Shown: positions 1-64,000 of the stretch, in pieces | Layout: each line of letters opens with the position of its first letter | How positions within the stretch are numbered: the stretch's first letter is position 1 | NCBI GenBank assembly: GCA_017935245.1 | Contig: JAGBHZ010000011.1 | Location: 107,286-171,285, forward strand | Length of the DNA: 64,000 nucleotides | DNA from: Alphaproteobacteria bacterium | GTDB taxonomy: Bacteria; Pseudomonadota; Alphaproteobacteria; Rs-D84 | Direction: 5' to 3' | The notes under the pieces: generated by a model | What the model saw: the letters and a program-made list of their open reading frames with translations, nothing else | Told to the model about the DNA's origin: nothing | Database searches by the model: none | Position numbers and translations under genes: made by a program

Positions 1-1
1 T

Positions 2-313
2 ATTCAACAAAAGCGCGAAGAATTATATATTCAAGCATGTCATGTGTTGATGGAACACGATAAATACTGTCGCGACCACGAATGGCCTAAAAAGTGCAAA
101 GAAATGTTCAATGAATTACAGGGCAAAATGCTGATATATGCATCAAAGAAGATTTATAAACAATATTATGCATTAGATACTGAAATTTGTTCTGTTTATG
201 CTAAAATGAAATCCAAGAAACAACGTGAAGAAATGTCAAACCAGATAGCCGACAAGGTAGAGGCGTTTGCATCAGCAATGCGTAAAGAACTGGGTATAAA
301 AGGAGTGTTATAA
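2..313 (+). CDS. Partial CDS truncated at the 5' end by the window edge. Function unknown. Its stop overlaps the hsdR start (TAATG), which suggests translational coupling. It might be the C-terminus of an HsdS-like or other R-M-associated protein.
   Basis: The frame stays open back to position 2 with no upstream stop. The ATG at 44 is the first Met, and the ORF ends at 313, exactly where the hsdR ATG begins. I recognise no motif in it. Confidence 0.4.
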   Translation: MQQKREELYIQACHVLMEHDKYCRDHEWPKKCKEMFNELQGKMLIYASKKIYKQYYALDTEICSVYAKMKSKKQREEMSNQIADKVEAFASAMRKELGIKGVL

Positions 314-3300
314 TGGCCGGCGATAACCTGAAAGAAATCAATTTAGAAGCAGCAATAGAAGCATATTTGACATCTGATATGGGTGGATATGCCAAGGGTA
401 ATCCGGATAAATTTGACCGTAAATTGGCACTGGATAAAGATACGCTGATTGAATTTGTAAAGAACACTCAACCCAAGGAATGGGAACGCTATACCCAGAC
501 GTATCCAACAAATCCCGAAGAAGTATTTATCGACAGGGTGCACACAGTTATCAAGCAAGCGCCAAAGGGGTTATTGCAAATTCTGCGCACCGGATTCAAA
601 GACAGGGGAATTGAATTCAAGCTGTGTTATTTCAAGCCAGATAACAGCATGAATGAAGCGGATGTAGAACTGTATAACAAAAACATCCTGCATTGCACAC
701 GCCAGTTGCATTATTCGGTATCCAATGAAAACAGCATTGATATTGTTTTATTCTTGAACGGCATACCGGTTGTGTCAATGGAGCTAAAAAACCAATTCAC
801 AGGCCAAGACACATCAAACGCAATCGACCAATACAAATTTGACCGAAATTCCAAAGACACAATATTCGAATTCAAGAACAGGGTGTTTGTGCACTTTGCG
901 GTTGACCTGTATGAAGCGTACATGACAACAAAACTGGATGGTGTAAAGACATTTTTCTTGCCGTTCAATCAGGGTTCAAATGGTGCGGGCAATATCGGTG
1001 GCAAGGGCAATCCAGCAAATCCCGATGGCTTTACAACGTCTTATTTGTGGGAAAAAGTGTTATGTAAAGATATGCTGATGGAAATAATTCAAAAGTATCT
1101 GCACATCCAAATCACACGGAACAAAAAGACCAAGGCAATCGAAAAAGAAACGATGATATTCCCGCGCTATCACCAGTTGGACGTTGTTACAAAATTGGTA
1201 GATGACGTAAAACAAAATGGCGCAGGAAAAAGTTATTTGATTCAGCACAGTGCGGGTAGTGGCAAATCAAACTCTATTGCGTGGTTAGCATATCACCTAG
1301 CAAGCCTACATAACGACCAGAACGAGAAGATATTCAATTCGGTTATCGTTCTGACGGACAGGCGCGTTTTGGATTCACAGCTGCAGGATACGATTACACA
1401 ATTTGACCATACAACCGGCCTTGTTGAGCCAATCAAAGACGGTTCAAAACAGCTGCGCGATGCAATCAACGAAAAGAAAGCGATTATTATTTCAACTATC
1501 CAAAAGTTCCCGATTATTTACAAGGAATTGGTATCTGAAAACAGGTCTTTTGCCATTATCGCGGACGAGGGGCACAGCAGTCAATCCGGTAAGGCCGCAG
1601 CAAGTGTTATTCAGGGTTTAGGCGATACAGAAGAAGAAACACTGAACAAATTTGCCGAACAAGAAGCACAGACCGAAGAAAAAAAAGATGAAGAAATGGA
1701 CACCTTGGAAAACACACTAAAATCCCAAGGTCAGCATGACAATTTATCTTTCTTTGCATTTACAGCCACACCCAAAGCAAAGACACTGAACCGATTTGGG
1801 ACAAGGCAGCCGGATGGGTCATACAAGGCCTTTCACGTGTACTCAATGCAGCAGGCCATAGAAGAGGGATTTATCTTGGACGTATTGCAGAACTATACGA
1901 CATACAAAACATACTACAAATTGATAAAAAAGACAGTAGATGACCCGCAACTGGAATCGGCTAAGGGTGCAAAGGAAATAACAAAATTCCAAACCCTGCA
2001 TCCAACAAATATTTCACAAAAGACAACCATTATGCTGAATCATTTTGTGAATGTTACAGCATCTAAAATCAACGGGCGCGCAAAGGCTATGGTTGTTACA
2101 CCGTCCAGATTGCACGCAGTTCGTTATCTAAAAGAATTCAAAAAGCAGATAGAAAAGAACCAAATCAAGGGTGTAGATGTTCTGGTGGCGTTTTCTGGGG
2201 AATTGAAAGATGCACACGAAACATATACAGAAACTATGCTGAATGTCGATAAGAATGGTGCACATATCAAAGAGACACAGTTGCCGGAATACTTCAAAAA
2301 CGATTTCAACATCCTGATTGTAGCGGACAAGTATCAGACAGGATTTGATGAACCGTTGCTGCATACTATGTTTGTGGATAAGAAATTGAATGACGTAAAG
2401 GCAGTGCAGACATTATCCCGACTGAACCGCACAACCAAGGGCAAGACAGATACATTTGTGTTAGACTTTGTAAATGAACGCGAAGATATCAAAAACTCAT
2501 TCCAAAAGTATTTCCAGCAGACAATTCTTGAAAAGGAAATTGACCCGAATGAATTGTATAAGCTGCAAAGCGTTATAATGGAGGCGCAAATCTGTTATCC
2601 GAATGAAATTGAGCAGTTTGCAGACATCTATTATTCAGGTAAAGAAACAGAAAAAGACCTTGGTAAATTATCATCTATTCTGAAACCGGCCTTGGATAGA
2701 TATAATGTGAAAACACCAGAAGACCAAGATAAGTTTAGAAAAGCACTTGGCAACTTTATCAAAATGTACGACTTTATTATTCAGATTGTCAGACTGATGG
2801 ATAAAGATTTACAGAAGTTCTTTGTTTACGGTAAGTTCCTGCACAAATGTCTGAGAAAAGGCAAATCAGAACGTGTGGATTTATCAAACAAACTAGTTCT
2901 GGAATACATCAAACAAACCAAACAAGAAGAGGGTTCAATCGTACTGGAAGACAAAGTCGGGAAAGCTAAACCTGTAGTAGGCGGAACAGGCAGCAGTACC
3001 AAGAAAACAGAACCCCTGTCAGCCATTATCGAAAAGTTCAACGAGCGCTTTGGAACAAGTTTTTCTGGTGAAGATAAAGTGCTGGAACAGGTTATTGATG
3101 ATATGAGCAAAGACCCGTATCTTGTCATATCAGCACAAAACAAAGATAAAACTGCTTTCAATACCCAATTTGATACAAAGTTCACCGATGTAATGATGGA
3201 CAGACATGCCAAGAATGATGAATTTTTCAAAGAGCTTCTGTCCGACAAAGATAAACTGGATTTCTTGAAAGATATGCTGGTACAGGTTGCTTATAAAAGT

Positions 3301-3315
3301 TTGGGGAATAAATAA
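313..3315 (+). CDS. hsdR: Type I restriction enzyme R subunit (HsdR family endonuclease/helicase)
   Basis: 1000 aa. The N-terminus has a PD-(D/E)xK-like nuclease motif (VDIVLF...ELKN). Helicase motif I is AGSGKSNS and motif II is IADEGHSSQSG (DEAH-box-like). The length is typical for HsdR. No hsdM or hsdS lies downstream in the window. Confidence 0.8.
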   Translation: MAGDNLKEINLEAAIEAYLTSDMGGYAKGNPDKFDRKLALDKDTLIEFVKNTQPKEWERYTQTYPTNPEEVFIDRVHTVIKQAPKGLLQILRTGFKDRGIEFKLCYFKPDNSMNEADVELYNKNILHCTRQLHYSVSNENSIDIVLFLNGIPVVSMELKNQFTGQDTSNAIDQYKFDRNSKDTIFEFKNRVFVHFAVDLYEAYMTTKLDGVKTFFLPFNQGSNGAGNIGGKGNPANPDGFTTSYLWEKVLCKDMLMEIIQKYLHIQITRNKKTKAIEKETMIFPRYHQLDVVTKLVDDVKQNGAGKSYLIQHSAGSGKSNSIAWLAYHLASLHNDQNEKIFNSVIVLTDRRVLDSQLQDTITQFDHTTGLVEPIKDGSKQLRDAINEKKAIIISTIQKFPIIYKELVSENRSFAIIADEGHSSQSGKAAASVIQGLGDTEEETLNKFAEQEAQTEEKKDEEMDTLENTLKSQGQHDNLSFFAFTATPKAKTLNRFGTRQPDGSYKAFHVYSMQQAIEEGFILDVLQNYTTYKTYYKLIKKTVDDPQLESAKGAKEITKFQTLHPTNISQKTTIMLNHFVNVTASKINGRAKAMVVTPSRLHAVRYLKEFKKQIEKNQIKGVDVLVAFSGELKDAHETYTETMLNVDKNGAHIKETQLPEYFKNDFNILIVADKYQTGFDEPLLHTMFVDKKLNDVKAVQTLSRLNRTTKGKTDTFVLDFVNEREDIKNSFQKYFQQTILEKEIDPNELYKLQSVIMEAQICYPNEIEQFADIYYSGKETEKDLGKLSSILKPALDRYNVKTPEDQDKFRKALGNFIKMYDFIIQIVRLMDKDLQKFFVYGKFLHKCLRKGKSERVDLSNKLVLEYIKQTKQEEGSIVLEDKVGKAKPVVGGTGSSTKKTEPLSAIIEKFNERFGTSFSGEDKVLEQVIDDMSKDPYLVISAQNKDKTAFNTQFDTKFTDVMMDRHAKNDEFFKELLSDKDKLDFLKDMLVQVAYKSLGNK

Positions 3316-3380
3316 ATTGTCATAGTGCGGAATTGTTGCGCCACTGAAAGTTCTAATAATCGTAACCCAAGGAACGTTCA

Positions 3381-3566
3381 ATGGCAGTAAAAAGCAACTT
3401 ACATTACAGATGGAAAGACGATAATCTAATCGTGAAACGCAATGGCGGTAAAAATTTGACATTTCCAAAAGCGTTAGGCGCATTTCATAAAGGTGGTGAG
3501 ATAATTGTTATTTCATCACTTGGCAAGAAAATCCGGATTGATAAATTTGGTCATCGGCACTGGTAA
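3381..3566 (+). CDS. Small hypothetical protein, possibly with an AbrB/MazE-like swapped-hairpin fold
   Basis: 61-aa ORF with an AAGGAA ribosome-binding site 8 nt upstream. The pattern NGGKNLTFPKALGAFHKGGEIIVISSLGKKIRIDK loosely resembles SpoVT/AbrB-type antitoxins. No toxin partner is visible, and the 3' end overlaps the convergent Rep-like gene. Confidence 0.3.
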   Translation: MAVKSNLHYRWKDDNLIVKRNGGKNLTFPKALGAFHKGGEIIVISSLGKKIRIDKFGHRHW

Positions 3567-4333
3567 AAATTGCTGATGTATCTGAGCCGCACTTTTTCAA
3601 AAAACACAGTACCCACACCGCACACACACCCCAACATTTTTATCAGGGGTGTTTTTTGATATAATCTTTTTGAAATTTCAACAACGCATTTGGCAAGATT
3701 TACAATCGGTTGTTCTGATGCACTTGTTTCTTGCTCAGATTGTTTTGACAGTCGTTTTATCGGTCTTTTGTGTCTGGTCACCCCAAGTAAAGTGCCGGCC
3801 ATTTCAAGCATGTAAATCGATGTGATTTTGTTGTTTCTGATAAATTCTTTGATGTCATAGTGATATATATTGTCATCAGGGTTTATTTGCCGACAATCAT
3901 ATTCCACCATTAGCCTTTGTGGTTCATAATTGTTTATTTTGGCAAGATGTTTGGCGAATTGTTCGTTGGCATAGTCTAAAGCACATTGTATTTCTTCATC
4001 TGTATATAAATCACCGTTGTGTTTCCTTGCATCCAATAGAATATGACAGTGATATGGGGTGTATGGGTTTTTGTGATTTTCAAAAAACACTACAAAATCA
4101 ACCATTCTTCGCTGCCAATCGTTGGTATCTTTTGTTTTTCTTTTGGTTGTTTGTTTATACTTTTTGTAAATAATTCCTTTTTCGAAATCTAGCATAAACT
4201 GCCGCAGATATCTTTTTGTTGTATCTAAATTTGAACTCTTGATGCAGAATGGTAATTGTAATGACAACGAATGTGTATACCCCTGTTGCGCCAGCCATTC
4301 TGCTATTATTTTTTCATGATTGTTATTATTCAT
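3551..4333 (-). CDS. Putative rolling-circle replication initiator (HUH endonuclease, Rep_1-like), a mobile-element-type gene
   Basis: 260 aa. The motif NPYTPYHCHILLDA matches the HUH motif II of pC194/pUB110-type Rep proteins (PHFHVLIA). A Tyr-rich segment (NIYHYDIKEF) follows roughly 50 aa later. The gene sits between hsdR and tRNA-Val, which is an island-like context. Confidence 0.45.
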   Translation of the reverse strand: MNNNNHEKIIAEWLAQQGYTHSLSLQLPFCIKSSNLDTTKRYLRQFMLDFEKGIIYKKYKQTTKRKTKDTNDWQRRMVDFVVFFENHKNPYTPYHCHILLDARKHNGDLYTDEEIQCALDYANEQFAKHLAKINNYEPQRLMVEYDCRQINPDDNIYHYDIKEFIRNNKITSIYMLEMAGTLLGVTRHKRPIKRLSKQSEQETSASEQPIVNLAKCVVEISKRLYQKTPLIKMLGCVCGVGTVFFEKVRLRYISNFYQCR

Positions 4334-4809
4334 TTGTTCTTTCCTTACTTTGCTTTTGGGTATAAAAATCTATTTGCCGGTTGGCATTGGTAACGGTAAT
4401 TTGAGACCGCAGGATGAACCACACAATACCCAAACACCGGTTTTCGCCATCGTGCGCGCACCTGTACCGTGGAACAAACGCACAATTCGAAGACATATAA
4501 ACAATCAAAACTTTGATTCTTTGCATATCTCTGGCGCACTGAAAAGGCTATGCGTGCATTGTTTTGAAACTCTCTAAAGGCCACTTTTGAGCATTTTCGG
4601 TATTTTTCTATTTACAAACCGCTTTTTTCTGCTATTATAGCCTACGCAAACAGCAAGTTCAGATTCATTGAATTTGATTTGGAGCAATTTTGGAGCATGC
4701 TTTGTAGCATCTTTGGGCATTTCATAGCAGGAAATAGCAACAAAGATACAAACGCCAAAAAAGCCCAATATATTACAAATCTGAATAAAAGCTGTTAGTG
4801 TAAAGTTTT

Positions 4810-4886
4810 GGGTGGTTAGCTCAGTTGGTTAGAGCGTTACGTTGACATCGTAAAGGTCGTTGGTTCGAGTCCAATACCACCCACCA
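4810..4886 (+). tRNA. tRNA-Val (anticodon GAC)
   Basis: Full cloverleaf: acceptor GGGTGGT/ACCACCC, D-arm GCTCAGTTGGTTAGAGC, anticodon stem TTACG/CGTAA with loop TTGACAT, T-arm GGTTCGAGTCC, and an encoded CCA. Confidence 0.93.
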
Positions 4887-4894
4887 GAATAAAT

Positions 4895-4924
4895 AAAAAA
4901 AACCGGCAAAAGCCGGTTTTTTGT
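4895..4924 (+). terminator. Rho-independent terminator downstream of tRNA-Val
   Basis: Hairpin ACCGGC-aaaa-GCCGGT followed by TTTTTTG. Confidence 0.8.
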
Positions 4925-5090
4925 TTGGTCATAAAAGGGGCATGTATTTTTATCTTTACGCGGATAATGATGCGTGTACAGCCGGACAATTGTCATTTTT
5001 TTATAAATATTGCTTTTTATAAAATATTGTCTATAATTGACATCATGCGAATGTACAATTAATCTTGAAAACAAATTCAACGGGAATCTT

Positions 5091-5118
5091 TTGACGCCCC
5101 CGTTGGCGTCGTTTTTTT
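5091..5118 (+). terminator. Hairpin plus T-tract 20-30 nt upstream of the metG start. It could be a terminator or a leader attenuator.
   Basis: GACGCC-cccgtt-GGCGTC followed by TTTTTTT. No coding gene lies upstream on the + strand, so it may end a short leader transcript or act as an attenuator for metG. Confidence 0.45.
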
Positions 5119-5136
5119 AACCAAAGGCAACAAAGT

Positions 5137-7128
5137 ATGGCAAAAAAATATTTAATTACGTCTGCATTACCGTATGTAAATAACAACCTGCATATTGGAC
5201 ATCTGGTGGGGTGCTGGTTGCCATCCGATGTTTATGCACGTTTTTGCCGCGCACGGGGGCGTGATGTATTATATGTATGTGGGGCCGATGAACATGGCAC
5301 AACCAGCGAAATCGGTGCACAAAAAGAAAATATGCCAATCGAAGATTATGTTGATAAATATCGCGCGGCACATGAACAATCGGTGCGTGATTTTAATTTG
5401 TCTTTTGATATTTATGGACGCACACACACAAAAAAACACCATGATTTAATTCAATCGTTATTCACACGCCTGGAACAGGAAAATATGATTGTGGAAAAGT
5501 CTTCTTGGCAGCCATATTCAATTAATGAAAATATGTTCTTGGCCGATCGCTTTGTTATTGGCACATGCCCAAAATGCGGATATGACGGGGCATATGGTAA
5601 CGAGTGCGGAAAATGCGGGGCAACACTGGAACCAGAACAATTAATTAATCCGCACAGTGCGGTTGATGCAACATCACCGGTGGAAATGCGGGAAACAAAA
5701 CACCTGTATTTCCGTACCAGCGCAATGCAAGACAAATTACGTACATGGATTGATTCACGCAAAGGATGGTCAAAAACCGCACTGGCAATTGCAAACAAAT
5801 GGCTGGAAGAGGGGCTGCATGACAGTCCAATCACACGTGATTTAAAGTGGGGAATTCCAGTTAATAAACCCGGATATGAAAACAAGGTTTTCTATGTTTG
5901 GTTTGATGCCCCGTGGGGATACGTTTCAATTTCCCAGGCGGCAAATGAAAACTGGGCCGAATGGTGGCATGGTGGCGATGATGTTGTATATGCACAATTT
6001 ATGGCCAAAGATAACGTTTCGTTCCATTCAATATTTTTCCCCGCCCAAGAATTAGCCATGAACGATAACTGGAAAACAGTTGATATATTAAAAGGGTTTA
6101 ATTTCTTGAACTTTAATGGCGCCAAGATTTCTAAATCAACGGGCAATGGAATTTTCCTGAACGAAGCGATTAATGACGCGCCCGCCGATTGTTGGCGTTA
6201 TGCCCTGATGGCAAGTGCGCCCGAAACCGACGACACAGATTTCACGGTTGCACGTTTTGCAGATATAGTTAACAAAGATTTAAACGGAATGCTGGGGAAC
6301 TTTGTTTCGCGCGTATGTAAATTAACCGCGAAAAACTTTGGCAACAATGTTCCAAATGCGGGTGCGATGGATTCAGGTTTAGAATCACAGATTAATGAAA
6401 AATTGAACGAATTAACATCTGCACTGGACGCATGTGAATTCCGTGCGGCAATTACGGCGTTGCGTGGTCTGTATGCAATTGGAAATGAATACATGACCAA
6501 AATGGAACCGTGGGCACTGGTTAAAAATGGTGATATGGATGCGGCCGGGGCGGTGTTAAATACATGCATGCAATTAATTGATTTATATGCGCGTGTGTCG
6601 GCGCCTTTTATCCCAACGGCGGCAGAAAAAATGCAAAACGTATTTACAACAATCCATGATTTATCTTGGCCAGAAAAATTTGAACGCCGCGTGGCAGACG
6701 GTGCGGAATTTGTGGTGCCGGAAAACATGTTCAATCGTATTGATGAAGAGACGGTTGCACATTTAACCGAAAAATACGCACCCAAAAAGGAAGACAACAC
6801 ACCAAAACCGGTTGTTGCAAAAATCATATCGGTTGAAAATCATCCAACACGTGATGATTTGCATATTTTATCGGTTGATTGTGGTGCAACCAAACCCGTT
6901 CAAATTGTTTGTGCGGCACCAAATGTACGCATTGGATTAACAAGTGTTTTGGCGCCGGTTGGTTGTTTATTGCCGGGTGCAAAAAAACCAATCACACAAA
7001 GAACAGTTGCAAACACTGAATCATATGGTATGATGTGCGGCACCGCAGAATTAGGTATCGGCACAGACGATAAAAACATTATCGAATTGGGCGATGACGC
7101 AATTGTCGGTTCTGAATTTATTAAATAG
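5137..7128 (+). CDS. metG: Methionyl-tRNA synthetase with a C-terminal EMAP/tRNA-binding domain
   Basis: HIGH motif (NNNLHIGHLVG), KMSKS motif (KISKS), zinc knuckle CPKCG...CGKCG, and a C-terminal OB-fold tRNA-binding domain. 663 aa. Confidence 0.95.
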   Translation: MAKKYLITSALPYVNNNLHIGHLVGCWLPSDVYARFCRARGRDVLYVCGADEHGTTSEIGAQKENMPIEDYVDKYRAAHEQSVRDFNLSFDIYGRTHTKKHHDLIQSLFTRLEQENMIVEKSSWQPYSINENMFLADRFVIGTCPKCGYDGAYGNECGKCGATLEPEQLINPHSAVDATSPVEMRETKHLYFRTSAMQDKLRTWIDSRKGWSKTALAIANKWLEEGLHDSPITRDLKWGIPVNKPGYENKVFYVWFDAPWGYVSISQAANENWAEWWHGGDDVVYAQFMAKDNVSFHSIFFPAQELAMNDNWKTVDILKGFNFLNFNGAKISKSTGNGIFLNEAINDAPADCWRYALMASAPETDDTDFTVARFADIVNKDLNGMLGNFVSRVCKLTAKNFGNNVPNAGAMDSGLESQINEKLNELTSALDACEFRAAITALRGLYAIGNEYMTKMEPWALVKNGDMDAAGAVLNTCMQLIDLYARVSAPFIPTAAEKMQNVFTTIHDLSWPEKFERRVADGAEFVVPENMFNRIDEETVAHLTEKYAPKKEDNTPKPVVAKIISVENHPTRDDLHILSVDCGATKPVQIVCAAPNVRIGLTSVLAPVGCLLPGAKKPITQRTVANTESYGMMCGTAELGIGTDDKNIIELGDDAIVGSEFIK

Positions 7129-7144
7129 TGAAAGGAAGTAAAGT

Positions 7145-7465
7145 ATGAGTGATAAAAAATTAAGTGTATATATTAAAACAACACCTTCGTCGATGGGATT
7201 TTTACAGAAACTGGATGTTAATTGCGGGTTCTGTACGTACTGTATCGAAGAAGACCACCCGTTGTGTTTTCATGGGGGCTGTGCGGTTGTTGAATATATC
7301 ACAGACAGAATCGGCAAAGAAAATATTACACACGATGTGAACAACAAACAAAATCCGTCGGTTTCTATTATCGCAAAAAATATAGATTCACTGGGGCGCG
7401 CATACAAAACCGCAACCAAGGCCATTGAATACTGTACCGGTAAAAGTGATACAAAAACAAAATAA
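7145..7465 (+). CDS. Small Cys-rich hypothetical protein (CxxCxxC-x7-C-x4-C), squeezed between metG and queH
   Basis: 106-aa ORF starting 17 nt after the metG stop. Its own TAA stop is immediately followed by the queH ATG. Motif: CGFCTYCIEEDHPLCFHGGC. Confidence 0.55.
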   Translation: MSDKKLSVYIKTTPSSMGFLQKLDVNCGFCTYCIEEDHPLCFHGGCAVVEYITDRIGKENITHDVNNKQNPSVSIIAKNIDSLGRAYKTATKAIEYCTGKSDTKTK

Positions 7466-8011
7466 ATGAATAACGATAAATTGCGTGTTGTTTTATTGTC
7501 TTGCTGTGCGCCGTGTAGTGCGGGCGCAATCAAACAATTAAAAGACGGCGCAATTGAAAACGTTGATGATTTTATCGTTCTGTTTTTTAATCCAAATATT
7601 TTCCCAGAATCCGAATATACAAAACGCATGGCCGAACAAATAAAATACTGTGAATCCATTGGTGCGAAGTATGCCGTTCTGGAATACGATCATGACGGGT
7701 GGCGCGCGGCCGTGCGTGGATTCGAAGATGTGCCCGAACGTGGCGCACGGTGTTCATTGTGCTTTGAATATCGTTTCCGTCGCGCGGTGCGTTTTGCACG
7801 CGAAAATGGATACAATGCAATTGCAAGTGTGTTGGGTGTTTCACGACATAAAGACCAGTCCCAGGTTGACCGTGCGGCCCAAGGCGCATGTGATACCATT
7901 GAATATTTACCCATCAAATGGGATGAAAATCTGCGCATGCAAATAAATCGCAATTCTGATTTTTATCGCCAAAATTATTGCGGGTGTGAATTTAGTATCA
8001 GAAAGATTTAA
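7466..8011 (+). CDS. queH: Epoxyqueuosine reductase QueH (DUF208 family)
   Basis: N-terminal LLSCCAPCS signature and a conserved C-terminal CGCEFS. 181 aa. Confidence 0.8.
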   Translation: MNNDKLRVVLLSCCAPCSAGAIKQLKDGAIENVDDFIVLFFNPNIFPESEYTKRMAEQIKYCESIGAKYAVLEYDHDGWRAAVRGFEDVPERGARCSLCFEYRFRRAVRFARENGYNAIASVLGVSRHKDQSQVDRAAQGACDTIEYLPIKWDENLRMQINRNSDFYRQNYCGCEFSIRKI

Positions 8012-8039
8012 CATACCACTACCCCGTCGCGTTCGCGCC

Positions 8040-8067
8040 ACCCCTTTGCCAGCGAAAGGGGTTTTTA
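8040..8067 (+). terminator. Rho-independent terminator after queH
   Basis: CCCCTTT-gccagcg-AAAGGGG followed by TTTTT. Confidence 0.75.
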
Positions 8068-8144
8068 GTCAATAAATCATTATATTTGCGCTTAGCAAAA
8101 ATCCAGTCTATAATAGGTTTAATAAACATAAAAAAAGGCACATT

Positions 8145-9020
8145 ATGTCATCAATATTTGTTTTCCCCGGACAGGGCGCACAAAGCGTTGGTATGGGAAA
8201 GGAACTTTATGAAACAAATGCAGATGCACGGGCTGTGTTCGATGAAGTTGACACCGCATTGGGTGAAAAATTATCGGATATTATTTTTAATGGTCCGGTG
8301 GAAACACTGACATTAACGGCAAATGTTCAACCGGCAATTATGGCCACGTCCATTGCAATGTTGCGTGCGGCGCGCGCCAAATTACCAGAATATGTCGCGG
8401 GCCACAGTTTGGGCGAATATACCGCCCTGTGTGCGGCGGGCGCATTATCCGTTGGGGATGCGGCAAAATTGTTGCGCGTACGCGGAAACGCAATGCAAAG
8501 CGCGGTGCCGGTGGGCGCAGGGCTGACCGCGGTGATACTGGGGCTGGATATTGATGCGGTGCGCGAAATTTGCAAACAAACAGACTGTGATGTGGCAAAT
8601 GACAACAGTCCAGGCCAGGTTGTTATTTCCGGCATGCGTGATGTGGTTGAACACACAATGCAAATCGCCAAGGAACGCGGTGCAAAACGTGCAATGCCGT
8701 TGGCATTGTCTGTGCCGGTTCATTGTCGTGTGCAAACACCGGCCGCCGACGCAATGCGCGTGGCCTTGGATTTGGTTGAATTACAAAAACCAATCGTACC
8801 AATTATTTTGAATAAAACATGTGAACCAACAACCGATGTTGACGAAATCAAAGAAGCATTGGTGTATCAAATGACACACGGTGTACGTTGGCGCGAAAGT
8901 GTCTTGAACATGGGAAACATGGGCATCACAGAACAAATTGAGGTCGGACCAGGAAATGTTTTAACAGGACTGTGTTCGCGCATAACAGATAAAATAACCG
9001 CAAAGAAGTTGGAGATATAA
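8145..9020 (+). CDS. fabD: Malonyl-CoA:ACP transacylase
   Basis: FPGQGAQSVGMG and the GHSLGEY active-site serine motif. 291 aa. Confidence 0.95.
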   Translation: MSSIFVFPGQGAQSVGMGKELYETNADARAVFDEVDTALGEKLSDIIFNGPVETLTLTANVQPAIMATSIAMLRAARAKLPEYVAGHSLGEYTALCAAGALSVGDAAKLLRVRGNAMQSAVPVGAGLTAVILGLDIDAVREICKQTDCDVANDNSPGQVVISGMRDVVEHTMQIAKERGAKRAMPLALSVPVHCRVQTPAADAMRVALDLVELQKPIVPIILNKTCEPTTDVDEIKEALVYQMTHGVRWRESVLNMGNMGITEQIEVGPGNVLTGLCSRITDKITAKKLEI

Positions 9021-9022
9021 TT

Positions 9023-9751
9023 ATGTTTGATTTATCAGGACGCGTCGCATTAATTACAGGGGCCACCGGCGGTATCGGTGGCGCAATCGCACGTAAAATG
9101 AAGGAAGCCGGTGCAACCGTTGTTGTATCAGGGCGCAATGTGGCAAAAATGGATGCCGAATTTGGTGATGAATATATCAAAATTCCATGTGATTTGGCAG
9201 CCGAAGGTGGTGCGGTTGAATTGGTTATGAACACAATTGAACAGTGCGGCAAAATCGATATATTGATTAACAATGCCGGTATCACACGCGATACATTACT
9301 AATGCGTATGAGTGATGAACAATTTGATGAAGTTATTAATACAAACCTGCGGTCTTGCTTTAAAATGTGCCGTGCGGCAATTATGCCAATGATGAAAAAT
9401 CGATTTGGTCGTATTATTAATATGGCGTCAATCATTGGCACAATCGGTGGCCCGGGCCAGGCAAACTATGCCGCAAGTAAAGGTGGCATGATTGCAATGA
9501 CAAAATCCATCGCCGCCGAGGTTGCATCACGCGGCATTACCGCAAACGCAATCGCGCCGGGCTTTATCAAAACACCAATGACCGATGTTTTATCAGATGA
9601 ATTAAAGAAAACATATCTTAGCCAGATTCCGGCCGGTCGTTTTGGCGAACCAGAAGATATTGCAAATGCATGTGTTTTCTTGGCATCGGATGAGGCCGCA
9701 TATATCAACGGCCAAACATTACATGTAAATGGCGGCATGGGACGGTTCTAG
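9023..9751 (+). CDS. fabG: 3-oxoacyl-ACP reductase
   Basis: TGATGGIGGAIA Rossmann motif, NNAGITRD, and the YAASKGG catalytic Tyr/Lys. 242 aa. Confidence 0.95.
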   Translation: MFDLSGRVALITGATGGIGGAIARKMKEAGATVVVSGRNVAKMDAEFGDEYIKIPCDLAAEGGAVELVMNTIEQCGKIDILINNAGITRDTLLMRMSDEQFDEVINTNLRSCFKMCRAAIMPMMKNRFGRIINMASIIGTIGGPGQANYAASKGGMIAMTKSIAAEVASRGITANAIAPGFIKTPMTDVLSDELKKTYLSQIPAGRFGEPEDIANACVFLASDEAAYINGQTLHVNGGMGRF

Positions 9752-9754
9752 GCA

Positions 9755-11398
9755 ATGCAAAATTATGATGTAATTGTTATTGGTGGTGGACACGCCGGGG
9801 TAGAGGCCGCATCGGCATCCGCCCGACGTGGTGCAAAAACATTGCTGATGACAATGGCGGAAAGTGATTTGGGTGCTTTGTCATGCAACCCCAGTATTGG
9901 TGGCCCCGGCAAATCACAAATGGTGGCGGAAATGTCGGTACTGGGCGGGGTGATGGGACGTGCAGCCGACCGGGCGGGTATTCATTGGCGTACACTGAAC
10001 GCAACACATGGGGCGGCAACCCAGGCATTGCGCGCGCAGATTGACCGCAATTTATATCATGATGCAATTGTTGACATTTTATCAGAACATAAAAATCTGG
10101 ATATAAAGTACGAGGCGGTTTCTGATTTAGATATCAAAAAAAAGACCGTAAATAATGCGTATGCGGCAAAATCAATCGTGTTGACGACCGGAACATTTTT
10201 GCATGGCGTTGTTACACGCGGGGACGAAAAAATATCATCGGGGCGCCTGCAAGATGATGGCACATACCAGGCGGCGGATAAAAATATTTCCGACGTTCTG
10301 CGCGCGGCCGGATTTAAAATTTTAAGATTAAAGACGGGGACCCCTGCACGAATTTATCGTGATTCAATTAATTGGGATGCGTGCGAAATCCAAGAACCCG
10401 ACAGTCCGCATGACTGGTTCGATTTAGGGGATGAAAATAACAATTATCATTGCCCGTGCTATATCACACATACAAATGAAACAACACATAATGTAATTCG
10501 TGAAAATATAAAAAACGCGCCAATGTATAATGGCGACATTGTTGGTACCGGGCCGCGTTATTGCCCAAGCCTGGAAGACAAGGTTATGCGTTTCCCAGAA
10601 CATACATCGCATCATGTTTTCCTGGAACCAGAAGGCTACAACAGCGATATTATTTACCCAAACGGCATTTCGACCAGTTTTGGTCGCGACATCCAAGACA
10701 AATGGATTCGTACAATACCGGGCCTGGAAAACGCGCGTATTGCGCGGTATGGTTATGCAATTGAATATGACGCAATTGATGCACGTGCGCTAAACGATAA
10801 ATTACAAAGCAAAGATTTACCCTACATGTTCATGGCGGGGCAAATTAATGGTACAAGCGGATACGAAGAAGCCGCCGCCCAGGGTCTGGTTGCGGGGGCA
10901 AATGCGGCCGCATATGCGTTGGGAATTGATTACCTGGGACTTGACCGGACAAACGCGATGATTGGTGTATTGATTGACGATATTACAACATTGGGTGTGG
11001 ATGAACCATATCGTATGTTCACATCACGTGCGGAATATCGATTAAACCTGCGCGCGGATAATGCGATTGCACGGTTGGGGGAAATGGGTGTTAGATTGGG
11101 GTTATTATCGGCGGACACATATGAAAAATTATATGATAAAAAACGCGATATAATTGCCGAAAACGATAAATTCTATGCCGGATATATTGCGCGCAATGAA
11201 CGTGAAATTGCCGCGTACAAGCGTGATGCCAACATGAAAATTCCGACGGATTTTAAATATGACAATCTGCCGGGATTAACAAATGAATTAATCGAAAAAT
11301 TAAATACAGTGCGGCCGGAAAATATTGCGGACCTGGCGCGTATACCGGGTATGACACCGGCGGGTATTATGGTTGTATTACGGAAAATAAAAAATTAG
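9755..11398 (+). CDS. mnmG: tRNA uridine 5-carboxymethylaminomethyl modification enzyme MnmG/GidA (shortened, 547 aa)
   Basis: FAD-binding N-terminus (DVIVIGGGHAGVEAA), GPRYCPSLEDKVMRF, TSRAEYRL, and a C-terminal IPGMTPAGI. It is about 80 aa shorter than the E. coli protein. Confidence 0.85.
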   Translation: MQNYDVIVIGGGHAGVEAASASARRGAKTLLMTMAESDLGALSCNPSIGGPGKSQMVAEMSVLGGVMGRAADRAGIHWRTLNATHGAATQALRAQIDRNLYHDAIVDILSEHKNLDIKYEAVSDLDIKKKTVNNAYAAKSIVLTTGTFLHGVVTRGDEKISSGRLQDDGTYQAADKNISDVLRAAGFKILRLKTGTPARIYRDSINWDACEIQEPDSPHDWFDLGDENNNYHCPCYITHTNETTHNVIRENIKNAPMYNGDIVGTGPRYCPSLEDKVMRFPEHTSHHVFLEPEGYNSDIIYPNGISTSFGRDIQDKWIRTIPGLENARIARYGYAIEYDAIDARALNDKLQSKDLPYMFMAGQINGTSGYEEAAAQGLVAGANAAAYALGIDYLGLDRTNAMIGVLIDDITTLGVDEPYRMFTSRAEYRLNLRADNAIARLGEMGVRLGLLSADTYEKLYDKKRDIIAENDKFYAGYIARNEREIAAYKRDANMKIPTDFKYDNLPGLTNELIEKLNTVRPENIADLARIPGMTPAGIMVVLRKIKN

Positions 11399-12042
11399 TT
11401 TGTCTTGCGCGATGGACACCATTTTGCGACCGGGCATTTTTCACAGATTGGTCGCAGTGCCTTGCACACATATCGACCATGTAAAACCATCACATGATTA
11501 ACAATTGGATGGTATTTTTTTGGAATTTTTGTAAGTAATTTTTTTTCGACTTTTTCCGGCGTGTTGTCGGACGCGTCCACCCAACCATAACGATGTGCAT
11601 TGCGGAAAACATGCGTATCCACGCCGATGTTTGGTGCACCCCATAAAACATTACAAACAACATTTGCAGTTTTCTGACCAATACCCGGCAATTGCATTAA
11701 CGCATCACGGTTATGATATTTTTCTGGGAACGTGTCGGTTATATTTTCTGCAACCAATTTTCCCGCCAGTGCAATTATATTCTTTGCCTTGTTATTAAAG
11801 AACGAAATAACACGGATGTGTTCTTTTAACCCATCGATTCCCAACGCTAACATCTTATCTGCGGTCGGCGCCACACGAAATAGGGCGGGGGTAACTTCGT
11901 TCACTTTTTTATCTGTTGCCTGGGCGGATAAAATAACCGCCACCGCAAAGTTAAATTCATTAGTGTGATACAATTCCGACCGAATTGTCATATCAATCGT
12001 CGGTGGCACCAATTCAAAATATCTTTGCGGGGTCATGGACAT
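11395..12042 (-). CDS. nth: Endonuclease III (DNA glycosylase/AP lyase)
   Basis: HhH-GPD motif (LMQLPGIGQKTANVV) and a C-terminal 4Fe-4S cluster loop (CKALRPICEKCPVAKWC). 215 aa. Confidence 0.93.
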   Translation of the reverse strand: MSMTPQRYFELVPPTIDMTIRSELYHTNEFNFAVAVILSAQATDKKVNEVTPALFRVAPTADKMLALGIDGLKEHIRVISFFNNKAKNIIALAGKLVAENITDTFPEKYHNRDALMQLPGIGQKTANVVCNVLWGAPNIGVDTHVFRNAHRYGWVDASDNTPEKVEKKLLTKIPKKYHPIVNHVMVLHGRYVCKALRPICEKCPVAKWCPSRKTN

Positions 12043-12255
12043 TTATTTTTGCTTATATAATTTCGCCAAGATTTGTTCATTTTGCATTTTAACAATTCGC
12101 AGATTGTCTAAAATTGCGTATTCTTCCTTGTTTAAATGTAATTGACGAGAACATGTTCCAAAACTATTGCATTTGCCATTTACTGTTAACAAATCCCTGC
12201 AGATATTTCTGTGATTTTCTGGATAGAAATAGTGTTCACAATATTTGTCGGCCAT
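12043..12255 (-). CDS. Small Cys4 hypothetical protein (a single copy of the G[KR]C[KN] module)
   Basis: 70 aa with four Cys: YCEHY...ICRDL...NGKCNSFGTC. It is packed between the 137-aa gene and nth with gaps of 11 nt and 0 nt. Confidence 0.5.
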   Translation of the reverse strand: MADKYCEHYFYPENHRNICRDLLTVNGKCNSFGTCSRQLHLNKEEYAILDNLRIVKMQNEQILAKLYKQK

Positions 12256-12266
12256 ATTTTTTCCTT

Positions 12267-12680
12267 TTACTTCTGTTTATCTTTATCGCGATGAATAAAT
12301 TGCAACAAACGTGTTACCAATTCCATTTCTGCACTTAAATAGATTCCAAAACCACAGTCTTTTTCACCGGGCATATTTTCATGTAACTTGCATTTGCCGC
12401 CCGGTGTTTGATGCGGACAGTGTTTATCAATTTGACCACAATACAGACCATCTGGATATGTTTTTATTGGCTGTGCGGTTGTTGAAATCACGCGTGGTGC
12501 GCCACTGCGAATATAATACAGGTATTTAATCAGAAATCCCATATCTGGATTTTCAACAACAACCGAATCTGGACATTGTTCCACTTCATCCAATCGTTCG
12601 GTCAATTTGCACCGTCCATCGGACATTTTTTCCGGGCATTTTGTCCCAATATTACCGCAATACAAATATGGGTATTTCAT
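12267..12680 (-). CDS. Hypothetical protein with an internally duplicated Cys4 module
   Basis: 137 aa. It carries two tandem repeats, YLYCGNIGTKCPEKMSDGRCKL...C and GLYCGQIDKHCPHQTPGGKCKL...C. It starts 12 nt downstream of ileS on the minus strand. Confidence 0.55.
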   Translation of the reverse strand: MKYPYLYCGNIGTKCPEKMSDGRCKLTERLDEVEQCPDSVVVENPDMGFLIKYLYYIRSGAPRVISTTAQPIKTYPDGLYCGQIDKHCPHQTPGGKCKLHENMPGEKDCGFGIYLSAEMELVTRLLQFIHRDKDKQK

Positions 12681-12692
12681 ATATTAATCCCC

Positions 12693-15600
12693 CTATGCCT
12701 TTTTAACAGAAATATTCAGATTATATCCTTCGATTTCTGTTGAATATTCGCCGTCGCCTGCAACCATTTCGACAACCAGCGCTTCACGCATGATGCGTTT
12801 TTGATGCTGATTGATTGCATTCACAATTGCCGGATCGCCCGAATATGTTAAAACAATTCTGTCGGATACATCCAGGTTTGCCCCCTTGCGCGTGTCTTGG
12901 ATAAAACGCAGGGCGTCGTTCGCCAACCCTTCGGCAACCAGGTCCGCTGTAACATCTGTATTCAAAACAACAACGGCGGTGTTATCTGGCAATGCCGCAC
13001 CAGTTATTCCCGGTTTTACGTTCAGACGTTTTTCAAATTCATCCATCCCCAGTGTATATTCACCAACGATTAATTTATTATCATCAATCTGGTATTCGCC
13101 ACGTTTAACGGCCGGGATGATTTCTTTTAACGCACCACCCAGACGCGCACCAATTTTTGGCGTAATCAGGTAAATAAATGAATCTGCAACATCATCGATA
13201 TTTTCAATAAATTGAACTTCTTTTACGTTTAATTCATCACGGATGATGTCGGCATATTCGCTTAAATCCGTGCCGGCAATTGTCATGGATGCCAATGGCA
13301 AACGATTACGCAATTTATATTGTTCGCGCAATTGTTTTCCGGTTGATACAATCGATTGTACACGCCGCATTTCAGACAGGATTTTTTTATCAAACTTGTA
13401 CGCGGTCGGAAAATCTGTCAGATGTACAGATTCTGCCCCGGTTAAATTACGATAGATATAATCAGATACAAACGGCGCAAACGGTGCCAGTACGCGACAA
13501 ACCGTCGTCAGTACCGTGTACAGCGTATCAAATGCATCTTGTTCTTCGTCCCAGAAACGCGCGCGTCCGCGACGTATGTACCAGTTGTTCAAGATATCCA
13601 AGAAACGAACAATTTCTTTGATTGCGACGTCGGGTCTGTAATCTTCCAACGTAATTTGAACAACGTGCATCAATACATTTAGTTCCGCCATTATATAATC
13701 ATCCAATGCATTGGTCTTGGCGTATTGTTCGTTATTCTTTGCGACAATGTTGCCTGCATTTGCATAAAGCGTAAAGAAGTGATACGCATTCCACAGCGGT
13801 GTTAAAATTGTTTTTGTTGATTCTGCAAACACTTTGCCTTCTTTATCGACCGGCACTGGTTCTGTCTTCAAGAAATTAGACCCCAGAATAAACAATCGAA
13901 TTGCATCAGCGCTGTATTGTTCAATCTGTGCGCTTGGGTCCACATAATTGCGCAGTGATTTTGAAAACTTTTTCTTGTTTTCATCAACAATCATACCGTT
14001 AACAGATACCGCGCGAAACGCCGGCTTATCAAACAGTGCCGTTGCCAACACCATTAATGCATAGAACCAACCACGTGTTTGATCCTGGCCTTCGATAATA
14101 TAATCTGCGGGGAATGTTGCTTCGAATTTATCTTGGTTTTCAAACGGATAATGCAGTGATGCCCATGGCATAGAACCCGATTCAACCCAGCAATCCAGAA
14201 CATCTGGGATACGTGTCCAACCATCTTTTTCCAATTTATCCAACGTTGGACGATGCAGGTCATCGATTTTCACACCAAAGAATTCTTCGATTTCTGCGAT
14301 TGAACCAAATACTTTGAATTCGCCATCTTTTTCCCAGATTGGCAATGGCATCCCCCAGAAACGATTTCTGGAAATAGACCATGGACGCGCGTTTTCAATC
14401 CACATGCGGAAACGCTCACCGGCACTTGTCCAATTAACCAAATTGTTATTGGCAATTAATTTGTCTTTGATTTTTGGCACGTCAATATACCAAGAATCCG
14501 TCGCGCGTTGGATTAGTTTTTCTTTTGACCGGTCACCAAATGGATAACTGTGCTTGTACTGTTCTTTTTTAACCAGGCGGCCATTTGCTTTTAACCAATC
14601 CAGAATCTTTGGTGTTGCGGCAAAGATATTTTCACCCGCAAAATCCGTTACCGTTTCATCAAAATTGCCATACGTATCAACATTTAATAAAACCGGGAAT
14701 TTTGCATCAATGTTTTTTGCCGCCCAGAAGTCATCTGCCCCATACGCCGGTGCGATATGAACGATACCCGTACCATCGGAATCGGAAACATAGTCCGCCG
14801 GGATAACCTGGAACAATAATTCAGACCCGCCCGCATAGTATGGGAACAGCGGCGTATAATGCATACCGGCCAAATCTGCGCCCGTTACGCGCCCTATTTC
14901 GGTTGCATTTGCGAATTGTTTTTCATATGCCTTCAGACGGCTTTCTGCGACAACATAAACCGCGCCATCGGTGTCCGCCATACGCAGGTATGTCATACGT
15001 GGATTTACCGCCAGCGCAGAATTTGCCGGTAATGTCCATGGGGTTGTTGTCCATGCGATTGCACGGTCGCCGTTTTCCAGTTCAAACCAAACCGTTACCG
15101 CATCATCAACAATTTCGCGATAATCCTGGGATGCTTCGGAATTTGAAACAACCGTACCGTTCACCCAGTCGTATGGATTAACACTGTAATCTTTATACAA
15201 CAGACCCTTGTCATACAAAGACTTTAATGTCCACAACATGGATTCCATATAGTTTTTATCCATGGTTTTATAACCATAATTATCACCAATATCGACCCAG
15301 CGCCCCATACGTGCGATAAATTTTTCCCATTCTTTGGTGTATGTCATAACGTCTGTGCGACACATATCACAGAATGCGGCGATACCATCATCTGCCACGA
15401 TATTTTTTGCAGATTTTCCAACCTTTTTTTCGACCGAGTTTTCCGCCGGCAACCCATGGCAATCCCACCCCAGTTCGCGGTTAACATAACGCCCCGACAT
15501 TGTCTGGAAACGCGACACCATGTCTTTGACAACACTAACACCCAAATGCCCCCAGTGTGGCAAACCATTTCCAAACGGTGGCCCATCATAGAAAGAAAAC

Positions 15601-15722
15601 GGATGCCCCAGTTTTGTTTTTTCTAATGATTTATGGAAAATATCATTTTCACGCCAGTACGCCAATAATTCGTGTTCTAGTTCTGTGAAATTCGCACGTG
15701 GGTCTGTTTTTGGATATGACAT
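12693..15722 (-). CDS. ileS: Isoleucyl-tRNA synthetase, type 2 (eukaryote-like)
   Basis: FSFYDGPPFGNGLPHWGHL (HIGH region), KFSKS (KMSKS), about 1009 aa, and a type-2 architecture. The likely start is the internal Met (MSYPKTDP); the tracked ORF extends 20 codons further upstream. Confidence 0.93.
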   Translation of the reverse strand: MSYPKTDPRANFTELEHELLAYWRENDIFHKSLEKTKLGHPFSFYDGPPFGNGLPHWGHLGVSVVKDMVSRFQTMSGRYVNRELGWDCHGLPAENSVEKKVGKSAKNIVADDGIAAFCDMCRTDVMTYTKEWEKFIARMGRWVDIGDNYGYKTMDKNYMESMLWTLKSLYDKGLLYKDYSVNPYDWVNGTVVSNSEASQDYREIVDDAVTVWFELENGDRAIAWTTTPWTLPANSALAVNPRMTYLRMADTDGAVYVVAESRLKAYEKQFANATEIGRVTGADLAGMHYTPLFPYYAGGSELLFQVIPADYVSDSDGTGIVHIAPAYGADDFWAAKNIDAKFPVLLNVDTYGNFDETVTDFAGENIFAATPKILDWLKANGRLVKKEQYKHSYPFGDRSKEKLIQRATDSWYIDVPKIKDKLIANNNLVNWTSAGERFRMWIENARPWSISRNRFWGMPLPIWEKDGEFKVFGSIAEIEEFFGVKIDDLHRPTLDKLEKDGWTRIPDVLDCWVESGSMPWASLHYPFENQDKFEATFPADYIIEGQDQTRGWFYALMVLATALFDKPAFRAVSVNGMIVDENKKKFSKSLRNYVDPSAQIEQYSADAIRLFILGSNFLKTEPVPVDKEGKVFAESTKTILTPLWNAYHFFTLYANAGNIVAKNNEQYAKTNALDDYIMAELNVLMHVVQITLEDYRPDVAIKEIVRFLDILNNWYIRRGRARFWDEEQDAFDTLYTVLTTVCRVLAPFAPFVSDYIYRNLTGAESVHLTDFPTAYKFDKKILSEMRRVQSIVSTGKQLREQYKLRNRLPLASMTIAGTDLSEYADIIRDELNVKEVQFIENIDDVADSFIYLITPKIGARLGGALKEIIPAVKRGEYQIDDNKLIVGEYTLGMDEFEKRLNVKPGITGAALPDNTAVVVLNTDVTADLVAEGLANDALRFIQDTRKGANLDVSDRIVLTYSGDPAIVNAINQHQKRIMREALVVEMVAGDGEYSTEIEGYNLNISVKKA

Positions 15723-15846
15723 AACTATACTCCGTATTTTTATTATTAAAAAAAGGCGCCCATGCGCCCCAGCCACCGCCAAAGCGCAGTGTCAATTCAT
15801 TTAATAATAATTATTGTTGTCTTATTCATTATTGTTTTTTTATTTC

Positions 15847-15922
15847 TGGTGCCGGTGACAGGACTTGAACCTACGACCCCCTCATTACGAATGAGATGCT
15901 CTACCAGCTGAGCTACACCGGC
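15847..15922 (-). tRNA. tRNA-Thr (anticodon CGU)
   Basis: The reverse complement GCCGGTGTAGCTCAGCTGGTAGAGCA...CTCATTCGTAATGAG...GGTTCAAGTCC...CACCGGCACCA folds as a cloverleaf. The T-stem has two G-U pairs. Confidence 0.85.
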
Positions 15923-15971
15923 GTAACGCAACCGACTATAAAACATATTTATGATAATTTCCAGTATATTT

Positions 15972-16706
15972 TTATTTGTCGCCGTTTTTTGCATTAATCT
16001 GTTCTTTTCCAACCTTTATTACGCCGTTGGAATATGTGGGGGCGGATATCTTGTCAATTGTGGTCGCCCAATATGCCGCGCCATCGGTTAAACGCAACGC
16101 GTATAATTTTTTATCACCACCAACAACAAATGCAACATCATCTACGATTATAAATGGTGCCGCAACACTAATCCCGGTGCACCAAACCGACGTGCCCGAT
16201 GTGGAATTTATCTTGCAAAATGCGTCCCCCAGGCCACCTGCATATACATATTTATCGCGAACAATTACCGGCGCAACAATATCCAAAACGGACGCACCAC
16301 CGGTTAAATTACTGGGGCGGTAAACGTCGGCAATCCACATAATTTGACGATTTTTTGGATTTATTTTTACAACCTCGCCGGTGGTAAGGCCGGCATAAAC
16401 ATATGCGCCACTGCAAACAGGTTGTGAATTTCCCGCGACATAATTATCTGTGGCAAATCCACTAAACACCTTGCGCGGGCCATCCCAAATCGTATTTGAT
16501 GAATCCATTGTATATGGACATTCAATTTGTGGCATTGTATATGCGACATCTGATATTTTTTCAATATCTGTGTTTAAAATTGTTACATTTTCACCCTGGA
16601 ATATTGGTGTGCGAACACCCGGCAAAATTGGGTCATGTTTATCACATGACGCCAATAAAACCAATGATAAAAATGCAACAATTAGACGTTTCATATTTTT
16701 CACCAA
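15972..16706 (-). CDS. PQQ-like beta-propeller lipoprotein, BamB-like (shortened)
   Basis: Lipoprotein signal peptide (LSLVLLASC). Repeated YVYAGG...W and LYALRLTDGAAYW blades. It lies immediately downstream of the yfgM-like gene, matching the E. coli yfgM-bamB arrangement. Only 244 aa. Confidence 0.6.
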   Translation of the reverse strand: MVKNMKRLIVAFLSLVLLASCDKHDPILPGVRTPIFQGENVTILNTDIEKISDVAYTMPQIECPYTMDSSNTIWDGPRKVFSGFATDNYVAGNSQPVCSGAYVYAGLTTGEVVKINPKNRQIMWIADVYRPSNLTGGASVLDIVAPVIVRDKYVYAGGLGDAFCKINSTSGTSVWCTGISVAAPFIIVDDVAFVVGGDKKLYALRLTDGAAYWATTIDKISAPTYSNGVIKVGKEQINAKNGDK

Positions 16707-17357
16707 TTATTTTAATGTTGATGCCGCCCCCACGATTGCATCTGGCGCATCAGAATCATTAATAATCTTATCCAGCCATTTATTGGCAACCACGCGATTA
16801 CCATCCGCCAAATACTTTTGTGCGACGGTTAATGCGGCCGTATAATAAAATGGTGAATTTTTTGTATCCAGGTCAGATAAAAATTCTTGGACCCCATCGG
16901 CGGTCATTTCATCACCACGCGCATTTACAATATGCAGACGCGCCAAATCACGAAAATCACGCGTATTACCATCAGATGCCAGACGTTCCAGTTTTGTTAT
17001 ATCTTTGTCCAGTAAATACGCCTGGAACAATGCCAAATCAGCGGTTGCACCCGATGCATCATCGGCAAAGTGCGCCAGATTATTTGCATCCACACTGGCC
17101 AATGCGGTTTCATACGCTTCGGCGGTTTGCATTTTTTGTGCACGAATATGACGCACCCCGATTTGAAAACCAGTTGCAATAATCATTATAACCAGCGCAC
17201 CTGCAACCATATGACGATAATATTTCTTGATAAATTTCATCGTTTTTTCGTTGTTGACGTCTTCCCAAACCTCGCGATAAAGGGCGTCTTCGGCGTATTC
17301 TTGACGTGTTTTTTTCTTTGGGGCTACTTTTTGATTTCTTTGTAAAATTGATGCCAT
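16707..17357 (-). CDS. YfgM-like membrane-anchored TPR-like protein (UPF0070)
   Basis: Basic N-terminus, a single transmembrane helix (MVAGALVIMIIATGF), then a helical domain. Its position upstream of the BamB-like gene supports the call. Confidence 0.55.
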   Translation of the reverse strand: MASILQRNQKVAPKKKTRQEYAEDALYREVWEDVNNEKTMKFIKKYYRHMVAGALVIMIIATGFQIGVRHIRAQKMQTAEAYETALASVDANNLAHFADDASGATADLALFQAYLLDKDITKLERLASDGNTRDFRDLARLHIVNARGDEMTADGVQEFLSDLDTKNSPFYYTAALTVAQKYLADGNRVVANKWLDKIINDSDAPDAIVGAASTLK

Positions 17358-17412
17358 GTTGTTAATCTCCTGGGCTTGATAATTCTTATTTTCTTGCTAT
17401 ACTATAAAAGTT

Positions 17413-18324
17413 ATGAGAAAGGAAATCAAGAACGCTTTACCGGTTCAGGCAAATACTTCATTGGTTGCGGCCCGTGGGGTCAGTGATGAATCCGGCCTGG
17501 CGCAATATATTCAAACGGTGCAAAAAATTCCAATTCTGTCCGCCGAAGAAGAATATGAATATGCCACAAAATGGGTTAAAACACGTGATGCGTCCGCCGG
17601 GGAAAAATTGGTTGCATCCCATCTGCGGATGGTGGTGTCGGTGGCGTATGATTTTAAAAACTATGGCATTCCGGTTGGTGATTTAATCGCCAGTGGTAAT
17701 ATGGGATTAATGCAGGCACTGCAAAAATTTGACCCAGAAAAAGGTTTTCGATTTTCAACGTATGCAATGTTCTGGGTGCGGGCAGAAATATATGAAACAA
17801 TTCTTAATAATTGGTCAATTGTTAAAATTGGGACATCTGCAAATCAAAAACGTGTGTTCTTTAACCTGGCGCGGGCAAAACGTGCGCTGGGGATTATGGA
17901 CAACAATATGTCCGATGAACAAACAAAACAGGTTGCAGATTATCTGAACGTGCCTGAAAATGATGTAAAACGTATGGCAACGCGTGTTGGGGCACGGGAT
18001 TTATCACTGAACGCACCCGCACACAATAACGAAGACGGCACAACAGATATATTGTCCAATCTGGCCGATAATAAAACAAATATAGAAGAGGGACTGGAAC
18101 AACTGGAATTCCGGCGGCGTGGTTATGAATTATTGCGAAAGCATCTTGAAAAATTACCAGAACGCGACCGCGAAATATTAAAGGCACGACGTTTGTCTGA
18201 TCCGGTGGTTACACTGGAATCACTGTCCCAGAAATATGGAATTTCACGTGAACGTGTTCGACAAATCGAAGAACGGGCGTACAACAAATTACGCGACGCA
18301 ATTTTAAAAGACAGTCAGGGGTAA
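17413..18324 (+). CDS. rpoH: RNA polymerase sigma-32 (heat-shock sigma factor)
   Basis: Sigma-70 regions 2 and 4, the RpoH box (QKRVFFNLARAKR), and PILSAEEE. 303 aa. Confidence 0.9.
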   Translation: MRKEIKNALPVQANTSLVAARGVSDESGLAQYIQTVQKIPILSAEEEYEYATKWVKTRDASAGEKLVASHLRMVVSVAYDFKNYGIPVGDLIASGNMGLMQALQKFDPEKGFRFSTYAMFWVRAEIYETILNNWSIVKIGTSANQKRVFFNLARAKRALGIMDNNMSDEQTKQVADYLNVPENDVKRMATRVGARDLSLNAPAHNNEDGTTDILSNLADNKTNIEEGLEQLEFRRRGYELLRKHLEKLPERDREILKARRLSDPVVTLESLSQKYGISRERVRQIEERAYNKLRDAILKDSQG

Positions 18325-18330
18325 TAATTC

Positions 18331-19356
18331 ATGGGATTATTGGTTAAATTTTCGTTTGCAACACTGGCATTTTTTTCATGTATGACGGTGGCAAACGCGT
18401 TACAGTATAATGTCGGTGATTTTAATTTTAAACTGACCGGTTATGGGACCAGTGGCATAATTCAACCAGATTTTGAAACACCGGTTTTTATCGGTGATTG
18501 GCGCGTTCGTGGCCAGATGGATTTTTCACCAAATGAAACACATAAATTTGGGGCCGTGTATTCAATCGATGCCGCCGCAACCGATGATGGACGCGCATTT
18601 CGTGAAGCGTTTGGTTACTATGAATTACAAAATACTGGACGAATTGAAATCGGATTCACAGATTCTATTGCGCGGAAACTGGGGGTGGGGTTGCCGGATG
18701 TTGGTGGACTGCGTATAAATGACCGACCGATTTTCCATAAAAAAATCGTTCCAGATGGACCGGTTATTTCGGATACAACACTGACCACGGGGCGGCGCGC
18801 ATTGCGTACAAATATTGTATCTGCACCACGTTCGGGGGCACAATATGGGTTGTCGATTGCCGGTATTACAGATGATTATGATTTTGCCGTTGATATGGGA
18901 TTGAAAATTCGGCGGCCGTCTGGAAAATTAAAGCGCGCATTTTCATTTGGTACTTCTTTTATGGATAACCCACACGGGTTTAGTACCGATGTTTATGCGC
19001 CCGCGGTTACATCTGATTGGCGCGCCCAATTTACCGCCGGGATGAATATTCAATATAACAGTTGGATTTGGGGTACAACCGCACGTGTTATTTATGACGA
19101 AAATCCAATCGGCCCAATTTCAGATGGTATTGTTGCCGGCACCGGGGTCAGTTATGATTTAATGAAATACAGTGTGTCGCTGACCTATATGTTTTCAGAT
19201 ACAGGTGTATGGAATCGCGATGTAAAAGATTTTATGGACCATATGTTAATTGGTTCATTCCGATATAAATACAGTGAAAATGTCGATGGCTGGATATCGT
19301 TGGGTATAACATCGGAAACACCGTTTGTTTCGGCCGGTATGCGGATTACGTTCTAA
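18331..19356 (+). CDS. Outer-membrane beta-barrel protein (porin-like), hypothetical
   Basis: Signal peptide, alternating amphipathic beta-strand pattern, C-terminal ...GMRITF with a terminal Phe. 341 aa. Confidence 0.6.
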   Translation: MGLLVKFSFATLAFFSCMTVANALQYNVGDFNFKLTGYGTSGIIQPDFETPVFIGDWRVRGQMDFSPNETHKFGAVYSIDAAATDDGRAFREAFGYYELQNTGRIEIGFTDSIARKLGVGLPDVGGLRINDRPIFHKKIVPDGPVISDTTLTTGRRALRTNIVSAPRSGAQYGLSIAGITDDYDFAVDMGLKIRRPSGKLKRAFSFGTSFMDNPHGFSTDVYAPAVTSDWRAQFTAGMNIQYNSWIWGTTARVIYDENPIGPISDGIVAGTGVSYDLMKYSVSLTYMFSDTGVWNRDVKDFMDHMLIGSFRYKYSENVDGWISLGITSETPFVSAGMRITF

Positions 19357-19382
19357 AAAAAACGTGTGTACGTTTTTTTTAA
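19357..19382 (+). terminator. Rho-independent terminator after the porin-like gene
   Basis: AACGT-gtgt-ACGTT followed by TTTTTTTT. Confidence 0.6.
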
Positions 19383-19480
19383 AAAGAGCAAATGGCAAAG
19401 TTCAAAGTGCAATTATGGAAATATAACTTTGTATTTCGTATTTTTTGGTTTAGAATTAATTTGTTAAAAAAGGAGAAAAA

Positions 19481-20119
19481 ATGAAAAAGTTAGTTATATG
19501 TGGCGCAATGGCCGCGATGTTGGCGGCATGCACAACCGTTAATCCATACACCGGGCAATCCCAGGTTGCAAAATCTACATGGGGAACCGCAATCGGCGCA
19601 ACAACCGGCGCATTAATCGGCAGTCGTAACAGCAGCGAAGGCGCATTGGTCGGCGCATTGGCGGGTGCGGCCGTTGGTGGTGGGGTTGGATACTATTTGG
19701 ATGTTCAGGCGGCCGAATTACGCCAAGAATTGGCATCAACCGGTGTCCAGGTTGTTGAATCCGATGACAGTATTCGTCTGATTATGCCGGGCAATATCAC
19801 GTTCCGTACCGATTCTGCGGATATTAATTCTTCGTTTTATCCGGTACTGAATTCTGTGGCCAAGGTTTTAAAGAAATACAGCAATTCAACAGTCATGGTT
19901 TCCGGCCATACCGACAGTACAGGCAGCGCAGATTATAATCTGGCATTGTCAAAATCACGCGCACAATCGGTGGCGGCATATCTGCAGGGGCAGGGGGTTA
20001 AATCATCCCGGTTCGAAGTTCTGGGGATGGGGTCATCAAACCCAATTGCATCAAATGCGGATAGCGCGGGACGCGCACAAAACCGTCGTGTTGAAATTAA
20101 AATTATTCCAAATAAATAA
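19481..20119 (+). CDS. OmpA-family lipoprotein with a glycine-zipper region and a C-terminal peptidoglycan-binding domain
   Basis: Lipobox (MLAAC), Gly-zipper (GATTGALIGS...GALAGAAVGGGVGY), and an OmpA_C-like domain (TDSTGSADYNLALSKSRAQSV, NRRVEI). 212 aa. Confidence 0.85.
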   Translation: MKKLVICGAMAAMLAACTTVNPYTGQSQVAKSTWGTAIGATTGALIGSRNSSEGALVGALAGAAVGGGVGYYLDVQAAELRQELASTGVQVVESDDSIRLIMPGNITFRTDSADINSSFYPVLNSVAKVLKKYSNSTVMVSGHTDSTGSADYNLALSKSRAQSVAAYLQGQGVKSSRFEVLGMGSSNPIASNADSAGRAQNRRVEIKIIPNK

Positions 20120-20150
20120 ATATTCCCGCGTTATGCGGGATTTTTATTTT
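20120..20150 (+). terminator. Rho-independent terminator after the ompA-like gene
   Basis: TCCCGCG-ttat-GCGGGA followed by TTTTTATTTTT. Confidence 0.7.
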
Positions 20151-20193
20151 TATCACCTGTTTTTTTGGCAAAATTTATGATAAAATACGCATC

Positions 20194-22446
20194 ATGAGTA
20201 AAGATTCAAGATTTTTGCCCGAACGTATGTCGGGTGCACTGAAAAGTATGGCGTGGCGCGTGTTTGGCGCAACGCTGATGTTGTTGGGCGTATGTTTGTG
20301 TTGGGCACTGTTTTTTCATAACCCATACCTGGATGGATTTTCCACGGCCAGTACGTTTGGTACACAATCATGGCTGGGCCAGGTGGCCGGGTTTATGCGA
20401 TATGGTATTGGGTTTGTGCCAACACTGTTTGTTTTTATGTGTATGGTACGCGGTGGTTTGGCATTAATGATTAATTGGTCCGATGATGCAACACCAGAAT
20501 ACAATATTTTACGTGGTTTTATCGCAACCTTTGTTGGGGCGGCGGGGTTTGGTATGGTTATGCCGGGGGCAACGTTCGGGGGACTGGCCGGGGCAATTGC
20601 GGCAAATGATTTATCATTATTAATCGGCAGATGGGCAATACCGGTTGGAATATTGTGTATTGCGCTGTTTATATATATGGCGGCGTGTTTATTACATATT
20701 AAATGGGCACATGTACGCGCAATTGCAATGCGGGTATGGATTGCAATACGATGGATGTTGGCGGCATTTCATTTAACCAGCGCACCCGCAAAAACAGTTA
20801 TAGCAGAAACATCTGGGGCAGAAGATGAAATTGATTCCGAACCAGATTCAGACGAAGATGACACACCAAAAAAACGTACATCACGGAAACGCGCAACGCG
20901 CGCAATCAGTGCGCCGGCCACCGTTGCGGCGGCACGTCCCGCAATCGCGATGGGCGATTATCCATTACCAGATCCTAAATTCTTGGAAAAATCAAACTTT
21001 GGTAAATGTGTTGTAACCCCAGAACTGAAACAAAATGCAAAAAATATGGAAATTCATTTTGCAGAATATGGTGTTCGTGGACGTGTTGTCGGTATTAAAC
21101 CAGGGCCAATTGTTACACTTTATGAATTCGAACCAGATAGTGGTATGCGCATGGTTGATATTACCAAAACCGTCAAAGATATGACCCGTGCAATGGCAAC
21201 AGAAAATATACGTATCGCACATATTCCACGTACTAATTTTGTTGGCGTTGAAATGGTTAATTTAAACCGACAAACCGTCCGTTATCGTGGCTTGGTTGAT
21301 AATCCTTTGTTCACAGAATCAAAGTATAAAATACCACTGGCACTGGGGGTGGATATTGGCGGAAATTCAATGTACTTTGATTTGGCAAAAATGCCACATA
21401 TGTTAATTGCAGGACGTACAGGTTCGGGTAAATCTGTATTCGTGCAATCAATTATTACATCTATTGTTTATCATTTTACGCCGGATAAATGCAAACTGAT
21501 GATTATTGACCCAAAGGGGGTTGATTTCGGATTCTGGGATGAAATTCCACATCTGATTACGCCGATTGTAAAACTGGACCCGGCGGCGGCGGTTAATGCA
21601 TTAAAATGGGCCGTGCGCGAAATGGAAGAACGATATAAACAATTACAGGTCTTGAACGCACGTAATATCGAAAGTTATAATGAATTGGCCGCACAAAAGC
21701 GGGCGGCGGGTGAAAAATTGACTAAACAGGTCGCCGTTGGAACAGATGAAGAAACCGGTGAATTGTTATTCGAAACCCAGGAAATAGATTTGTCTGATAT
21801 GCCATATATCGTCATTATTATTGACGAGGTCGCAGATTTAATGAGCCTGGCCCGAAAAGAAGTTGAAGCATGTGTTCAACGTATCGCACAAAAAGCACGT
21901 GCGGCGGGTATCCACCTGGTGATGGCAACCCAGCGACCAGACGCAACCACAATTACCGGTGTTATCAAGGCGAATTTCCCAACACGTGTTTCGTTCCAAG
22001 CACGCAGCCGTATCGACAGTGCAACCACACTGGGCGAAGGGGGCGCAGAACAATTATTGGCATGCGGGGATATGCTGTTTAGCGAAGCAGGACGCGTACC
22101 AGTTCGTATCCATGGCGCATTTATTGCAGATGATGAATTAACACGTATTGGCAATTTCCTGCGGGCACAGGGCGAACCAGAATATGCATCTGGGGTTACA
22201 GAAAGCGAAGAAACGCCAGGTGGCACAATGCCCACACCATCCGCCGCCGAGGTTAAGGCAGAAAAAAATGCCGACCTTTATGAACAGGCAAAAGAAGTTG
22301 TTTTACGTGATAAAAAACCAACTATTTCATATGTCCAACGCAGATTGGGTGTTGGATATAACAAAGCCGCCGGTTTTATCGAGCGCATGGAACAAGAAGG
22401 GATTGTCAGTGCACCCGACGCCAGCGGAAAACGTCAAGTGTTATAA
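20194..22446 (+). CDS. ftsK: DNA translocase FtsK
   Basis: N-terminal transmembrane helices, an Ala/Asp-rich linker, Walker A (GRTGSGKSV), Walker B (IVIIIDEVADLM), and a C-terminal gamma winged-helix domain (ISYVQRRLGVGYNKAAGFIERMEQEGIV). 750 aa. Confidence 0.93.
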   Translation: MSKDSRFLPERMSGALKSMAWRVFGATLMLLGVCLCWALFFHNPYLDGFSTASTFGTQSWLGQVAGFMRYGIGFVPTLFVFMCMVRGGLALMINWSDDATPEYNILRGFIATFVGAAGFGMVMPGATFGGLAGAIAANDLSLLIGRWAIPVGILCIALFIYMAACLLHIKWAHVRAIAMRVWIAIRWMLAAFHLTSAPAKTVIAETSGAEDEIDSEPDSDEDDTPKKRTSRKRATRAISAPATVAAARPAIAMGDYPLPDPKFLEKSNFGKCVVTPELKQNAKNMEIHFAEYGVRGRVVGIKPGPIVTLYEFEPDSGMRMVDITKTVKDMTRAMATENIRIAHIPRTNFVGVEMVNLNRQTVRYRGLVDNPLFTESKYKIPLALGVDIGGNSMYFDLAKMPHMLIAGRTGSGKSVFVQSIITSIVYHFTPDKCKLMIIDPKGVDFGFWDEIPHLITPIVKLDPAAAVNALKWAVREMEERYKQLQVLNARNIESYNELAAQKRAAGEKLTKQVAVGTDEETGELLFETQEIDLSDMPYIVIIIDEVADLMSLARKEVEACVQRIAQKARAAGIHLVMATQRPDATTITGVIKANFPTRVSFQARSRIDSATTLGEGGAEQLLACGDMLFSEAGRVPVRIHGAFIADDELTRIGNFLRAQGEPEYASGVTESEETPGGTMPTPSAAEVKAEKNADLYEQAKEVVLRDKKPTISYVQRRLGVGYNKAAGFIERMEQEGIVSAPDASGKRQVL

Positions 22447-22450
22447 CGAT

Positions 22451-22478
22451 AAAAAAATCCCCAAATGGGGATTTTTTT
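22451..22478. terminator. Bidirectional rho-independent terminator between the convergent ftsK and rpsO
   Basis: AAAAAAATCCCC-aaat-GGGGATTTTTTT. Confidence 0.8.
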
Positions 22479-22749
22479 ATTTACGCAGACCTAATTTCTT
22501 AATCAGTTCTTCGTATTCGGCAACATCATTTTTCTTGATATATGCCAACAATTTTTTACGACGGTTAACCATCAACAACAAACCACGTTTAGAATGTTTG
22601 TCTTTGTGATTAGCCTTCATGTGTTCTGTCAAATTGCGAATACGCAAAGTCAAACCGGCAACCTGGGCCGCCGCAGAACCACCATTGTCTTTTTCAGTCG
22701 TTTTGAAATTTGCCACTACTTCGGCAATTTGTTCTTTTGTAACGGACAT
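22477..22749 (-). CDS. rpsO: 30S ribosomal protein S15
   Basis: MSVTKEQIAEVVANF...HKDKHSKRGLLLMVNRRKKLLAYIKK is clearly S15. The true start is the internal Met; the tracked ORF 22477..22914 over-extends into truB. Confidence 0.92.
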   Translation of the reverse strand: MSVTKEQIAEVVANFKTTEKDNGGSAAAQVAGLTLRIRNLTEHMKANHKDKHSKRGLLLMVNRRKKLLAYIKKNDVAEYEELIKKLGLRK

Positions 22750-22765
22750 TGTTTTTTCCTTTGTT

Positions 22766-23638
22766 TTAAATTGTTCTTTTTGGGCGCAATTCTCCATCCA
22801 CGACCATGCTAATCCCAATGAATTTATCACCAGAATATACACGACGCAGACCGTTCGCACCCCCCGTCGCGACAAAGCCGCCATTTTTATAAAAATTGAC
22901 CGCCGTGCCGTCAAGATTCACAACCGGAATGTCCCCCAGTCCTGAATCAATTGGTTCCAAGTATTTCTTGAAATCGCCCCCATTATTAACCAGATTTTCC
23001 AAAAAATCAAGTTTTACCGCATTTTTTATCGTAAAACCATTGGTTTGGGTGCGCCTTATCATATCAACCGTTGCAATACATCCACACATTTTTGCAATAT
23101 CACGGGCGATACTGCGCACGTATGTGCCACGACTGCAAATCACACGAAAATGCCAGGAATCATTGCGCGCGCCCAGAAATTCCAGTTCAAAAATTTCAAT
23201 TTCACGTGCCGGTATTTCGATTTTACGGCCGCGACGCGCCGCATCATATGCACGTACACCATCAACATGTACCGCCGAATAGAGTGGGGGCGTCTGCATA
23301 ATTTTTCCAATCAATTTTGGTATTACCGACACAACCATATCAACCGTTGGCACAATATCATCGCGCGCAATTTCGTGGCCGGTTATATCAAGGGTGTCTG
23401 TTTCAAATCCAAATTGACAGGAAAACAAATATTCTTTTTTATTTGAATTTATATCTTCGATAAAAGGAATCATTTTTGTGGCACTGCCAATCGCAATCGG
23501 CAATACACCCGACGCCATTGGGTCCAGTGTGCCAATATGCCCAAATTTTTTGGTTTCAAACATACGTGCAACGCGCCCGCCCGCCGTACGGGAAAACAAA
23601 CCTGATTCTTTGTCCAAGATTATAAATCCATCCGCCAT
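22766..23638 (-). CDS. truB: tRNA pseudouridine-55 synthase TruB
   Basis: GHIGTLDPMASGVLPIAIGSATK catalytic Asp motif, and the truB-rpsO gene order. 290 aa. Confidence 0.92.
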   Translation of the reverse strand: MADGFIILDKESGLFSRTAGGRVARMFETKKFGHIGTLDPMASGVLPIAIGSATKMIPFIEDINSNKKEYLFSCQFGFETDTLDITGHEIARDDIVPTVDMVVSVIPKLIGKIMQTPPLYSAVHVDGVRAYDAARRGRKIEIPAREIEIFELEFLGARNDSWHFRVICSRGTYVRSIARDIAKMCGCIATVDMIRRTQTNGFTIKNAVKLDFLENLVNNGGDFKKYLEPIDSGLGDIPVVNLDGTAVNFYKNGGFVATGGANGLRRVYSGDKFIGISMVVDGELRPKRTI

Positions 23639-23641
23639 TAT

Positions 23642-26155
23642 TTATTCCCCAAACAGATTTAATTGTGAACGCGGCACAGATGATATTATTGTGGATTTTT
23701 TTTCAGACTTATCTTGTTGCGAATTTGTACATTTGGGTATATCTGAATTATGTGATTCCAGACCCAATAACACGGATTCCGCACGCGCAATAACAGATGC
23801 CGGCATACCCGCCATACGCGCAACATGAATACCGTATGAACGGTTCGCAACACCGGGAACAATTTTATGCATAAACACAATCTCGTTATTATGTTCACGG
23901 ACGTCAATGGTCAGGCACGAAACATTATCCATCTGAATAGATGTTAATTCGTGATAATGTGTCGCAAACAGTGTTCGTGGCTGTAAATCGTTTAAAAATT
24001 CCAGAACCGCCTGGGCAATGGCCATGCCGTCATACGTTGCCGTGCCACGCCCAATTTCATCAAAGATAATAAATGATTTCTTTGTCGCACGATTTAGGAT
24101 GTTTGCAGTCTCGGCCATTTCAACCATAAATGTTGATTGCCCCGCCGCCAGATTATCAGATGCACCAACACGACTAAACAACTGGTCGCATATTCCAATG
24201 ATGGCACGCGTTGCCGGCACAAACGACCCCAGGTGTGCCATAACCACAATAATCGCATTTTGACGTAAATATGTCGATTTACCCGCCATATTTGGTCCCG
24301 TCAACAATGCAATCGCACGCGCGTTTAAATTACAATCATTTTTTACAAAATTATCACCGCGCGCACGCAGGACAGATTCAATCACCGGATGACGACCACC
24401 AATAATATCAAACGAACAATCATTTGTTATGGTTGGGCATGTCCAATTATATAAATCTGCGCAATAGGCAAGTGAACACCACACATCCATATCCGCCAGC
24501 AAATCCGACGTAGATAATAAATCATCGGCAATGCTGCGGATATCTTCGATTAAGTCTGATATAATTTGTGATTCTATGCCGGCAGATTTTTCGGCCGCAC
24601 TGCGCACATCGTTATCCAGGTCAATCAGGCGTGCCGTCGTAAATCGCATATTACCCGCCATCGTTTGACGATGAATAAATCCAGTCTCAGGCGACATCAT
24701 AACATCGGCACGGGTGGTTGGAACCTCTATAAAATACCCAAGAATATTATTATATTTTATCTTTAATGTATTAATGCCGGTTTTAGATACATATTCCGAT
24801 TGCAGGGCCGCAATTGTTTCCTTGGCACCGTTGGCCAGACGACGCATATTATCCAACCCAATATCAAATCCATCACGTATCACATTTCCATCACGAAAAA
24901 ATGTTGGTAATTCATCTGATAATGCATTTGATAACTTTAAACATAATTCATCATGTGTGCGAATTTGCGAAAATCGTGATGCCATGAAGGAATCCAAACG
25001 CGATGACATAAGTTTTGATTCTGGTAACTTTGATATAAAGTCGTAAATATTACGCATATCACGCGGTGTGCCACGACCAGACAACAAACGCGATAAACAA
25101 CGACCAACATCGGGGACCGATGTCAATATACGTTGCATCGACATCATAATATCCGGATTTGAAATCATATGCGCAATATGTGCATGACGCGAGTGAATTT
25201 CATCAATATCTGCCGATAAAGAACGTAAATAACCACGCAACTTTCGCGCCCCGGCCGCCGTCTTAGTGTTATCCAGAACATCAATCAACGACATGCCACC
25301 ATCATTTATTGGGGCATCGATTTCCAAACTTTTCCAGGTGGCAGAATCAATTAATAATTGCGCCCCGGATTTAAATATATGTGGCGCACGAAATGTTATT
25401 GGGGCATCACGTTGGGTATTAAACAAATATCCCGCCAATAAACATATCGCATTATCAATATTTGTTGAAATCGCATCCATACGAACAACACCACCAAATA
25501 CACGCGATACAATCTGGTCAATGTCTGTGCGATGATATAATTTTTCAAATACAGCCGTTGTTTTAAATATATCACGCAATTGCATTATTTTATCATGTTC
25601 GGCGGCGGCGGATGGATATATAACCTCGGCCGGGGTCAGGCGTACCAAATCATCAACAATATCGGTTGTTTTGCCAATAAAAAATTCACCTGTTGAAATA
25701 TCACAACCGGCAATATCAAAATCATCACCAGATAACGGAATTACAGACACCAAGAAATTAGAATTTTTCGGTGTTAATAAATTTTCATCGGTTAATGTTC
25801 CCGGGGTTAATACACGAACCACCTTGCGTTCAATAAACTTGTGGCCGCGGGCCTTGGCCTCGGCCGGGGTTTCCATTTGCTCAACCAATGCCACCGAAAA
25901 ACCGCCACGCACCAGGCGCCCAAAATAATTATCCGCCGCATGCCACGGAATACCACACATCGGAATCGCATCACCATCACCGTCGGTACCACGGGCCGTT
26001 AATACCAGACCAAGATTCGAACTGATTATTTTTGCATCTTCAAAAAAAGATTCATAAAAATCCCCCAGTCGAAACATTAATAACGCATCTGGGTTTTCGG
26101 CCTTCATATCAACATATTGTTGCATAACCGGGGTCAGTTTACTTTTTTCCGCCAC
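23642..26155 (-). CDS. mutS: DNA mismatch repair protein MutS
   Basis: N-terminal mismatch-binding region (TPVMQQY...GDFYE), Walker A (LLTGPNMAGKST), and an ABC signature. 837 aa. Confidence 0.93.
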   Translation of the reverse strand: MAEKSKLTPVMQQYVDMKAENPDALLMFRLGDFYESFFEDAKIISSNLGLVLTARGTDGDGDAIPMCGIPWHAADNYFGRLVRGGFSVALVEQMETPAEAKARGHKFIERKVVRVLTPGTLTDENLLTPKNSNFLVSVIPLSGDDFDIAGCDISTGEFFIGKTTDIVDDLVRLTPAEVIYPSAAAEHDKIMQLRDIFKTTAVFEKLYHRTDIDQIVSRVFGGVVRMDAISTNIDNAICLLAGYLFNTQRDAPITFRAPHIFKSGAQLLIDSATWKSLEIDAPINDGGMSLIDVLDNTKTAAGARKLRGYLRSLSADIDEIHSRHAHIAHMISNPDIMMSMQRILTSVPDVGRCLSRLLSGRGTPRDMRNIYDFISKLPESKLMSSRLDSFMASRFSQIRTHDELCLKLSNALSDELPTFFRDGNVIRDGFDIGLDNMRRLANGAKETIAALQSEYVSKTGINTLKIKYNNILGYFIEVPTTRADVMMSPETGFIHRQTMAGNMRFTTARLIDLDNDVRSAAEKSAGIESQIISDLIEDIRSIADDLLSTSDLLADMDVWCSLAYCADLYNWTCPTITNDCSFDIIGGRHPVIESVLRARGDNFVKNDCNLNARAIALLTGPNMAGKSTYLRQNAIIVVMAHLGSFVPATRAIIGICDQLFSRVGASDNLAAGQSTFMVEMAETANILNRATKKSFIIFDEIGRGTATYDGMAIAQAVLEFLNDLQPRTLFATHYHELTSIQMDNVSCLTIDVREHNNEIVFMHKIVPGVANRSYGIHVARMAGMPASVIARAESVLLGLESHNSDIPKCTNSQQDKSEKKSTIISSVPRSQLNLFGE

Positions 26156-26181
26156 GATAAATCCGTTTGATAATATTTTTA

Positions 26182-26376
26182 TTAATTTGATACTTTTAGT
26201 GTTTCAATTTTTAATTCGGCTTCTTTTAACAATTGTTCACAGTATGCCTTTAATTTCACACCATGTTCATATGCCGCAACAGATTCCGCCAATGGTAATT
26301 CGCCAGATTCCATTTTTTTTACCAATTCGGTTAATTGTTTATACGCTTCTTCGAACGTCAGTTTATTTTCATCCAT
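26182..26376 (-). CDS. xseB: Exodeoxyribonuclease VII small subunit
   Basis: 64 aa. Matches the XseB pattern (LTFEEAYKQLTELVKKMESGELPLAESVAAYEHGVKL). Confidence 0.8.
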   Translation of the reverse strand: MDENKLTFEEAYKQLTELVKKMESGELPLAESVAAYEHGVKLKAYCEQLLKEAELKIETLKVSN

Positions 26377-26436
26377 AATTTTACCCCATGTTTTTACATG
26401 GGATAAGATACAAAATCATTATTAAATTTGCAATTA

Positions 26437-26466
26437 AAAATCCGGCATTTGCCGGATTTTTTATTC
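26437..26466. terminator. Rho-independent (bidirectional-looking) terminator downstream of the TPR gene
   Basis: AAAAATCCGGC-attt-GCCGGATTTTTTATT. Confidence 0.75.
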
Positions 26467-27468
26467 AGATACAACAACCGGTTCGGTCGGTTGTGGATTA
26501 TTCATTTCTAATATCAATGCATCCAGGCGTGCAACCGTTTCCGCATCACCCAACGCCGCAGCAATTGTACGTGATGATTCCAGGTCAGAACGCGCCGCAT
26601 CCATGTTACCCAAGTTAACATTTAATGCCGCAGATTTTTCAAAATAATCCATCGCACGTGTTGACAGACTTTCACGTTCTTCCATTGTTGGTGCACCCTG
26701 AATCTGTTCAGAAATAACACGAACCGCAGATGAATAATCATTTATCGCATCGGCATAGTTACCCATCGCAGTGTACGCTTCGGCACGTTCGGCATAAACC
26801 GTTGGGTTAACAATCCCTTCGGGGCGGGCCAATGAATTTGTATAGTCGGCAACGGCACCTTCCCAGTTCTTTAACCACAGGTTTAATTGCCCACGTTTGG
26901 CATACAAATCACGCAATTGCAAAACATCGCTGGGGTTCTGGGTGTTTGATGCCATCGCATTATTAATATCGTTTAATGCCGCACCATAATCTTCTAGACG
27001 GGTGTTTAACAACGAACGATCATAAAATGCAACCGCGTTTTGTGGATCTTTTTCCAATGCTAAATCAAAATCTGCCATCGCATTGCGATAATCACCAGAT
27101 TGCATGTATGCTTCACCGCGCAAGATATATGTATCAATTGATGCGGCACCACTGTCAATTGCGGTTGTTAAATCTGCAATCGCTTCATCCATATTGCCGG
27201 ACAACAATTTTGTTTTGCCAGATTCAAAATAATCATTGGCCTGTAATAATGCTTCTTCGGAAATTTCAACATTTGATGGGGTATAAATTGCATTATGACT
27301 GCGCCCCAGGATGTAAAATGTTGCCGCAATAAAGAATAAAATTATAAACCAATATACATAAATCGACAGCGACCATGGATTCGCACATGGTTTCTTAGCA
27401 ACCGGCTTTGCCGCGATTTTCTGAACTTTTTTTGTATTTAATGTTTTTTTTGATGGTGTTTTTTTCAT
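26461..27468 (-). CDS. Membrane-anchored TPR-repeat protein, hypothetical
   Basis: Lys-rich N-terminus, one transmembrane helix (IYVYWFIILFFIAATFYIL), then several TPR repeats (e.g. GEAYMQSGDYRNAMADFDLALEKDPQNAVAFYDRS). 335 aa. Confidence 0.65.
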   Translation of the reverse strand: MKKTPSKKTLNTKKVQKIAAKPVAKKPCANPWSLSIYVYWFIILFFIAATFYILGRSHNAIYTPSNVEISEEALLQANDYFESGKTKLLSGNMDEAIADLTTAIDSGAASIDTYILRGEAYMQSGDYRNAMADFDLALEKDPQNAVAFYDRSLLNTRLEDYGAALNDINNAMASNTQNPSDVLQLRDLYAKRGQLNLWLKNWEGAVADYTNSLARPEGIVNPTVYAERAEAYTAMGNYADAINDYSSAVRVISEQIQGAPTMEERESLSTRAMDYFEKSAALNVNLGNMDAARSDLESSRTIAAALGDAETVARLDALILEMNNPQPTEPVVVSE

Positions 27469-27496
27469 AAAAATCTCCCTTCCGTTTAATGGAATA

Positions 27497-28192
27497 TTAG
27501 AGAGTTTTTATCATTTCGTCAATTGTTTTCTGAGAAATCTTTTTAATTTGTCCGGGCGTTAAATCCCCCAGGTCTATTTTTCCATATTTTATGCGATGTA
27601 ATTTTTTTACCGGACATCCGCACGCACGCATCACAATGCGGATTTCATTCTTTTTCCCTTCGGTTATTTCAATGCGCAAAATCCCTGGTTCTGGCCCAGT
27701 AATTTTCATTGGTGCATATCGCACACCATCAACCGTTATTCCACGACGCGCCAAATCCAGTTTTTTTGTATCACCAGAAACCGTCGCAATATAAACACGT
27801 GGAATTTTTGATGATGGTAACGTTAATCGGCGCGCCAAATCACCATCATTTGTTAACAATAACAAACCCGTCGTCTTGTAATCTAATCGACCAATATATT
27901 TTAGATGACGATATTGCGCCGGCAATACATCATATATCGTTTTGCGGTTTTCTGGATCATGTGCGGTTGTCATTGTATTAATCGGCTTATAAAATGCATA
28001 CAGTTCTGTATTTTTTTGCATACTTATTTTTTTACCATTTACCGTTACAACATCATTACAGTCAACAAAATTCACCGGACTATCAATTATCTTTCCATTT
28101 ATCGCAACCACGCCATCGGAAATTAATTTTTCCGCCGCGCGACGCGATGCGACACCTTTATCTGATAAAAACTTTGCAATACGTACCGTCAT
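27497..28192 (-). CDS. rRNA pseudouridine synthase, RsuA/RluB family
   Basis: N-terminal S4 domain (RIAKFLSDKGVASRRAAEKLI) and the catalytic RLDYKTTGLLLLTNDG motif. 231 aa. Confidence 0.85.
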   Translation of the reverse strand: MTVRIAKFLSDKGVASRRAAEKLISDGVVAINGKIIDSPVNFVDCNDVVTVNGKKISMQKNTELYAFYKPINTMTTAHDPENRKTIYDVLPAQYRHLKYIGRLDYKTTGLLLLTNDGDLARRLTLPSSKIPRVYIATVSGDTKKLDLARRGITVDGVRYAPMKITGPEPGILRIEITEGKKNEIRIVMRACGCPVKKLHRIKYGKIDLGDLTPGQIKKISQKTIDEMIKTL

Positions 28193-28194
28193 TT

Positions 28195-28848
28195 TTATTT
28201 AATTATCTTTGCCAATGCGACAATTGCCGCGGTTTCCGCACGCAGTATTGTTTTGCCCAACGAAACACCGCGCGCACCCGCCGCATCCAGCGCAATAAAT
28301 TCTTCGTCGGAAAATCCACCTTCGGGACCGACCAGGATTTTTTTTGTATCAAAATCATTTGACGCATCCGCACCATGGGCCGCGCGTTCGTCTGCAAAAA
28401 CAATATCCGATAAATCCAGGTCTGAAAATTTTACAGGTTCCAGTATTTTTGGTACAGAATTACGGTTTGATTGTTCGGCGGCCTCGGTCGCTATTTTTTG
28501 CATACGGTCCCAATTTATATGATGTGCAACCGTGCGTGCAGTTATAACCGGCACAAAACACACAATCCCCATCTGGGTCGCCATATTAATTAAATCATCG
28601 GTATGCTTAATAGGGGAAAACATTAATGTAATATCATTTGATGGGTCAATATGCGGGGTTTTGTCCCCAACAACCAGATTTTTATCATCATCTGATACGG
28701 TGGCAACAAATTCATTTCCACCACCAAAAACCAAACATTCGCGCGTACGCATAACACGCGTTAAATAATGTAATGTTTCACGCGACAACGGTATTTTAAT
28801 ACCAGCATCAATATTATCACCGACAAAAATTCTTGGAATATTTTTCAT
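28195..28848 (-). CDS. rsmE: 16S rRNA (uracil1498-N3)-methyltransferase RsmE
   Basis: PUA-like N-terminus, SPOUT C-terminus with LGPEGGFSDEE and ILRAETAAI. 217 aa. Confidence 0.8.
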   Translation of the reverse strand: MKNIPRIFVGDNIDAGIKIPLSRETLHYLTRVMRTRECLVFGGGNEFVATVSDDDKNLVVGDKTPHIDPSNDITLMFSPIKHTDDLINMATQMGIVCFVPVITARTVAHHINWDRMQKIATEAAEQSNRNSVPKILEPVKFSDLDLSDIVFADERAAHGADASNDFDTKKILVGPEGGFSDEEFIALDAAGARGVSLGKTILRAETAAIVALAKIIK

Positions 28849-28903
28849 AAATTTATATTTCCGTATTTATCCAATTGATTTTTTCTGATATAATCATAAC
28901 ACA

Positions 28904-31156
28904 ATGGCAAAGAAGTTCAACATCTTATCCGCATCCGGCAAAGGAAAAGGTCTGGGGATATTTAAATCGGGTTCATACAAAGAACACGAAAAGACCCCAA
29001 TGGCGCAAATATTTTGGCGCATTCGCTGGGGATGTGGTATTTGGATTGTGGCCGCGTTGGCGTTTGGCGTATCGTTTATAATTGAACATATTTGGCGATA
29101 TGGGTGGAGTCCCGCCAGCGAAATCTGGACCAAAACATATTTAATGAACATGCTGACCAGTGGTGGTATTTCTGTGTTGGCGGAAATTCCATCATGGGTA
29201 TGGCGTTGTGTATTTCGCACTGATTTGGCATGTATGGTACCGATTTTGCCAATTATTGCGTACTATTTTCTGGCCGATGGGACGTTTACAGATGAATTTA
29301 ACCCGCATGGCAAAGATAAATTTGATGAAAAATCTTCTAATAAAGCCACCGCCGCCGATATTAAAAAGATGGCACAAAATTTCAAAAACAGCGAAGGGCT
29401 GTTCAATGGTTTTATGATGGTGTTGGGGTATTTCAAAAACAAAGGCAAAAGTATGCCACTAATGTTTGATGAATGCCTGTCAACATTGTGTGTTGCGCCC
29501 CCGGGAACCGGTAAAACCGCCGGGGTTGTTATTCCAACAATATTGGATTGCGATACAGTTTCAATGATTATTAATGACCCGAAACCAGAACTGAAACAAA
29601 CAACCAGTGGTTATCGTTCGACCATTGGGCCGGTGTTTATTATGAACTGGGCCGGCCAAGATGACCCGGCACGCGGTATATATTATCCGTCATGGAATCC
29701 GCTATCGCCCGAACACGTGCCATTTAACCAAGAACAGCGCGATTTGTATATTGATTCAATTTGCAACACACTTATCCCAGACCGTTCAGGTTCGTCGGCC
29801 GATCCACACTGGACCATAACTGGGCGGGCGGCGCTGACTGGATTTGTACAATATATCGTGTCCAAGGTTGAACGGGCCAAGGCCGATGATTATTTCTATG
29901 CACGCCTGGCCAATGGTACATTTAACGCCGAAGATGCGGCCGTGTTGTCGGATTATTATTTATCAATGATGACGGATTCAAACGCATATGCTGCGCATGC
30001 AATGCTGCAACGTGGGGAATTAAACGCAATGAACTATGTCCATGTTGGAACATGGGTAAATATCCCGGATGCGTGGCGGGGCAAAGAAGCATCTTTCCCA
30101 ATGATTCTGGATTGGCTTACATCAAGTCAGATTGCAATTTCACAACAATTAGAAGAACGACGCAAGGCCGGCGACCAGATGGTTATGATGGCAGATCCAT
30201 TAAAGGAATTGTTCCAAAACGCCGTGGACGAAGCGCGCCAATACGCATATTCACACCGCGCCGTCCAAGAATTAACACAATTGGCAAATACCCCGGACAA
30301 GGAACGTGGTTCTATTATGTCAACGGCGTTATCGGGACTAACAATTTTCCGTAATGCGGCGGTACGTAATCGAACATCACATTCGGACTTTCATTTCTCA
30401 GACCTGCGCGGGATGCGCGACCCACGTGATGGAAAAATGAAACCGGTTACGGTCTATTTGTCTATTAATATGGTTGATGCCCAGGCACTTAATCCAATCA
30501 CCGCGATATTTATTGAATTAATGTCAAACTTTCTGTTGGCAAATGCACCGGGGGGCAACCACCAAGGACAAGAATTAGGGCCATGTCCTGTGTTATTCGT
30601 TTTAGACGAAATGCCAAAAATGCAAAAAATGCAGGCCGTTATCCAGGGACCCGACCTGGGGCGTGGACAAAAGATTTCATACCTGCTAATCGGCCAGGAT
30701 TTAAACCAGATTGCTGAAAAATATGGACACGAAGCCGCCGATACAATCATATCGACAACCGCTGCTAAAATTGTTTTACGTCAAAATGACCCAGGTACCG
30801 CCGACCGTTTTTCTAAAATGATGGGCATGAAAATGAAAAAAGAAAAAGGTGCCGACGGTAAAGAAGTTACCAAGGAATCATTGCTTTATACACCAATGGA
30901 TATTATGAAGTTGGAAGAGGGAAAACAACTGGTTATTATCCAGGGGCACTATAACCGCCCGATTGAGGCAGACCAAGAAAGATGGTTCTTGAACAAAACA
31001 CCGGTTCAAAAAGAACTGTTTAAAAAGGTTCAAATGGGCGAAGCACCACCATTACCAGAATTCTTGGTTGCGTCGCATCATCGTGCGCTGGGGTTCAGTG
31101 GGACACCACGAATATATTATCCCGCAACAAAAGAAATTAAAATTTTATCAGAATAA
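28904..31156 (+). CDS. virD4: Type IV secretion system coupling protein VirD4/TraG family
   Basis: N-terminal transmembrane helices, Walker A (VAPPGTGKTAGVVIPTIL), a Walker B region (VLFVLDEMPKMQ). 750 aa. No other vir gene lies nearby. Confidence 0.8.
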   Translation: MAKKFNILSASGKGKGLGIFKSGSYKEHEKTPMAQIFWRIRWGCGIWIVAALAFGVSFIIEHIWRYGWSPASEIWTKTYLMNMLTSGGISVLAEIPSWVWRCVFRTDLACMVPILPIIAYYFLADGTFTDEFNPHGKDKFDEKSSNKATAADIKKMAQNFKNSEGLFNGFMMVLGYFKNKGKSMPLMFDECLSTLCVAPPGTGKTAGVVIPTILDCDTVSMIINDPKPELKQTTSGYRSTIGPVFIMNWAGQDDPARGIYYPSWNPLSPEHVPFNQEQRDLYIDSICNTLIPDRSGSSADPHWTITGRAALTGFVQYIVSKVERAKADDYFYARLANGTFNAEDAAVLSDYYLSMMTDSNAYAAHAMLQRGELNAMNYVHVGTWVNIPDAWRGKEASFPMILDWLTSSQIAISQQLEERRKAGDQMVMMADPLKELFQNAVDEARQYAYSHRAVQELTQLANTPDKERGSIMSTALSGLTIFRNAAVRNRTSHSDFHFSDLRGMRDPRDGKMKPVTVYLSINMVDAQALNPITAIFIELMSNFLLANAPGGNHQGQELGPCPVLFVLDEMPKMQKMQAVIQGPDLGRGQKISYLLIGQDLNQIAEKYGHEAADTIISTTAAKIVLRQNDPGTADRFSKMMGMKMKKEKGADGKEVTKESLLYTPMDIMKLEEGKQLVIIQGHYNRPIEADQERWFLNKTPVQKELFKKVQMGEAPPLPEFLVASHHRALGFSGTPRIYYPATKEIKILSE

Positions 31157-31201
31157 AAACACCGGAAAATACCGGTGTTTTTATTACCCTTTTTTTCACA
31201 A

Positions 31202-33505
31202 TTATTTATCGCGGATTTGTGCATTGCATTTGTTTTCAACAGATTTAATTACCGCGTCTTGGATTTTTAATAAATCTGAATCTGACATGTTTTCACGTGG
31301 CTGGATGGTAATTGTAAATGCAATCGATTTTTTACCTTCCGACAAATCAAATGCATCAAATACAACCACGTCTGTTATGCGCGCGTCCGCAGATATCGCC
31401 GCGCCTGTTAATTTTTCCGCCGGCATATCCATATCCACAATAAACGCAAAATCACGTGTTATCGGCTGAAATTCAGATGGTGTGATATTTTTCCCAACGC
31501 GTCGTTGTGGCATGTTGTTAATATCATCAACAATCGCAACTACAACATTTGTTTTAATGCGTAATTTTTTCGCAATTGATGGATGAAGTTCACCAAATTC
31601 CGCCAATGTGCGTTTACCCTGAATAATTTTACCATAACGGTATGGATGTGCCCAGCGTGGTACATCATCGGTTGATATGGTATATTTCTGGCCGTTTAAC
31701 ATTGAAACAATATCTGATTTTACATCATATATATCCACATCACGCGTGCGCGACTGCCAATGTTTTGGGCCGGTGCGACCGGTGCGAACAATACATAATG
31801 ACGCGTGTTGCATACCCGGCGCATCACCATCAAATACCGTTCCCAATTCAAACAAATTTAAATCTGCAAATCCACGTTTTTCATTATTAGACACCGTTTC
31901 CAGCAATCCGCCCAACAGACCATTACGCGCTGTATCCATATCGGTTGTAATTGGATTTGCAATTTTAACAATTGGTTTATCTGATAGTAATTGTTCCGTT
32001 GTGCTGCAACCAAATGCATATGAACAGCATTCGTTCAATCCACACGACGCCAGATGACGCTTTAAATACAATTCATGATTATACTTTTTTTCAACATCAC
32101 CAATTGTATGTGTGGCCGCCAACGCTAATTTTTCATAACCATATATACGCAGTAAATCCGCCACAATCGTTTCAGGAATCTGAACATCAACACGACGCGA
32201 TGGTGGGGTTACCAACCAATTTTTACCCACAATTTCCAGCGTATAGCCCAATTTTTCCAAAATATCACGTTGGATATTTTCATCCATATCGGCGCCCGTC
32301 TTTTGTGCAAAATATTTCGGCGTATATTCTATTTTTGTATCGGTTAATTTATCCATGCCCGCCGAATATGCCGTTGTAATTTTACCACCACATGCGTCCA
32401 TTATTATATTCGCCGCATTCATCGCCGCCACGCCGGTTATTGTTGGGTCAATACCACGTTCATAGCGGTATGATGCGTCCGTTGACATACCGATTCTTTT
32501 CGCAGATTTTCGAACAGAGACCGGGTCAAAATACGCAGATTCCAAGATAATATTTTTGGTATCATCGGTTGTTGAACCACGCGCGCCACCAATAACACCC
32601 GCCAACGCCAAGATGCCCATATCGTCGGCAATAACCATATCCGTGTCCGTCAATTCATGTTCGCCACCGAACAGGTCTGTGAACTTTTCGCCAGATTTTG
32701 CCATACGAACAACGATATCGCCGTGAATTTGGTCCGCATCAAAACAATGCATAGGCTGGGCCATATCATAACAGATATAGTTTGTTGCATCGATTGCCGC
32801 GTTTTTCGGATTGATACCAATCGCGCGCAGACGTGATGCAATTTTTTCCGAACTGGGGGCGATTTTTACACCGCTGATTTCAATTAGTTTATATGTTGCA
32901 CATTTATCAGTTTTAATAACCGCGCGACGATTTCCCGCAATTGGCTTAAATTCTGTATCATGTGGCGCGATATATTTACCCGCATTGGATGCCGATAAAT
33001 CACGCGCAATACCACGCACCGATAAATAATCTGGACGGTTTGGTGTAATACCGGCATCAAATACCGTTTTTACATCCAAGACCGGCGCGCCAATTTTTGT
33101 ATCGTCTGGTAATTCAATAATACCACTGTGGTCGTCATTTATACCCAATTCTTTACCGGAACACATCATACCATCAGACATCACACCACGCAGTTTACCA
33201 GATGTTATTTCGTGTCCATCAATCACACACCCCGGCACCGCCAGCGCAGAAACCAGCCCCACACGTGCATTTGGCGCACCACAGACAACCTGGCGCAATG
33301 TGCCCGTTCCATCATCAACCATTAAAACATGCAAATGATCACTGTTTTCATGTGGTTTGCATTCAACAATACGCGCTGCAATTGGGGCGGTGGGGGTTGT
33401 TAAATCTTCAACCTCTAAACCAATTCGCGTCAATTCATCCGCGATTTGTTCGGGTGTTAAATCTGTATCTAAATATTCTTGTAACCAATCATATGTCCAT
33501 TTCAT
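31202..33505 (-). CDS. pheT: Phenylalanyl-tRNA synthetase beta subunit
   Basis: N-terminal MKWTYDWLQEY...; B3/4, B5 and FDX-ACB domain order. 767 aa. Follows pheS. Confidence 0.93.
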   Translation of the reverse strand: MKWTYDWLQEYLDTDLTPEQIADELTRIGLEVEDLTTPTAPIAARIVECKPHENSDHLHVLMVDDGTGTLRQVVCGAPNARVGLVSALAVPGCVIDGHEITSGKLRGVMSDGMMCSGKELGINDDHSGIIELPDDTKIGAPVLDVKTVFDAGITPNRPDYLSVRGIARDLSASNAGKYIAPHDTEFKPIAGNRRAVIKTDKCATYKLIEISGVKIAPSSEKIASRLRAIGINPKNAAIDATNYICYDMAQPMHCFDADQIHGDIVVRMAKSGEKFTDLFGGEHELTDTDMVIADDMGILALAGVIGGARGSTTDDTKNIILESAYFDPVSVRKSAKRIGMSTDASYRYERGIDPTITGVAAMNAANIIMDACGGKITTAYSAGMDKLTDTKIEYTPKYFAQKTGADMDENIQRDILEKLGYTLEIVGKNWLVTPPSRRVDVQIPETIVADLLRIYGYEKLALAATHTIGDVEKKYNHELYLKRHLASCGLNECCSYAFGCSTTEQLLSDKPIVKIANPITTDMDTARNGLLGGLLETVSNNEKRGFADLNLFELGTVFDGDAPGMQHASLCIVRTGRTGPKHWQSRTRDVDIYDVKSDIVSMLNGQKYTISTDDVPRWAHPYRYGKIIQGKRTLAEFGELHPSIAKKLRIKTNVVVAIVDDINNMPQRRVGKNITPSEFQPITRDFAFIVDMDMPAEKLTGAAISADARITDVVVFDAFDLSEGKKSIAFTITIQPRENMSDSDLLKIQDAVIKSVENKCNAQIRDK

Positions 33506-33520
33506 TTTTTTGCCCCCACA

Positions 33521-34468
33521 TTAGAATCCAGCACTTTTTAACCATCTGACGTCATTGCCACGAAAATCGCGCAAATCTGGCAATCCATATTTCAACATTG
33601 CCAATCTATCCCAACCAAATCCAAATGCAAAGCCCTGGTATTGGTCTGGGTTAATACCGCAATTACGCAAAACATTTGGATGAACCATACCCGCACCCAT
33701 AATTTCCAACCAGCGTCCGTTTTTCCATTTCAAGTCAACCTCTATCGATGGGTCGGTAAATGGGAAATACGACGGACGAATACGCAATTCAACCGCGTCC
33801 ATTTCAAAGAAGCGTTTTAAAAATGCACGAATATCACCAATTAAATCCGACATTGTGATATTTTTATTAACATATAACCCTTCGATTTGACCGAACATAG
33901 GCGCATGCGTTGCGTCCATTTCTTTGCGGTATGTGGCACCAATACCAAACATTTTTATCGGCGCGCCCGTTTTTTCCATAGTGCGAATTTGAATCGCAGA
34001 TGTCTGGGTACGCATAACATTACCATTTTCTAAAAAGAAGGAATCTTGCATATCACGGGCCGGATGATAGTCCGGTGTATTTAACGCGGTAAAGTTATGC
34101 CAATCATCTTCGATTTCAGGCCCGGTGTGGGGCGTATAACCAAATGATTGCAAAATTTCAGAAATTTCAATCAAACTTTGCGTCATTGGATGAAGTGTAC
34201 CACGATTTTCAGGCGATGTATTTAAGGAAACATCTAACTTCTGCTTTTTTAAGCCCGCCATCAATACCGCATTTTCAATTTCCGCCTGGCGCGTTTTAAA
34301 CAATTCGCGCAATGTCTGATTTTCCAGATTTAATGCCGCACGCGCATTGTTGTCCATATTCTTCATTTCTTTCAGGCGCGCGGTCATTGTACCGTTTTTA
34401 CCAAACGTTGCAGTATATAACGCCGATAATTCATCCAGTGTATTTATATTTTTTATTTGTTCATGCAT
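33521..34468 (-). CDS. pheS: Phenylalanyl-tRNA synthetase alpha subunit
   Basis: Class II motifs (FPFTDPSIEVDL, GFAFGFGWDRLAMLKYG). 315 aa. Confidence 0.93.
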   Translation of the reverse strand: MHEQIKNINTLDELSALYTATFGKNGTMTARLKEMKNMDNNARAALNLENQTLRELFKTRQAEIENAVLMAGLKKQKLDVSLNTSPENRGTLHPMTQSLIEISEILQSFGYTPHTGPEIEDDWHNFTALNTPDYHPARDMQDSFFLENGNVMRTQTSAIQIRTMEKTGAPIKMFGIGATYRKEMDATHAPMFGQIEGLYVNKNITMSDLIGDIRAFLKRFFEMDAVELRIRPSYFPFTDPSIEVDLKWKNGRWLEIMGAGMVHPNVLRNCGINPDQYQGFAFGFGWDRLAMLKYGLPDLRDFRGNDVRWLKSAGF

Positions 34469-34559
34469 AACTATTACCTTAATAAAACTTTTAACTATTA
34501 ATAAAGGCCGTCAATTGACGACCTTTATATTACAAAACAAATACCCCGCCGACAAGGGA

Positions 34560-34928
34560 TTATTTAGATTCCCCGGCGATAAATCGTTTTGCAGTATCAA
34601 CCAATTTAACAAAGTTTGCATCACCAGCGTATGCCACTTCGGCCAACACTTTTCTGTCTAATGCAATACCAGCCTTTTTCAAGCCGTTCATAAACTGGCT
34701 GTATGTCATACCGTTTTGACGTACCGCGGCATTAATGCGGACAATCCACAAACCACGAAATTCACGTTTTTTAACGCGACGATCGCGATATGCATACTGG
34801 CCCGCTTTTTCTGTTTTTTCACGGGCGGCACGATATGTTGAGTGATGACGGCCCAAGTAACCCTTGGCACGCGCCAAAATCTTGTTATGTTTCTGTTTAA
34901 CAGTTGTTCCACGTTTAACTCTTGCCAT
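34560..34928 (-). CDS. rplT: 50S ribosomal protein L20
   Basis: [24 protein letters not shown]...; 122 aa. Confidence 0.95.
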
Positions 34929-34943
34929 GACTAAACCCCTTTA

Positions 34944-35147
34944 TTATTTCAACCCATATGGCGCCAAGATTTTAGCCTGGCCGACCATGTTATCGTTCAA
35001 ATACTGTGGTTTAGAACCCGCGTTGTTTGCACGCGCAGATTTTTTACGCAACAGTTTCTTGTGGGCGTTACGCGCAACACGGATTTTACCGGTCGCAGTC
35101 ATAGACGCACGCTTTTTCAAGTATGACTTTGTCTTTAATTTTGGCAT
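34944..35147 (-). CDS. rpmI: 50S ribosomal protein L35
   Basis: MPKLKTKSYLKKRASMTATGKI...; 67 aa. No infC is adjacent. Confidence 0.92.
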   Translation of the reverse strand: MPKLKTKSYLKKRASMTATGKIRVARNAHKKLLRKKSARANNAGSKPQYLNDNMVGQAKILAPYGLK

Positions 35148-35266
35148 TTTATATCCTTTTATTTTTAGGTGTTTTTATAGTCTGGTGGCAATGCCTGCCA
35201 CTTTGACTGATGTGTATTTTGGCATATTTCTTTTAAAAATCAAGTTTTTATTGAATATCGGACTTT

Positions 35267-36109
35267 TTGCGTATAAACTGGACCACGATGAATCAAAACA
35301 AACTATCTTCCAGGGTATATACAATTAGTAAATCGGCCGCCGCGGCCGCGGTTTTGCCAATTGTTTTTATATACATTATGGTCGCAAAGCCAGATTATAA
35401 CAAAATGAACGGTATGGCACATGTTGTTTTGCCGGTTGCAAACGCAGTTGGAAATTTTGTTACATGGCCAATTCGCGCAATCGGTAATGCCGCAGATAAT
35501 ATCCGGGAAATGTCAAATCTGCGCGATGACAACGAAGAGTTAACGGTCAGATTGGAACAAGCACTTAGCAATAAACACGCATGTGATATTGCAATGGCCG
35601 AGAATAAAAAATTAAACAATGAATTAAATATGGTATCGGCACAACCGCGAAAAACAATTGTTGCAGATATTTTATTCGATAATGATGCATTACATCATTC
35701 GACATTTATTATAAATCGTGGCACAGATAACGGTATTAAACGCGGTATGGTGGTTGTTTCGATGACTAATCAATTAGTTGGTGTCATTATTGACGTAGGT
35801 GGTAATTTTGCACGTGTACGCGCACTGGATGATTCTGATACAAATATTGCCGTACGTATCGCCGGGTCCGAGGTTTATGGATTCTTGTCCGGAAACGGTA
35901 CAAATACCGCCCGTATTGGTTTTTTTAGCGACCCACAATTCCAGGCAACACCGGGACTGATATTAACCACCAGTAATATTAGTGGGGTTTTACCCAATGG
36001 TATTATTGTCGGGGAAATGATTAACGAAAAAGATGTTAAAATTCTTAACATGAAACAAATTAGTCGGGTTATGGTTTTGGAATTTGATAATCTGGGTGAA
36101 TACAGGTAA
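35267..36109 (+). CDS. mreC: Rod shape-determining protein MreC
   Basis: N-terminal transmembrane helix, a coiled-coil (NEELTVRLEQA...NNELN), a C-terminal beta-domain, and its position before mreD and mrdA. No mreB is upstream. Confidence 0.8.
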   Translation: MRINWTTMNQNKLSSRVYTISKSAAAAAVLPIVFIYIMVAKPDYNKMNGMAHVVLPVANAVGNFVTWPIRAIGNAADNIREMSNLRDDNEELTVRLEQALSNKHACDIAMAENKKLNNELNMVSAQPRKTIVADILFDNDALHHSTFIINRGTDNGIKRGMVVVSMTNQLVGVIIDVGGNFARVRALDDSDTNIAVRIAGSEVYGFLSGNGTNTARIGFFSDPQFQATPGLILTTSNISGVLPNGIIVGEMINEKDVKILNMKQISRVMVLEFDNLGEYR

Positions 36110-36561
36110 TGAAGGATAAAATTATAAATTTTCTTTATAAAGCGACACCATGGTTATCGGTTTTGATACTGTGGCGGCTGTCTGTATCTTTTTGGAACCC
36201 GGCTGGAATATTGGCAATTATTCCAATTTTTTACTGTTCTTTTGTACGACCGGTACCATGGTTTGCGCCATTTGCGTTATTATTTTGCTTTTTGATAGAT
36301 TACAAGTTTGGCACATTGGTATTTTGGACATCTTTGTATTGTTTTTTCTATGCACTTAATGGATTCCAAACATTTTTTGATGTAACAAAAATTGATAAAA
36401 ACGCAATTCATGTATTTATGATATTTTTGTTTGTTGGGTTGATAATACTGCTGATTCCAAATATAACATTTTACGGATTGCTAAAGACAATTTGGCTGTT
36501 TTTATGGATAACCGCACTGTATATTCCAATTACTGAATTATTAAAAAGGGTAACAAAATGA
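36109..36561 (+). CDS. mreD: Rod shape-determining protein MreD
   Basis: 150-aa polytopic membrane protein between mreC and mrdA, with start/stop overlaps. Confidence 0.65.
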   Translation: MKDKIINFLYKATPWLSVLILWRLSVSFWNPAGILAIIPIFYCSFVRPVPWFAPFALLFCFLIDYKFGTLVFWTSLYCFFYALNGFQTFFDVTKIDKNAIHVFMIFLFVGLIILLIPNITFYGLLKTIWLFLWITALYIPITELLKRVTK

Positions 36562-38336
36562 TTGATAAAGAAGTTGCCCGTACATTTGACCGACGCAGCG
36601 CACTGTTTTTAACCGGTGGGGCGGTTTTAACATCTGTTTTGGTGTTGCGTATGTTACAAATGCAATTATTTAATTATCGTGAATATACACAAAAAAGTGA
36701 AAATAATTCATATCGTACACAACTGGATATGGCGGTGCGTGGCCAGATTTTATCCGCAAATGGAACACCAATTTCACGCGATATTCCAATTTACCGTATA
36801 TATATTATTCCCGAAGAATCAAATGATATAGAAACACTTGTAACCACCGTTGCGGCGGATTTAAACCTGAAAGAAAAGGCGGTTAAAAATATTCGCAAAA
36901 AAATTAATAAACAACCTAAATTCCAACCGGTGTTGGTAAGCGAAAATACAGATTGGAAAAAACTAGCAAAAATTCAGGCTAAAAATTTACCGGGATTACA
37001 TGTAGAAAGTGGATATGGTCGCGCATATGAATTGGGCCCGGCGGGCGCCCAGATTTTTGGTTATGTCGGCGCACCAAGTAAATCTGTGGCAAATGCACCA
37101 TTTTTTACAACCGGTATAACGGGGCTGGAAAAACGTTTTGATGATGATTTGGCGGGCATACCGGGACAAACCGTTATGATTACAAATGCCGTTGGACGTG
37201 TTACCGGCGAAGATAAATCACAATTTATCCCGTCAATCCCAGGGGATAACATAAAGACAACAATCGATGATGAAATTCAAAGAAAGTTATACGATGCATT
37301 AACACAACATCGTTCGGGATGTGGTGTGGTTATGGATATAAAATCTGGTAATGTTTTATCAATGGTTTCAACCCCCAGTTTTGATCCAAATGTATTCAGA
37401 ACAAATGATGGTGATGAATATATAGATAATTTGTTGGAAGATTACGCAAAACCATTTATGAACAAGGCAATCGAGGGTCTGTATCCACCGGGTTCAACAT
37501 TTAAAATTGTTGTGGCGCTGGCGGGACTGGAATCGGGCGCAATTACCCCAAAAGAAAAGGTTTATTGTCCGGGACATTGGGACTATGGCGACAGAAGATA
37601 TCATTGCTGGGAAGACAAGGGACACGGAAACGTCGATTTATACGGCGCGTTAAAGCATTCTTGTGATATTTATTTTTATCAGATGGCACTGCGTATTGGT
37701 ATTGATGCGATTAAGGCAATGGCGATAAAACTGGGGTTCACAGAAAAATATATGGATGATATTTTGGCACGTGAAATGCCAGGGGTTATCCCAGATCGCA
37801 AGTGGAAGGAAAAACAAATTGGTTCCCGCTGGGTTCACGGGGATACAATTATTTCTGGTATCGGCCAGGGATTTATTTTGGCAAATTGCCTGCAACTGGC
37901 CACAATGATGGCGCGGGTTGCATCAAATAAAGTTGTTGTTCCACGTATAATTAACGATGGAAAAACACCACAGTTTAAAGGTCTTAGATTACATGATAAG
38001 AATATTAAACATGTGCTAAAAGGATTAGAACAGGTATTACAGACCGGTGGTACCGCCGCCGGCAGTGCCGTTAATGTCAAAGGGATGAAAATGGGTGGAA
38101 AAACCGGAACATCCCAGGTGCGCAGTATTTCAAAAAAAGAAAGATTAAGTGGTGTACTAACAAACGAACAACTAAAATGGAGTATGCGTAACCACGGCCT
38201 GTTTGTGGGATATGCGCCACTGGACGCGCCAAAATACGCCGTTTGTGTGGTTACCGAACATTCCGGGTCCAGTGGCCCCGCCGCACGAACCGCCGCAACA
38301 GTTATGCGTGAATTATTAAAAAGGGATGCAAAATAA
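36558..38336 (+). CDS. mrdA: Penicillin-binding protein 2 (elongation transpeptidase)
   Basis: STFK (SxxK), SGN-like and KTGT motifs, and an N-terminal membrane anchor. 592 aa. Confidence 0.92.
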   Translation: MIDKEVARTFDRRSALFLTGGAVLTSVLVLRMLQMQLFNYREYTQKSENNSYRTQLDMAVRGQILSANGTPISRDIPIYRIYIIPEESNDIETLVTTVAADLNLKEKAVKNIRKKINKQPKFQPVLVSENTDWKKLAKIQAKNLPGLHVESGYGRAYELGPAGAQIFGYVGAPSKSVANAPFFTTGITGLEKRFDDDLAGIPGQTVMITNAVGRVTGEDKSQFIPSIPGDNIKTTIDDEIQRKLYDALTQHRSGCGVVMDIKSGNVLSMVSTPSFDPNVFRTNDGDEYIDNLLEDYAKPFMNKAIEGLYPPGSTFKIVVALAGLESGAITPKEKVYCPGHWDYGDRRYHCWEDKGHGNVDLYGALKHSCDIYFYQMALRIGIDAIKAMAIKLGFTEKYMDDILAREMPGVIPDRKWKEKQIGSRWVHGDTIISGIGQGFILANCLQLATMMARVASNKVVVPRIINDGKTPQFKGLRLHDKNIKHVLKGLEQVLQTGGTAAGSAVNVKGMKMGGKTGTSQVRSISKKERLSGVLTNEQLKWSMRNHGLFVGYAPLDAPKYAVCVVTEHSGSSGPAARTAATVMRELLKRDAK

Positions 38337-39481
38337 TGGTAAAACAAACACGTGTGTCAAATGCATCTATGATGGGATTTTCTGAAAAACTGGCGCGGTT
38401 TTCGTGGGGGCTGTTTGTTCCAATGTGTATTGTTTTGGCAATATCCATTGTTGTGCTTTATTCGGCCGGTGGTGGGGCGTGGCGGCCGTTTGCATTATCA
38501 CAGTTATCTAAAATTATATTGGGATTTGCAGTGTTTTTTATTGCGGCATTTTCAAATATAAAAACATGGATTCGATCGGCCTATTTAATTTATGCGGTTG
38601 CATTAATTATGATTGTTTTGGTTACGTTTGTTGGACATACCGGTATGGGGGCACAACGTTGGCTAAATCTGGGGATTATTCATGTTCAGCCATCAGAATT
38701 AATTAAAATCGCATTGGTGTTGGCATTGGCACGTTATTTCGCATGGATGAATTCTGTGGAATTAGGAAAGTTTAAAAACTATCTGGTACCGGGATTAATG
38801 TTGTTGGTGCCGTTTGGTCTGATTGTTGCACAACCCGACCTGGGGACAGCATTATCATTGGGGATGATTACGGTTGGGGTATTTTACATTGTTGGCGCAA
38901 ATAAAAAATGGTTTATTATTGCGGCAATACTGGGGTTAATGGCCGCGCCGGTTATTTGGTATGGTGGGTTACATGATTATCAACGGGGGCGTATTATTAC
39001 TTTTATTAACCCAGACGCCGATGTCCAAGGGGCAGGTTATCAAATAAACCAGGCAAAAATAGCATTTGGTTCGGGCGGTATGCTGGGGAAGGGGTATATG
39101 AAGGGGTCCCAATCACAACAATCTTTTTTGCCCGAAAAACATACTGATTTTATATTTACTATGCTGGGCGAAGAATTTGGTTTTATGGGTGCATTTGGTC
39201 TATTGATGATTTATTCTTGGATAATTATCGTATTGTTTTGGGCCGCAAAAACATGTCGAAATAGATTTGGTCAATTAATTTGTTTTGGTTTTATGTTGAA
39301 CTTTTTTATTTATTATTTTATAAATATTGCCATGGTTTTAGGGTTAATGCCAACCGTTGGGGTGCCATTGCCATTAATGTCTTTTGGTGGCAGCAGTCTG
39401 CTTTCCCTTATGTTTGGATTCGGTTTGGCCCAGAACGCACATATTCACAAAGACCAACAATTATCGGCCAAGGGGAGTTAA
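38336..39481 (+). CDS. rodA: Peptidoglycan glycosyltransferase RodA (SEDS family)
   Basis: FtsW/RodA/SpoVE polytopic membrane protein (PEKHTDFIFTMLGEEFGFMGA). 381 aa. Follows mrdA. Confidence 0.92.
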   Translation: MVKQTRVSNASMMGFSEKLARFSWGLFVPMCIVLAISIVVLYSAGGGAWRPFALSQLSKIILGFAVFFIAAFSNIKTWIRSAYLIYAVALIMIVLVTFVGHTGMGAQRWLNLGIIHVQPSELIKIALVLALARYFAWMNSVELGKFKNYLVPGLMLLVPFGLIVAQPDLGTALSLGMITVGVFYIVGANKKWFIIAAILGLMAAPVIWYGGLHDYQRGRIITFINPDADVQGAGYQINQAKIAFGSGGMLGKGYMKGSQSQQSFLPEKHTDFIFTMLGEEFGFMGAFGLLMIYSWIIIVLFWAAKTCRNRFGQLICFGFMLNFFIYYFINIAMVLGLMPTVGVPLPLMSFGGSSLLSLMFGFGLAQNAHIHKDQQLSAKGS

Positions 39482-39484
39482 GAT

Positions 39485-41725
39485 ATGAATTTGCTTATCG
39501 TGGAATCACCATCAAAAGCGAAAACAATTGAAAAATATCTGGGTAAGGGATGGCGTGTTATCGCATCGGTTGGACATGTACGTGATTTAGTTCCAGAAAA
39601 CGGCAGTGTTGATACAGAAAATAATTTTAAAATGCGCTGGCAAATTATGCCGGGTAAAGAAAAACAAATTAAACTGATTACAGAAGAATTAAAAAAAGCA
39701 GATGCGGTTTATCTGGCAAGCGACCCGGACCGCGAAGGGGAAGCCATCGCATGGCATTTATTGGATATATTAAAATCTAAAAAATTATTAAAAGATAAGC
39801 CCGTTTATCGTGTCGCTTTTCATGAAATTACAAAAAAAGCAGTGTTGGCCGCAATCGAAAATCCACGCGAAATTGATACAGACCTGGTGGATGCATATAT
39901 GGTGCGACGTGCGCTGGATTATTTAATCGGTTTTGGTATTTCACCATTGTTGTGGCGGCGAAACCTGGGGAAATCTGCGGGGCGGGTGCAATCGGTGGCG
40001 GTTAAACTGGTTGTTGATCGCGAAAAAGAAATCGAAGATTTTAAACCGGTTGAATATTGGTCGGTTGATTCAGTTTGCAAAGTGCAAAGTGTAGAATTCA
40101 AAGCAAATTTGAACAAATTCGAAGGTCAAAAAATTGAAAAAATGACCATCGAAAATCAAAATATGGTTGATAATATCCTGGGGAAAATTGGTGAACCGGA
40201 AATTCGTGCCACGGTTATCGATATCGAAAAGAAAAAAACAACACGAAAACCCGCCGCACCGTTTACAACATCAACCCTGCAACAGGAAGCGGCACGAAAA
40301 CTGTATTTCGCATCAAAACGCACAATGAGTGCCGCCCAGCACCTTTATGAACAGGGGTTAATTACATATATGCGTACGGATGCAACAAACCTGAATGCGG
40401 ATGCGGTTGCAGAAATTAGAAACTATATCACAAATACATATGGTGAAAATTTTGTACCCAAAACACCAAATGTTTATGCAACAAAATCAAAAAATGCCCA
40501 GGAAGCACACGAAGCAATTCGTCCAACGCATTTTGATGCGCCGGCCAAGGGATTGACGGGGGATGAAGCAAAACTGTATGATTTAATTTGGAAACGCACA
40601 ATCGCATGCCAGATGTGTAACGCAGAATTTGATTCGGTTGCCGCAGATATTGAAACCGAAAATAAAATTGCAATCTTTCACGCAACCGGTTCAACACGCA
40701 CATTTGATGGTTTTATGAAGGTTTATACAGAAGACAAAGACGACGATGACGACAAAAAAGAATCTAAGTTACCACCAATGAATATTGGGGATGAAATTTT
40801 AATTTCTGAAATTATCCCCGAACAGCACTTTACCCAGGCGCCACCACGTTATACAGAAGCGTCGCTGGTAAAAAAATTGGAAGAGTTGGGAATTGGACGT
40901 CCATCAACATACGCAACAATTATGTCAACAATCGTTGATAGAAACTATGTTGAACAGGATAAACAACGTCGTTTTCATCCGACAAATGGGGGATGGGTTA
41001 TTGCGTCATATCTGAATAAATATTTTACTGATTTGGTTGATGTGAACTTTACCGCAAAAACAGAAGATACATTAGACGATGTTTCAAATGGCAAGGTGAA
41101 AAAATTAAATGCGTTGGAAAATTTCTGGCGGCCAACAAACGAAATGATAGAAGGGGCACGTGGTGTTAAAACATCTGAGATAATCGATGAAATTAACGAA
41201 TTTATGCATAATCATTTGTTTGCTGAAACGGGTGATGTATGCCCAGATTGTGGTAAAAAATTAGGTATTAAATTATCCAAGTTTGGTCCGTTTATTGGTT
41301 GTGAAAATTATCCAAATTGTAAATATACCAAACAATTAAATAAAAACGACAAACCAACAGACACCCCAGAATCCAGCGTACAGAAGAATATTTCAGATGC
41401 AATTGAATTAGGCGATGGTATCGAATTTCGTGTTGGAAAATTTGGTCCGTATGTAACAGATGGCGCAAAAAATGTCGCGGCAAAACAATATACACACGAA
41501 ACAATTACACTGGAAATTGCGCGCGAATTATTAGCAAACGCCGGTAAAAAATCAGAACCTGTTAAAATTGGTGAAAACCCAGAAACAAAAAAGATGATAT
41601 ACTTTTATCCATCGGGACGCTATGGACCATATATATCATCAAATCGTGTTAATGTTTCGGTCAAAGAAATGCCTGATTTGGAAACTGCAATTAAAATGAT
41701 TAATAATAAAACTAAAAAGAAGTAA
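39485..41725 (+). CDS. topA: DNA topoisomerase I (shortened)
   Basis: Toprim N-terminus (LLIVESPSKAKTIEKYLG), a TOP1A core (catalytic Tyr region YMRTDAT), and a single C-terminal zinc ribbon (CPDCGKK...CENYPNC). 746 aa. Confidence 0.93.
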   Translation: MNLLIVESPSKAKTIEKYLGKGWRVIASVGHVRDLVPENGSVDTENNFKMRWQIMPGKEKQIKLITEELKKADAVYLASDPDREGEAIAWHLLDILKSKKLLKDKPVYRVAFHEITKKAVLAAIENPREIDTDLVDAYMVRRALDYLIGFGISPLLWRRNLGKSAGRVQSVAVKLVVDREKEIEDFKPVEYWSVDSVCKVQSVEFKANLNKFEGQKIEKMTIENQNMVDNILGKIGEPEIRATVIDIEKKKTTRKPAAPFTTSTLQQEAARKLYFASKRTMSAAQHLYEQGLITYMRTDATNLNADAVAEIRNYITNTYGENFVPKTPNVYATKSKNAQEAHEAIRPTHFDAPAKGLTGDEAKLYDLIWKRTIACQMCNAEFDSVAADIETENKIAIFHATGSTRTFDGFMKVYTEDKDDDDDKKESKLPPMNIGDEILISEIIPEQHFTQAPPRYTEASLVKKLEELGIGRPSTYATIMSTIVDRNYVEQDKQRRFHPTNGGWVIASYLNKYFTDLVDVNFTAKTEDTLDDVSNGKVKKLNALENFWRPTNEMIEGARGVKTSEIIDEINEFMHNHLFAETGDVCPDCGKKLGIKLSKFGPFIGCENYPNCKYTKQLNKNDKPTDTPESSVQKNISDAIELGDGIEFRVGKFGPYVTDGAKNVAAKQYTHETITLEIARELLANAGKKSEPVKIGENPETKKMIYFYPSGRYGPYISSNRVNVSVKEMPDLETAIKMINNKTKKK

Positions 41726-43341
41726 TGGCAGATTTTAACCGCAATTTTACAGATGAAATTCGTGAACGGTTATCAATCGTTGATGTTGTTTCACGGCGTG
41801 TGCCATTGACCAAAAAGGGTCAAAATTATTGGGGTTGTTGTCCATTTCATAATGAAAAAACCCCCAGTTTTTCTGTTAACGAAGACAAAGGTTTTTTTCA
41901 CTGTTTTGGTTGTGGAAAGCATGGTGATATTTTTTCATTTGTTATGGAAACAGATCATATAGATTTTGTCGCCGCAATGCAGGAATTAGCAAATATGGCC
42001 GGCATAAAGTTACCAGAAAAAAATCCTCGACCGGCCGATGTTGTTTCCCGTGAAAAATCTTTGTTTCAAATTTGTGATGCGGCTGCAAATGAGTATCATG
42101 AAAAATTATTTTCAGACGAAGGGGCGCATGCCCTGGAATATGTGCGTGGACGTGGTTTTAGTGATGATATGATAAAAAAATATCGTATCGGTTATGCGCC
42201 AAAGAAAAACTTTATCGCAAATAAATTTGTAAATGAAAAACAGGAAAATTTAATTGCAACCGGCCTTTGTCGGCGTGGTGATTATGGATTATACGATTTC
42301 TTTCGCGATAAATTAATGTTCCCTATCTTTAATCCACGTGGTCAAATTGTTGCTTTTTCGGGGCGTTCGCTGGATGGGTCGGAACCAAAGTATATAAACA
42401 CCAGTGATACAGAAATTTTCCACAAAAGAAAAACTGTATTTGGGTTCAATTTTGCCCGTGATGCAATTTACAGAAATAACCGCAGTATCGTCGTCGAAGG
42501 ACAAATAGATGCAATAAAAATGCAGGTAAATGGTTTTGGTGAAACCGTTGCCCCACTGGGGACGGCATTAACCGAAGATCATATTGCATTACTTTGTAAA
42601 TCTAATCGAAATATTACATTTTGTTTCGATGGTGATAATGCCGGACAAAAGGCGGCTGCCCGCGCATGTGGTATTGTTATGCCATTTTTACGCGATAATT
42701 CAGATGTAAAATTTGCATTTGTTTCAGGTGGCAAGGATCCAGATGAAATACTAAGAAACAGTGGTACGGATGCAATGCGAAAAATTATTGATGATGCGGT
42801 ACCATTGGTTGATTTTTTATGGAATCTGGCAAATACAAACTTTGTAATATCAACACCGGGGGGACGGGTCCAGGCGGAAAAGTTCTTGAAAAACGAACTG
42901 GAAAAAATTACCGATAATGACCTGAAAAGCGAGATGATTAAAGAATACGAAAAAAGGAAATTTGAAAACTGGCGCAAATGGAAACGTGATAATAATATCG
43001 TTAATATAAAAATTCCCGATGTTGACGCGGTTACAAAAAATACGTTGGTGTATATTGTGAACACATATCCGGAAATGGTCGAACGCCATGGTGATTTCTT
43101 GGCAACACTTAACATTGATTTCGGTGGGGCGGCGGCCGAATTGGATTTATCTTTAAATGATTCTGAAAAATATATTGTGTCATTAAAATTACAGCGTTAT
43201 ATGCAGCGGCTAAATATTCAAAACAAAGAATTAACCGCCAGATTATTGTCGGGTGATGAAACTGCACGCGAAGAACTATCTAAAAATTCCGCAGAAATCA
43301 TGCGTACACAAGAAAAATTAGAACAATTAATTTCTTTGTAA
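41725..43341 (+). CDS. dnaG: DNA primase
   Basis: Zinc finger (CCPFHNEKTPSFSVNEDKGFFHCFGCGKHGD) and a Toprim domain (VVEGQIDAI, FDGDNAGQKAA). 538 aa. rpoD does not follow it. Confidence 0.93.
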   Translation: MADFNRNFTDEIRERLSIVDVVSRRVPLTKKGQNYWGCCPFHNEKTPSFSVNEDKGFFHCFGCGKHGDIFSFVMETDHIDFVAAMQELANMAGIKLPEKNPRPADVVSREKSLFQICDAAANEYHEKLFSDEGAHALEYVRGRGFSDDMIKKYRIGYAPKKNFIANKFVNEKQENLIATGLCRRGDYGLYDFFRDKLMFPIFNPRGQIVAFSGRSLDGSEPKYINTSDTEIFHKRKTVFGFNFARDAIYRNNRSIVVEGQIDAIKMQVNGFGETVAPLGTALTEDHIALLCKSNRNITFCFDGDNAGQKAAARACGIVMPFLRDNSDVKFAFVSGGKDPDEILRNSGTDAMRKIIDDAVPLVDFLWNLANTNFVISTPGGRVQAEKFLKNELEKITDNDLKSEMIKEYEKRKFENWRKWKRDNNIVNIKIPDVDAVTKNTLVYIVNTYPEMVERHGDFLATLNIDFGGAAAELDLSLNDSEKYIVSLKLQRYMQRLNIQNKELTARLLSGDETAREELSKNSAEIMRTQEKLEQLISL

Positions 43342-43383
43342 AATAATTCTTGATTGTGGTTATATTCATGAAATAATTTATAT

Positions 43384-43743
43384 ATGTCCATGCGATATAT
43401 ATATTTACTGCGCAATCCAGAAACCGGGCATATCATCAGATATGTTATTGGATATCACGCCATGGCAATGTCGATTGATGAATTGTTTTATTTAATGCGT
43501 GATAAAATGCCAATCGCAAAACCATATCGTTTCCAAATTGGTGTTAAAATTATCAAGGATGGTAAATCAACAATAAAATGGAATAAAAAAATATATACAA
43601 TAGGATGTGTTTATAACAATAAAATTTATAATCTTGATGGAAAAGTATATAATTTTACAGAAAATGATGTTGTTATTTCCCCGGCTTTTTTAAACATTTT
43701 TATTAAAAAGGCCGGGAATTTATTAAAAGAAAAATCAAAATAA
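43384..43743 (+). CDS. Hypothetical protein
   Basis: 119-aa ORF 42 nt after dnaG. No motif recognised. Confidence 0.4.
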   Translation: MSMRYIYLLRNPETGHIIRYVIGYHAMAMSIDELFYLMRDKMPIAKPYRFQIGVKIIKDGKSTIKWNKKIYTIGCVYNNKIYNLDGKVYNFTENDVVISPAFLNIFIKKAGNLLKEKSK

Positions 43744-44424
43744 CGAAAAATTATTTTTAAATGTTTCGTATGCAATATTACGAATTTCATCCGTTGACAG
43801 GCCCGCCATGCGTAAATATTGAATTTGGGCCGGTGTTTGCCGGTAAATTGACGCAGAATGTTCGGCCGATTTGGGTTCTGAACTTATGTATTGTGCCGGT
43901 AAAAATTCAATTTTTGCCGTTTCATCCGCAATTGCAGAAAATCCAACATCCGATATACAATCCGGACAATTCTTTGATATTTCGGCAGATCCAGATATTT
44001 TTGAATATGTATTTTTATGCGCAATTATTTTTGTATGCACCAAAATACCGGTATTTTTGTAAAAATGGCCGGCATTTATATCTAATTCCAACCGGTCAAA
44101 GTTTTCAACAAAAACGTGACCACGTAATTCAGAATTTTTCCCGGTGTTTTTGATAAAAATATTAAAAAAGGCCGGCTTTTTATTTTTTATATCAACCGAT
44201 AAAAATACCAGCTGATTTTCAACATTGATATCAATAAATAAATCATTTTTATCAATAATTTCACCAACGTAAATAATATGCACCGGCAGGTCATATTTTT
44301 TATCGATTTGGCCGGATTTTATCGTCGATAAGTCTGGGCAATATTTACCATCGCGGTACACAATCGTTTCCGCAGGAAATGTTTTTATATTGAATTCATT
44401 CCACATGTATGACATATTATCCAC
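43735..44424 (-). CDS. Short SufB/SufD-family (UPF0051) protein, an orphan with no sufBC nearby
   Basis: 229 aa. The C-terminus (KSAEHSASIYRQTPAQIQYLRMAGLSTDEIRNIAYETF) matches the conserved SufBD tail (C/HSHGATVG..LDEEQLFYLRSRGI..EEA). The beta-helix-like repeats are only about half the normal SufD length. Confidence 0.5.
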   Translation of the reverse strand: MDNMSYMWNEFNIKTFPAETIVYRDGKYCPDLSTIKSGQIDKKYDLPVHIIYVGEIIDKNDLFIDINVENQLVFLSVDIKNKKPAFFNIFIKNTGKNSELRGHVFVENFDRLELDINAGHFYKNTGILVHTKIIAHKNTYSKISGSAEISKNCPDCISDVGFSAIADETAKIEFLPAQYISSEPKSAEHSASIYRQTPAQIQYLRMAGLSTDEIRNIAYETFKNNFSLF

Positions 44425-44442
44425 ATTATAAAGGATTTAGAC

Positions 44443-45522
44443 ATGGGATTCAATTGTGGAATTGTTGGATTGCCAAATGTTGGTAAATCAACACTGTTTA
44501 ATGCGTTAACACAAAGTGCGGCCGCGGATGCACAGAACTATCCGTTTTGTACAATCGAACCAAACACGGGGCGTGTTGTTGTGCCAGATGCGACATTGCA
44601 TGAATTGGCACGCGTTGCAGGTTCACAAAAAATTATACCAACACAACTGGAAATCGTTGATATTGCAGGTTTGGTAAAGGGGGCGTCGGCCGGCGAAGGA
44701 TTGGGAAATAAATTCTTGGGCAATATTTTATCAACAGATGCGATTATTCATGTGGTTCGCTGCTTTGAAAATGATGATATTGTGCATGTTAATGGAAAAA
44801 TTGACCCGTTGGGCGATATTGAAACGATTGAAACGGAATTAATGCTGGCAGATATGGAAAACCTGGAAAAACAGATTAAAAACCTGGAAAAAAAGGCACG
44901 CGGGCTGGATAAAGATGCGGCAAAATTGCTGGCGGATGCAAATGCAATTAAATCCAATCTGGAAAAATCAATTCCGGCACGTGATGGTGATATTGATGCG
45001 GCGCCTTTTAATTTATTAACCGCACAACCGGTTATCTATGTTTGTAATGTCGAAGAAGCGGCCGCGGCATGTGGCAACAAATATTCCGATATGGTTCGTG
45101 AAAAATTTGGGTCGGTCGCCGACGTTTTGGTTATTTCATCAAAAATTGAAATGGAAATTTCACAAATTGTTGACGTGGACGAAAGAAAAATGTTCCTGGA
45201 TGATTTAGGATTGACTGAATCCGGCCTGGACCAGGTTATTAAGACCGGGTATAAAACATTAGGCCTGCAAACATATTACACAATCGGGCCCAAGGAAGCA
45301 CATGCATGGACCATCACCGTTGGTATGACCGCGCCCCAGGCGGCCGGAAAAATCCACACCGATTTTGAAAAAGGCTTTATCCGGGCCGAGGTTATTTCGC
45401 CCGCAGATTATATTGCCCTCGGTGGCGAGGTTGCCGTAAAAGAAGCGGGTAAAATGCGCCTGGTGGGGCGTGATTATGTCATGCAAAACGGCGACATTTG
45501 CCATTTCTTGTTTAATAATTAA
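44443..45522 (+). CDS. ychF: Ribosome-binding ATPase YchF (Obg family)
   Basis: G1 motif (GIVGLPNVGKST), a coiled-coil insert, and a C-terminal TGS domain. 359 aa. Confidence 0.93.
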   Translation: MGFNCGIVGLPNVGKSTLFNALTQSAAADAQNYPFCTIEPNTGRVVVPDATLHELARVAGSQKIIPTQLEIVDIAGLVKGASAGEGLGNKFLGNILSTDAIIHVVRCFENDDIVHVNGKIDPLGDIETIETELMLADMENLEKQIKNLEKKARGLDKDAAKLLADANAIKSNLEKSIPARDGDIDAAPFNLLTAQPVIYVCNVEEAAAACGNKYSDMVREKFGSVADVLVISSKIEMEISQIVDVDERKMFLDDLGLTESGLDQVIKTGYKTLGLQTYYTIGPKEAHAWTITVGMTAPQAAGKIHTDFEKGFIRAEVISPADYIALGGEVAVKEAGKMRLVGRDYVMQNGDICHFLFNN

Positions 45523-45549
45523 AAAAACGGCTTTTGCCGTTTTTTTTTC
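45521..45549 (+). terminator. Rho-independent terminator after ychF
   Basis: AAAAAAACGGC-tttt-GCCGTTTTTTTTT. Confidence 0.85.
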
Positions 45550-45578
45550 TTGCATTTATGTTTATGTGGGGTTATAAT
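45550..45578 (+). promoter_or_regulatory. Near-consensus sigma-70 promoter (TTGCAT, 17-bp spacer, TATAAT) driving a short non-coding transcript
   Basis: The -35 hexamer TTGCAT is at 45550-45555 and the -10 hexamer TATAAT is at 45573-45578, giving an exact 17-bp spacer. The nearest annotated genes are on the opposite strand or upstream. Confidence 0.55.
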
Positions 45579-45583
45579 TTAGA

Positions 45584-45706
45584 CGGAAACTGTAGCAAAT
45601 AACGAGGCGTTTATAAAAAAATATTTTTTGGGGACGCCTACAATGCAAGTTTATTGCAAGAGGCTACATCCTGTTTTTTTTAGAACCTTTTTAGGTTCTT
45701 TTTTTT
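45584..45706 (+). ncRNA. Putative small RNA of about 100-120 nt, running from the strong promoter to a hairpin terminator. Function unknown.
   Basis: Predicted transcription start about 6 nt after the -10 hexamer. It contains an internal GGCGT...ACGCC hairpin and a palindromic TTGCAA pair. It ends at AGAACC-ttttta-GGTTCT followed by TTTTTTT (45682-45706), with another T-tract at 45673-45680. I see no convincing ORF in it. Confidence 0.35.
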
Positions 45707-45794
45707 ATATATTATTTCTTGGTAAATATTATAAGATAATAAAAAACCCACCAATTGGCGGGGATTTTTATTTGGTCTTAATTCGAACTTAATC

Positions 45795-45929
45795 TTATTT
45801 TCTTTTGAAACCCTGTTTCGCTTTGAACTTAGGATTATCTGGATCGATTAAGATTACCTGCTTGCCACGACGGATTTGTTTTACGTTTCCGCGTTTCTTC
45901 CAAGCCTTTAATGAACTTAAAAATTTCAT
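45795..45929 (-). CDS. rpmJ: 50S ribosomal protein L36 (bL36), zinc-ligand-free variant. It is missing from the ORF track because it is under 60 aa.
   Basis: The minus-strand translation is MKFLSSLKAWKKRGNVKQIRRGKQVILIDPDNPKFKAKQGFKRK (44 aa). It matches the L36 pattern MKVxSSLK...RRG...VI...NP[KR][FH]K[AQ][KR]QG, but the Cys/His zinc ligands are replaced. A GU-containing hairpin plus T-tract terminator follows it on the minus strand at about 45741-45772. Confidence 0.7.
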   Translation of the reverse strand: MKFLSSLKAWKKRGNVKQIRRGKQVILIDPDNPKFKAKQGFKRK

Positions 45930-46016
45930 GTCTTAATCCTTTGGTACGGTGGGTATTATATACGCTTTTTGTGAAAAATCAAATATTAATATTATTTTTT
46001 GTTGTTTTTGTAGGGC

Positions 46017-46221
46017 CTGTTGAAATTGTTGAAAACAGTTATTCACTTTTTATCAACCGGTTTTTAACAATTATTTCCAGGTTTTCTGCGGGGTTGTGAT
46101 TGGTGTGTTGAAAAATACCCCTGTTAATTTAACAGTTAAAAAATACACAGTTTTCAACATAATTAACAATTTTTTTGGGGATGTTTTTATACTTGTTGAA
46201 AAATGTTGAAATTGGTATAAT
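46017..46221 (+). promoter_or_regulatory. virB3 upstream region with at least six GTTGAAA(A) motifs on both strands, a 15-bp palindrome, and an extended -10 promoter
   Basis: GTTGAAA occurs at about 46019, 46028, 46107, 46195 and 46205 on the + strand and at 46151-46158 (TTTTCAAC) on the minus strand. A CTGTTAA-t-TTAACAG palindrome sits at about 46121-46135. TGgTATAAT (46213-46221) gives an extended -10 about 25 nt before the virB3 ATG. The ribosome-binding site is AAGAGAG. Confidence 0.5.
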
Positions 46222-46246
46222 TCAAATACATAGGGGTACAAGAGAG

Positions 46247-46543
46247 ATGAAACAGCAAGTTTTAAAGGCTTTAGCAAATCCGTCGCGCATATTTTATGTG
46301 CCGTATTCACTGGCTGTGATTAATTTTTTTGTGCAATTTGTTATTTTTATGGTCGTTTTTGTCGCAGATTTGTTAATTCATGGTACTGATTCTATGGTTA
46401 ATCCGGCGTTTTTCTTGATTTCTGTTATAATTGTACACTCTATTTTGGCGATTTATTCCAAGCGTGATCCTCAAATTGGGCAAATTATCACAGCAAGAAT
46501 ACAATTAATGAAAAAAAAGATTCCAAACAGGTTGGCGGCGTAA
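46247..46543 (+). CDS. virB3: Type IV secretion system protein VirB3
   Basis: About 98 aa from the internal Met (MKQQVLKALANPSRIFYVPYSLAVINFFVQF), with two transmembrane helices. It sits directly upstream of virB4. The tracked ORF starts earlier, at 46175. Confidence 0.75.
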   Translation: MKQQVLKALANPSRIFYVPYSLAVINFFVQFVIFMVVFVADLLIHGTDSMVNPAFFLISVIIVHSILAIYSKRDPQIGQIITARIQLMKKKIPNRLAA

Positions 46544-46546
46544 GAA

Positions 46547-48967
46547 ATGAAAGAATTTTTTAGTTATTTTGCAGGAGGCGAATTTACAATCACTACGACA
46601 ATTTTAGTGATGATTGTTTTGGCGGTGTTTTTGGTAATGATGATGTATGTGCCGACACTGACCCGGCGGATTTTTCCGCGTTTTGGGTATGCAAAATATG
46701 CAAACTATTTACCGTTTAAAACCGTTTTTACAGATAATTCAATTGAATTGACGGATGGTTCTCTTATCCGGGCGTATCGGGTCCAGGGAATTCAGACCAG
46801 TATGCAAGATGATAAAACAAAAGAAAAATTCTTGGATTTGCGGACGCAATTGTTTAATCAAATTCGTGATCCAAATGTAACGCTGCGTTTCTATACGGTG
46901 CGTGATGCAATGGATGAAAATACAAACTATGAATTTGACCAGCCGACATTACAGCGTATCTATAACAAATGGAAAAGTCAGGGATTAAAGATATTTTTAA
47001 ATAACTACTATATCGTTATATCGGTTGCAGGGGCGGATGCACGCGCAAAATTAAATCAATATGGAAACTATGTTGAATCGATATTGGCGGCGTACAAGCC
47101 AAGTGTCTTGAAAAATAACGCACCGGATAATATGGCGCGATTCTTTGGGCGTATTTTATCCCCAATCAGTAAGCCACAGCCAAAAACATGCAATAATGAT
47201 ATTGCAAATATGGTTACGGTTGATGATGTTGAATTTATGCGCAATGGTATTATTCGTTATATCAGTGGTGGGGCACAATCGTTTGCGTCAATTGTATCGT
47301 TTAAAATTTCACCAGATTATTTAGATGAAGAATTTTATGATACGGTTTCTACAATCCAAACAGAAATGATTTCTATGAACGGGTTTGGTATTATGGGGGC
47401 GGCCGATGTTGAATCAACAATTCGTCAGCGTCGATCAACCGCCGATGAAAAGGTTCTGAAATCAACAGAAGAGCAAATTTATGCGGTTGAATCTGCGATG
47501 GATGAAAATATATCTGGTAACCAGACGTTGGTTAATTATTATCCAATGTTTGTTATATTTGGGGCAACCGTTGAAGATGTACAAAAATATGTCGGTGAAT
47601 TTAAAAAAATTGCCGCGTCCTTTGGAATTTCGCCGGTTGTTGAAACATTTGCCAGTAAGGTTGCATGGTTTTCATTAATACCAGGATTTAACGTCTTTCC
47701 ACGCAGTTTTAAGTTGTTATCAAAAACCGCCGCAATCAGTATTCCAATGTCCAGTACGCCACGCGGGGTCGAAAATTCAGATTGGGGTCCGGGGCCATTG
47801 GTTATTTTCCCAACCGCCCAAGGGACACCGTATCAATTCCAATTTCATGTTTCTGATAAACCGGCCGCCGTGGCACATACATTGACAATCGGGCCGACCG
47901 GTGGTGGTAAAACAACTTTGTTTTCGTTCCTTATTGCGCAAAGTTTGCGTTTCCCAAAATTAAAAGCATTTTTCTTTGACCGTAACAAAGGGGCCGAGAT
48001 TTTTACACTAGCGGTTGGGGGAAAATATATCACAATGCAAGGGAAAGAAAAAAATACAGACCCAATGGCGCATACATTTCAAACACATTTAAATCCACTA
48101 AAAATGCCGGACAGTGCCGCAAATCGTGCGTTTTTACGTCGGTGGTTTTCAATTATAACCGGACAAAATGACGCCGCGTCAATGGATGAAATTGCGCGTG
48201 CGGTTTCGGTTAATTTTGATTATTTGTCAGATAAAGACAGATTGTTAAAAAATTTATGGGAAAGTTGCTTTTCTTCATCTGGAAATATGAGACCGGCATT
48301 AAAAAAATGGGTCGATCCATTGCAATATGGGTACATGTTTAATGAAAATGAAGATACGCTGGATTTACAATCGCGTTTGACAACATTTGATTTTACAGAA
48401 ATTTTGCAGGATGAAACGTTGGCGCCGGCGGTAATTTCTTATATCTTGCATCGTATTAATACAACAACGGTTTCAGGGGGAAATCCGTCGTTAATTATGA
48501 TTGACGAAACCGCACCAATGCTTGAAAACAAGATGTTCCGTGATAATTTTGTGGCAGGCCTGCAAGAAGGGCGTAAAAATCGCCAGGCATATATGGCCGC
48601 ATTCCAACGTGCAAATGTTCTGGACAAGTTGGGAATTGGTGATGTGGTTCGTGGCCAGGCACAAACAGTTCTGTTTTTCCGTAACCCGGCGGCGGATGCA
48701 CGTGATTATGAACATTGGAATTTAAATCCGTTGGAAATGGCATTTATTCAAGGTAAAGCGTATCCAAACCTGAAAAGGGCGGTGTTGTTATCGCGCCCGG
48801 TTACCGGGGAATCGGTTGTTTTAAATACCGAGTTAGGAGGTCTGGGGAATATGTTGCGGTTATTTGAATCGGGGCGCCCATCGGTATTATTGGCCGAAGA
48901 ATTATATAAAATGTACGGCAGTAATTTTGTTAATGAATACCTTAAAAAGCAAGGGGCATTGGATTAA
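46547..48967 (+). CDS. virB4: Type IV secretion system ATPase VirB4
   Basis: 806 aa. Walker A is LTIGPTGGGKTTLFSF and Walker B is LIMIDETAPML. This is the CagE/TrbE/VirB4 architecture. Confidence 0.9.
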   Translation: MKEFFSYFAGGEFTITTTILVMIVLAVFLVMMMYVPTLTRRIFPRFGYAKYANYLPFKTVFTDNSIELTDGSLIRAYRVQGIQTSMQDDKTKEKFLDLRTQLFNQIRDPNVTLRFYTVRDAMDENTNYEFDQPTLQRIYNKWKSQGLKIFLNNYYIVISVAGADARAKLNQYGNYVESILAAYKPSVLKNNAPDNMARFFGRILSPISKPQPKTCNNDIANMVTVDDVEFMRNGIIRYISGGAQSFASIVSFKISPDYLDEEFYDTVSTIQTEMISMNGFGIMGAADVESTIRQRRSTADEKVLKSTEEQIYAVESAMDENISGNQTLVNYYPMFVIFGATVEDVQKYVGEFKKIAASFGISPVVETFASKVAWFSLIPGFNVFPRSFKLLSKTAAISIPMSSTPRGVENSDWGPGPLVIFPTAQGTPYQFQFHVSDKPAAVAHTLTIGPTGGGKTTLFSFLIAQSLRFPKLKAFFFDRNKGAEIFTLAVGGKYITMQGKEKNTDPMAHTFQTHLNPLKMPDSAANRAFLRRWFSIITGQNDAASMDEIARAVSVNFDYLSDKDRLLKNLWESCFSSSGNMRPALKKWVDPLQYGYMFNENEDTLDLQSRLTTFDFTEILQDETLAPAVISYILHRINTTTVSGGNPSLIMIDETAPMLENKMFRDNFVAGLQEGRKNRQAYMAAFQRANVLDKLGIGDVVRGQAQTVLFFRNPAADARDYEHWNLNPLEMAFIQGKAYPNLKRAVLLSRPVTGESVVLNTELGGLGNMLRLFESGRPSVLLAEELYKMYGSNFVNEYLKKQGALD

Positions 48968-49583
48968 GTCGGTGTTAAAACGTATTGGTATTTTGTCTGT
49001 TTTTCTGTGTTTGCCGGCGTTTGCCAATGATTGTGTGTCGTATAAAATGACACCAAAAATAACAATATCTGTACCAACATGGACCAAAGAGGTTGTTCAG
49101 CCCCTGGATGAAATGGATTTATGGCATGGTAATGTTATTGCAACAATGGTTGATAACTATGATATTGTTGCCGATATCACATCAATCGAAGATGGTTTTT
49201 GTGTTGGTATTAAACAGGTTGATGCAGAAATTGGGTATTCTAATTTCTTGGTCCAGGTTGATATAAGACATAAACCAAATACATGTTCTTATGATGCGGT
49301 GTTGGCGCATGAAGATCAACATATTCGCGAATATTTATCCGTTATTGATGATGCGCGCATGGGGTTGCATAATGCATTGTACAGTGCGGCGGATTCAGTT
49401 ATGCCGATTTTTGTAAAAGATTCATTGGATATTGATTTGGCAATTGAACAACTAAATGAAAAATTACAATCGCATCCAGAACTAATTTTGATAAAACAAA
49501 AAATTAAAAGCGAAGAAGAAATTCGTAATAAAAAAATAGATCAAAATGATATGGGTGAATCATTGAAAAAATGCTTGAATTAA
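48933..49583 (+). CDS. Predicted secreted HExxH zinc-metalloprotease-like protein (DUF922-like), overlapping the end of virB4
   Basis: Signal peptide (MNTLKSKGHWIKSVLKRIGILSVFLCLPAFA) and an HEDQH motif (AHEDQHIREY). The tracked ORF 48864..49583 begins inside virB4, so the true start is probably 48933 or close to it. Confidence 0.5.
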   Translation: MNTLKSKGHWIKSVLKRIGILSVFLCLPAFANDCVSYKMTPKITISVPTWTKEVVQPLDEMDLWHGNVIATMVDNYDIVADITSIEDGFCVGIKQVDAEIGYSNFLVQVDIRHKPNTCSYDAVLAHEDQHIREYLSVIDDARMGLHNALYSAADSVMPIFVKDSLDIDLAIEQLNEKLQSHPELILIKQKIKSEEEIRNKKIDQNDMGESLKKCLN

Positions 49584-49658
49584 AATTAGTTGATTTTTTA
49601 ATGTTTTTACCGCTATGATTGTTGTGTGTTCTTGGATTTCAATCGAAAAGGATTAAAT

Positions 49659-50546
49659 ATGAAGGGAATTATCTTGGCCGGGGGCAGTGGTACCCGCCTT
49701 TATCCGTTAACAAAAACAACATCAAAGCAATTGTTGCCGGTTTATGATAAACCGATGATTTATTATCCGTTATCAACACTGATGCAATTTGGTATCAAAG
49801 ATATTCTTATTATATCTACGCCGGTTGATACACCAAATATAGAAAAGTTATTCGGTGATGGTTCTAAGATTGGGTTGAATATTCAATATGCCGTTCAGCC
49901 AGAACCCAAAGGTATTGCACAAGCATTTACAATCGGGGCGGATTTTATCGGAAACGATGATGTGTGTTTAATATTGGGGGATAATATATTCTATATGGGT
50001 GGACAATTCCCAATGTTTGAGGCCGAGGTTAAAAAGAATACTGGAAAATGTGCAACTATATTTGCGTATCATGTTTCCGACCCGGAAAGATTTGGGGTTG
50101 TTGAATTTGATGAAAATTTAAAAGCGGTTTCAATCGAAGAAAAACCAAAAAATCCAAAATCAAACTATGCGTCGGTTGGACTGTATTTTTATCCAGGCGA
50201 CGTTGTTGAAAAGGCGCGCAACCTGACCCCGTCGGCGCGTGGCGAACTGGAAATTACAGACCTTAATAACATTTATCTGCGCGAAGGACGTATGTCGGTT
50301 GTGCCAATGCGGCGTGGTAACGCATGGTTGGATGCGGGAACCCCGGACAGTCTTATGGAATCGGGACAATTTGTTCAGATTATAGAGGCACGCCAGGGAT
50401 TAAAAATTGCATGTATCGAAGAAATTGCATATAAACAGGGATTTATTAACGATGAACAAATGCGGGCATTGATTGATGAATTGAAATCTGGGGCGTATAA
50501 AGATTATCTACAAAAAGTGTACGAGGAAAAACATGAACTTTATTAA
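49659..50546 (+). CDS. rmlA: Glucose-1-phosphate thymidylyltransferase
   Basis: MKGIILAGGSGTRLYPLT...; roughly 295 aa from the internal Met. Confidence 0.93.
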   Translation: MKGIILAGGSGTRLYPLTKTTSKQLLPVYDKPMIYYPLSTLMQFGIKDILIISTPVDTPNIEKLFGDGSKIGLNIQYAVQPEPKGIAQAFTIGADFIGNDDVCLILGDNIFYMGGQFPMFEAEVKKNTGKCATIFAYHVSDPERFGVVEFDENLKAVSIEEKPKNPKSNYASVGLYFYPGDVVEKARNLTPSARGELEITDLNNIYLREGRMSVVPMRRGNAWLDAGTPDSLMESGQFVQIIEARQGLKIACIEEIAYKQGFINDEQMRALIDELKSGAYKDYLQKVYEEKHELY

Positions 50547-51084
50547 AACCGAAATCGATGGTGTTGTTATCGTTGAACCACGTGTGTTTGAAGATGCACG
50601 CGGATATTTCTTTGAATCTTATAACGAGGCCGAATTTATCAAAAACGGTATAACCGCAAAGTTTGTCCAAGATAATCAATCAAAATCATCATATGGGGTG
50701 GTGCGTGGTCTGCATTGTCAATTGGGTGAACATGCCCAGGCAAAATTGGTGCGGGTGTTGTCGGGGCGCGTGCTGGATGTGGCGGTTGATATTAGAAAAA
50801 ATTCACCAACGTTTGGTAAATATGTTGCAGTTGAATTGTCGGACGAAAATAAACGGCAACTGTTTATTCCACGTGGATTCTTGCACGGTTTTTCAGTGTT
50901 AAGTGATACGGCGGTTTTTGCGTATAAATGTGATAATCTTTATGCGCCACAGGCTGAATTTGGTATTCGGTTTGATGATCCGGATATTGGAATCGACTGG
51001 ATGGTGCCACAGGATAAAATTATTACATCGGCCAAAGATAACATAGCCAAGGGGTTAAAAGATGTACCTGATAACGGGATGTAA
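50533..51084 (+). CDS. rmlC: dTDP-4-dehydrorhamnose 3,5-epimerase
   Basis: RmlC cupin fold (VIVEPRVFEDARGYFFESYN...RGLHCQ). 183 aa. Confidence 0.92.
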   Translation: MNFIKTEIDGVVIVEPRVFEDARGYFFESYNEAEFIKNGITAKFVQDNQSKSSYGVVRGLHCQLGEHAQAKLVRVLSGRVLDVAVDIRKNSPTFGKYVAVELSDENKRQLFIPRGFLHGFSVLSDTAVFAYKCDNLYAPQAEFGIRFDDPDIGIDWMVPQDKIITSAKDNIAKGLKDVPDNGM

Positions 51085-51883
51085 TGGGCAATTGGGGACC
51101 GAATTAAAAAAGCGTATTCCGGATGCAATTTGCGCAGATGTTGATATACTGGATATCACCGATGGCGCGGCGGTCCAAAAATTTGTGCGTGAAAATAATG
51201 TTGATTTAATTATTAACTGTGCGGCATATACCGCCGTAGATAGGGCCGAAGATGATATAGAATTGGCCACCAAGATAAATGTTGATGGGCCGCGTAACCT
51301 GGCAAAAACGGGCGCAAGAATAATACATATTTCCACAGATTATGTTTTTGATGGTATGGGGCACGTGCCGTATTCGCCCGATGATGAAACAAATCCGATA
51401 TCGGTATATGGTAAAACAAAGCGGGACGGGGAATTGGCGGTGCTTAACAACGCGTCGGTTGCGGTTGTTATTCGTACTGCGTGGCTGTACAGTCCGTATG
51501 GAAATAACTTTGTAAAAACTATGCGTCGTTTGGGTGCGGAAAAAGAATCAATAAATGTTGTTTCCGATCAGATTGGAACACCAACGTATGCAGGCGATTT
51601 GGCGGATGCAATTGTGCAAATTATTCCACAGATGACACGTGAAAACAGTGGCGTTTATCACTTTACCAATATGGGGGTGTGTTCGTGGTATGATTTTGCA
51701 AGTGAGATTATGGAAATGTCGGGGCTAAAATGCGCTGTAAATCCAATTAAATCAAGTGATTATCCAACGCGCGCCGTGCGACCGTTTTATAGCGTTTTGG
51801 ATAAATCAAAAATTCAAAAGGTTTTTAATATAAAAATTCAACATTGGAAAAAAGGTTTGGAAAAATGTCTAAAACAATTTTAA
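51062..51883 (+). CDS. rmlD: dTDP-4-dehydrorhamnose reductase
   Basis: ITGCNGQLG Rossmann N-terminus and a YGKTK catalytic motif. 273 aa. Confidence 0.9.
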   Translation: MYLITGCNGQLGTELKKRIPDAICADVDILDITDGAAVQKFVRENNVDLIINCAAYTAVDRAEDDIELATKINVDGPRNLAKTGARIIHISTDYVFDGMGHVPYSPDDETNPISVYGKTKRDGELAVLNNASVAVVIRTAWLYSPYGNNFVKTMRRLGAEKESINVVSDQIGTPTYAGDLADAIVQIIPQMTRENSGVYHFTNMGVCSWYDFASEIMEMSGLKCAVNPIKSSDYPTRAVRPFYSVLDKSKIQKVFNIKIQHWKKGLEKCLKQF

Positions 51884-52878
51884 TTACCGGTGGTGCGGGG
51901 TTTATTGGTTCAAACTTTGTGCCGTATTTTTGTGAAAAATATCCGGAATACAATATTATCAATCTGGATAAATTGACGTATGCGGGGAATCTGGATAATT
52001 TGCGTGAATGCGAAAGTATGCCAAATTATACCTTTGTTCGGGGGGATATTTGCGACGCAGATTTTATTGATAAATTGTTTGATGAAAATGATATTCGTGG
52101 CGTAATTCACTTTGCGGCGGAAAGTCATGTTGATAATTCGATAAAGGGGCCACGCGCATTTATTAACACAAATATTGTTGGAACATTTAATTTGTTGGAT
52201 GCGGCGCGTCGTCATTGGATGGATGGGCCGGGTGTGGTAAAACCGGGATACGAAGATGCGCGTTTCCATCATATTTCCACCGACGAGGTTTATGGCGCAC
52301 TGGGTGCAACGGGTATGTTCCGCGAAGATACACCATACGCACCAAACAGTCCATATTCCGCGTCCAAGGCGTCGTCTGATTTCTTGGTTCGTGCGTATCA
52401 TCACACGTTTGGTATGAATGTAACAACATCAAATTGTTCAAATAACTATGGTCCGAAACAGCATAATGAAAAACTGATACCGCATATTATTTCCAAGGCA
52501 TTGGCATTACAGCCATTACCAATCTATGGCAAGGGTGAAAATGTTCGTGATTGGTTATATGTCCTTGATCATTGCAAGGCGATTGATTTAATTTTCCATA
52601 ATGGAAAATCGGGTGAAACATATAATATTGGCGGCCGTAATGAACGCAATAATATCACAATTGTGAAAACGATTTGCGCAATCCTGGACGAAAAGAAACC
52701 ACGCAATGACGGCAAAAAATACGAAGAATTAATTACATTTGTTGCCGACCGTGCGGGTCATGATTTCAGATATGCGATTGATGCGACAAAACTGGAAACG
52801 GAATTGGCGTGGCGCGCAGATGAAACGTTTGATACAGGGATTGTCAAAACCGTTGAATGGTATTTAAATAAAATCTAA
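51865..52878 (+). CDS. rmlB: dTDP-glucose 4,6-dehydratase
   Basis: ILITGGAGFIGSNF, YSASKASSD (YxxxK), and HISTDEVYG. Roughly 337 aa from MSKT. Confidence 0.93.
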   Translation: MSKTILITGGAGFIGSNFVPYFCEKYPEYNIINLDKLTYAGNLDNLRECESMPNYTFVRGDICDADFIDKLFDENDIRGVIHFAAESHVDNSIKGPRAFINTNIVGTFNLLDAARRHWMDGPGVVKPGYEDARFHHISTDEVYGALGATGMFREDTPYAPNSPYSASKASSDFLVRAYHHTFGMNVTTSNCSNNYGPKQHNEKLIPHIISKALALQPLPIYGKGENVRDWLYVLDHCKAIDLIFHNGKSGETYNIGGRNERNNITIVKTICAILDEKKPRNDGKKYEELITFVADRAGHDFRYAIDATKLETELAWRADETFDTGIVKTVEWYLNKI

Positions 52879-52895
52879 TAGCATATCTAAAGTAA

Positions 52896-52972
52896 ATGGG
52901 GAAATCTTGTGTAGCGTTTGTACACTACGATTCCCCCATTTATTTTATCTATACTATTATCTTTTATTTAAC
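52896..52972. repeat. Intergenic hairpin repeat, copy 1. It sits at the convergent rmlB/OMP junction and is probably a bidirectional terminator or REP-like element.
   Basis: TAAATGGGGAAATC-ttgTGTAGCGTTTGTACACTACga-GATTCCCCCATTTA, followed by the conserved tail TTTATCTATACTATTATCTTTTATTT. It is paralogous to 61778..61860. Confidence 0.7.
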
Positions 52973-53014
52973 GCAGGGCAAGGGGATTGTTAATATTATT
53001 GCCGCTTATATATG

Positions 53015-53590
53015 TTAAAAATTATACCGGAATCCAATTGAAAATTCAGATAACGATTTAATTAATTCATTACTTAGTGCGGAATACTGATATTGTCCCA
53101 ATATGGATACAGAATCGTTTGGAAATGTGAACATTAAACCAATTCCAAATCGTGATGCGGTTTCGGTTTGCTTGTCGGATTCTTCGTATGTTATTAATCC
53201 ATTATTATATTTATATTCGGATGATATATTATAATTTGCAATTCCAAACGAAGTGAAAAAATCCATGTTTTTTACAATTTCATAATAACCAAAAATATCA
53301 AAACCAAATGATTGATATGAAATAATATTTTCCTGGGTCAGGGCAAGTGTTTCATGGATAAATTCATTTTCATTATCGGCAGATTGTGTGAAAAATAATT
53401 CCACGCCAAAGTTTGGACCAATGCGCATACCGGCATTAATTGTGGCGGTGTAATATTGTTCTTCTAGATCAATATCATTGTTATATGATGCGATATTTAA
53501 TCCGGCGTCCATCCCAATATATGGTGTAAAATTATCGGCAAAGGCATTTGTTGATAAAATAATCGGTAAAATAAATAAAATCTTTTTCAT
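53015..53590 (-). CDS. Small outer-membrane beta-barrel protein (OmpW/Omp25-like), hypothetical
   Basis: Signal peptide (ILSTNAFA), amphipathic beta-strands, and a C-terminal ...GFRYNF. 191 aa. Confidence 0.6.
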   Translation of the reverse strand: MKKILFILPIILSTNAFADNFTPYIGMDAGLNIASYNNDIDLEEQYYTATINAGMRIGPNFGVELFFTQSADNENEFIHETLALTQENIISYQSFGFDIFGYYEIVKNMDFFTSFGIANYNISSEYKYNNGLITYEESDKQTETASRFGIGLMFTFPNDSVSILGQYQYSALSNELIKSLSEFSIGFRYNF

Positions 53591-53685
53591 TATGCGCCCC
53601 TATATATTTTTATGATAAATATTTGTATATGGAAAGTAAATAAATAAAAAAAATCCACCACAATGGGTGAATTTTTTATTTTAAC

Positions 53686-53762
<77 letters not shown>

Positions 53763-53867
53763 TCACTGATTAAAAGCCTGTGTATTATATACTATTTCGG
53801 ATAATAGTCAAATAAAAAATTAAATATCATACAGATGATTTAAATCCCAGTCATTTCTTGAATTGTT

Positions 53868-54683
53868 ATGGGTTTATTGTTAAACTGGTATCGAAAATAC
53901 CAAGGATTTATTGTGATTAATAATAAAACTTTTAGAAAAATTTGGAAAAAATTCTGGAATCCAATACTGGGGTGTGGGTTATTACAGTGGGTAATCGCAA
54001 TTTTTATGTCAATTCCAATTTGGGTAACTTATTTCACATCGCGAAAGAAATATATTGGTTTGGATAATTTTAAAAAATATCGTAATAAACCGGCGATTTT
54101 TGTGTTTTGGCATGGGCGGTCTATGATGTTAAGTCCCATTATTCGTATGCGGGGAATGCGCGGTTATGCCGTTGCTAGTCGCCATAAAGATGGACGTATG
54201 ATGGCAAAATTACAACGTTTGTTTGGCCTGCGGGCAATTTATGGTTCGACATCAGATGGTGGAATTTCGGTACTGCGCCAGGGGGTGCGGGTTTTGCGTA
54301 ATAAAAAGTGTCCGATTTGTATGTCGCCAGATGGGCCGGGTGGGCCATCGATGCGTGTACAAGATGGGGCGTTATATTTTGCGAAAATGACCGGGGCACC
54401 GATTATCCCAGTTTGTTATTCGGCATCAAATGTGTTAATTCAGAAAAGGTGGGATCGGTATTTAGTCGTATTACCATTTTCAAAAATAGTTTGTAAAGTT
54501 GGAAAACCAGTCTTTGTTGATTCAAAAGCGTCGGCAGAAGAATTTGAAGATATAAGAAAAAATCTGGAAAATGTAATGGTAAAACAGGTGCGTGATTTAG
54601 ATGCAATGTTTGGTTTGTTTAAGGTTGAACAAGATATGACCGCAAATAGATTTAAAAAAGAAATGCGGGCCAAGAAAAATTAA
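53868..54683 (+). CDS. DUF374-family lysophospholipid-acyltransferase-like protein, usually linked to lpxK/waaA
   Basis: 271 aa with an N-terminal transmembrane helix. It lies upstream of lpxK, as in many alphaproteobacteria. Confidence 0.55.
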   Translation: MGLLLNWYRKYQGFIVINNKTFRKIWKKFWNPILGCGLLQWVIAIFMSIPIWVTYFTSRKKYIGLDNFKKYRNKPAIFVFWHGRSMMLSPIIRMRGMRGYAVASRHKDGRMMAKLQRLFGLRAIYGSTSDGGISVLRQGVRVLRNKKCPICMSPDGPGGPSMRVQDGALYFAKMTGAPIIPVCYSASNVLIQKRWDRYLVVLPFSKIVCKVGKPVFVDSKASAEEFEDIRKNLENVMVKQVRDLDAMFGLFKVEQDMTANRFKKEMRAKKN

Positions 54684-54693
54684 GGCTTAGATT

Positions 54694-55596
54694 ATGAAAA
54701 CACCAAAATGGTTTTTAAGAAAAAGTCCAATGGCATTAATTTTGTTGCCGGTATCATGGATTTATTATTTCTTTGGATGGGTTGTTTTTAAAATTCGTGC
54801 AATTCGACCACTGAAATCACGCCGAAAAATTATATGTGTTGGTAATATTCTGGCGGGGGGTGTTGGTAAAACACCAATTGTTCGTGAAATTGCAACAAAA
54901 TATGATGCGCCGGTTGTTATGCGCGGGTATAAAAAAAGTGAAAATACATCCAGCGTCGGGGACGAGGCACAAATGTTGTCGCGTGATGGTTTGGCGGTGC
55001 ATGTCGGGGATAGAAAAAGTAATATTGTTTTATTAAACAAGCAATCTGATGATACGCCGATTGTTATGGATGATGGATTTCAAAACTCTTCGATTAAAAA
55101 AGATATTTCGATACTGGTTTTTGATGAAGGGTTGGGGTATGGAAATGGATTTTTGTTGCCGGCGGGGCCATTGCGTGAACCACGGCGTGCGATTAATCGT
55201 GCAGATGCAATAATTGTTATAAAAAATAAAAATATTAAGAAAAAGTTTTCTTTGCCGGTTGGAATTCCACTTTTCTATGCGGAAAATAAAACAATATCAC
55301 CGTATGATGAAAATCAAAAAGTTGTTGCGTTTGCAGGTATTGGATACCCAAGAAAATTCTTTGGCGCGTTAAAAAATGTTGTGGCAACACGCGCGTTTCC
55401 AGACCACTGGGATTATACAGATGATGATTTAAATAAACTGTTTGCATTGGCAAAAAAACACAAGGCAAAATTAATCACAACAGAAAAAGACTGGGTTCGG
55501 TTGCCGGATGCGGTGCGTGAAAAAATTAAGTATGCAAAATTAGAAACACAAATAGATGATATGTTTTGGAAATGGATAAAGGATAAAATTAAATGA
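54694..55596 (+). CDS. lpxK: Tetraacyldisaccharide 4'-kinase
   Basis: P-loop (ICVGNILAGGVGKTPIV). 300 aa. Confidence 0.9.
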   Translation: MKTPKWFLRKSPMALILLPVSWIYYFFGWVVFKIRAIRPLKSRRKIICVGNILAGGVGKTPIVREIATKYDAPVVMRGYKKSENTSSVGDEAQMLSRDGLAVHVGDRKSNIVLLNKQSDDTPIVMDDGFQNSSIKKDISILVFDEGLGYGNGFLLPAGPLREPRRAINRADAIIVIKNKNIKKKFSLPVGIPLFYAENKTISPYDENQKVVAFAGIGYPRKFFGALKNVVATRAFPDHWDYTDDDLNKLFALAKKHKAKLITTEKDWVRLPDAVREKIKYAKLETQIDDMFWKWIKDKIK

Positions 55597-56528
55597 ATAC
55601 TGTTACAAAACCAATTGAAATTAATGGGCGGGGAATTCATTCGGGATTGGCCGTGCGTATGGTGATAAAGCCATCTGATAAACAGGGAATATATTTTAAG
55701 CGCGTTGATATACCAGATTCTGAATTAATTTTGGCGCGTTTTGATAATGTCGGTGAAACAAAAATGCGTAATACAACCGTTGGAAAAACAGATTCTGCGC
55801 ACGTTCAGACGATTGAACATTTAATGGCGGCGTTGTTTATGTGTGGTGTGGACAGTGCAATTATTGAAATAGATGGTAAAGAAACACCAATTCTGGATGG
55901 CAGTGCATTTGAATTCTATAACCTGGTCAAAGGTGCGGTGGAAACAAAAAATAAAATAAAAAAGATAGTTGTCAAAAATACAATTGTTGCCCACGCGCGC
56001 GAGGTTACACGTCAATTACCGTTATTGGTACGTTTGAAAATATGGTTCTTTAATAAAATATCGGGACGACGGGCGGATGGGTTTGTAAAAATCAGTCCGA
56101 ATAATGGAAAATCATTGGATGTTGTTGCGACATTGGTTTATCCAGAAAAAATAATAGGAAAACAATCTTTTGATTATTCGTTTGATGGGACAAAAAAATC
56201 AATTGATAATTTTGTGAAAAATATCGCACGGGCCCGTACATTTGGTAAATATTCAGAATGGGAATATTTAAAGGCGCATGGGATGGGACGCGGCGCGGAT
56301 GAAACAAATGTTATTGCGCTTAATGATTCAGGGGATGGGACGATTAATCAACTGAATTGGCCGGATGAATTTGTTCGCCATAAAATTATTGATGCAATTG
56401 GTGATATGTACACCGCCGGGGGGATGGTGTGTGGATGTCTGGAAAGTTATAAGGGAAGCCATGCGTTAAATAATATTGTGTTGAAAAAATTGTTTAGTAA
56501 TCCATCTAATTATGATATAGTTGAATAA
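55593..56528 (+). CDS. lpxC: UDP-3-O-acyl-N-acetylglucosamine deacetylase
   Basis: ISRARTFG-like (IARARTFG), EFVRHKIIDAIGDM and KGSHALNN. 311 aa. It overlaps the lpxK stop by 4 nt. Confidence 0.92.
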   Translation: MNTVTKPIEINGRGIHSGLAVRMVIKPSDKQGIYFKRVDIPDSELILARFDNVGETKMRNTTVGKTDSAHVQTIEHLMAALFMCGVDSAIIEIDGKETPILDGSAFEFYNLVKGAVETKNKIKKIVVKNTIVAHAREVTRQLPLLVRLKIWFFNKISGRRADGFVKISPNNGKSLDVVATLVYPEKIIGKQSFDYSFDGTKKSIDNFVKNIARARTFGKYSEWEYLKAHGMGRGADETNVIALNDSGDGTINQLNWPDEFVRHKIIDAIGDMYTAGGMVCGCLESYKGSHALNNIVLKKLFSNPSNYDIVE

Positions 56529-56542
56529 AAAGGGAAAAAGAG

Positions 56543-56917
56543 ATGAAAAAGATTATTGCGTTATTGTCTGTGGTTTTATTGGCCGCGTGTGGTGGATTAA
56601 TAAAAAATGAAAATGGTAGTCAATATCTGGTTCAATTAGATGCAGAACCAATTGGATGTACGTATCTGTATAAACTGGAATCAGAAGTGTCGGTTTATGA
56701 TGCGGATGATGCACGCAGATATATGGAAAATCGTATTGTTGACCAGGCGCGTCCTGGGAATGCATACTGGATTACCAGTCAACGTACACGCCCGAACGAG
56801 TGGGTGATTTTTGGCCCGGAACGTGCATTTATATTGGTGGCAAATGTTTATGATTGTCCAAATCCACAGCGTGTGCGGACCGCGCGTGATGGTGGGGTGG
56901 CAACGGTGTCTTATTAA
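56543..56917 (+). CDS. Small lipoprotein, hypothetical
   Basis: Lipobox (LLAACGG). 124 aa. It starts 14 nt after lpxC and is followed by a strong terminator. Confidence 0.6.
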   Translation: MKKIIALLSVVLLAACGGLIKNENGSQYLVQLDAEPIGCTYLYKLESEVSVYDADDARRYMENRIVDQARPGNAYWITSQRTRPNEWVIFGPERAFILVANVYDCPNPQRVRTARDGGVATVSY

Positions 56918-56946
56918 AAAAATCCCCATATGGGGATTTTTTTTTA
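56916..56946. terminator. Bidirectional-looking rho-independent terminator
   Basis: AAAAAAATCCCCA-ta-TGGGGATTTTTTTTT. Confidence 0.8.
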
Positions 56947-57098
56947 TAATGAGTAAAGCTCAAAATACAAAGTTCAAATGATGAATACATTAAATATTTT
57001 ATAAATTCCCTAATTGTGTTTTGAACCTTGGTTTTAGTGTTGCGGGGGTGGGGATTTTTGTGTTATAATTTTATCACAAGACTAGTCAGAGAGAGAAA

Positions 57099-58361
57099 TT
57101 GTTAAACCAAGTTGTATATGTTAATCATAAAAAATACGCAACCGGTCTGTTTTGGCAACCGATTGGTGCGGGCTTTGTTGCACGTAATTATGCCCGGAAT
57201 TTAGCGCGTTCAATCGATAAAAAATTAAATCTTTTTGTTGAATATCGTGGGATGATTGGTTTGGGGACGCGGCGCAATGGTGTGCGGGCCGGTATCCCAT
57301 CGATTGCCGCGGAAATTATGGAATCTTTGTCGGAATATACGTCGTTTCTGGGGGCGTTTGCAACCGATAAACGCTATGTTGTTGTGGCGGTTCGTAATGG
57401 CGTTATTTTAGAAGATAAAGTTTTTAATACCGAAGCAGATGCACGTGCAGAATATGTTAAATTATCAGAAATACCCGATTGGGGGGCATTAATCGCGCCC
57501 GGTGCATGGGGTATGCCACGTGCAATTGAACGTTTGTTATCAGATGTTGTGTCGCATGGTGTGCATGCAAACCTGCATACAATCAGTCGGGCGGGTTCAC
57601 GTATGACGTCTGTGTTGATGATTGCGTCGTTTGTGGTTATTTTGTTATATTTATTCCGTGAACCAATTGGTCAGATGTTGGCGCCACGTCCACAAATTGC
57701 AGAAATTAATCCAGAACTGGTTGCGGAATATAAAAAGCAAATCGAAGAAAAAAACAAAGAATTAGATGTGCAATTTGAAATTGAAAAACCGTTGCCACCC
57801 GAACCGATTGTGATGCCGTTTGAAAATTTACCAGACCCAATGGCGCGTGCAGAAATTTGCTATCAGGCGATTGGTTTTGTTATGCAGCCTGTTGTTGGGT
57901 GGAATCAGACAATTGCAACATGTGCACAAACATATGTTAGTGCAGAATTAAAGCGTGATTTTGGTACATTGACAGAATTTTATAACGTTGCGGGTGATTT
58001 AATGCCCGGGGCGTTGGTTGCCGAAGAATCAGAAAACCTGTTGATTGTTCAGGCGAATTTGCCGGCTGTTAAAACACAGTCGTCCCAGGATGAACGTGAT
58101 GCCCAGACGATTGTTCGTGATGTAACAAGTTTGTTTCAATCAATTGATGAAAATCTGGATATTCAAATCATTACAGATACATTAACAAATGGTGTTGATG
58201 TTGCAACGGTTGATGTTGTTGAAATTGCAGTGGCTTCTAAGTTAAAACCAATGCAATTTATGGAAATATTTAACGAATTTGGCGGTGTTTATATGACGGC
58301 CGTAACATGGGATGCGGTGCGTCGCATATGGAACTATGAGGTGATAATCTATGCAAAATAA
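57099..58361 (+). CDS. Bitopic inner-membrane protein of a type IVb pilus-like assembly module (BfpC/R64 PilO/GspL-like architecture)
   Basis: 420 aa. A cytoplasmic N-domain of about 165 aa is followed by a single transmembrane helix (MTSVLMIASFVVILLYLF) and a periplasmic domain of about 235 aa. It is the first gene of a four-gene cluster that ends with a GspE-family ATPase and a platform protein. Confidence 0.5.
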   Translation: MLNQVVYVNHKKYATGLFWQPIGAGFVARNYARNLARSIDKKLNLFVEYRGMIGLGTRRNGVRAGIPSIAAEIMESLSEYTSFLGAFATDKRYVVVAVRNGVILEDKVFNTEADARAEYVKLSEIPDWGALIAPGAWGMPRAIERLLSDVVSHGVHANLHTISRAGSRMTSVLMIASFVVILLYLFREPIGQMLAPRPQIAEINPELVAEYKKQIEEKNKELDVQFEIEKPLPPEPIVMPFENLPDPMARAEICYQAIGFVMQPVVGWNQTIATCAQTYVSAELKRDFGTLTEFYNVAGDLMPGALVAEESENLLIVQANLPAVKTQSSQDERDAQTIVRDVTSLFQSIDENLDIQIITDTLTNGVDVATVDVVEIAVASKLKPMQFMEIFNEFGGVYMTAVTWDAVRRIWNYEVIIYAK

Positions 58362-59025
58362 ATTTTTATGTGTTTTATTTGGAATGTTTGTTTTTGTGTT
58401 TGGTGCGCATGCCGCCGAAGAGGTTGATGTTGATATAACAGAAGATGTTTTGGTCGAAGATATGTCGGCCGATGCCGTTGCCGCGTACCAGGTCGAAGGG
58501 TCGTTGTTTCAACAAATTACCGACCTGGAACAGGAAAAGGTTTTAATGCAGTTGGAAAAAGAACGTGCGCAATTGGATTTGGAATTAGATAGATTGGCGG
58601 CGGAAAAAATTAAACTGCATATGGAAATTGATACACTGTCGGGACGTGCAGAACAACAACAACAGCAAATTGAAACAGAAAAAGCAAAATTAGAGGCCGA
58701 GGCAGCGCGTCTGGAACTGGAAAAAGAAAGAATACTGGCGACAGAGGTTGAACCAATGTCAACATCTTCGTCGTATTCAAATACAGCCAAAGAAGAAGTT
58801 GTTAATGATGTTGATTTATCAAAAAAATATAAACTGGTTAATGTTATTGGGGCCGGTGCGCAATTACAGGCAACCGTTGCGGATTTGTCCAGTGGGCAAA
58901 ATAAACGGGTTAGTGTAGGCAAGGTTTTAGATGGTTTTTCCGTTAAATCAATATCGTTGGAAGATGGTGTTACATTTGTTAAAGATGGAAAAACACAAAC
59001 ATTGAATGTTGGGACGGCAAATTAA
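58351..59025 (+). CDS. Periplasmic coiled-coil protein with a C-terminal beta-domain (PilP/BfpU/GspC-HR-like)
   Basis: Signal peptide (VLFGMFVFVFGAHAA), a long coiled-coil (LEKERAQLDLELDRLAAEKIKLHMEID...QQQQQIETEKAKLEAEAARLELEKE), and a C-terminal VIGAGAQLQATV...VLDGFSVKSISLEDGVTFVKDGKTQTL domain. It overlaps the upstream gene by 11 nt. Confidence 0.45.
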   Translation: MQNKFLCVLFGMFVFVFGAHAAEEVDVDITEDVLVEDMSADAVAAYQVEGSLFQQITDLEQEKVLMQLEKERAQLDLELDRLAAEKIKLHMEIDTLSGRAEQQQQQIETEKAKLEAEAARLELEKERILATEVEPMSTSSSYSNTAKEEVVNDVDLSKKYKLVNVIGAGAQLQATVADLSSGQNKRVSVGKVLDGFSVKSISLEDGVTFVKDGKTQTLNVGTAN

Positions 59026-59040
59026 TATACCGGGAATAAA

Positions 59041-60678
59041 ATGGCAGAAAAACAAAATAATATCGTTGGAAAAAATACAGATGTGATTAAATTGTCTGTG
59101 CCAATTGGTCTGGAAAATTCCGAGACCAAGGATATTATTGATTATCTGTTTTCAAATGGTAATCGTTTGTTGACGGCAACCGGTGCAGAATTTGAATTGC
59201 CACGTGATACCCAGGGAATTATCGCATATTTTTCAGGTGGGGAAATTATTATATCACGCACACATAAATATGATGGGCGTGTGTTGGCATTTGTTGATTT
59301 AATGAAAAAACGTGGTCGTGTTGTTCATGAACCGTTTTATTCAGATATGGGTTTGGTGTCGGCAATTTATAAAACATACGAAGCACGCCTGGGCGGGGGT
59401 GCGCGTTCGCGTATGGATTATGATAACCAAATGCAAAAAGATTTTGTCGATATTATTGCACGCGCCGCCGCACAAAAGGTGTCAGACGTTCATATCGAGG
59501 TTGCCGACCAAACAACAATTTATTTCCGTATCGATGGCAGTATGCAACCCGTTATGGAATATAATTCAGGGTGGGGGGAATCATTTGTGCGTGCCGCGTT
59601 TGCGTCTGCGGATATGTCAAATGCAAACTATGCCCAGAATGAATATCAGTCTGCACAAAAAGATGGGCGTACGCCACTGCGCGGGACAAAAGATTTATAT
59701 CTGCCGTCGGGAATTCTGAGTGTTCGTATGCAATTTAATCCAATTGCGTTCGGTTCCCGGTATGTGGTGATGCGATTGTTGTATGATAATCCATCCGAAG
59801 GTATTAAAACCGAACAAGAATTTGGACCATATGAGCAAAGATTATTGGCGCGTATGCGTTCGTTCCCAACAGGTTTGGTTATTGTCGCAGGTCCAACCAG
59901 TTCGGGAAAATCAACGACATTGGTTCGTAATATGTCGATGATGTTAAAAGAACGTAATTATGAAATAAATATGATTACGGTGGAAAATCCGGTTGAACAA
60001 AAAATATTTGGTGCGCGTCAGATGCCGGTTGTAAATACAACAAACGAAGAACAACGCGAAGATAAATATACAGAAGCGTTGGCGGCCGCGCTGCGAAGCG
60101 ATCCGGATACGCTGATGGTTGGGGAAATTCGTACGTTGGCGGCGGCAGAATTAACCGTGCGTGGTGCATTGTCGGGGCATAATGTTTGGACAACGCTGCA
60201 CGCGAATTCGGCATTGGCCGCGTTAACACGTTTATTAGATTTGGGAATTGAACCATTCAAGTTAAAAGAAGAAACGTTGATGCGTGGTCTGGTATCAATG
60301 CGTTTGTTTAAAAAACTGTGCCCGCATTGTCGCCAGAAGTTATCTGAAAATCCAAATCGTTCGGCGTATCGGCGTGTTATGGATGCATTTGGTGATATCG
60401 GCTTGAACCAGGTTTATATTCGTGGTCCGGGGTGTGAACACTGTAAAGGAACGGGAACATTGGGACGTATCAAGGCCGGCGAGATTATTATTACAAACAG
60501 TGAATTTTTAGGTTTGGCATTGTCTGGAAATACAGATGGGGCGGTGCGTTATTGGCTGGAAGAAATGGATGGACGCACATTAAAAGAAGCCGCAACATCA
60601 TTAATGTTACAAGGAATTATCGGTGTTGATGAATTAGAACGCTGGGTTGGACAATTGGATCAGCCGGGGGTGTATTGA
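59041..60678 (+). CDS. GspE/PilB-family secretion ATPase (type II secretion/type IV pilus assembly ATPase)
   Basis: 545 aa. N2 domain (VSDVHIE...IYFRIDG), Walker A (GPTSSGKSTTL), Asp box, His box, and a tetracysteine zinc motif (CPHCRQ...CEHCKG). Confidence 0.85.
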   Translation: MAEKQNNIVGKNTDVIKLSVPIGLENSETKDIIDYLFSNGNRLLTATGAEFELPRDTQGIIAYFSGGEIIISRTHKYDGRVLAFVDLMKKRGRVVHEPFYSDMGLVSAIYKTYEARLGGGARSRMDYDNQMQKDFVDIIARAAAQKVSDVHIEVADQTTIYFRIDGSMQPVMEYNSGWGESFVRAAFASADMSNANYAQNEYQSAQKDGRTPLRGTKDLYLPSGILSVRMQFNPIAFGSRYVVMRLLYDNPSEGIKTEQEFGPYEQRLLARMRSFPTGLVIVAGPTSSGKSTTLVRNMSMMLKERNYEINMITVENPVEQKIFGARQMPVVNTTNEEQREDKYTEALAAALRSDPDTLMVGEIRTLAAAELTVRGALSGHNVWTTLHANSALAALTRLLDLGIEPFKLKEETLMRGLVSMRLFKKLCPHCRQKLSENPNRSAYRRVMDAFGDIGLNQVYIRGPGCEHCKGTGTLGRIKAGEIIITNSEFLGLALSGNTDGAVRYWLEEMDGRTLKEAATSLMLQGIIGVDELERWVGQLDQPGVY

Positions 60679-60679
60679 T

Positions 60680-61750
60680 ATGAATAAACTGGAAATGTTA
60701 TATGCAAAACTGGTGTTCAGATTCAGTACGGAAAAACGTATGGCGATTTGTCGAAAACTGGCGTCGTTGTTGCGTAATGATTTTACGTTGATGGATGCGC
60801 TGGGGCGTTTGGAAATGATTGAATCAAAAGGTGGTAAAAAACCAAACGAACCATTTGCAATCGTTATGCGTCAGTGGCAAAAAAACCTGGAACGGGGGAT
60901 GAGTTTTTCAGACGCAACACGTGGGTGGGTGCCACCAAATGAAACACTGTTGGTAACCAGTGGTAATATTTCAAATTTGGTGTTGGCGCTGGAAAATGTT
61001 GGGCGTGTTGTTGATGGTACACAACGTATTTCACGTGCAATGCGCGGTGCAATTGCGTACCCGTTATTTTTATTAGCGTTAACGTTTGGTATTATTTTAA
61101 TGGTGGGAATTTATCTGGTGCCGCCATTGGCAGATGTGGCCGGTGATAATATTGTATGGCGTGGGTCGGCACGTTCTTTAATCGCTTTGTCGGATTTTTC
61201 AATCGCATATTGGCCGTGGATTGTTGGTGTCTTTGTTGGGCTAATATTAATTATGTGGCTAAGTTTGGCGAATTGGTCCGGAAAAGTACGCGCCATGTTT
61301 GACAAGTTGCCACCATGGAATATTTATAAAATTCATATGGGTGTTGGTTGGATGATGGCGTTATCGGCAATGGTTGGGTCGGGGGTTACAATCCCAGATG
61401 CAATGCGTATGTTGGCAGATAATGCAAATAAATATCTGCGGTCTATATTGGACAGTGCACTGCATTTTATCGCAAATGGGGATAACCTGGGGGTTGCATT
61501 AAATAAAACCGAACGTGAATTTCCAGATGCAGATATTGTTGGGGATTTAACAATATATGCCGATATGAACGGATTTGATGAAAATTTAAGTCATGTGGCG
61601 AATGATTACCTGGCGGAATCGGTTCGAAAGATGGAATCTATTTCTAATATTATGAACAGTTTGGGAATTTTGCTGGTGTCTGCGATAATTGCATGGGTGG
61701 TATTGGGCACGTTCCAGATGCAAGACCAGATTACAGCGGCCCTGTCATAA
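60680..61750 (+). CDS. GspF/PilC-family inner-membrane platform protein with a single T2SSF domain (BfpE/R64 PilR-like size)
   Basis: About 356 aa from MNKL. The tracked ORF starts at 60647, inside the ATPase end; a stop-TGA-t-ATG junction gives 60680. It has an N-terminal cytoplasmic helical domain and three or four transmembrane helices. Confidence 0.75.
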   Translation: MNKLEMLYAKLVFRFSTEKRMAICRKLASLLRNDFTLMDALGRLEMIESKGGKKPNEPFAIVMRQWQKNLERGMSFSDATRGWVPPNETLLVTSGNISNLVLALENVGRVVDGTQRISRAMRGAIAYPLFLLALTFGIILMVGIYLVPPLADVAGDNIVWRGSARSLIALSDFSIAYWPWIVGVFVGLILIMWLSLANWSGKVRAMFDKLPPWNIYKIHMGVGWMMALSAMVGSGVTIPDAMRMLADNANKYLRSILDSALHFIANGDNLGVALNKTEREFPDADIVGDLTIYADMNGFDENLSHVANDYLAESVRKMESISNIMNSLGILLVSAIIAWVVLGTFQMQDQITAALS

Positions 61751-61777
61751 AAAACAAATCTAATGGCATATTTTAAA

Positions 61778-61860
61778 CCGAATTGGGGGTATCTCATGTA
61801 GCGTCTGTACACTACGATACCCCCAATTCGTTTATCTATACCATTATCTTTATTTTTTTT
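61778..61860. repeat. Intergenic hairpin repeat, copy 2. It sits at the convergent junction after the platform gene.
   Basis: CGAATTGGGGGTATC-tcaTGTAGCGTCTGTACACTACga-GATACCCCCAATTCG, followed by TTTATCTATACCATTATCTTTATTTTTTTT. Same core and tail as copy 1, with stem bases co-varied. Confidence 0.7.
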
Positions 61861-61887
61861 TCCAACCACCAGGGGTAGGGCAATTTT

Positions 61888-62457
61888 TTACACCATAAAT
61901 GGCAGGTTTTCAAGTGTCCCCTCGGCCACGCGTACATTAACGTCAATCATCATAAAGATTGAATCAGGTGTGCGCTGAATTTGTTCGGAAAATATACCAG
62001 AATCCAAAAGGTGGCTGGTATTAACCGATAATTTTGTAATCAGGTGGTCGTCATCCAGCAATGTATAAATCGGACCGATATCGCGTGGTGTGTTTGCGCC
62101 GATTTCATGTTCATTTTGTGGACAGCGCAGACCATCCATAATTGTTTTAACACGGTTATCAATGTCCGAACGTGGAACACCAACAATTTCAGGGTGTAAC
62201 ATTTGGATATCCAGTTCTGCAATCAATTTTAGATTTGGTGTAATAATTGGATTCCAATCAATACCACCAATATGGCGGGTGGTAATCGGACTTTTGGTTG
62301 GGTTGGGAACCATGTATTGTGTCAAATTGTTCCATGGACTGTGTTCAACCAATTTTTTTAATTGTGGATGAAACTGCATCCGGATGTCGGCGATGTGTTG
62401 TGCGCGCTTTTTTGGATTAATTAAAATATCCCCAAAATAAAGTAATTTGAATTTCAT
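61888..62457 (-). CDS. Hypothetical protein
   Basis: 189-aa ORF starting 2 nt after the upstream 90-aa gene. No motif recognised. Confidence 0.45.
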   Translation of the reverse strand: MKFKLLYFGDILINPKKRAQHIADIRMQFHPQLKKLVEHSPWNNLTQYMVPNPTKSPITTRHIGGIDWNPIITPNLKLIAELDIQMLHPEIVGVPRSDIDNRVKTIMDGLRCPQNEHEIGANTPRDIGPIYTLLDDDHLITKLSVNTSHLLDSGIFSEQIQRTPDSIFMMIDVNVRVAEGTLENLPFMV

Positions 62458-62458
62458 A

Positions 62459-62731
62459 TTATTTGCCTTTGTCTAAGATTTCTTTGAACATTTCAATCCC
62501 CAACGGGTGCAGGCGTAATACACGACGGTGATTCCATTTTGCGTCATAAATCAATTGTGTTGGGTTGTTGTATTTTGTTTTTATTTGTGTTTTTTTACGA
62601 AATTCAGAATCCATTGTCTTTTTAACGGTTTCCAAGTCATAAGTGGTACCGTATAATTCACTTAATTTTTTAACCAATGCGGATGCATTTAAAAAATCTT
62701 CTTTTGTAAATCTTGGTGTTGTGTTTGCCAT
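62459..62731 (-). CDS. Hypothetical small protein
   Basis: 90-aa ORF, first gene of a two-gene minus-strand pair. No motif recognised. Confidence 0.4.
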   Translation of the reverse strand: MANTTPRFTKEDFLNASALVKKLSELYGTTYDLETVKKTMDSEFRKKTQIKTKYNNPTQLIYDAKWNHRRVLRLHPLGIEMFKEILDKGK

Positions 62732-62807
62732 GTTTTTATCCCTTTTTTCTTGATAATTATAGCAGAAATTGCTATGTTTTACACTGAAAAAAACGAAAGG
62801 ATTATTT

Positions 62808-64000
62808 ATGTCTGTTAATAATGAATATACCGGTGATTCGATTAAGGTTTTAAAGGGCTTAGAAGCGGTTAAAAAACGCCCAGGGATGTATATCGGCGAC
62901 GTAGGCGAGGGTGGTTCCGGTCTGCATCATATGATTTATGAAGTTGTTAATAACTCTATTGACGAAGCAATGGCGGGTTATGCCGATACAGTCTATGTTT
63001 CATTAAACCCAGATGGCAGTGCCACAATTCGTGATAATGGCCGCGGTATGCCATTTGACATTAATCATGAAACGGGTCGCAGTGCGTTGGAACTGATTAT
63101 GTGTGAATTGCACGCGGGTGGTAAATTTGATAACGAAAGCAATGGTGCGTACAAGGTATCCGGTGGTTTGCACGGGGTTGGTGTGTCGGTGGTTAACGCG
63201 TTGTCCACATGGTTAGAGGTGCGTGTATGGCGTGGCGACAAAGAAGCGTTTATGTCGTTTGCCGATGGGGTGCCAACGTGTGATTTAAAAATAGTCGAAA
63301 ATAAATCTGGAAACGCCCACGGGACAGAGGTTACATTTAAACCATCACCAGAAACATTTACGGGGACTGAATTTAGTTTTGATACGCTTGAAACATGGTT
63401 GCGTGAACAATCGTTCCTTAATGCAAATGTACGTATTATTCTGGAAGATTTGCGTGGCGGTGAAAAGAAGGAACGTGAATTCCATTCTGTGGATGGGTTA
63501 AAAGGATTTGCAACGTATTTGGATAAGTCCAAGGAATTGTTGAACAAAGAACCAATTCAGATGATTAAACAATCTGATGATAATTATATTGAAATTGTTC
63601 TGCAATGGACGACGGCATATACAGAAACATCGTTATGCTTTACAAACAATATTCCAAACCGTGATGGTGGTACACATCTGGCGGGGTTCCGTGCGGGTCT
63701 GACACGTGCAATTAACAAATATATCGGTGAAAAGGGGACAAAAAAAGACATTAACCTGTCGGGGGAAGATTTCCGCGAAGGGTTAACTAGTATTATCAGT
63801 GTTAAAATCCCAGATCCAAAATTTGGTTCCCAGACCAAAGACAAACTGGTATCAAGCGAGGTTCGTCCAATCGTTGAAAGTACAGTATCTGAAATGCTGT
63901 ATGAATTCTTGGATGAAAATCCGGCGATTGCCAAAACAATTATTGATAAAATTATAGAGGCCGCCACCGCCCGCGAAGCCGCCCGCAAGGCACGTGAATT
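62808..64000 (+). CDS. gyrB: DNA gyrase subunit B (N-terminal about 397 aa; the 3' end runs past the window)
   Basis: GHKL ATPase motifs (LHHMIYEVVNNSIDEA, DNGRGMP, GGLHGVGVSVVNALS) and the transducer domain. The frame is open to the window edge. It is absent from the ORF track because it has no stop. Confidence 0.93.
   Translation, partial: MSVNNEYTGDSIKVLKGLEAVKKRPGMYIGDVGEGGSGLHHMIYEVVNNSIDEAMAGYADTVYVSLNPDGSATIRDNGRGMPFDINHETGRSALELIMCELHAGGKFDNESNGAYKVSGGLHGVGVSVVNALSTWLEVRVWRGDKEAFMSFADGVPTCDLKIVENKSGNAHGTEVTFKPSPETFTGTEFSFDTLETWLREQSFLNANVRIILEDLRGGEKKEREFHSVDGLKGFATYLDKSKELLNKEPIQMIKQSDDNYIEIVLQWTTAYTETSLCFTNNIPNRDGGTHLAGFRAGLTRAINKYIGEKGTKKDINLSGEDFREGLTSIISVKIPDPKFGSQTKDKLVSSEVRPIVESTVSEMLYEFLDENPAIAKTIIDKIIEAATAREAARKARE

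Follow-up and report, generated by a model that had tools for sequence, protein, structure and literature searches.

Among the tDNA islands of Islander (Hudson, Lau & Williams 2015; PMC4383910), 3760 of 3919 have a 3' fragment of the tRNA gene as the displaced piece and 159 a 5' fragment. Integrative mobilizable elements (IMEs) commonly encode RCR-initiator-like proteins, which may serve both transfer and maintenance (PMC5704250), and the relaxases of streptococcal IMEs are related to RCR initiators of the Rep_2/PF01719, PHA00330 and MobT/Rep_trans types (PMC5704250, PMC5357655).

Here we analysed the left end of a 64-kb stretch of DNA (the window) from a Candidatus Enterousia-like uncultured gut alphaproteobacterium. 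Its left 4.8 kb is one end of a known kind of element, a tDNA-integrated island, with R-M genes and the gene of a previously unclassified HUH (rolling-circle-type) nuclease. The island resembles those of Islander in having a tyrosine integrase inside the element, next to an att site, an intact tRNA at one end and a same-orientation fragment of the same tRNA at the other, and an identity block that ends in the anticodon stem-loop. Unlike the majority of them, it displaces the 5' part of the tRNA and so falls in the minority class. With streptococcal IMEs it shares small size, a tyrosine integrase, an HUH/RCR-type protein as the sole DNA-processing enzyme, variable passenger genes including R-M systems, and integration in a tRNA gene, which is common among them. 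It differs from these IMEs in its host, an alphaproteobacterium and not a Firmicute, in its HUH family, which is a different, unclassified one, and in the lack of a TcpA-type coupling protein; its mobility is read here from sequence comparison.

The left end of the window probably belongs to an island in tRNA-Val(GAC)

Comparison with related loci makes it likely that positions 1..~4851 are the tRNA-proximal end of a small site-specific integrative island in tRNA-Val(GAC), a judgement that takes this reading and the HUH/integrase mechanism proposed below together. Eight independent contigs carry one gene order (tRNA-Val, Rep-like, 61aa, cargo, ~177aa, int, 77aa). In the four complete copies (L001-L004), the element is bounded by direct repeats of 42-50 nt with 100% identity, spaced 6564, 10849, 10852 and ~11004 nt apart. 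The relatives' islands thus span 6.5-11 kb, and that of the window is put at about 11 kb. The preliminary description had proposed a search for direct repeats of the tRNA-Val 3' end; repeats do exist, but the duplicated part is tRNA positions 1-42. Since the displaced piece is the 5' part, the island lies upstream of the intact tRNA and must bring its first 42 nt together with a promoter-like element. The att block on the tRNA side covers the tRNA from its 5' end past the anticodon loop, reaching into the 3' strand of the stem below that loop (Table 1). The junction between island and chromosome falls within this block, the 5' part of the intact tRNA being supplied by the island and the 3' part by the chromosome. 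The displaced 5' fragment at the far end of the island keeps the native promoter.

The same tRNA is found in all related loci. The metG-tRNA-Val flanks free of the island genes for which the preliminary description had proposed a check were found: empty sites are present in L012 and L016 (accC-tRNA-Val-metG) and in L017 (mreB-tRNA-Val-metG), with flanks matching those of occupied sites, and L013 and L018 have housekeeping genes immediately 5' of the tRNA. Between genomes, DNA identity is 92-94% for the island versus 70-79% for metG, and dS is 0.18-0.28 for hsdR versus 1.5-1.7 for metG. These data indicated that the island has apparently spread recently between diverged hosts. An atypical composition of positions 1-4800 was seen in tetranucleotides, by which it stands further from the remaining sequence than any other 4.8-kb segment of the window does (0.030 versus 0.0085-0.020), but not in GC content (0.388), which is unremarkable.

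In the relatives, the far end, to the left of the window, has genes for an XRE-like HTH protein, for a tyrosine integrase whose domains (Phage_integrase, Phage_int_SAM_3 and Arm-DNA-bind_3) include an arm-binding one, and for a 77-aa protein that weakly matches HTH_17. Cargo in the middle is swappable: the window's island has a type I R-M operon (hsdM-hsdS-143aa-hsdR) in this slot, and other copies have PDC-S01 and/or Imm_superinfect genes there. The tRNA-side end holds the conserved gene pair for the 61-aa all-beta protein and the 260-aa HUH-type protein. As already described for hsdM and hsdS, neither these two genes nor an integrase gene was found by tblastn anywhere in the 64-kb window; we infer them and the far att copy from the relatives, with the window holding one island end. 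No helicase, coupling protein, packaging gene or helper element was identified for the island. The proposal of an integrated or decaying element, or of a defence island, agrees with the att repeats, the empty sites and an island similarity far above that of the flanks, but the element is not decaying: dN/dS values are 0.03-0.2, and att sites, integrase and small HTH gene are intact in relatives.

Table 1. Features at the left end of the window
Feature	Position	Strand	Basis or remark
143-aa predicted membrane-protein gene, 3' part (103 codons)	2..313	+	Frame open to base 2, cut by window start
hsdR, type I restriction enzyme R subunit, 1000 aa, island cargo	313..3315	+	Pfam, PADLOC
61-aa all-beta protein gene	3381..3566	+	Convergent with Rep-like gene, 16-nt overlap at the latter's 3' end
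260-aa HUH (Rep-type) nuclease-like protein	3551..4333	-	Contains TPYHCHILL
Non-coding island end, 476 bp, equivalent to one attP arm	4334..4809	.	Alignment of 8 loci
Sigma-70-like promoter match, TTTACA-16-TATTAT with extended-10 TG	4611..4638	+	10/12 positions; predicted
Putative integrase arm-type sites TTTGGAGCA, TTTGGAGCA, TTTGTAGCA	4678..4709	+	Spacing 11-12 nt
Island-borne promoter-like element of tRNA-Val, TTACAA-N17-TAGTGT	4773..4801	+	Ends 8 nt before tRNA
att identity block, tRNA side	4802..4851	+	8 nt upstream plus tRNA-Val positions 1-42
Intact tRNA-Val(GAC), integration target	4810..4886	+	ARAGORN, Rfam
metG	5137..7128		Downstream of tRNA-Val

The spacer is an att arm and promoter region

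The non-coding DNA between the Rep-like gene and the tRNA, given before as about 470 bp, is conserved from 4602 to 4809 across the eight aligned loci, including those whose Rep alleles share no more than ~70% identity. Besides the three putative arm-type sites, degenerate copies occur at 4585-4593 and 4712-4720. A 20-mer, TTTGGAGCAATTTTGGAGCA, is present exactly twice per complete island, on the same strand and ~100 nt inward of each att copy, so that the arm repeat is placed symmetrically to both sides of the core; the loci with an empty site lack it. The predicted sigma-70-like promoter reads toward the arm sites and the tRNA and is invariant in 7 of the 8 loci. As to the promoter-like element of the tRNA, it is weak by consensus, was missed by the promoter scan and was read from the alignment. 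Its native form, TTGCAA-N16/17-TATAAT, occupies the same position at the empty site of L012 and, in L001-L003, precedes the displaced piece of the tRNA, and the island version in L008 is TTGCAA-N16-TATAAT.

The spacer must also hold the promoter of the Rep-like gene, and it may contain a candidate origin, as first suggested. Our search of the spacer found no origin, nick site or stable hairpin, and the predicted folding of an inverted repeat at 4491-4530 is not above that of shuffled controls (z 0.32). Demonstrably, the spacer is an att arm and promoter region rather than a shown origin.

Type I R-M genes as island cargo

The product of hsdR, described as full length, indeed carries the Pfam domains HSDR_N, ResIII/SWI2_SNF2 and T1R_D3(-like) and matches REase_I of PADLOC (2e-33); its score against TIGR00348, 204 bits, is under that model's cut-off. 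At the DNA level the gene is 92-94% identical to the hsdR found downstream of hsdM-hsdS in L002-L005 and L009, and its dN/dS of 0.03-0.045 indicates strong purifying selection. We rejected its description as an orphan. In every relative the 143-aa gene follows hsdS and precedes hsdR, giving the operon order hsdM-hsdS-143aa-hsdR, and the 103 residues encoded in the window are near-identical to the C-terminal part of its product in L002 and L005. Because the upstream reading frame continues without a stop to base 2 and similarity to the relatives' R-M loci extends to the very first base of the window, the apparent orphan is an edge effect, the operon being cut by the window start.

The reported TAATG overlap was confirmed, the stop codon of the 143-aa gene overlapping the hsdR start (GTGTTATAATGG at 305-316). 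An additional gene in this place is known from other type I R-M operons, such as the prr locus with prrC. Both loci place a non-R-M gene between hsdS and hsdR in translational coupling to hsdR. In contrast to prrC, an ATPase/anticodon nuclease, the gene embedded here encodes a predicted membrane protein without a recognisable domain, and it has no Pfam or PADLOC match.

The 260-aa protein is most likely an HUH nicking enzyme

The 260-aa ORF with its PYHCHILL motif lies where it had been placed, between hsdR and tRNA-Val. Three motifs were recognised in its product, T20-H-S-L-S-L-Q26 (I), H95-C-H97-I-L-L (II) and Y159-D-I-K162-E (III), with HUH before Tyr, which is the Rep-type order. Over 22 sequences at 22-30% identity, there is no variation at H95, H97, K162, Q26 and E85, and Y159 is near-invariant. 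The gene is under purifying selection (dN/dS 0.18-0.20). Homologues are rare, amounting to 8 clusters in 5.8e9 proteins and 16 matches in 1.84e9 representatives.

Alignment by hhalign of this family with a group matching PF23343 (REP_ORF2-G2P) gave 99.3% probability and an E value of 4.5e-20 over 150 columns, with the three motifs in register; 8 of the 9 members of that group match PF23343, three of them above the gathering cut-off. The two families are alike in motif order and spacing (T-H-x-L-x-x-Q, H-x-H-I-L, Y-x-x-K-E). The homology is profile-profile, via this intermediate group, whereas the window protein itself has no direct Pfam model match at E<=1. It further differs from its PF23343 relatives in a 14-residue basic insertion (residues ~57-72), in a C-terminal tail of ~75 residues and in being encoded on an integrase-bearing island without phage structural genes.

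Assignment to the pC194/pUB110 class, as put forward in the preliminary description, was not supported. The Rep_1 proteins of these plasmids likewise have HxH followed by hydrophobic residues and a Tyr downstream, but the 260-aa protein matches neither Rep_1 nor any other Rep profile, plasmid ones included, at E<=1, and tblastn found no match in 72,556 plasmids. Nor was there a direct match in Pfam, NCBIfam, PHROGs, PADLOC or PDB sequences, and the family has none in phage or plasmid records or IMG/VR contigs. The structure model is poor (pLDDT 56.8), placing Tyr159 on a strand and leaving the C-terminal ~75 residues at low confidence; it gave no PDB fold match at E<=0.001, and its weak matches, to HUH proteins, include IS200/IS605 TnpA, microvirus Rep/VP4 and parvovirus NS1. 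The Rep-like description holds through profile-profile homology and not through a direct profile match. Most likely the protein is a nicking enzyme of the HUH kind that serves as a replication initiator or relaxase. Distant Rep-like relatives in L011 and L019 also adjoin DNA methyltransferases, the latter together with two tyrosine integrases and an ICEA-family restriction gene, and one distant relative lies on an IMG/VR contig.

Proposed mechanism and alternative readings

We propose that the integrase, probably with the 77-aa protein, would bind the core and the TTTGGAGCA arm repeats and excise the island as a circle, on which the XRE-like gene, int, the 77-aa gene, attP and the Rep-like gene would all lie on one strand. 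The HUH protein would nick one strand via Tyr159 and the H95/H97 metal site at a putative origin, probably in 4334..4600. From this nick the excised form would replicate as a rolling circle and/or be transferred as a single strand by a helper. The R-M genes, as cargo, would defend the host and stabilise the island.

It is possible, though rather unlikely, that in the island as described the 260-aa HUH protein is a relaxase and not a replication initiator. An oriT would then be nicked and the excised island mobilised as ssDNA via the conjugation pore of a co-resident element, making it an IME in the strict sense. Streptococcal IMEs very often carry putative relaxases related to RCR initiators, the two roles not being cleanly separable (PMC5704250). 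The island is also small, has int and the 77-aa HTH protein without transfer apparatus of its own, and its recent spread between diverged hosts demands some transfer route. However, no coupling protein, relaxosome accessory gene or oriT was recognised, and PF23343, the nearest profile family, is described as a phage replication protein. The naming of that family for the replication proteins ORF2/G2P, the microvirus replication initiators among the weak fold matches and the distant relative on the IMG/VR contig would suit a phage satellite or a filamentous (inovirus-/plectrovirus-like) prophage remnant, whose Rep-like gene would be a phage replication gene and whose spread would depend on a helper phage. 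Satellite architectures combining int, a small HTH protein, an XRE-like regulator and Rep are known, and the island resembles them. We consider such an origin improbable: no copy has a morphogenesis ATPase (Zot/pI-type), coat, packaging or capsid-related gene, the island family is unmatched in phage records, IMG/VR and PHROGs, and its variable genes are defence cargo.

A coincidental H-C-H motif in, for example, a DNA-binding or regulatory protein, with the island moving by integrase and passive transfer only, could account for the missing direct profile match, the low-confidence model, the lack of a significant PDB fold match and the failure to find an origin. Such a coincidence is very improbable given the hhalign result over 150 columns, the three motifs in register and the invariance of H95, H97 and K162 in such divergent sequences. 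As for a native chromosomal segment in which hsdR is the solitary remnant of a decayed R-M system, several related genomes do hold the same genes at the same position, which had been named as a finding against an island, and GC content is not distinctive. The shared position is literally there, yet it arises because the element is site-specific. Att repeats bound the segment, relatives have empty sites, the segment is 93% identical across hosts whose metG genes are ~70% identical, and hsdR has hsdM and hsdS directly upstream in all relatives and is under strong purifying selection; we thus regard native origin as extremely improbable.

A conserved 61-aa partner of the Rep-like gene

In the island family, as we prefer to read these loci, the 61-aa gene is present in every copy as a conserved partner of the Rep-like gene. 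The small ORF had been described as AbrB-like, an identity that we rejected: the AF2 model (pLDDT 80) is all-beta, with six strands and no helix, no AbrB/MazE structure is among its Foldseek matches, and profile searches gave no match. In comparisons with the three closer island copies its dN/dS is 0.035-0.08, and with L008, the most divergent one, it is 0.18. In L011, two homologues of the 61-aa gene flank the distant Rep-like gene.

Organization and boundaries of the island

The features that the preliminary description had named at the left end of the window were found in the sequence and are listed in the table. The first ORF ends and hsdR begins within TAATG, where the two codons share one base.

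Features at the left end of the window, in window coordinates
Feature	Coordinates	Strand	Remarks
ORF open to the left window edge	2..313	+	103 residues translated
hsdR	313..3315	+	1000 aa
61-aa ORF	3381..3566	+	
260-aa ORF	3551..4333	opposite strand	contains TPYHCHILL
Spacer	4334..4809		476 bp without a credible ORF
tRNA-Val(GAC)	4810..4886	+	
metG	5137..7128	+	preceded by a terminator-like hairpin after tRNA-Val

Island-bearing contigs of related genomes were located through homologues of the 260-aa protein (here called Rep-like) and by a species-genome scan, whose matches were a Candidatus Enterousia metagenome-assembled genome (MAG) and an unclassified alphaproteobacterial MAG. All of these contigs have one architecture, consisting of tRNA-Val, a Rep-like homologue, the 61-aa gene, a variable middle, a gene for a protein of ~177 aa, an integrase, and a 77-aa gene. 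The ~177-aa protein has a weak Cro/C1-type HTH, the 77-aa protein shows a weak match to HTH_17, and the tyrosine integrase of the relatives contains Phage_integrase, Phage_int_SAM_3, and Arm-DNA-bind_3 domains.

In all four contigs that contain the whole element (L001 to L004), a perfect copy of tRNA-Val positions 1 to 42 (100% identity) lies on the far side of the integrase and 77-aa genes, in the orientation of the intact tRNA. The two copies are spaced by 6564 nt (L001), ~11 kb (L002), 10852 nt (L003), and 10849 nt (L004), and the integrase adjoins the displaced fragment in each case. It had been proposed to look for a direct repeat of the tRNA 3′ end; a direct repeat does bound the islands, and it copies the 5′ part. 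Because the duplicated portion is the 5′ part, the island lies upstream of the intact tRNA gene. The identity block runs from a few bases 5′ of the tRNA through the anticodon loop to the 3′ strand of the anticodon stem, an extent that points to the anticodon loop as the most likely crossover site. The arrangement by which Islander recognizes islands, namely, an intact tRNA and a displaced fragment in the same orientation with a tyrosine integrase between them, was found in L001 to L004. Islander holds 159 islands with a 5′ fragment out of 3919, versus 3760 with a 3′ fragment (PMC4383910), and the 5′-fragment configuration is thus uncommon and already known. The present island is a clean case of this minority type, in which the element must carry a tRNA promoter. 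The window contains only the end with the intact tRNA, and this end is 89 to 94% identical to L001 to L004.

None of the seven metagenomic loci retrieved with metG (L012 to L018) carries island genes. The gene order at the empty site is accB-accC-tRNA-Val-metG in L012 and L016 and mreB-tRNA-Val-metG in L017, and at occupied sites these two genes, accC and mreB, border the far end of the island. No island genes lie upstream of tRNA-Val in L013, L014, and L018, the ORFs found there being pnp and ybaB in L013 and gyrB in L018. The proposed check for metG-tRNA-Val flanks without the island genes thus revealed unoccupied sites, with housekeeping genes immediately upstream, in L012, L013, L016, L017, and L018. 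In the seventh locus, L015, the target has undergone a local inversion or rearrangement: tRNA-Val is inverted relative to metG, and ~700 bp, including a weak methyltransferase-like ORF, lie between tRNA-Val and mreB (L015:5795-6675). Comparison of occupied and empty loci shows that the element inserts site-specifically at tRNA-Val, where its limits are, and that its gene content is modular.

Several minor features were seen at and around the target. A degenerate second remnant of tRNA-Val (positions 1 to 56, 86 to 91% identical, with the D-arm and anticodon mutated) was seen at two loci. In L002, it is flanked by the native promoter and the att copy (L002:14583-14640), and in L016, a site that is otherwise empty, it is 29 nt upstream of the intact tRNA (L016:9711-9767). 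It looks like a vestige of an earlier event at this target, one that may have had its crossover in the T-loop. In L009, an island-bearing locus, five genes (OmpA-like, sigma-70 family, DUF2659, PQQ_2, and one unidentified) are inserted between metG and the tRNA-Val/island (L009:4865-9389), so the linkage of the target tRNA to metG is not universal. On the other side of metG, a 106-aa ORF without a domain match separates it from queH (window 7145-7465); this intervening ORF varies in length (101 to 183 aa) and sequence across related loci, and its neighbors are conserved. A tblastn match at window 33077-33451 (−) encodes 127 aa with 40% identity to the C-terminal tRNA-binding domain of metG, presumably as a separate tRNA_bind-domain protein or as such a domain inside another protein.

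Cargo and the type I restriction-modification operon

In most island copies, the variable middle consists of hsdM-hsdS-143aa-hsdR. L005 and L006 have an AAA_14/DUF4143 gene in addition to this restriction-modification (R-M) operon, and L008 has two additional small genes. The middle of L001 is devoid of R-M and encodes an Imm_superinfect protein, a multi-pass membrane protein, and an AAA_14/DUF4143 protein. The AAA_14/DUF4143 ATPase (L001:12264-13577; L005:18507-19820) matches the PADLOC candidate defense family PDC-S01 (E 1e-161). Its presence in some copies, together with the replacement of the R-M operon by Imm_superinfect in L001, indicates that the cargo slot swaps defense genes.

HsdR of the window matched HSDR_N, ResIII/SWI2_SNF2, and T1R_D3-like domains in Pfam and REase_I in PADLOC (2.4e-33), and scored 204 bits against TIGR00348, under the 285-bit cut-off; the nuclease N-terminal domain, the SF2 helicase motor, and the C-terminal domain of a type I HsdR are all present. 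Neither hsdM nor hsdS occurs within the 64-kb window, an observation that had led to hsdR being called an orphan. The observation is correct, but at a window edge it is uninformative about such a state. All relatives with a 92 to 94% identical hsdR have hsdM and hsdS directly upstream, in the order hsdM, hsdS, 143aa, hsdR. In the window, the first frame is open to base 2, its 103 translated residues are near-identical to the C-terminal end of the L002 and L005 143-aa proteins, and nucleotide similarity to five relatives (92 to 94%) extends to the very first base. Judged by these alignments, the window starts inside the 143-aa gene and the operon probably continues past the left edge. The orphan designation is withdrawn, and the label should be avoided for any gene located at the edge of a window.

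The 143-aa protein (window 2-313; L002:8348-8779; L008:14051-14925) has an N-terminal hydrophobic segment and no known domain, and its gene overlaps hsdS and is translationally coupled to hsdR via TAATG. L008 carries two paralogues of it (144 and 151 aa) and an additional 233-aa gene between hsdM and hsdS. The partial 143-aa protein gave nothing useful in Pfam, NCBIfam, PHROGs, or PADLOC, and PADLOC had no match for the 143-aa protein, its paralogues, or the 233-aa gene. These proteins may work with the type I system, as accessory factors or as partners of an abortive-infection type.

Horizontal transfer and selection

Between genomes, DNA identity is 92 to 94% for hsdR versus 70 to 79% for metG, and dS is 0.18 to 0.28 versus 1.5 to 1.7. 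The composition of positions 1 to 4800 set the island apart in one respect and not in another: its tetranucleotide composition is the most atypical in the window, with the highest distance, but its GC content is ordinary and does not distinguish it from the rest. Compared with L002 to L004, the island is a mosaic, in which the R-M block is 92 to 94% identical, the last 200 bp before the tRNA are 86 to 94% identical, and the Rep-like gene between them is ~70% identical. With tRNA repeats, unoccupied sites, and transfer independent of the host backbone, the suggestion of an integrated mobile element or island next to tRNA-Val is upheld. The same comparisons show, as far as aligned loci can, that the tRNA 5′ part and promoter region were replaced, that cargo was exchanged, and that the island spread recently between diverged hosts.

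The dN/dS values were 0.18 to 0.20 for the Rep-like gene, 0.035 to 0.08 for the 61-aa gene (closer copies), and 0.03 to 0.045 for hsdR. All three genes are under purifying selection, so the element is not decaying, as had been considered possible. The island is small, has exact limits, and is apparently an active mobile element of an uncultured lineage of gut alphaproteobacteria; type I R-M and other defense cassettes have been exchanged as its cargo between hosts far more diverged than the island.

The Rep-like protein is very probably an HUH nicking enzyme

Homologues of the 260-aa protein form eight clusters among 5.8 billion proteins, and a profile search of 1.84 billion representative proteins yielded 16 hits, the distant ones being ~150 to 250 aa long. 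The protein had no match in Pfam, NCBIfam, PHROGs, or PADLOC, with no Rep family at E ≤ 1 in the first three. In a sub-alignment of the distant hits, 8 of 9 matched PF23343 (REP_ORF2-G2P, “replication-associated protein ORF2/G2P”) at E ≤ 0.01, three of them above the gathering cut-off, and hhalign aligned the island family with this PF23343-matching group over 150 columns at 99.3% probability (E 4.5e-20). The proposed Rep affinity was thus not seen as a direct profile match, but profile-profile comparison revealed homology to the PF23343-matching group.

In an alignment of 22 sequences, which includes distant members (P0010 to P0021) at 22 to 31% identity, Q26, F50, F80, E85, H95, H97, and K162 are invariant, T20, H21, I98, and L99 are near-invariant, and Y159 occurs in at least 90% of the sequences. 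The HUH motif H95-C-H97-I-L-L is present and family-conserved. Sixty-two residues C-terminal to it, Y159-D-I-K162-E aligns with YCxKE of the PF23343-matching group and is a putative catalytic Tyr motif (YxxK). The motifs follow in the order T-H-x-L-x-x-Q, H-x-H-I-L-L, and Y-x-x-K-E, and His before Tyr is the order of Rep proteins, not that of relaxases. Relative to its distant relatives, the protein has a 14-residue basic insertion (~residues 57 to 72) and a C-terminal tail of ~75 residues.

The structure model of the Rep-like protein is poor (pLDDT 56.8) because the alignment is shallow, and a second homologue search with a wider alignment, made to deepen it, added one protein. Its secondary-structure elements come in an order that would suit a ferredoxin-like nuclease fold in which a strand bears the HUH motif. 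A PDB fold search with this low-confidence model gave no significant match, IS200/IS605 HUH transposases appearing at E 0.08 to 0.45, and the few named matches in a viral structure library were microvirus replication initiators and parvovirus NS1, all with a low TM-score. A PDB sequence search with the 22-sequence profile gave no match at E ≤ 10, and an IMG/VR scan with the island family gave none either. When phage and plasmid records were searched by tblastn with the Rep-like protein and with a distant relative, no match was obtained (for the Rep-like protein in PLSDB, at E ≤ 1); a literature search on the Pfam family name found nothing.

On the basis of motifs and profiles, we infer that the 260-aa protein very probably acts as an HUH nicking enzyme and represents a small, new subfamily with a distant relationship to PF23343. 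Its former assignment to the pC194/pUB110 (Rep_1) class finds no support, as there was no Rep_1 profile match and no PLSDB plasmid match at E ≤ 1. A family of this size, placed by sequence with HUH Rep-type enzymes, could seed a new profile model.

The 61-aa protein is a conserved partner

The 61-aa protein falls into two clusters, a distribution as narrow as that of the Rep-like protein, and its gene is present in every island copy under strong purifying selection. In the related locus L011, two homologues of it (47% and 36% identity) flank a Rep-like gene whose product is 26% identical to that of the window. As both were retained together at this distance, the 61-aa and Rep-like genes constitute a conserved module. 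The 61-aa model (pLDDT 80.4) predicts an all-beta fold of six strands and no helix. Two family members had no match at E ≤ 1 in Pfam or NCBIfam, and the window protein had none in PHROGs or PADLOC. The best PDB match of the model was H. pylori IceA2 (E 0.17, not significant), and no AbrB, MazE, or SpoVT chain was among the top 50. The description of this ORF as AbrB-like is not supported, given the lack of a family profile match, a model without the helix of the beta-beta-alpha-beta-beta looped-hinge-helix fold, and the identity of the matches.

Putative integrase sites and promoter-like elements in the spacer

The spacer was compared in an alignment of eight loci together with far-end sequences. 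A repeat, TTTGGAGCAATTTTGGAGCA..TTTGTAGCA (window 4678-4709), has units 11 to 12 nt apart and flanks the att core: there is one copy to either side, ~100 nt into the island, and both copies are on the same strand. Each of the complete islands L001 and L002 has exactly two occurrences of the repeat 20-mer, no empty-site locus has any, and the exact 9-mers in the 64-kb window are both at 4678-4697. Since the integrase has an arm-binding domain, we read these repeats as putative arm-type integrase sites of attP. The spaced TTTGGAGCA repeats might also be taken for Rep iterons, but they are symmetric on both sides of the att core and beside an arm-binding integrase, and so are probably not.

At the empty site L012, the native tRNA promoter is TTGCAA-N16/17-TATAAT, ending 11 to 13 nt before the tRNA, and in L001 to L003 it precedes the displaced 5′ fragment. 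At the equivalent place before the intact tRNA, the island has a promoter-like element, TTACAA-N17-TAGTGT (window 4773-4801), which in the divergent island L008 reads TTGCAA-N16-TATAAT. Farther upstream (4611-4638) is a better match to a sigma-70 promoter, TTTACA-16-TATTAT with an extended −10, which is kept in seven of eight loci. The 5′-fragment configuration makes both promoter replacement and the use of arm sites directly testable.

The preliminary description had suggested that ~470 bp of non-coding DNA might hold an origin. The stretch is indeed non-coding over 476 bp, but no origin or nick site was identified in it: an inverted repeat at 4491-4530, with arms conserved and a loop variable between loci, is no more stable than shuffled sequence and was rejected as an origin hairpin. 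At the far end, a ribosome-binding-site-like sequence, CAAAACAAAAGGAATAAAAAATG (L003:19955-20050, with equivalents in L001, L002, and L004), precedes a 24-codon mini-ORF that enters the att core and ends inside it; CAAAACAAAAGGAATAAAAAATG is near-identical to the sequences preceding the ~177-aa gene and the Rep-like gene.

Proposed mechanism and alternative readings

The integrase would cut out a circular form of the island; the 77-aa HTH protein is a likely directionality factor for this step, and the ~177-aa HTH protein a likely regulator. Circularization would place all of the following on one strand: the ~177-aa gene, int, the 77-aa gene, attP, the spacer, and the Rep-like gene. The HUH protein would then nick one strand, probably at a site within 4334-4600, leading to rolling-circle replication of the excised form and/or single-strand transfer via a helper. 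The R-M cargo would protect the host and disfavor loss of the island. In integrative mobilizable elements (IMEs), proteins resembling rolling-circle replication (RCR) initiators may act as relaxases and in maintenance (PMC5704250); in view of this, “replication initiator” and “relaxase” are treated here as two versions of one biochemical mechanism.

Other kinds of element were weighed against this scheme. The weak fold matches to TnpA-type enzymes would suit an IS200/IS605-type transposon, but there is no TnpB, no element ends are present, and the Rep-like gene holds a fixed place within an integrase-bounded island. A filamentous prophage (inovirus or plectrovirus) or a satellite was rejected for lack of structural or packaging genes: no pI/Zot-type morphogenesis ATPase or small coat-protein gene was among the called genes of the eight island copies, and PHROGs had no match for the Rep-like or 61-aa protein. 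An IME would combine its own integration/excision module with a relaxase, an oriT, and transfer that depends on a conjugative helper; the relatives have the integrase and the 77-aa protein with its weak HTH_17 match, and the HUH protein might be the relaxase. The element belongs to known kinds: it is an island integrated into tDNA and, with its RCR-type protein, resembles an IME. Its less common traits are the 5′-fragment configuration with an island-borne promoter, the unclassified HUH subfamily, and the conserved 61-aa partner. It seems unlikely to us that the HUH protein and its 61-aa partner define an unrecognized integrase-bearing rolling-circle lineage that mainly shuttles R-M and defense cassettes between bacteria; were that so, the genes brought into line on the circle could confine replication or transfer to the excised state, and the island promoter would take over expression of the host tRNA-Val while the island is integrated.

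Distant relatives beside methyltransferase and restriction genes

Rep-like genes that differ greatly in sequence are repeatedly found together with DNA methyltransferase or restriction genes, namely, in the Enterousia islands, L011, and L019. In L011, an N4/N6 methyltransferase gene lies beside the distant Rep-like gene. L019 (IMG/VR contig IMGVR_UViG_7000000633_000399, 4523-14285) encodes a Rep-like relative that scores 25.7 bits against PF23343, and its gene is situated between two tyrosine integrases and a block encoding a C5 methyltransferase, an N4/N6 methyltransferase, a Dam-type methyltransferase, and an ICEA-family (NlaIII-like) nuclease. These contexts suggest, and do not establish, a broader lineage of integrase-bearing HUH elements carrying R-M. 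As a curiosity, L019 has an ICEA-family gene, and H. pylori IceA2 is the best, non-significant structural match of the 61-aa protein.

What the first reader, a model, noticed from the sequence alone, without database searches (positions are those of the whole stretch)
28904..49583. Dispersed rvh-like type IV secretion genes: solitary virD4, and virB3-virB4 followed by a secreted HExxH protein in place of virB6
virD4 (28904..31156) stands alone, convergent with pheT. In Rickettsiales-type systems it normally ends a virB8-11-virD4 operon. About 15 kb away, virB3 and virB4 are adjacent (46247..48967). The gene whose start overlaps the virB4 stop is not a virB6 paralog. It is a roughly 215-aa protein with a signal peptide and an HEDQH metallopeptidase motif (DUF922-like). 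The overlapping coupling to virB4 suggests a periplasmic or secreted protease-like factor expressed together with the T4SS core. It could process T4SS components or be a substrate.
Basis: partly seen in the sequence, partly recalled or inferred. Interest (0 to 1): 0.6.

Follow-up and report, generated by a model that had tools for sequence, protein, structure and literature searches.

The report
Metal-binding protein coupled to VirB4 secretion gene
A tiny-genome gut bacterium keeps a three-gene unit, virB3, virB4 and an unnamed exported protein with a zinc-protease-like motif, so tightly linked across about ninety related genomes that the unnamed protein is probably a new accessory part of a type IV secretion machine.

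Summary
An intact virD4 (28904..31156) stands alone, convergent with pheT. About 15 kb away lies a compact virB3 (46247..46543), virB4 (46547..48967), X (48972..49583) operon among housekeeping genes.

X most likely starts at GTG 48972, 4 nt after the virB4 stop, and is 203 aa, not about 215 aa with an overlapping start. It has a signal peptide, four conserved Cys, and HExxH plus Asp190. These residues are invariant in 150 representatives clustered at 50% identity.

X matches no Pfam, NCBIfam or PDB sequence entry. Two confident AlphaFold models (pLDDT 94 and 92) match nothing in PDB by Foldseek. Only a consensus of its wider family touches DUF922, below threshold (E 7e-5, 23.4 bits, cutoff 27).

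virB4 is immediately followed by X in all 90 related genomes and contigs examined, down to 45% VirB4 identity, with varying flanks. Most wider-family members sit in housekeeping contexts. In canonical plasmid relatives the slot after VirB4 holds VirB5, not VirB6.

The source is a Candidatus Enterousia-like (Rs-D84) reduced genome. X is probably a dedicated periplasmic metalloprotein of a divergent, scattered VirB/D4 system. Its substrate is unknown, and protease activity and zincin fold are unproven.

The parts
28904..31156 (+). virD4 (type IV coupling protein, 750 aa). It is solitary, divergent from rsmE and convergent with pheT.
   Evidence: Pfam T4SS-DNA_transf 1.4e-53, TraG-D_C and TrwB_AAD_bind. 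Walker A APPGTGKT, Walker B-like VLFVLDE and an N-terminal hydrophobic segment were read from the sequence. The rsmE-virD4 pairing is also seen in L064, L066 and L078.
45985..46246 (+). Conserved upstream and promoter region of virB3. It holds six copies of GTTGAAA or its complement (46019, 46028, 46107, 46152 on the minus strand, 46195, 46205), a TGnTATAAT-type -10 element and an AGGGG ribosome-binding site.
   Evidence: This is the only cluster of the motif in the 64-kb window; background is 0.16 sites per 330 nt. Copy positions and the core CTTGTTGAAAAnTGTTGAAATTGkTATAAT are conserved in 11 aligned genomes. Its function is inferred.
46247..46543 (+). virB3 (98 aa, membrane protein).
   Evidence: Pfam VirB3 5.4e-07, 30.3 bits against a cutoff of 23.9. 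NCBIfam PRK13899 4.9e-4. Its stop lies 3 nt before the virB4 ATG.
46547..48967 (+). virB4 (806 aa ATPase).
   Evidence: PF03135 1.9e-11. TIGR00929 5.2e-107, 359 bits, below the 643-bit cutoff. A GPTGGGKT Walker A was read from the DNA. It is 32-33% identical to VirB4 of Microvirga, Sphingosinicella and Erythrobacter plasmids.
48972..49583 (+). X: a 203-aa exported HExxH...D protein of an unnamed family.
   Evidence: Its start is 4 nt after the virB4 stop, at the position conserved in relatives. The first homology search gave 678 hits, none with a Pfam domain among the 120 listed and named at most 'hypothetical protein'. There are 349 clusters at 50% identity. It has no Pfam or NCBIfam hit. The AlphaFold model has pLDDT 94.4.
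48972..49025 (+). Signal peptide of X (18 aa, cleavage after AFA).
   Evidence: MLKRIGILSVFLCLPAFA|NDC was read from the sequence. The equivalent hydrophobic N-terminus and A-x-A site are present in homologs.
49308..49322 (+). HEDQH motif (His113, Glu114, His117).
   Evidence: Among 50%-identity cluster representatives, His113 is kept in 131 of 131, Glu114 in 131 of 131 and His117 in 129 of 130. The motif lies in predicted helix 105-127.
49539..49541 (+). Asp190, the candidate third metal ligand.
   Evidence: It is kept in 135 of 135 representatives and is invariant in the 106-sequence alignment with 18% mean column identity. It lies in predicted helix 169-192. The metal-site geometry was not inspected.

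Best explanation
The window comes from a Candidatus Enterousia-like gut alphaproteobacterium of order Rs-D84, a group with genomes under about 1 Mb and a probably partner-dependent lifestyle. It carries a divergent chromosomal VirB/D4-type type IV secretion system whose genes are split into islets. One islet is a solitary virD4. The other is a three-gene operon, virB3-virB4-X, with 3-4 nt between the genes.

X is exported by Sec and is probably stabilised by two disulfides from its four conserved Cys. It carries an invariant His-Glu-x-x-His plus Asp set that most likely binds one zinc ion, with the Glu acting as a general base.

X belongs to an unnamed family, remotely DUF922-like, whose other members sit in housekeeping contexts in other Alphaproteobacteria. 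One branch of that family appears to have been recruited to virB4 (inferred), and the adjacency has been kept wherever this VirB4 lineage was sampled. It fills the slot that VirB5 fills in canonical systems.

The most likely role (inferred) is a dedicated periplasmic accessory enzyme made together with VirB3 and VirB4. It would act on the envelope during assembly or operation of the machine, either remodelling the cell wall locally (a VirB1-like job) or trimming a T4SS subunit.

Shown here: gene content, coupling, conservation, export signal, invariant residues and a confident fold prediction. Inferred: metal binding, hydrolase activity, a T4SS-specific role and the substrate.
For: Gene identities.

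Operon spacing of 3 and 4 nt.

Linkage:
- virB4 immediately precedes X in 83 of 83 loci (L001-L083), of which L004-L083 are species-representative genome loci, while the flanks vary: rfbA, lipocalin, lrgAB or a Gln-deamidase gene follows X, and ychF flips orientation.
- The same unit occurs at VirB4 identities of 74% (L216), 66% (L085), 63% (L088) and 45% (L105).
- In L105 the unit is flanked by acyl-ACP thioesterase and DUF2062 genes.
- The start of X lies -8 to +21 nt from the virB4 stop in 82 of 86 relatives.

Invariant residues: His, Glu, His, Asp and four Cys in 150 representatives. An invariant Glu argues for catalysis rather than a purely structural metal site.

Family relationships:
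- The T4SS-linked and wider branches are one family: hhalign probability 99.9%, E 2e-31.
- The wider-family consensus hits DUF922, a predicted secreted zinc protease, at E 7e-5 in full-length register. Four of the other nine sequences tested hit it weakly, three in the same register and one in an overlapping one.

Position: in the canonical relatives the gene after VirB4 is VirB5-like.

Anecdotal links to peptidoglycan in the wider family:
- A fusion to Sel1 plus PG_binding_1 in P0235.
- A start codon overlapping the stop of mltA in L091.
- A gene ending in a LysM-like motif upstream in L084 (recognised by eye, no HMM).

Co-occurrence: the plasmid with the best VirB4 match (Microvirga pMVF16-3) is also the only plasmid matched by X and the better of two plasmids matched by P0184.
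Against: - No fold match to any zincin or other solved structure was found by Foldseek for two models. There was also no match in the viral structure library or by profile search of PDB sequences.
- The two residues between Glu and the second His are hydrophilic, and no helix is predicted before the HExxH helix. Both features are unlike canonical zincins; the comparison rests on general knowledge of zincins.
- X itself and the consensus of the T4SS-linked clade do not hit DUF922.
- Of 55 wider-family loci that have an upstream neighbour, only one (L105) was identified as lying behind virB4. No peptidoglycan gene recurs among 32 close same-strand neighbours.
- Other T4SS parts (B2, B6, B8-B11) were not seen in the window or in about 90 flanking loci. 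Whether a complete machine exists is therefore unknown.
Confidence: 0.5

Rival explanations
1. X is a general periplasmic housekeeping metalloprotein with no T4SS-specific role. On this view it sits behind virB4 only because genome compaction fused neighbouring transcription units.
For: Most wider-family members lie in housekeeping contexts. Typical neighbours are xth, erpA and dgt, or X is operonic with arfB or an adenylate cyclase. The host genome is highly reduced and gene-dense (PMC12306168). No direct functional evidence ties X to the T4SS.
Against: The adjacency persists from 100% down to 45% VirB4 identity while everything around the three genes is reshuffled. The stop-to-start spacing stays at a few nucleotides. 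The T4SS-linked branch has its own conserved N-terminal half and C-terminal motif.
Confidence: 0.25
2. X is a non-homologous structural replacement for VirB5, the stalk and pilus-tip protein. On this view the HExxH site is a structural or adhesive feature rather than a catalytic one.
For: X has the same gene position, similar size and an N-terminal export signal as the gene after VirB4 in the Erythrobacter and Microvirga loci. The rvh system shows that T4SSs can lack VirB5 (PMC2653234). X evolves faster than VirB4, for example 41% against 74% identity in L216, as expected of an exposed subunit.
Against: The X profile shows no similarity to Erythrobacter VirB5. X has no Pfam hit at all, so none to the VirB5 family. 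The predicted fold is a long beta-hairpin plus helices, not the three-helix bundle with a globular appendage reported for the VirB5 analog TraC (PMC2653234). Strict invariance of Glu114 is hard to explain without catalysis.
Confidence: 0.12
3. X is a secreted toxin or effector. It would be exported to the periplasm by Sec and then released by the T4SS in two steps, as pertussis toxin is by the Ptl system.
For: X has a Sec signal and is co-transcribed with T4SS genes. The pertussis toxin precedent is from general knowledge. In L088 a Gln_deamidase_2 toxin-like gene follows X.
Against: Housekeeping-context relatives exist in bacteria where no T4SS gene is nearby. The protein is small and highly conserved, with no variable target-recognition region. 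A VirD4 coupling protein is present, and VirD4 normally takes substrates from the cytoplasm.
Confidence: 0.08

Closest known systems
DUF922 (Pfam PF06037, COG5661), predicted secreted Zn-dependent protease of Alphaproteobacteria
   Same: Both are small exported bacterial proteins with HExxH. The consensus of X's wider family aligns to HMM positions 13-141 of 153 at E 7.1e-5. Four of the other nine sequences tested hit it weakly, three in the same register and one overlapping. DUF922 is itself only a predicted zincin, with an FFAS score of -7.4 to thermolysin (PMC3650047).
   Different: X and the consensus of the T4SS-linked clade give no DUF922 hit even at E<=10. The best score of 23.4 bits is below the 27-bit gathering cutoff. 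The four-Cys pattern and the N..D C-terminal motif were defined here and were not checked against DUF922. No T4SS linkage is known for DUF922.
VirB5 / TraC family (minor pilin and stalk protein of VirB-type T4SS)
   Same: Both occupy the gene slot directly after virB4, are about 200-250 aa long and have an N-terminal export signal.
   Different: There is no sequence similarity. The predicted fold has a long beta-hairpin, and the HExxH...D and four-Cys signature is not seen in the Erythrobacter VirB5-like sequence.
VirB1-type specialised cell-wall hydrolases of T4SSs
   Same: Both would be periplasmic enzymes encoded in the T4SS operon. The wider X family shows scattered peptidoglycan associations: a PG_binding_1 fusion, coupling to mltA and a LysM-like neighbour.
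   Different: VirB1 is a lytic transglycosylase with a lysozyme-like fold and a catalytic Glu (PMC2653234). X has a metal-site signature and an unrelated predicted fold. Activity on the cell wall is untested.
Rickettsiales vir homolog (rvh) T4SS
   Same: Both are chromosomal and scattered into islets in a reduced alphaproteobacterial genome. In both, virB3-virB4 forms the head of one islet and no VirB5 is seen (PMC2653234).
   Different: In rvh, virB4 is followed by five virB6 paralogs and virD4 ends a virB8-11 operon. Here virB4 is followed by X and virD4 is solitary. The NCBIfam models PRK13897-13899 (Rickettsia-type, from memory) score far below their cutoffs. The closest plasmid VirB4s are conjugative-type at 32-33% identity.

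Membership tests
DUF922 (PF06037) | Score at or above the Pfam gathering cutoff of 27 bits against the PF06037 model | tested here: not met
   X has no hit at E<=10. The consensus of the T4SS-linked clade has no hit. The wider-family consensus scores 23.4 bits, E 7.1e-5. This fits a remote relative, not a member.
DUF922 (PF06037) | HExxH motif present in essentially all members | tested here: met
   HEDQH lies at residues 113-117. His and Glu are invariant and the second His is kept in 129 of 130 representatives.
Zincin metallopeptidases (HExxH clan) | HExxH on a helix plus a conserved third metal ligand downstream | tested here: inconclusive
   The motif is in predicted helix 105-127. Asp190 is invariant and lies in helix 169-192.
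Zincin metallopeptidases (HExxH clan) | Zincin fold: mixed beta-sheet and backing helix before the active-site helix | tested here: not met
Zincin metallopeptidases (HExxH clan) | Zinc-dependent peptidase activity | not testable with these tools
   This needs purified protein, metal analysis and activity assays.
VirB5 / TraC family | Sequence similarity to VirB5 models or proteins | tested here: not met
   X has no Pfam hit of any kind. The X profile against Erythrobacter VirB5 gave E 0.11 in an 11-sequence search, which is noise.
VirB5 / TraC family | Gene directly downstream of virB4, exported, about 220 aa | tested here: met
VirB6 / TrbL family | Polytopic inner-membrane protein with a TrbL/VirB6 domain | tested here: not met
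   X is 203 aa, its only hydrophobic stretch is the N-terminal signal peptide (by reading the sequence), and it has no Pfam hit.
rvh-type T4SS | virB genes scattered in separate chromosomal islets | tested here: met
   virD4 and virB3-virB4 lie 15 kb apart among housekeeping genes. No other T4SS gene was found within +/-10 kb in about 90 relatives.
rvh-type T4SS | virB4 followed by multiple virB6 paralogs, and virD4 at the end of virB8-11 | tested here: not met
   virB4 is followed by X and then by rfbA. virD4 is flanked by rsmE and pheT.
rvh-type T4SS | Duplicated virB4, virB8 and virB9, and absence of virB5, genome-wide | not testable with these tools
   Only a 64-kb window and +/-10 kb loci were available.
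VirB4 ATPases | CagE_TrbE_VirB domain and Walker A motif | tested here: met
   PF03135 scores 44.8 bits against a cutoff of 21. GPTGGGKT was read. TIGR00929 scores 359 bits, below its subfamily cutoff of 643, so the protein is divergent.
VirD4 / TraG coupling proteins | T4SS-DNA_transf domain, N-terminal membrane segments, Walker A and B motifs | tested here: met
   PF02534 scores 182.8 bits. The motifs were read.

The most novel reading that the evidence does not exclude
X is an obligatory, previously unrecognised component of a distinct chromosomal T4SS lineage. It would be a periplasmic metalloenzyme with a fold not yet seen in solved structures. It would have taken over the VirB5 slot, or the VirB1 job. 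The virB3-virB4-X machine would then underlie how genome-reduced Rs-D84 gut bacteria exploit partner cells.
Probability: 0.3. Interest if true: 0.75.

Novelty: new variant of a known kind. Interest (0 to 1): 0.55.

Why it matters
- Type IV secretion systems are built from a well-known parts list. A conserved, enzyme-like extra part fused to the VirB3-VirB4 energy module would add to that list. It would also offer a handle on how such machines cross the cell wall when VirB5, and perhaps VirB1, are missing.
- The host lineage (Candidatus Enterousia, order Rs-D84) is a widespread gut group with genomes under 1 Mb, whose way of obtaining nutrients from partners is unknown. The one paper read here on its genomes (PMC12306168) does not mention secretion systems. 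No paper in the library pairs Enterousia with type IV secretion.
- The X family has at least 349 clusters at 50% identity and no Pfam model. It has an invariant metal-site signature and a confident predicted fold without a solved counterpart. That makes it a reasonable target for structure and function work.

Tried and rejected
**Searches with X that found nothing**
- Direct Pfam and NCBIfam scans of X found nothing, even at E<=10.
- Profile searches of PDB sequences with A1, A3 and A4 gave only compositional hits to helical proteins.
- Foldseek of two models against PDB, and of one against viral structures, gave only noise.

**Searches that failed or were uninformative**
- The alignment-based locus search with A3 and A4 failed because the alignments were too diverse. 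A back-translated motif scan of metagenomes replaced it.
- A second homolog search with distant members mostly returned the Enterousia clade again.
- P0241 and P0313 share a contig length. I checked whether that meant two paralogs in one genome. It did not; the contigs are different.

**Hypotheses tested and not upheld**
- A Pfam census of 32 close same-strand neighbours of wider-family members tested the peptidoglycan idea. No peptidoglycan family recurred, so the evidence stays anecdotal.
- tblastn with Erythrobacter VirB2-B11 against the window and about 90 loci looked for other T4SS genes. It found only VirB4, VirD4, one VirB9-like piece in the unrelated locus L089, and weak VirB11 hits. 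I attribute those weak hits to the pilus ATPase, without checking the coordinates.
- VirB5 identity of X is rejected.
- VirB6 identity of X is rejected.
- The GTTGAAA motif is absent upstream of virD4, so co-regulation of the two islets through it is not supported.
- Rfam found only three tRNAs in the window.
Full report
**What is in the sequence**

- A 750-aa VirD4 is encoded at 28904..31156. It matches Pfam T4SS-DNA_transf at 1.4e-53, plus TraG-D_C and TrwB_AAD_bind. It has Walker A APPGTGKT, a Walker B-like VLFVLDE and an N-terminal hydrophobic segment.
- Its neighbours are an RsmE-type methyltransferase (28195..28848, minus strand), a pseudouridine synthase, a TPR protein and the convergent pheT-pheS pair. 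The virD4 gene is therefore solitary.
- Fifteen kilobases away, virB3 (46247..46543; PF05101, 30.3 bits) is followed after 3 nt by virB4 (46547..48967; PF03135; TIGR00929 5e-107, below its subfamily cutoff).
- Pfam scans of nearly all ORFs of at least 100 aa in the window found only housekeeping genes and no further T4SS family.
- Those housekeeping genes include ftsK, mutS, mreC, pbp2, rodA, topA, dnaG, ychF, the rml operon, lpxK and lpxC. The scans also found a type I restriction subunit and a pilus-like cluster.

**The gene after virB4 (X)**

The mechanical ORF starts at TTG 48864. Two in-frame starts are realistic.
- ATG 48933 lies 35 nt before the end of virB4 and gives 216 aa.
- GTG 48972 lies 4 nt after the TAA and gives 203 aa.

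In 86 related loci a start codon, mostly ATG, lies -8 to +21 nt from the virB4 stop in 82 cases. The -35 ATG exists only in the four closest relatives. I therefore take GTG 48972 as the start. The genes are tightly coupled but probably do not overlap.

The product begins MLKRIGILSVFLCLPAFA|NDC, a standard Sec signal with an A-x-A cleavage site. It carries HEDQH at residues 113-117.

**Source organism**

The best-matching genomes are MAGs named Candidatus Enterousia or 'uncultured Alphaproteobacteria' from animal and human guts. In L004, YchF is 98% identical, RfbA 97%, VirB4 91% and X 83%. Enterousia belongs to the uncultured order Rs-D84. Its genomes are under about 1 Mb and lack most biosynthetic pathways, and the organisms are thought to depend on partner cells. 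The paper describing this does not mention secretion systems (PMC12306168). No paper in the library pairs Enterousia with type IV secretion.

**Is the linkage real?**

Yes.
- In all 83 loci L001-L083, virB4 lies immediately upstream of X. L004-L083 are loci from 80 species-representative genomes. virB3 is upstream of virB4 wherever the contig reaches that far.
- The surroundings vary. rfbA follows X only in the closest genomes. Elsewhere a lipocalin gene, lrgAB or a Gln-deamidase gene follows, and ychF changes orientation and side.
- The same three-gene unit is found in more distant genomes: L216 and L217 (VirB4 74% in L216), L085 (VirB4 66%, X 31%), L088 (63%, 34%) and a metagenome contig, L105 (45%, 26%).
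- In L105 the unit sits between an acyl-ACP thioesterase gene and a DUF2062 gene.
- No VirB5, B6, B8, B9 or B10 was detected by tblastn within +/-10 kb in any of the loci that carry the virB4-X unit. The unit is therefore an isolated islet everywhere it was sampled.

**What is X?**
- X has no Pfam or NCBIfam hit, even at E<=10. The first homology search gave 678 hits; none of the 120 listed has a Pfam domain, and the only source name is 'hypothetical protein'.
- A full HMMER scan of 1.84 billion cluster representatives found 349 clusters at E<=0.001.
- Of 50 distant members, none had a credible Pfam family for this domain.
- A 106-sequence alignment with 18% mean column identity keeps Gly53, His113, Glu114, His117 and Asp190 invariant, and four Cys nearly so.
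- Over 150 representatives at 50% clustering, the counts are His113 131 of 131, Glu114 131 of 131, His117 129 of 130 and Asp190 135 of 135. The four Cys are kept in every sequence that covers them, apart from one Glu at position 105.
A strong candidate, Asp190, exists. The invariant Glu speaks for catalysis.
- AlphaFold2 gives a confident model for X, with pLDDT 94.4 and pTM 0.85. It has two short strands, a hairpin of two roughly 20-residue strands, a long helix carrying HExxH, three further helices (one carrying Asp190) and a short C-terminal helix.
- A distant member, P0184, gives the same layout at pLDDT 92.3.
- Foldseek found nothing in PDB for either model, and nothing in the viral structure library for the first. 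Profile searches of PDB sequences also found nothing.
- Two features differ from textbook zincins. The residues between Glu and the second His are hydrophilic, and no helix precedes the HExxH helix.

**DUF922**

- X and the consensus of its T4SS-linked clade do not hit PF06037.
- A consensus of the wider family does, at E 7.1e-5 and 23.4 bits (cutoff 27). The alignment covers residues 54-187 against HMM positions 13-141 of 153.
- Four of the other nine sequences tested hit it weakly. Three align in the same register around the HExxH region and one in an overlapping register.
- The T4SS-linked and wider branches are clearly one family, with hhalign probability 99.9% and E 2e-31.
- DUF922 itself is only a predicted zincin, with an FFAS score of -7.4 to thermolysin (PMC3650047).
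- I therefore file X as a remote DUF922-like relative, not a member.

**Context of the wider family**
- A motif scan of metagenomes gave 69 loci that carry a family member.
- Their typical setting is housekeeping: xth and erpA on the opposite strand, and dgt nearby. Close same-strand neighbours include arfB (5 loci) and an adenylate cyclase (4 loci).
- Only one locus, L105, was identified as lying behind a virB4.
- The family as a whole is therefore not T4SS-specific; one branch was recruited.
- Hints at cell-wall biology exist but are isolated:
  - a fusion to Sel1 repeats plus PG_binding_1 in P0235;
  - Sel1-like repeats, recognised by eye, in L120, L131 and L156;
  - a start codon overlapping the stop of mltA in L091;
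  - a gene ending in a LysM-like motif upstream of the member in L084.

**Comparison with canonical systems**
- The nearest plasmid VirB4s are from Microvirga, Sphingosinicella and Erythrobacter, at 32-33% identity.
- On the Erythrobacter plasmid the annotated locus runs B2-B3-B4-B5-B6-B7-B8-B9-B10-B11-D4 next to a MobA/MobL relaxase gene. The Microvirga locus has the same overall order.
- There the gene after VirB4 is a VirB5-like exported protein. X therefore sits in the VirB5 slot rather than 'in place of virB6'.
- The X profile shows no similarity to that VirB5.
- The Microvirga plasmid with the best VirB4 match is also the only plasmid in the collection matched by X, and the better of two matched by P0184. 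Its X-family gene scores E 5e-42 against the family profile and lies about 35 kb from the T4SS locus.
- The rvh system of Rickettsia is scattered in five islets, lacks only virB5 and has five virB6 genes after virB4 (PMC2653234). The present system shares the scattering but not the virB6 expansion or the virB8-11-virD4 operon.
- The NCBIfam VirB3, VirB4 and VirD4 models PRK13897-13899, which I recall as Rickettsia-type, score far below their cutoffs.

**Interpretation**

The best-supported reading is as follows. X is a Sec-exported, probably disulfide-bonded, metal-binding protein, likely a hydrolase. It became a fixed accessory of a divergent chromosomal VirB/D4 system and is produced together with VirB3 and VirB4.

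What it acts on is not known. Local cell-wall remodelling, or processing of a T4SS subunit, are the most natural options.

The rivals are a hitchhiking housekeeping enzyme, a structural stand-in for VirB5, and a two-step secreted effector. Confidence in the T4SS-accessory reading is about 0.5.

**Other observations**
- The 260 nt upstream of virB3 carry six copies of GTTGAAA, the only such cluster in the window.
- Their positions, and the core CTTGTTGAAAAnTGTTGAAATTGkTATAAT, are conserved across genomes whose X proteins are only 41-68% identical to the window's.
- The motif is absent upstream of virD4.
- A pilus-like cluster lies at 57099..61750, with PilO-like, T2SSE and T2SSF genes.

Noticed in passing
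window 46019-46211 (upstream of virB3); same region in L001, L004, L013, L022, L028, L040, L047, L216: Six copies of GTTGAAA or its complement form an array in the 230 nt before virB3. It is the only such cluster in the 64-kb window; background is 0.16 sites per 330 nt. Copy positions and the core CTTGTTGAAAAnTGTTGAAATTGkTATAAT are conserved in relatives. It is probably a regulator-binding array around an extended -10 promoter. It recalls the TTGAAA core of the Agrobacterium vir box, but that is from memory and was not tested. The motif is absent upstream of virD4.
   Followed up: partly
window 56543-61750: A pilus-like cluster: an unknown 124-aa ORF, a PilO-like protein (PF06864), an unknown 224-aa ORF, a 545-aa T2SSE ATPase and a T2SSF membrane protein. 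The layout resembles R64-type thin (type IVb) pilus genes, a comparison from memory. The same order after DUF374-lpxK-lpxC is seen in L213.
   Followed up: no
window 45786-45920 (minus strand): A 44-aa ribosomal protein L36 gene (rpmJ) lies between ychF/sufBD and the virB3 promoter. It is too short for the ORF list. The homologous gene is called in L001, L213 and L216, with a weak Ribosomal_L36 hit in L216.
   Followed up: partly
window 43735-44424 (minus strand): A SufBD-core protein of only 229 aa (PF01458, 26 bits, just under the cutoff). It is kept at about 220-230 aa in relatives (L001, L213, L216). This is much shorter than usual SufB or SufD proteins, a comparison from general knowledge.
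   Followed up: no
L088 8741-9274: In a relative with VirB4 63% identical, the gene directly after X encodes a Gln_deamidase_2 (PF18626) protein. It is a possible toxin or effector candidate next to the T4SS unit.
   Followed up: no
L090 8001-9371 (P0235); L120, L131, L156; L091 1434-3217; L084 2-166: Wider-family members occur fused to Sel1 repeats and a PG_binding_1 domain, coupled to an mltA gene, and downstream of a gene ending in a LysM-like motif. These are scattered hints at a cell-wall-related role. A census of 32 operonic neighbours did not confirm the idea.
   Followed up: partly
L218 and L219 (Microvirga sp. VF16 plasmid pMVF16-3, NZ_CP069357.1): The plasmid with the best VirB4 match in PLSDB (33% identity, canonical conjugative locus) also carries the only plasmid X-family gene found with X as the query (WP_203447134.1). 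That gene lies about 35 kb from the T4SS genes, near a DNA methyltransferase gene and a giant ORF.
   Followed up: partly
L216 versus window: X evolves much faster than its operon partners in some lineages. In L216, YchF is 92% identical, RfbA 87%, VirB4 74%, VirB3 55% and X 41%, although gene order around the unit is the same as in the window.
   Followed up: no
window 313-3315: A type I restriction enzyme R subunit (HSDR_N, SWI2_SNF2, T1R_D3-like domains) lies at the left end of the window in this very small genome.
   Followed up: no

Follow-up and report, generated by a model that had tools for sequence, protein, structure and literature searches.

What is the array of GTTGAAA repeats that lies directly upstream of virB3 and virB4 in this alphaproteobacterial contig, and which protein would read it? 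An earlier note on the sequence took the array for a multi-site operator, bound by a transcription factor that controls T4SS expression. Here, we analyzed the whole 64-kb stretch of DNA, hereafter the window, together with orthologous loci from related genomes, and asked what the repeats, their surroundings and the composition of the neighboring genes reveal about the function of the region.

A conserved repeat array between rpmJ and virB3

The array occupies the intergenic region (about 317–319 bp, 29% G+C) between an rpmJ-like gene and virB3. The rpmJ-like gene (ribosomal protein L36, 44 aa; 45795–45929, minus strand) points away from the array, and its Pfam L36 match scores 21.7 bits, under the 26.1 cut-off. 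On the other side, virB3 (98 aa; 46247–46543, plus strand; Pfam VirB3, E = 2.7e-7) is followed by virB4 (806 aa; 46547–48967, plus strand; Pfam CagE_TrbE_VirB) and by a third operon gene (48933–49583, plus strand), which has no Pfam match and was found in 80/80 related loci. Promoter-like sequences face both genes. In front of rpmJ, a consensus scan identified TTGATT, 16 nt and TATAAT (45955–45982, minus strand) with 10/12 matches, a block that is conserved across 74 aligned species. In front of virB3, an extended -10 element of the form TGnTATAAT (TGGTATAAT; 46213–46221, plus strand) lies 25 bp before the ATG; its columns are near-invariant in relatives, and we take it as the predicted virB3–virB4 promoter. 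A generic promoter scan missed this element because its -35 (TTGTTG) is weak.

Within the intergenic region, GTTGAAA occurs five times on the plus strand (46019, 46028, 46107, 46195 and 46205) and once inverted (46152, minus strand), confirming the count in the earlier note. All six copies can be extended to TGTTGAAA, and six exact (T)GTTGAAA words fall within 193 bp. Among 20,000 dinucleotide-preserving shuffles of the rpmJ–virB3 intergenic region, the mean was 0.16 copies and the maximum 3, with 0/20,000 attaining 6; thus, the array exceeds what background composition yields, a comparison that had been proposed as a check. Across the 64-kb window, GTTGAAA was observed 32 times, compared with 22.3 ± 4.2 expected, and the 26 copies outside the array are roughly the shuffle expectation. 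A relaxed box, TGT[GT][GA]A[AT]A[AT], occurs 8 times in 300 bp where 0.32 would be expected; the next-best site in the window holds 3. We agree with the initial assessment that the region is non-coding and is not a CRISPR. A 9-bp spacing had been assigned to both tandem pairs; it holds for 46019/46028, while the pair at 46195/46205 is spaced by 10 bp.

A VirB4 scan of species-representative genomes identified 80 orthologous loci with 73–92% identity, and a VirB4 protein search returned close relatives only. All 80 loci derive from gut or rumen metagenome-assembled genomes, and those with an assignment belong to Candidatus Enterousia, a member of the order Rs-D84 with genomes of < 1 Mb that is thought to be partner-dependent (PMC12306168). 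In every related locus that extends far enough, rpmJ lies on the opposite strand, ~310 bp from virB3. Across the 79 species, the distances from the heptamer to the virB3 ATG are almost always the same. Phylogenetic footprinting, which the earlier note had recommended, therefore returned words at fixed positions, with conservation concentrated in the boxes, and the alignment of relatives revealed an array bigger than first noted. Nine conserved positions were identified, with box centers relative to the virB3 ATG at -224, -215, -136, -108, -48 and -38 on the plus strand and at -181, -91 and -82 on the minus strand; the stretches between them are poorly conserved in the 74-species alignment. The multi-site arrangement on both strands is thus real and conserved. 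The flanks of the 80 loci contained no other vir genes and no obvious regulator, dnaA was found neither in the 64-kb window nor within ~5 kb past its left end, an Rfam search gave no credible match, and neither in the window nor in the related loci did tblastx detect phage genes.

We refer to the nine positions as P1 to P9, from rpmJ toward virB3, and counted their conservation box by box over the 74 aligned species. The distal pair consists of P1 (46018–46026, plus strand; TGTTGAAAT, or ATTTCAACA on the opposite strand), which has three mismatches to TTATCCACA, and the abutting P2 (46027–46035, plus strand; TGTTGAAAA, or TTTTCAACA), which has two. P2 is exact in 54/74 species and is replaced in others by variants such as TGTGGAAAA and TGTTGATAA. 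Three of the nine positions are degenerate in the window. One is P3 (46061–46069, minus strand), which reads TTTTTAACA, equal to TGTTAAAAA; the latter occupies this position in 46/74 species and TGTTGAAAA in 25/74. The second is P5 (46134–46142, plus strand), decayed to AGTTAAAAA in the window and AGTTGAAAA in most species, and the third is P7 (46160–46168, minus strand), which reads TAATTAACA in the window and TGTTAAAA in most species. P4 (46106–46114, plus strand) is an intact TGTTGAAAA, and P6 (46151–46159, minus strand; TTTTCAACA) forms, together with P7, an inverted copy of P1–P2. The proximal pair had been described as overlapping the -35 region of the TGnTATAAT promoter, and this placement is correct: P8 (46194–46202, plus strand; TGTTGAAAA), exact in 72/74 species, covers the -35, and P9 (46204–46212, plus strand; TGTTGAAAT), exact in 62/74 species, occupies the promoter spacer and ends 1 bp before the extended -10 TG. 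A 15-bp palindrome, CTGTTAATTTAACAG, does lie at 46121–46135 as previously described; it is window-specific, is not conserved in relatives and falls outside the conserved element, its left arm being poorly conserved and its right arm a decayed copy of box P5.

A probable variant DnaA box and the module beside the distal pair

On the opposite strand, the word TGTTGAAAA reads TTTTCAACA, two mismatches from TTATCCACA. TT(T/A)TCAACA has been proposed as the mollicute DnaA box (PMC3322544), and 'ttttcaaca' was used for Lawsonia as a non-perfect DnaA box in DoriC (PMC2671203). These 9-mers are identical to the Enterousia box, although the reports concern Mollicutes and a deltaproteobacterium, whereas here the word dominates the predicted origin of an alphaproteobacterial lineage (Rs-D84). 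At homologous positions, Enterousia species show TGTGGAAAA, TGTTGATAA and TGTTAATAA in place of TGTTGAAAA, and these variants are steps toward the canonical TGTGGATAA. Given this interchange and the alternation seen at one position in phage contigs (described below), the sites therefore form a single family, TGT[T/G][G/A]A[A/T]A[A/T], a pattern that the canonical box also fits. P2, P4, P6 and P8 each lie within two mismatches of TTATCCACA, a threshold taken from PMC8287927, and a DnaA-box cluster calls for at least one such box. A scan for canonical TTATCCACA with ≤1 mismatch returned no cluster. One further site, TTATTCACT (46039–46047, minus strand), agrees at 8/9 positions with the relaxed DnaA box TTATNCACA; it lies in low-information columns and is poorly conserved. 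Judged by its sequence, TGTTGAAA(A/T) is most likely the DnaA box of the Enterousia lineage, to which DnaA would be expected to bind.

We then considered the DNA that precedes the distal pair (46018–46035). Moving from the pair toward rpmJ, we identified a GC cluster, GGCC (46014–46017), that spaces the boxes from the triplets; a DnaA-trio-like tract of five T[T/A]G-type triplets, TTG TTG TTT TTG TAG (45999–46013, plus strand), which could be parsed in 50 species; and, adjoining the triplets in the manner of the 13-mers of E. coli oriC, an AT-rich tract (45973–46000) that nearest-neighbor energies mark as a predicted DNA unwinding element. The published rules for the basal unwinding system specify a better box with ≤2 mismatches, a tandem box with ≤4 mismatches at a gap of ≤3 bp, at most 16 bp from box to trio with a short, GC-rich gap, and trios of the form (.A.){3,}; the GC-rich gap is ~4 bp and the commonest box-to-trio distance is 13 bp (PMC8287927). 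In the Enterousia element, P2 and P1 carry two and three mismatches, respectively, at a gap of 0, the GGCC spacer measures 4 bp, and 13 bp separate P2 from the first triplet. The GC spacer is also 4 bp in 25/50 species.

The triplets themselves follow the rules less strictly. Read with the box-proximal triplet first, the tract of the window is TAG TTG TTT TTG TTG, in which a run of at least three contiguous central-A trios is absent. Only the box-proximal triplet, 3'-GAT-5', has a central adenine, and the other 4/5 have T; in 25/50 species, the first triplet is TAG. The strict central-A rule is passed by 2/50 species. Several species have TAG at 4/5 triplets, as in TAG TAG TTG TAG TAG of locus L011, and locus L015 has a run of three (TAG TAG TAG TTG TAG). 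The conserved feature is the period-3 T[T/A]G pattern, and deviant trios that lack the central adenine are expected (PMC8287927). By nearest-neighbor energies, 45973–46012, which comprises the AT tract and the triplets, is the least stable intergenic 40-mer and, window-wide, ranks in the top 1%.

As a positive control, a search for canonical boxes preceded by TAG triplets recovered modules such as GTAGTAGTAGGGGC TGTGGATAA TGTGGATAA with 5–10 canonical boxes nearby, and the architecture of these modules is that of the Enterousia element, box sequence aside. No second unwinding module was found at P6–P7, where neither a GC cluster nor a triplet tract is conserved. CtrA, IHF, GANTC and GATC sites are usual in alphaproteobacterial origins; no conserved sites of these four kinds were found in the array region of the aligned species. 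A CtrA-type TTAA-N7-TTAA motif occurs in 24/74 species at shifting positions and is absent from the window.

Strand composition and the competing explanations

Two observations would seem to speak against a chromosomal origin: a canonical-box cluster is missing, and bulk GC skew is flat, without a sign change at 46 kb. Both objections fall away, given the box variant and given that bulk skew is flat because the coding-strand effect dominates. Coding-strand skew at four-fold degenerate sites was split by side and by gene strand. Right of the site, plus-strand genes have a GC skew of 0.469 and an AT skew of 0.056, and minus-strand genes have -0.180 and 0.285; left of the site, the values are 0.151 and 0.196 for plus-strand genes and 0.238 and 0.043 for minus-strand genes. 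The AT skews mirror the GC skews, and genes directed away from the site are thus G- and T-rich, while genes directed toward it are not. A binomial switch-point model of 51 genes reached its maximum at 46,100 (logL -2449.5 versus -2470.0 with no switch, a gain of 20.5), and the likelihood drops on either side. Since the G-rich strand leaves the site in both directions, the switch has the sign of an origin and not of a terminus.

Pooling of 79 species gave GC skews of 0.075 for left/plus, 0.193 for left/minus, 0.360 for right/plus and 0.068 for right/minus genes. Several gene families occur on either side of the site in different species, and these keep their high skew when read as right/plus or left/minus: 0.606/0.592 for lpxK, 0.417/0.409 for the DUF374 gene and 0.397/0.385 for lpxC. 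topA and dnaG have low skew both as left/plus and as right/minus genes. Such families carry the signature of rearrangements symmetric about the site. The strand effect to the left of the site (~0.04) is far smaller than that to the right (~0.32), and the ten genes immediately to the left mostly point toward the site.

The sequence grammar of the element, its conservation and the replication-strand switch together point to the rpmJ–virB3 intergenic region as the chromosomal oriC of the Candidatus Enterousia genome, a prediction in which we have high confidence. From these observations we infer DnaA binding, unwinding and an effect on virB3 transcription, which would proceed as follows. DnaA would occupy nine or ten variant boxes over ~200 bp, and the P2–P1 pair would seed an ATP-DnaA filament that extends across GGCC onto the T[T/A]G triplet strand. 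This filament would melt the AT-rich tract (about 45973–46012) beside the rpmJ promoter, after which helicase loading and then bidirectional replication would follow. The flanking promoters would fire outward from the origin, rpmJ to the left and virB3 to the right. DnaA occupancy hinders the E. coli mioC and dnaA promoters; by analogy, DnaA on P8 and P9 probably hinders RNA polymerase and represses or times virB3–virB4.

The same boxes could instead form a DnaA-box cluster that is not an origin, either a titration locus resembling datA or a pair of divergent promoters regulated by DnaA, with oriC located elsewhere. The DnaA-box identity fits this explanation equally, and it would accommodate the imperfect unwinding module with its mostly T-centered triplets, the lack of a nearby dnaA gene and the left-side genes that mostly point toward the site. 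Yet the skew switch at four-fold sites peaks at this very region, in the window as well as in the pooled species, and its sign is that of an origin; moreover, the box pair, GC spacer, triplets and AT tract match an unwinding module exactly, both in order and in spacing. We therefore regard a cluster without origin function as unlikely.

A dedicated transcription factor, for instance a response regulator of the OmpR/PhoB type that recognizes tandem repeats and switches the T4SS operon on and off, was the explanation favored initially. It draws on the tandem pairs with 9–10 bp spacing on both strands and on the proximal pair, which overlaps the conserved promoter -35 and spacer; in addition, the array core TTGAAA resembles the Agrobacterium vir box, TNCAATTGAAAY. 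Overlap with a promoter is equally true of DnaA-repressed promoters. VirG binds vir boxes upstream of Agrobacterium vir operons, and PmrA and CpxR sites occur at Legionella Dot/Icm genes. Like the array, these sites are short repeated words near the -35 of secretion promoters, but they recur at many vir or effector promoters, whereas the Enterousia array is single in the sequence scanned and, unlike them, has an unwinding module and a replication-strand switch. The search for a wider regulon that the earlier note had called for yielded no second cluster, with exact, one-mismatch and R-at-position-5 patterns, in either the 64-kb window or 1.06 Mb of related loci. No site precedes virD4, which encodes the coupling protein (28904–31156; upstream region 28849–28903), and no GTTGAAA word precedes the pilus-like operon (57099–61750). 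Moreover, an operator needs no GC cluster, period-3 tract or AT tract at its distal pair, the word is a published DnaA-box variant that interchanges with near-canonical boxes, and the replication-strand switch coincides with the array. Taken together, these findings speak against an operator dedicated to a T4SS regulon, which we consider very unlikely; control of virB3 by a protein at the proximal boxes, as a side effect of the origin, is possible on the sequence evidence.

Several other known binding sites were compared with the array and rejected. For the RpoH -35 (CTTGAAA), none of the sites had a -10 to match, conservation was lacking for IHF and CtrA sites, the alphaproteobacterial LexA box and parS differed in spacing or symmetry, and direct repeats of the ArcA, PhoP or OmpR type left the flanking module unexplained.

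Derivation of the array by chance from AT-rich sequence, or from what is left of an inserted mobile element or phage, is exceedingly improbable: the low G+C content of the region (29%) and the nearly identical modules in gokushovirus genomes would favor it, but none of the 20,000 shuffles reached the count, the positions are kept in 79 species between the same flanking genes across the same ~310-bp gap, and phage genes were absent from the tblastx results for the window and the related loci.

Known origins, a gokushovirus module and implications

As a predicted origin, the Enterousia element most resembles the basal unwinding system modeled on B. subtilis (Pelliciari et al. 2021, PMC8287927). 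In both, two abutting boxes are followed across a 4-bp GC spacer by a period-3 tract, which opens with the triplet 3'-GAT-5' and leads into an AT-rich tract; within ~200 bp, both strands carry further boxes. The Enterousia element differs in that its boxes are TTTTCAACA and not TTATCCACA, that 4/5 of its triplets are T-centered and that it does not lie beside dnaA or dnaN. E. coli oriC (MG1655), read on the strand that shows TGTGGATAA, presents its 13-mers followed by ttattaggatcgcactgccc TGTGGATAA, in the same order and orientation as Enterousia, and it likewise lies away from dnaA. In E. coli, where the gidA and mioC promoters flank the origin, the mioC promoter is overlapped by DnaA boxes, as the flanking virB3 promoter is by the predicted boxes in Enterousia. 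The Enterousia element, in contrast to E. coli oriC, is without GATC sites and 13-mer repeats, and both of its flanking promoters, including the one for the T4SS ATPase genes, point outward.

Chromosomal origins are familiar elements, and the variant box is already in the literature. The novelty here is limited to the place predicted for oriC in an uncultured Rs-D84 lineage, and to an alphaproteobacterial origin with TTTTCAACA boxes and mostly T-centered triplets in which a T4SS promoter is embedded.

Less expected than the origin itself is a module found in gokushoviruses. A scan of viral contigs for the tandem pair, performed as a specificity control, gave at least 120 matches; among the 120 matches listed, 38 were contigs 3.5–7 kb long in which one strand carries the word four times or more. 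The contigs examined are gokushoviruses (Microviridae) from human and pig gut, each with a single non-coding region that holds 8–9 copies of TGTTGAAA. Aligned with the Enterousia loci by blastn, gokushovirus contigs matched over 50–68 bp at 78–88% identity, and the match spans the words and the sequence preceding the distal pair. For comparison, the module reads ATATATTACTTGTTGTAGTAGTCGTAGTAGGGCCTGTTTAAATTGTTGAA in phage contig L170 and ATATATTATTTATT-TAGTAGTTGTAGTAGGGGCTGTTGAAATTGTTGAA in the Enterousia locus L011. Phage and Enterousia have a common grammar, namely an AT-rich tract, a period-3 run of TAG/TTG, a short GC cluster and two contiguous 9-mers. In the gokushoviruses, the AT tract is followed by TTG TTG TAG NNG TAG TAG TAG, a spacer and then TGTGGAAAA or TGTTGAAAA. 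Across 26 phage contigs, the position adjacent to the spacer is occupied by one of two boxes, TGTGGAAAA, which differs from the canonical box by a single mismatch, or TGTTGAAAA. GenBank KX513868.1 is among the gut gokushoviruses with this module. A search of the searchable literature returned no link between Microviridae and DnaA boxes.

These observations raise the tentative idea, which we consider somewhat doubtful, that the origin also serves to control the T4SS ATPase operon and that gokushoviruses recruit the DnaA of a host with the same box dialect, possibly Enterousia. The gokushovirus module may in this way offer a handle on the hosts and the replication of these phages. For the bacterium, estimating growth rates from metagenomic coverage and building future genetic tools both require the location of the origin, and the variant box with T-centered trios provides a natural test of how strict the DnaA-trio rule is. 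The locus also counsels caution, in that a repeat array before virulence genes need not be a virulence operator. If DnaA gates virB3–virB4, expression of the secretion system would be linked to the cell cycle, and transcription of its ATPase operon would be tied to the initiation cycle in a host-dependent bacterium with a reduced genome.

Strand composition and gene order around the predicted origin

Bulk GC skew across the window tracked the coding strand, with sense-strand values of about +0.15 to +0.2. This coding-strand skew masked the replication signal, which was visible only at four-fold degenerate sites. Comparison of the related Enterousia loci (L001–L080) revealed that lpxK, lpxC, DUF374, the rml genes, topA and dnaG lie on a side of the rpmJ–virB3 array (the predicted oriC with variant DnaA boxes, 46017-46221) that differs by species, while their direction relative to the array is kept despite the change of side. 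We also identified a weak box-like word, TGTGAAAAA, at 45970-45978, which reads TTTGAAAAA in most species. This word falls within the rpmJ promoter spacer, mirroring P9 (46204-46212, + strand), the box in the spacer of the virB3 promoter.

Secretion genes and other genes of the window

The gene 3′ of virB4 (48933-49583, within an ORF from 48864) was present in 80 of 80 related loci. Its product combines an N-terminus resembling a signal peptide with an HEDQH motif; it matched no family in a Pfam search and may be an unrecognised component of the T4SS. The VirD4-type coupling protein (28904-31156) is encoded by a solitary gene between rsmE-like and pheT genes, far away from virB3–virB4; the T4SS genes are thus scattered, as they likewise are in Rickettsiales. 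The short region upstream of virD4 carries its own promoter-like site, TTGAT...TATAAT, and inspection of this region found no DnaA-type box.

Elsewhere in the window, genes for a PilO-like accessory protein (PF06864), a T2SSE-type ATPase and a platform protein of the T2SSF family form an operon (57099-61750) resembling those for pili or type II secretion; a published survey (PMC12306168) mentions type IV pili for another lineage only, not for Rs-D84. An RpoH-like sigma factor of 303 aa (17413-18324), with sigma-70 regions 1.2, 2 and 4, is encoded next to a 341-aa ORF without an assigned family and an OmpA-family protein. At the left edge, a complete type I restriction-modification system comprising hsdM, hsdS and hsdR was present in the reduced genome, spanning 313-3315 and ~5 kb upstream (L225:1761-8179, in a sequence that reaches beyond the window).

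Origin-like modules in viral collections

Scans of viral collections returned matches of several kinds. Those on giant-virus and other contigs (L133:1382-1560 and L165:115-195) were rejected as relatives of the array and represent unrelated chance matches, since they fit the tandem pattern solely because GTTGAAA belongs to a coding tandem repeat. Textbook modules, GTAGTAGTAGGGGC TGTGGATAA TGTGGATAA, together with many DnaA boxes, were found on contigs classed as viral, with 10 canonical boxes each on L203, L207 and L220, seven on L223 and five on L206. These contigs carry either mis-binned bacterial origins or the origins of DnaA-using phages or plasmids.

In a clade of gokushoviruses (Microviridae, 5.4-6.2 kb) from the human and pig gut, the sole non-coding region contains an origin-like module, as at L116:1018-1220, L195:600-760, L088:5081-5240, L183:2588-2760 and L228 (GenBank KX513868.1, 4620-4830). 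The module consists, in order, of an AT tract, TTG TTG TAG NNG TAG TAG TAG, a spacer of 4-6 bp, either TGTGGAAAA or TGTTGAAAA, and GTTGAAAAG. The same region holds 8-9 additional TGTTGAAA boxes, laid out as four, ~40 bp and four. Among the matches listed in the viral contig scan, at least 26 contigs contained this module; among those listed in the viral tandem-pair scan, 38 of 120 were 3.5-7 kb contigs on which one strand bore four or more copies of the GTTGAAA-containing word. The searched literature yielded no connection between Microviridae and DnaA boxes. Judged from its sequence, the module suggests that a single-stranded DNA phage recruits DnaA, and that its host would be a reader of the same box dialect, whether Enterousia, Mollicutes or another.
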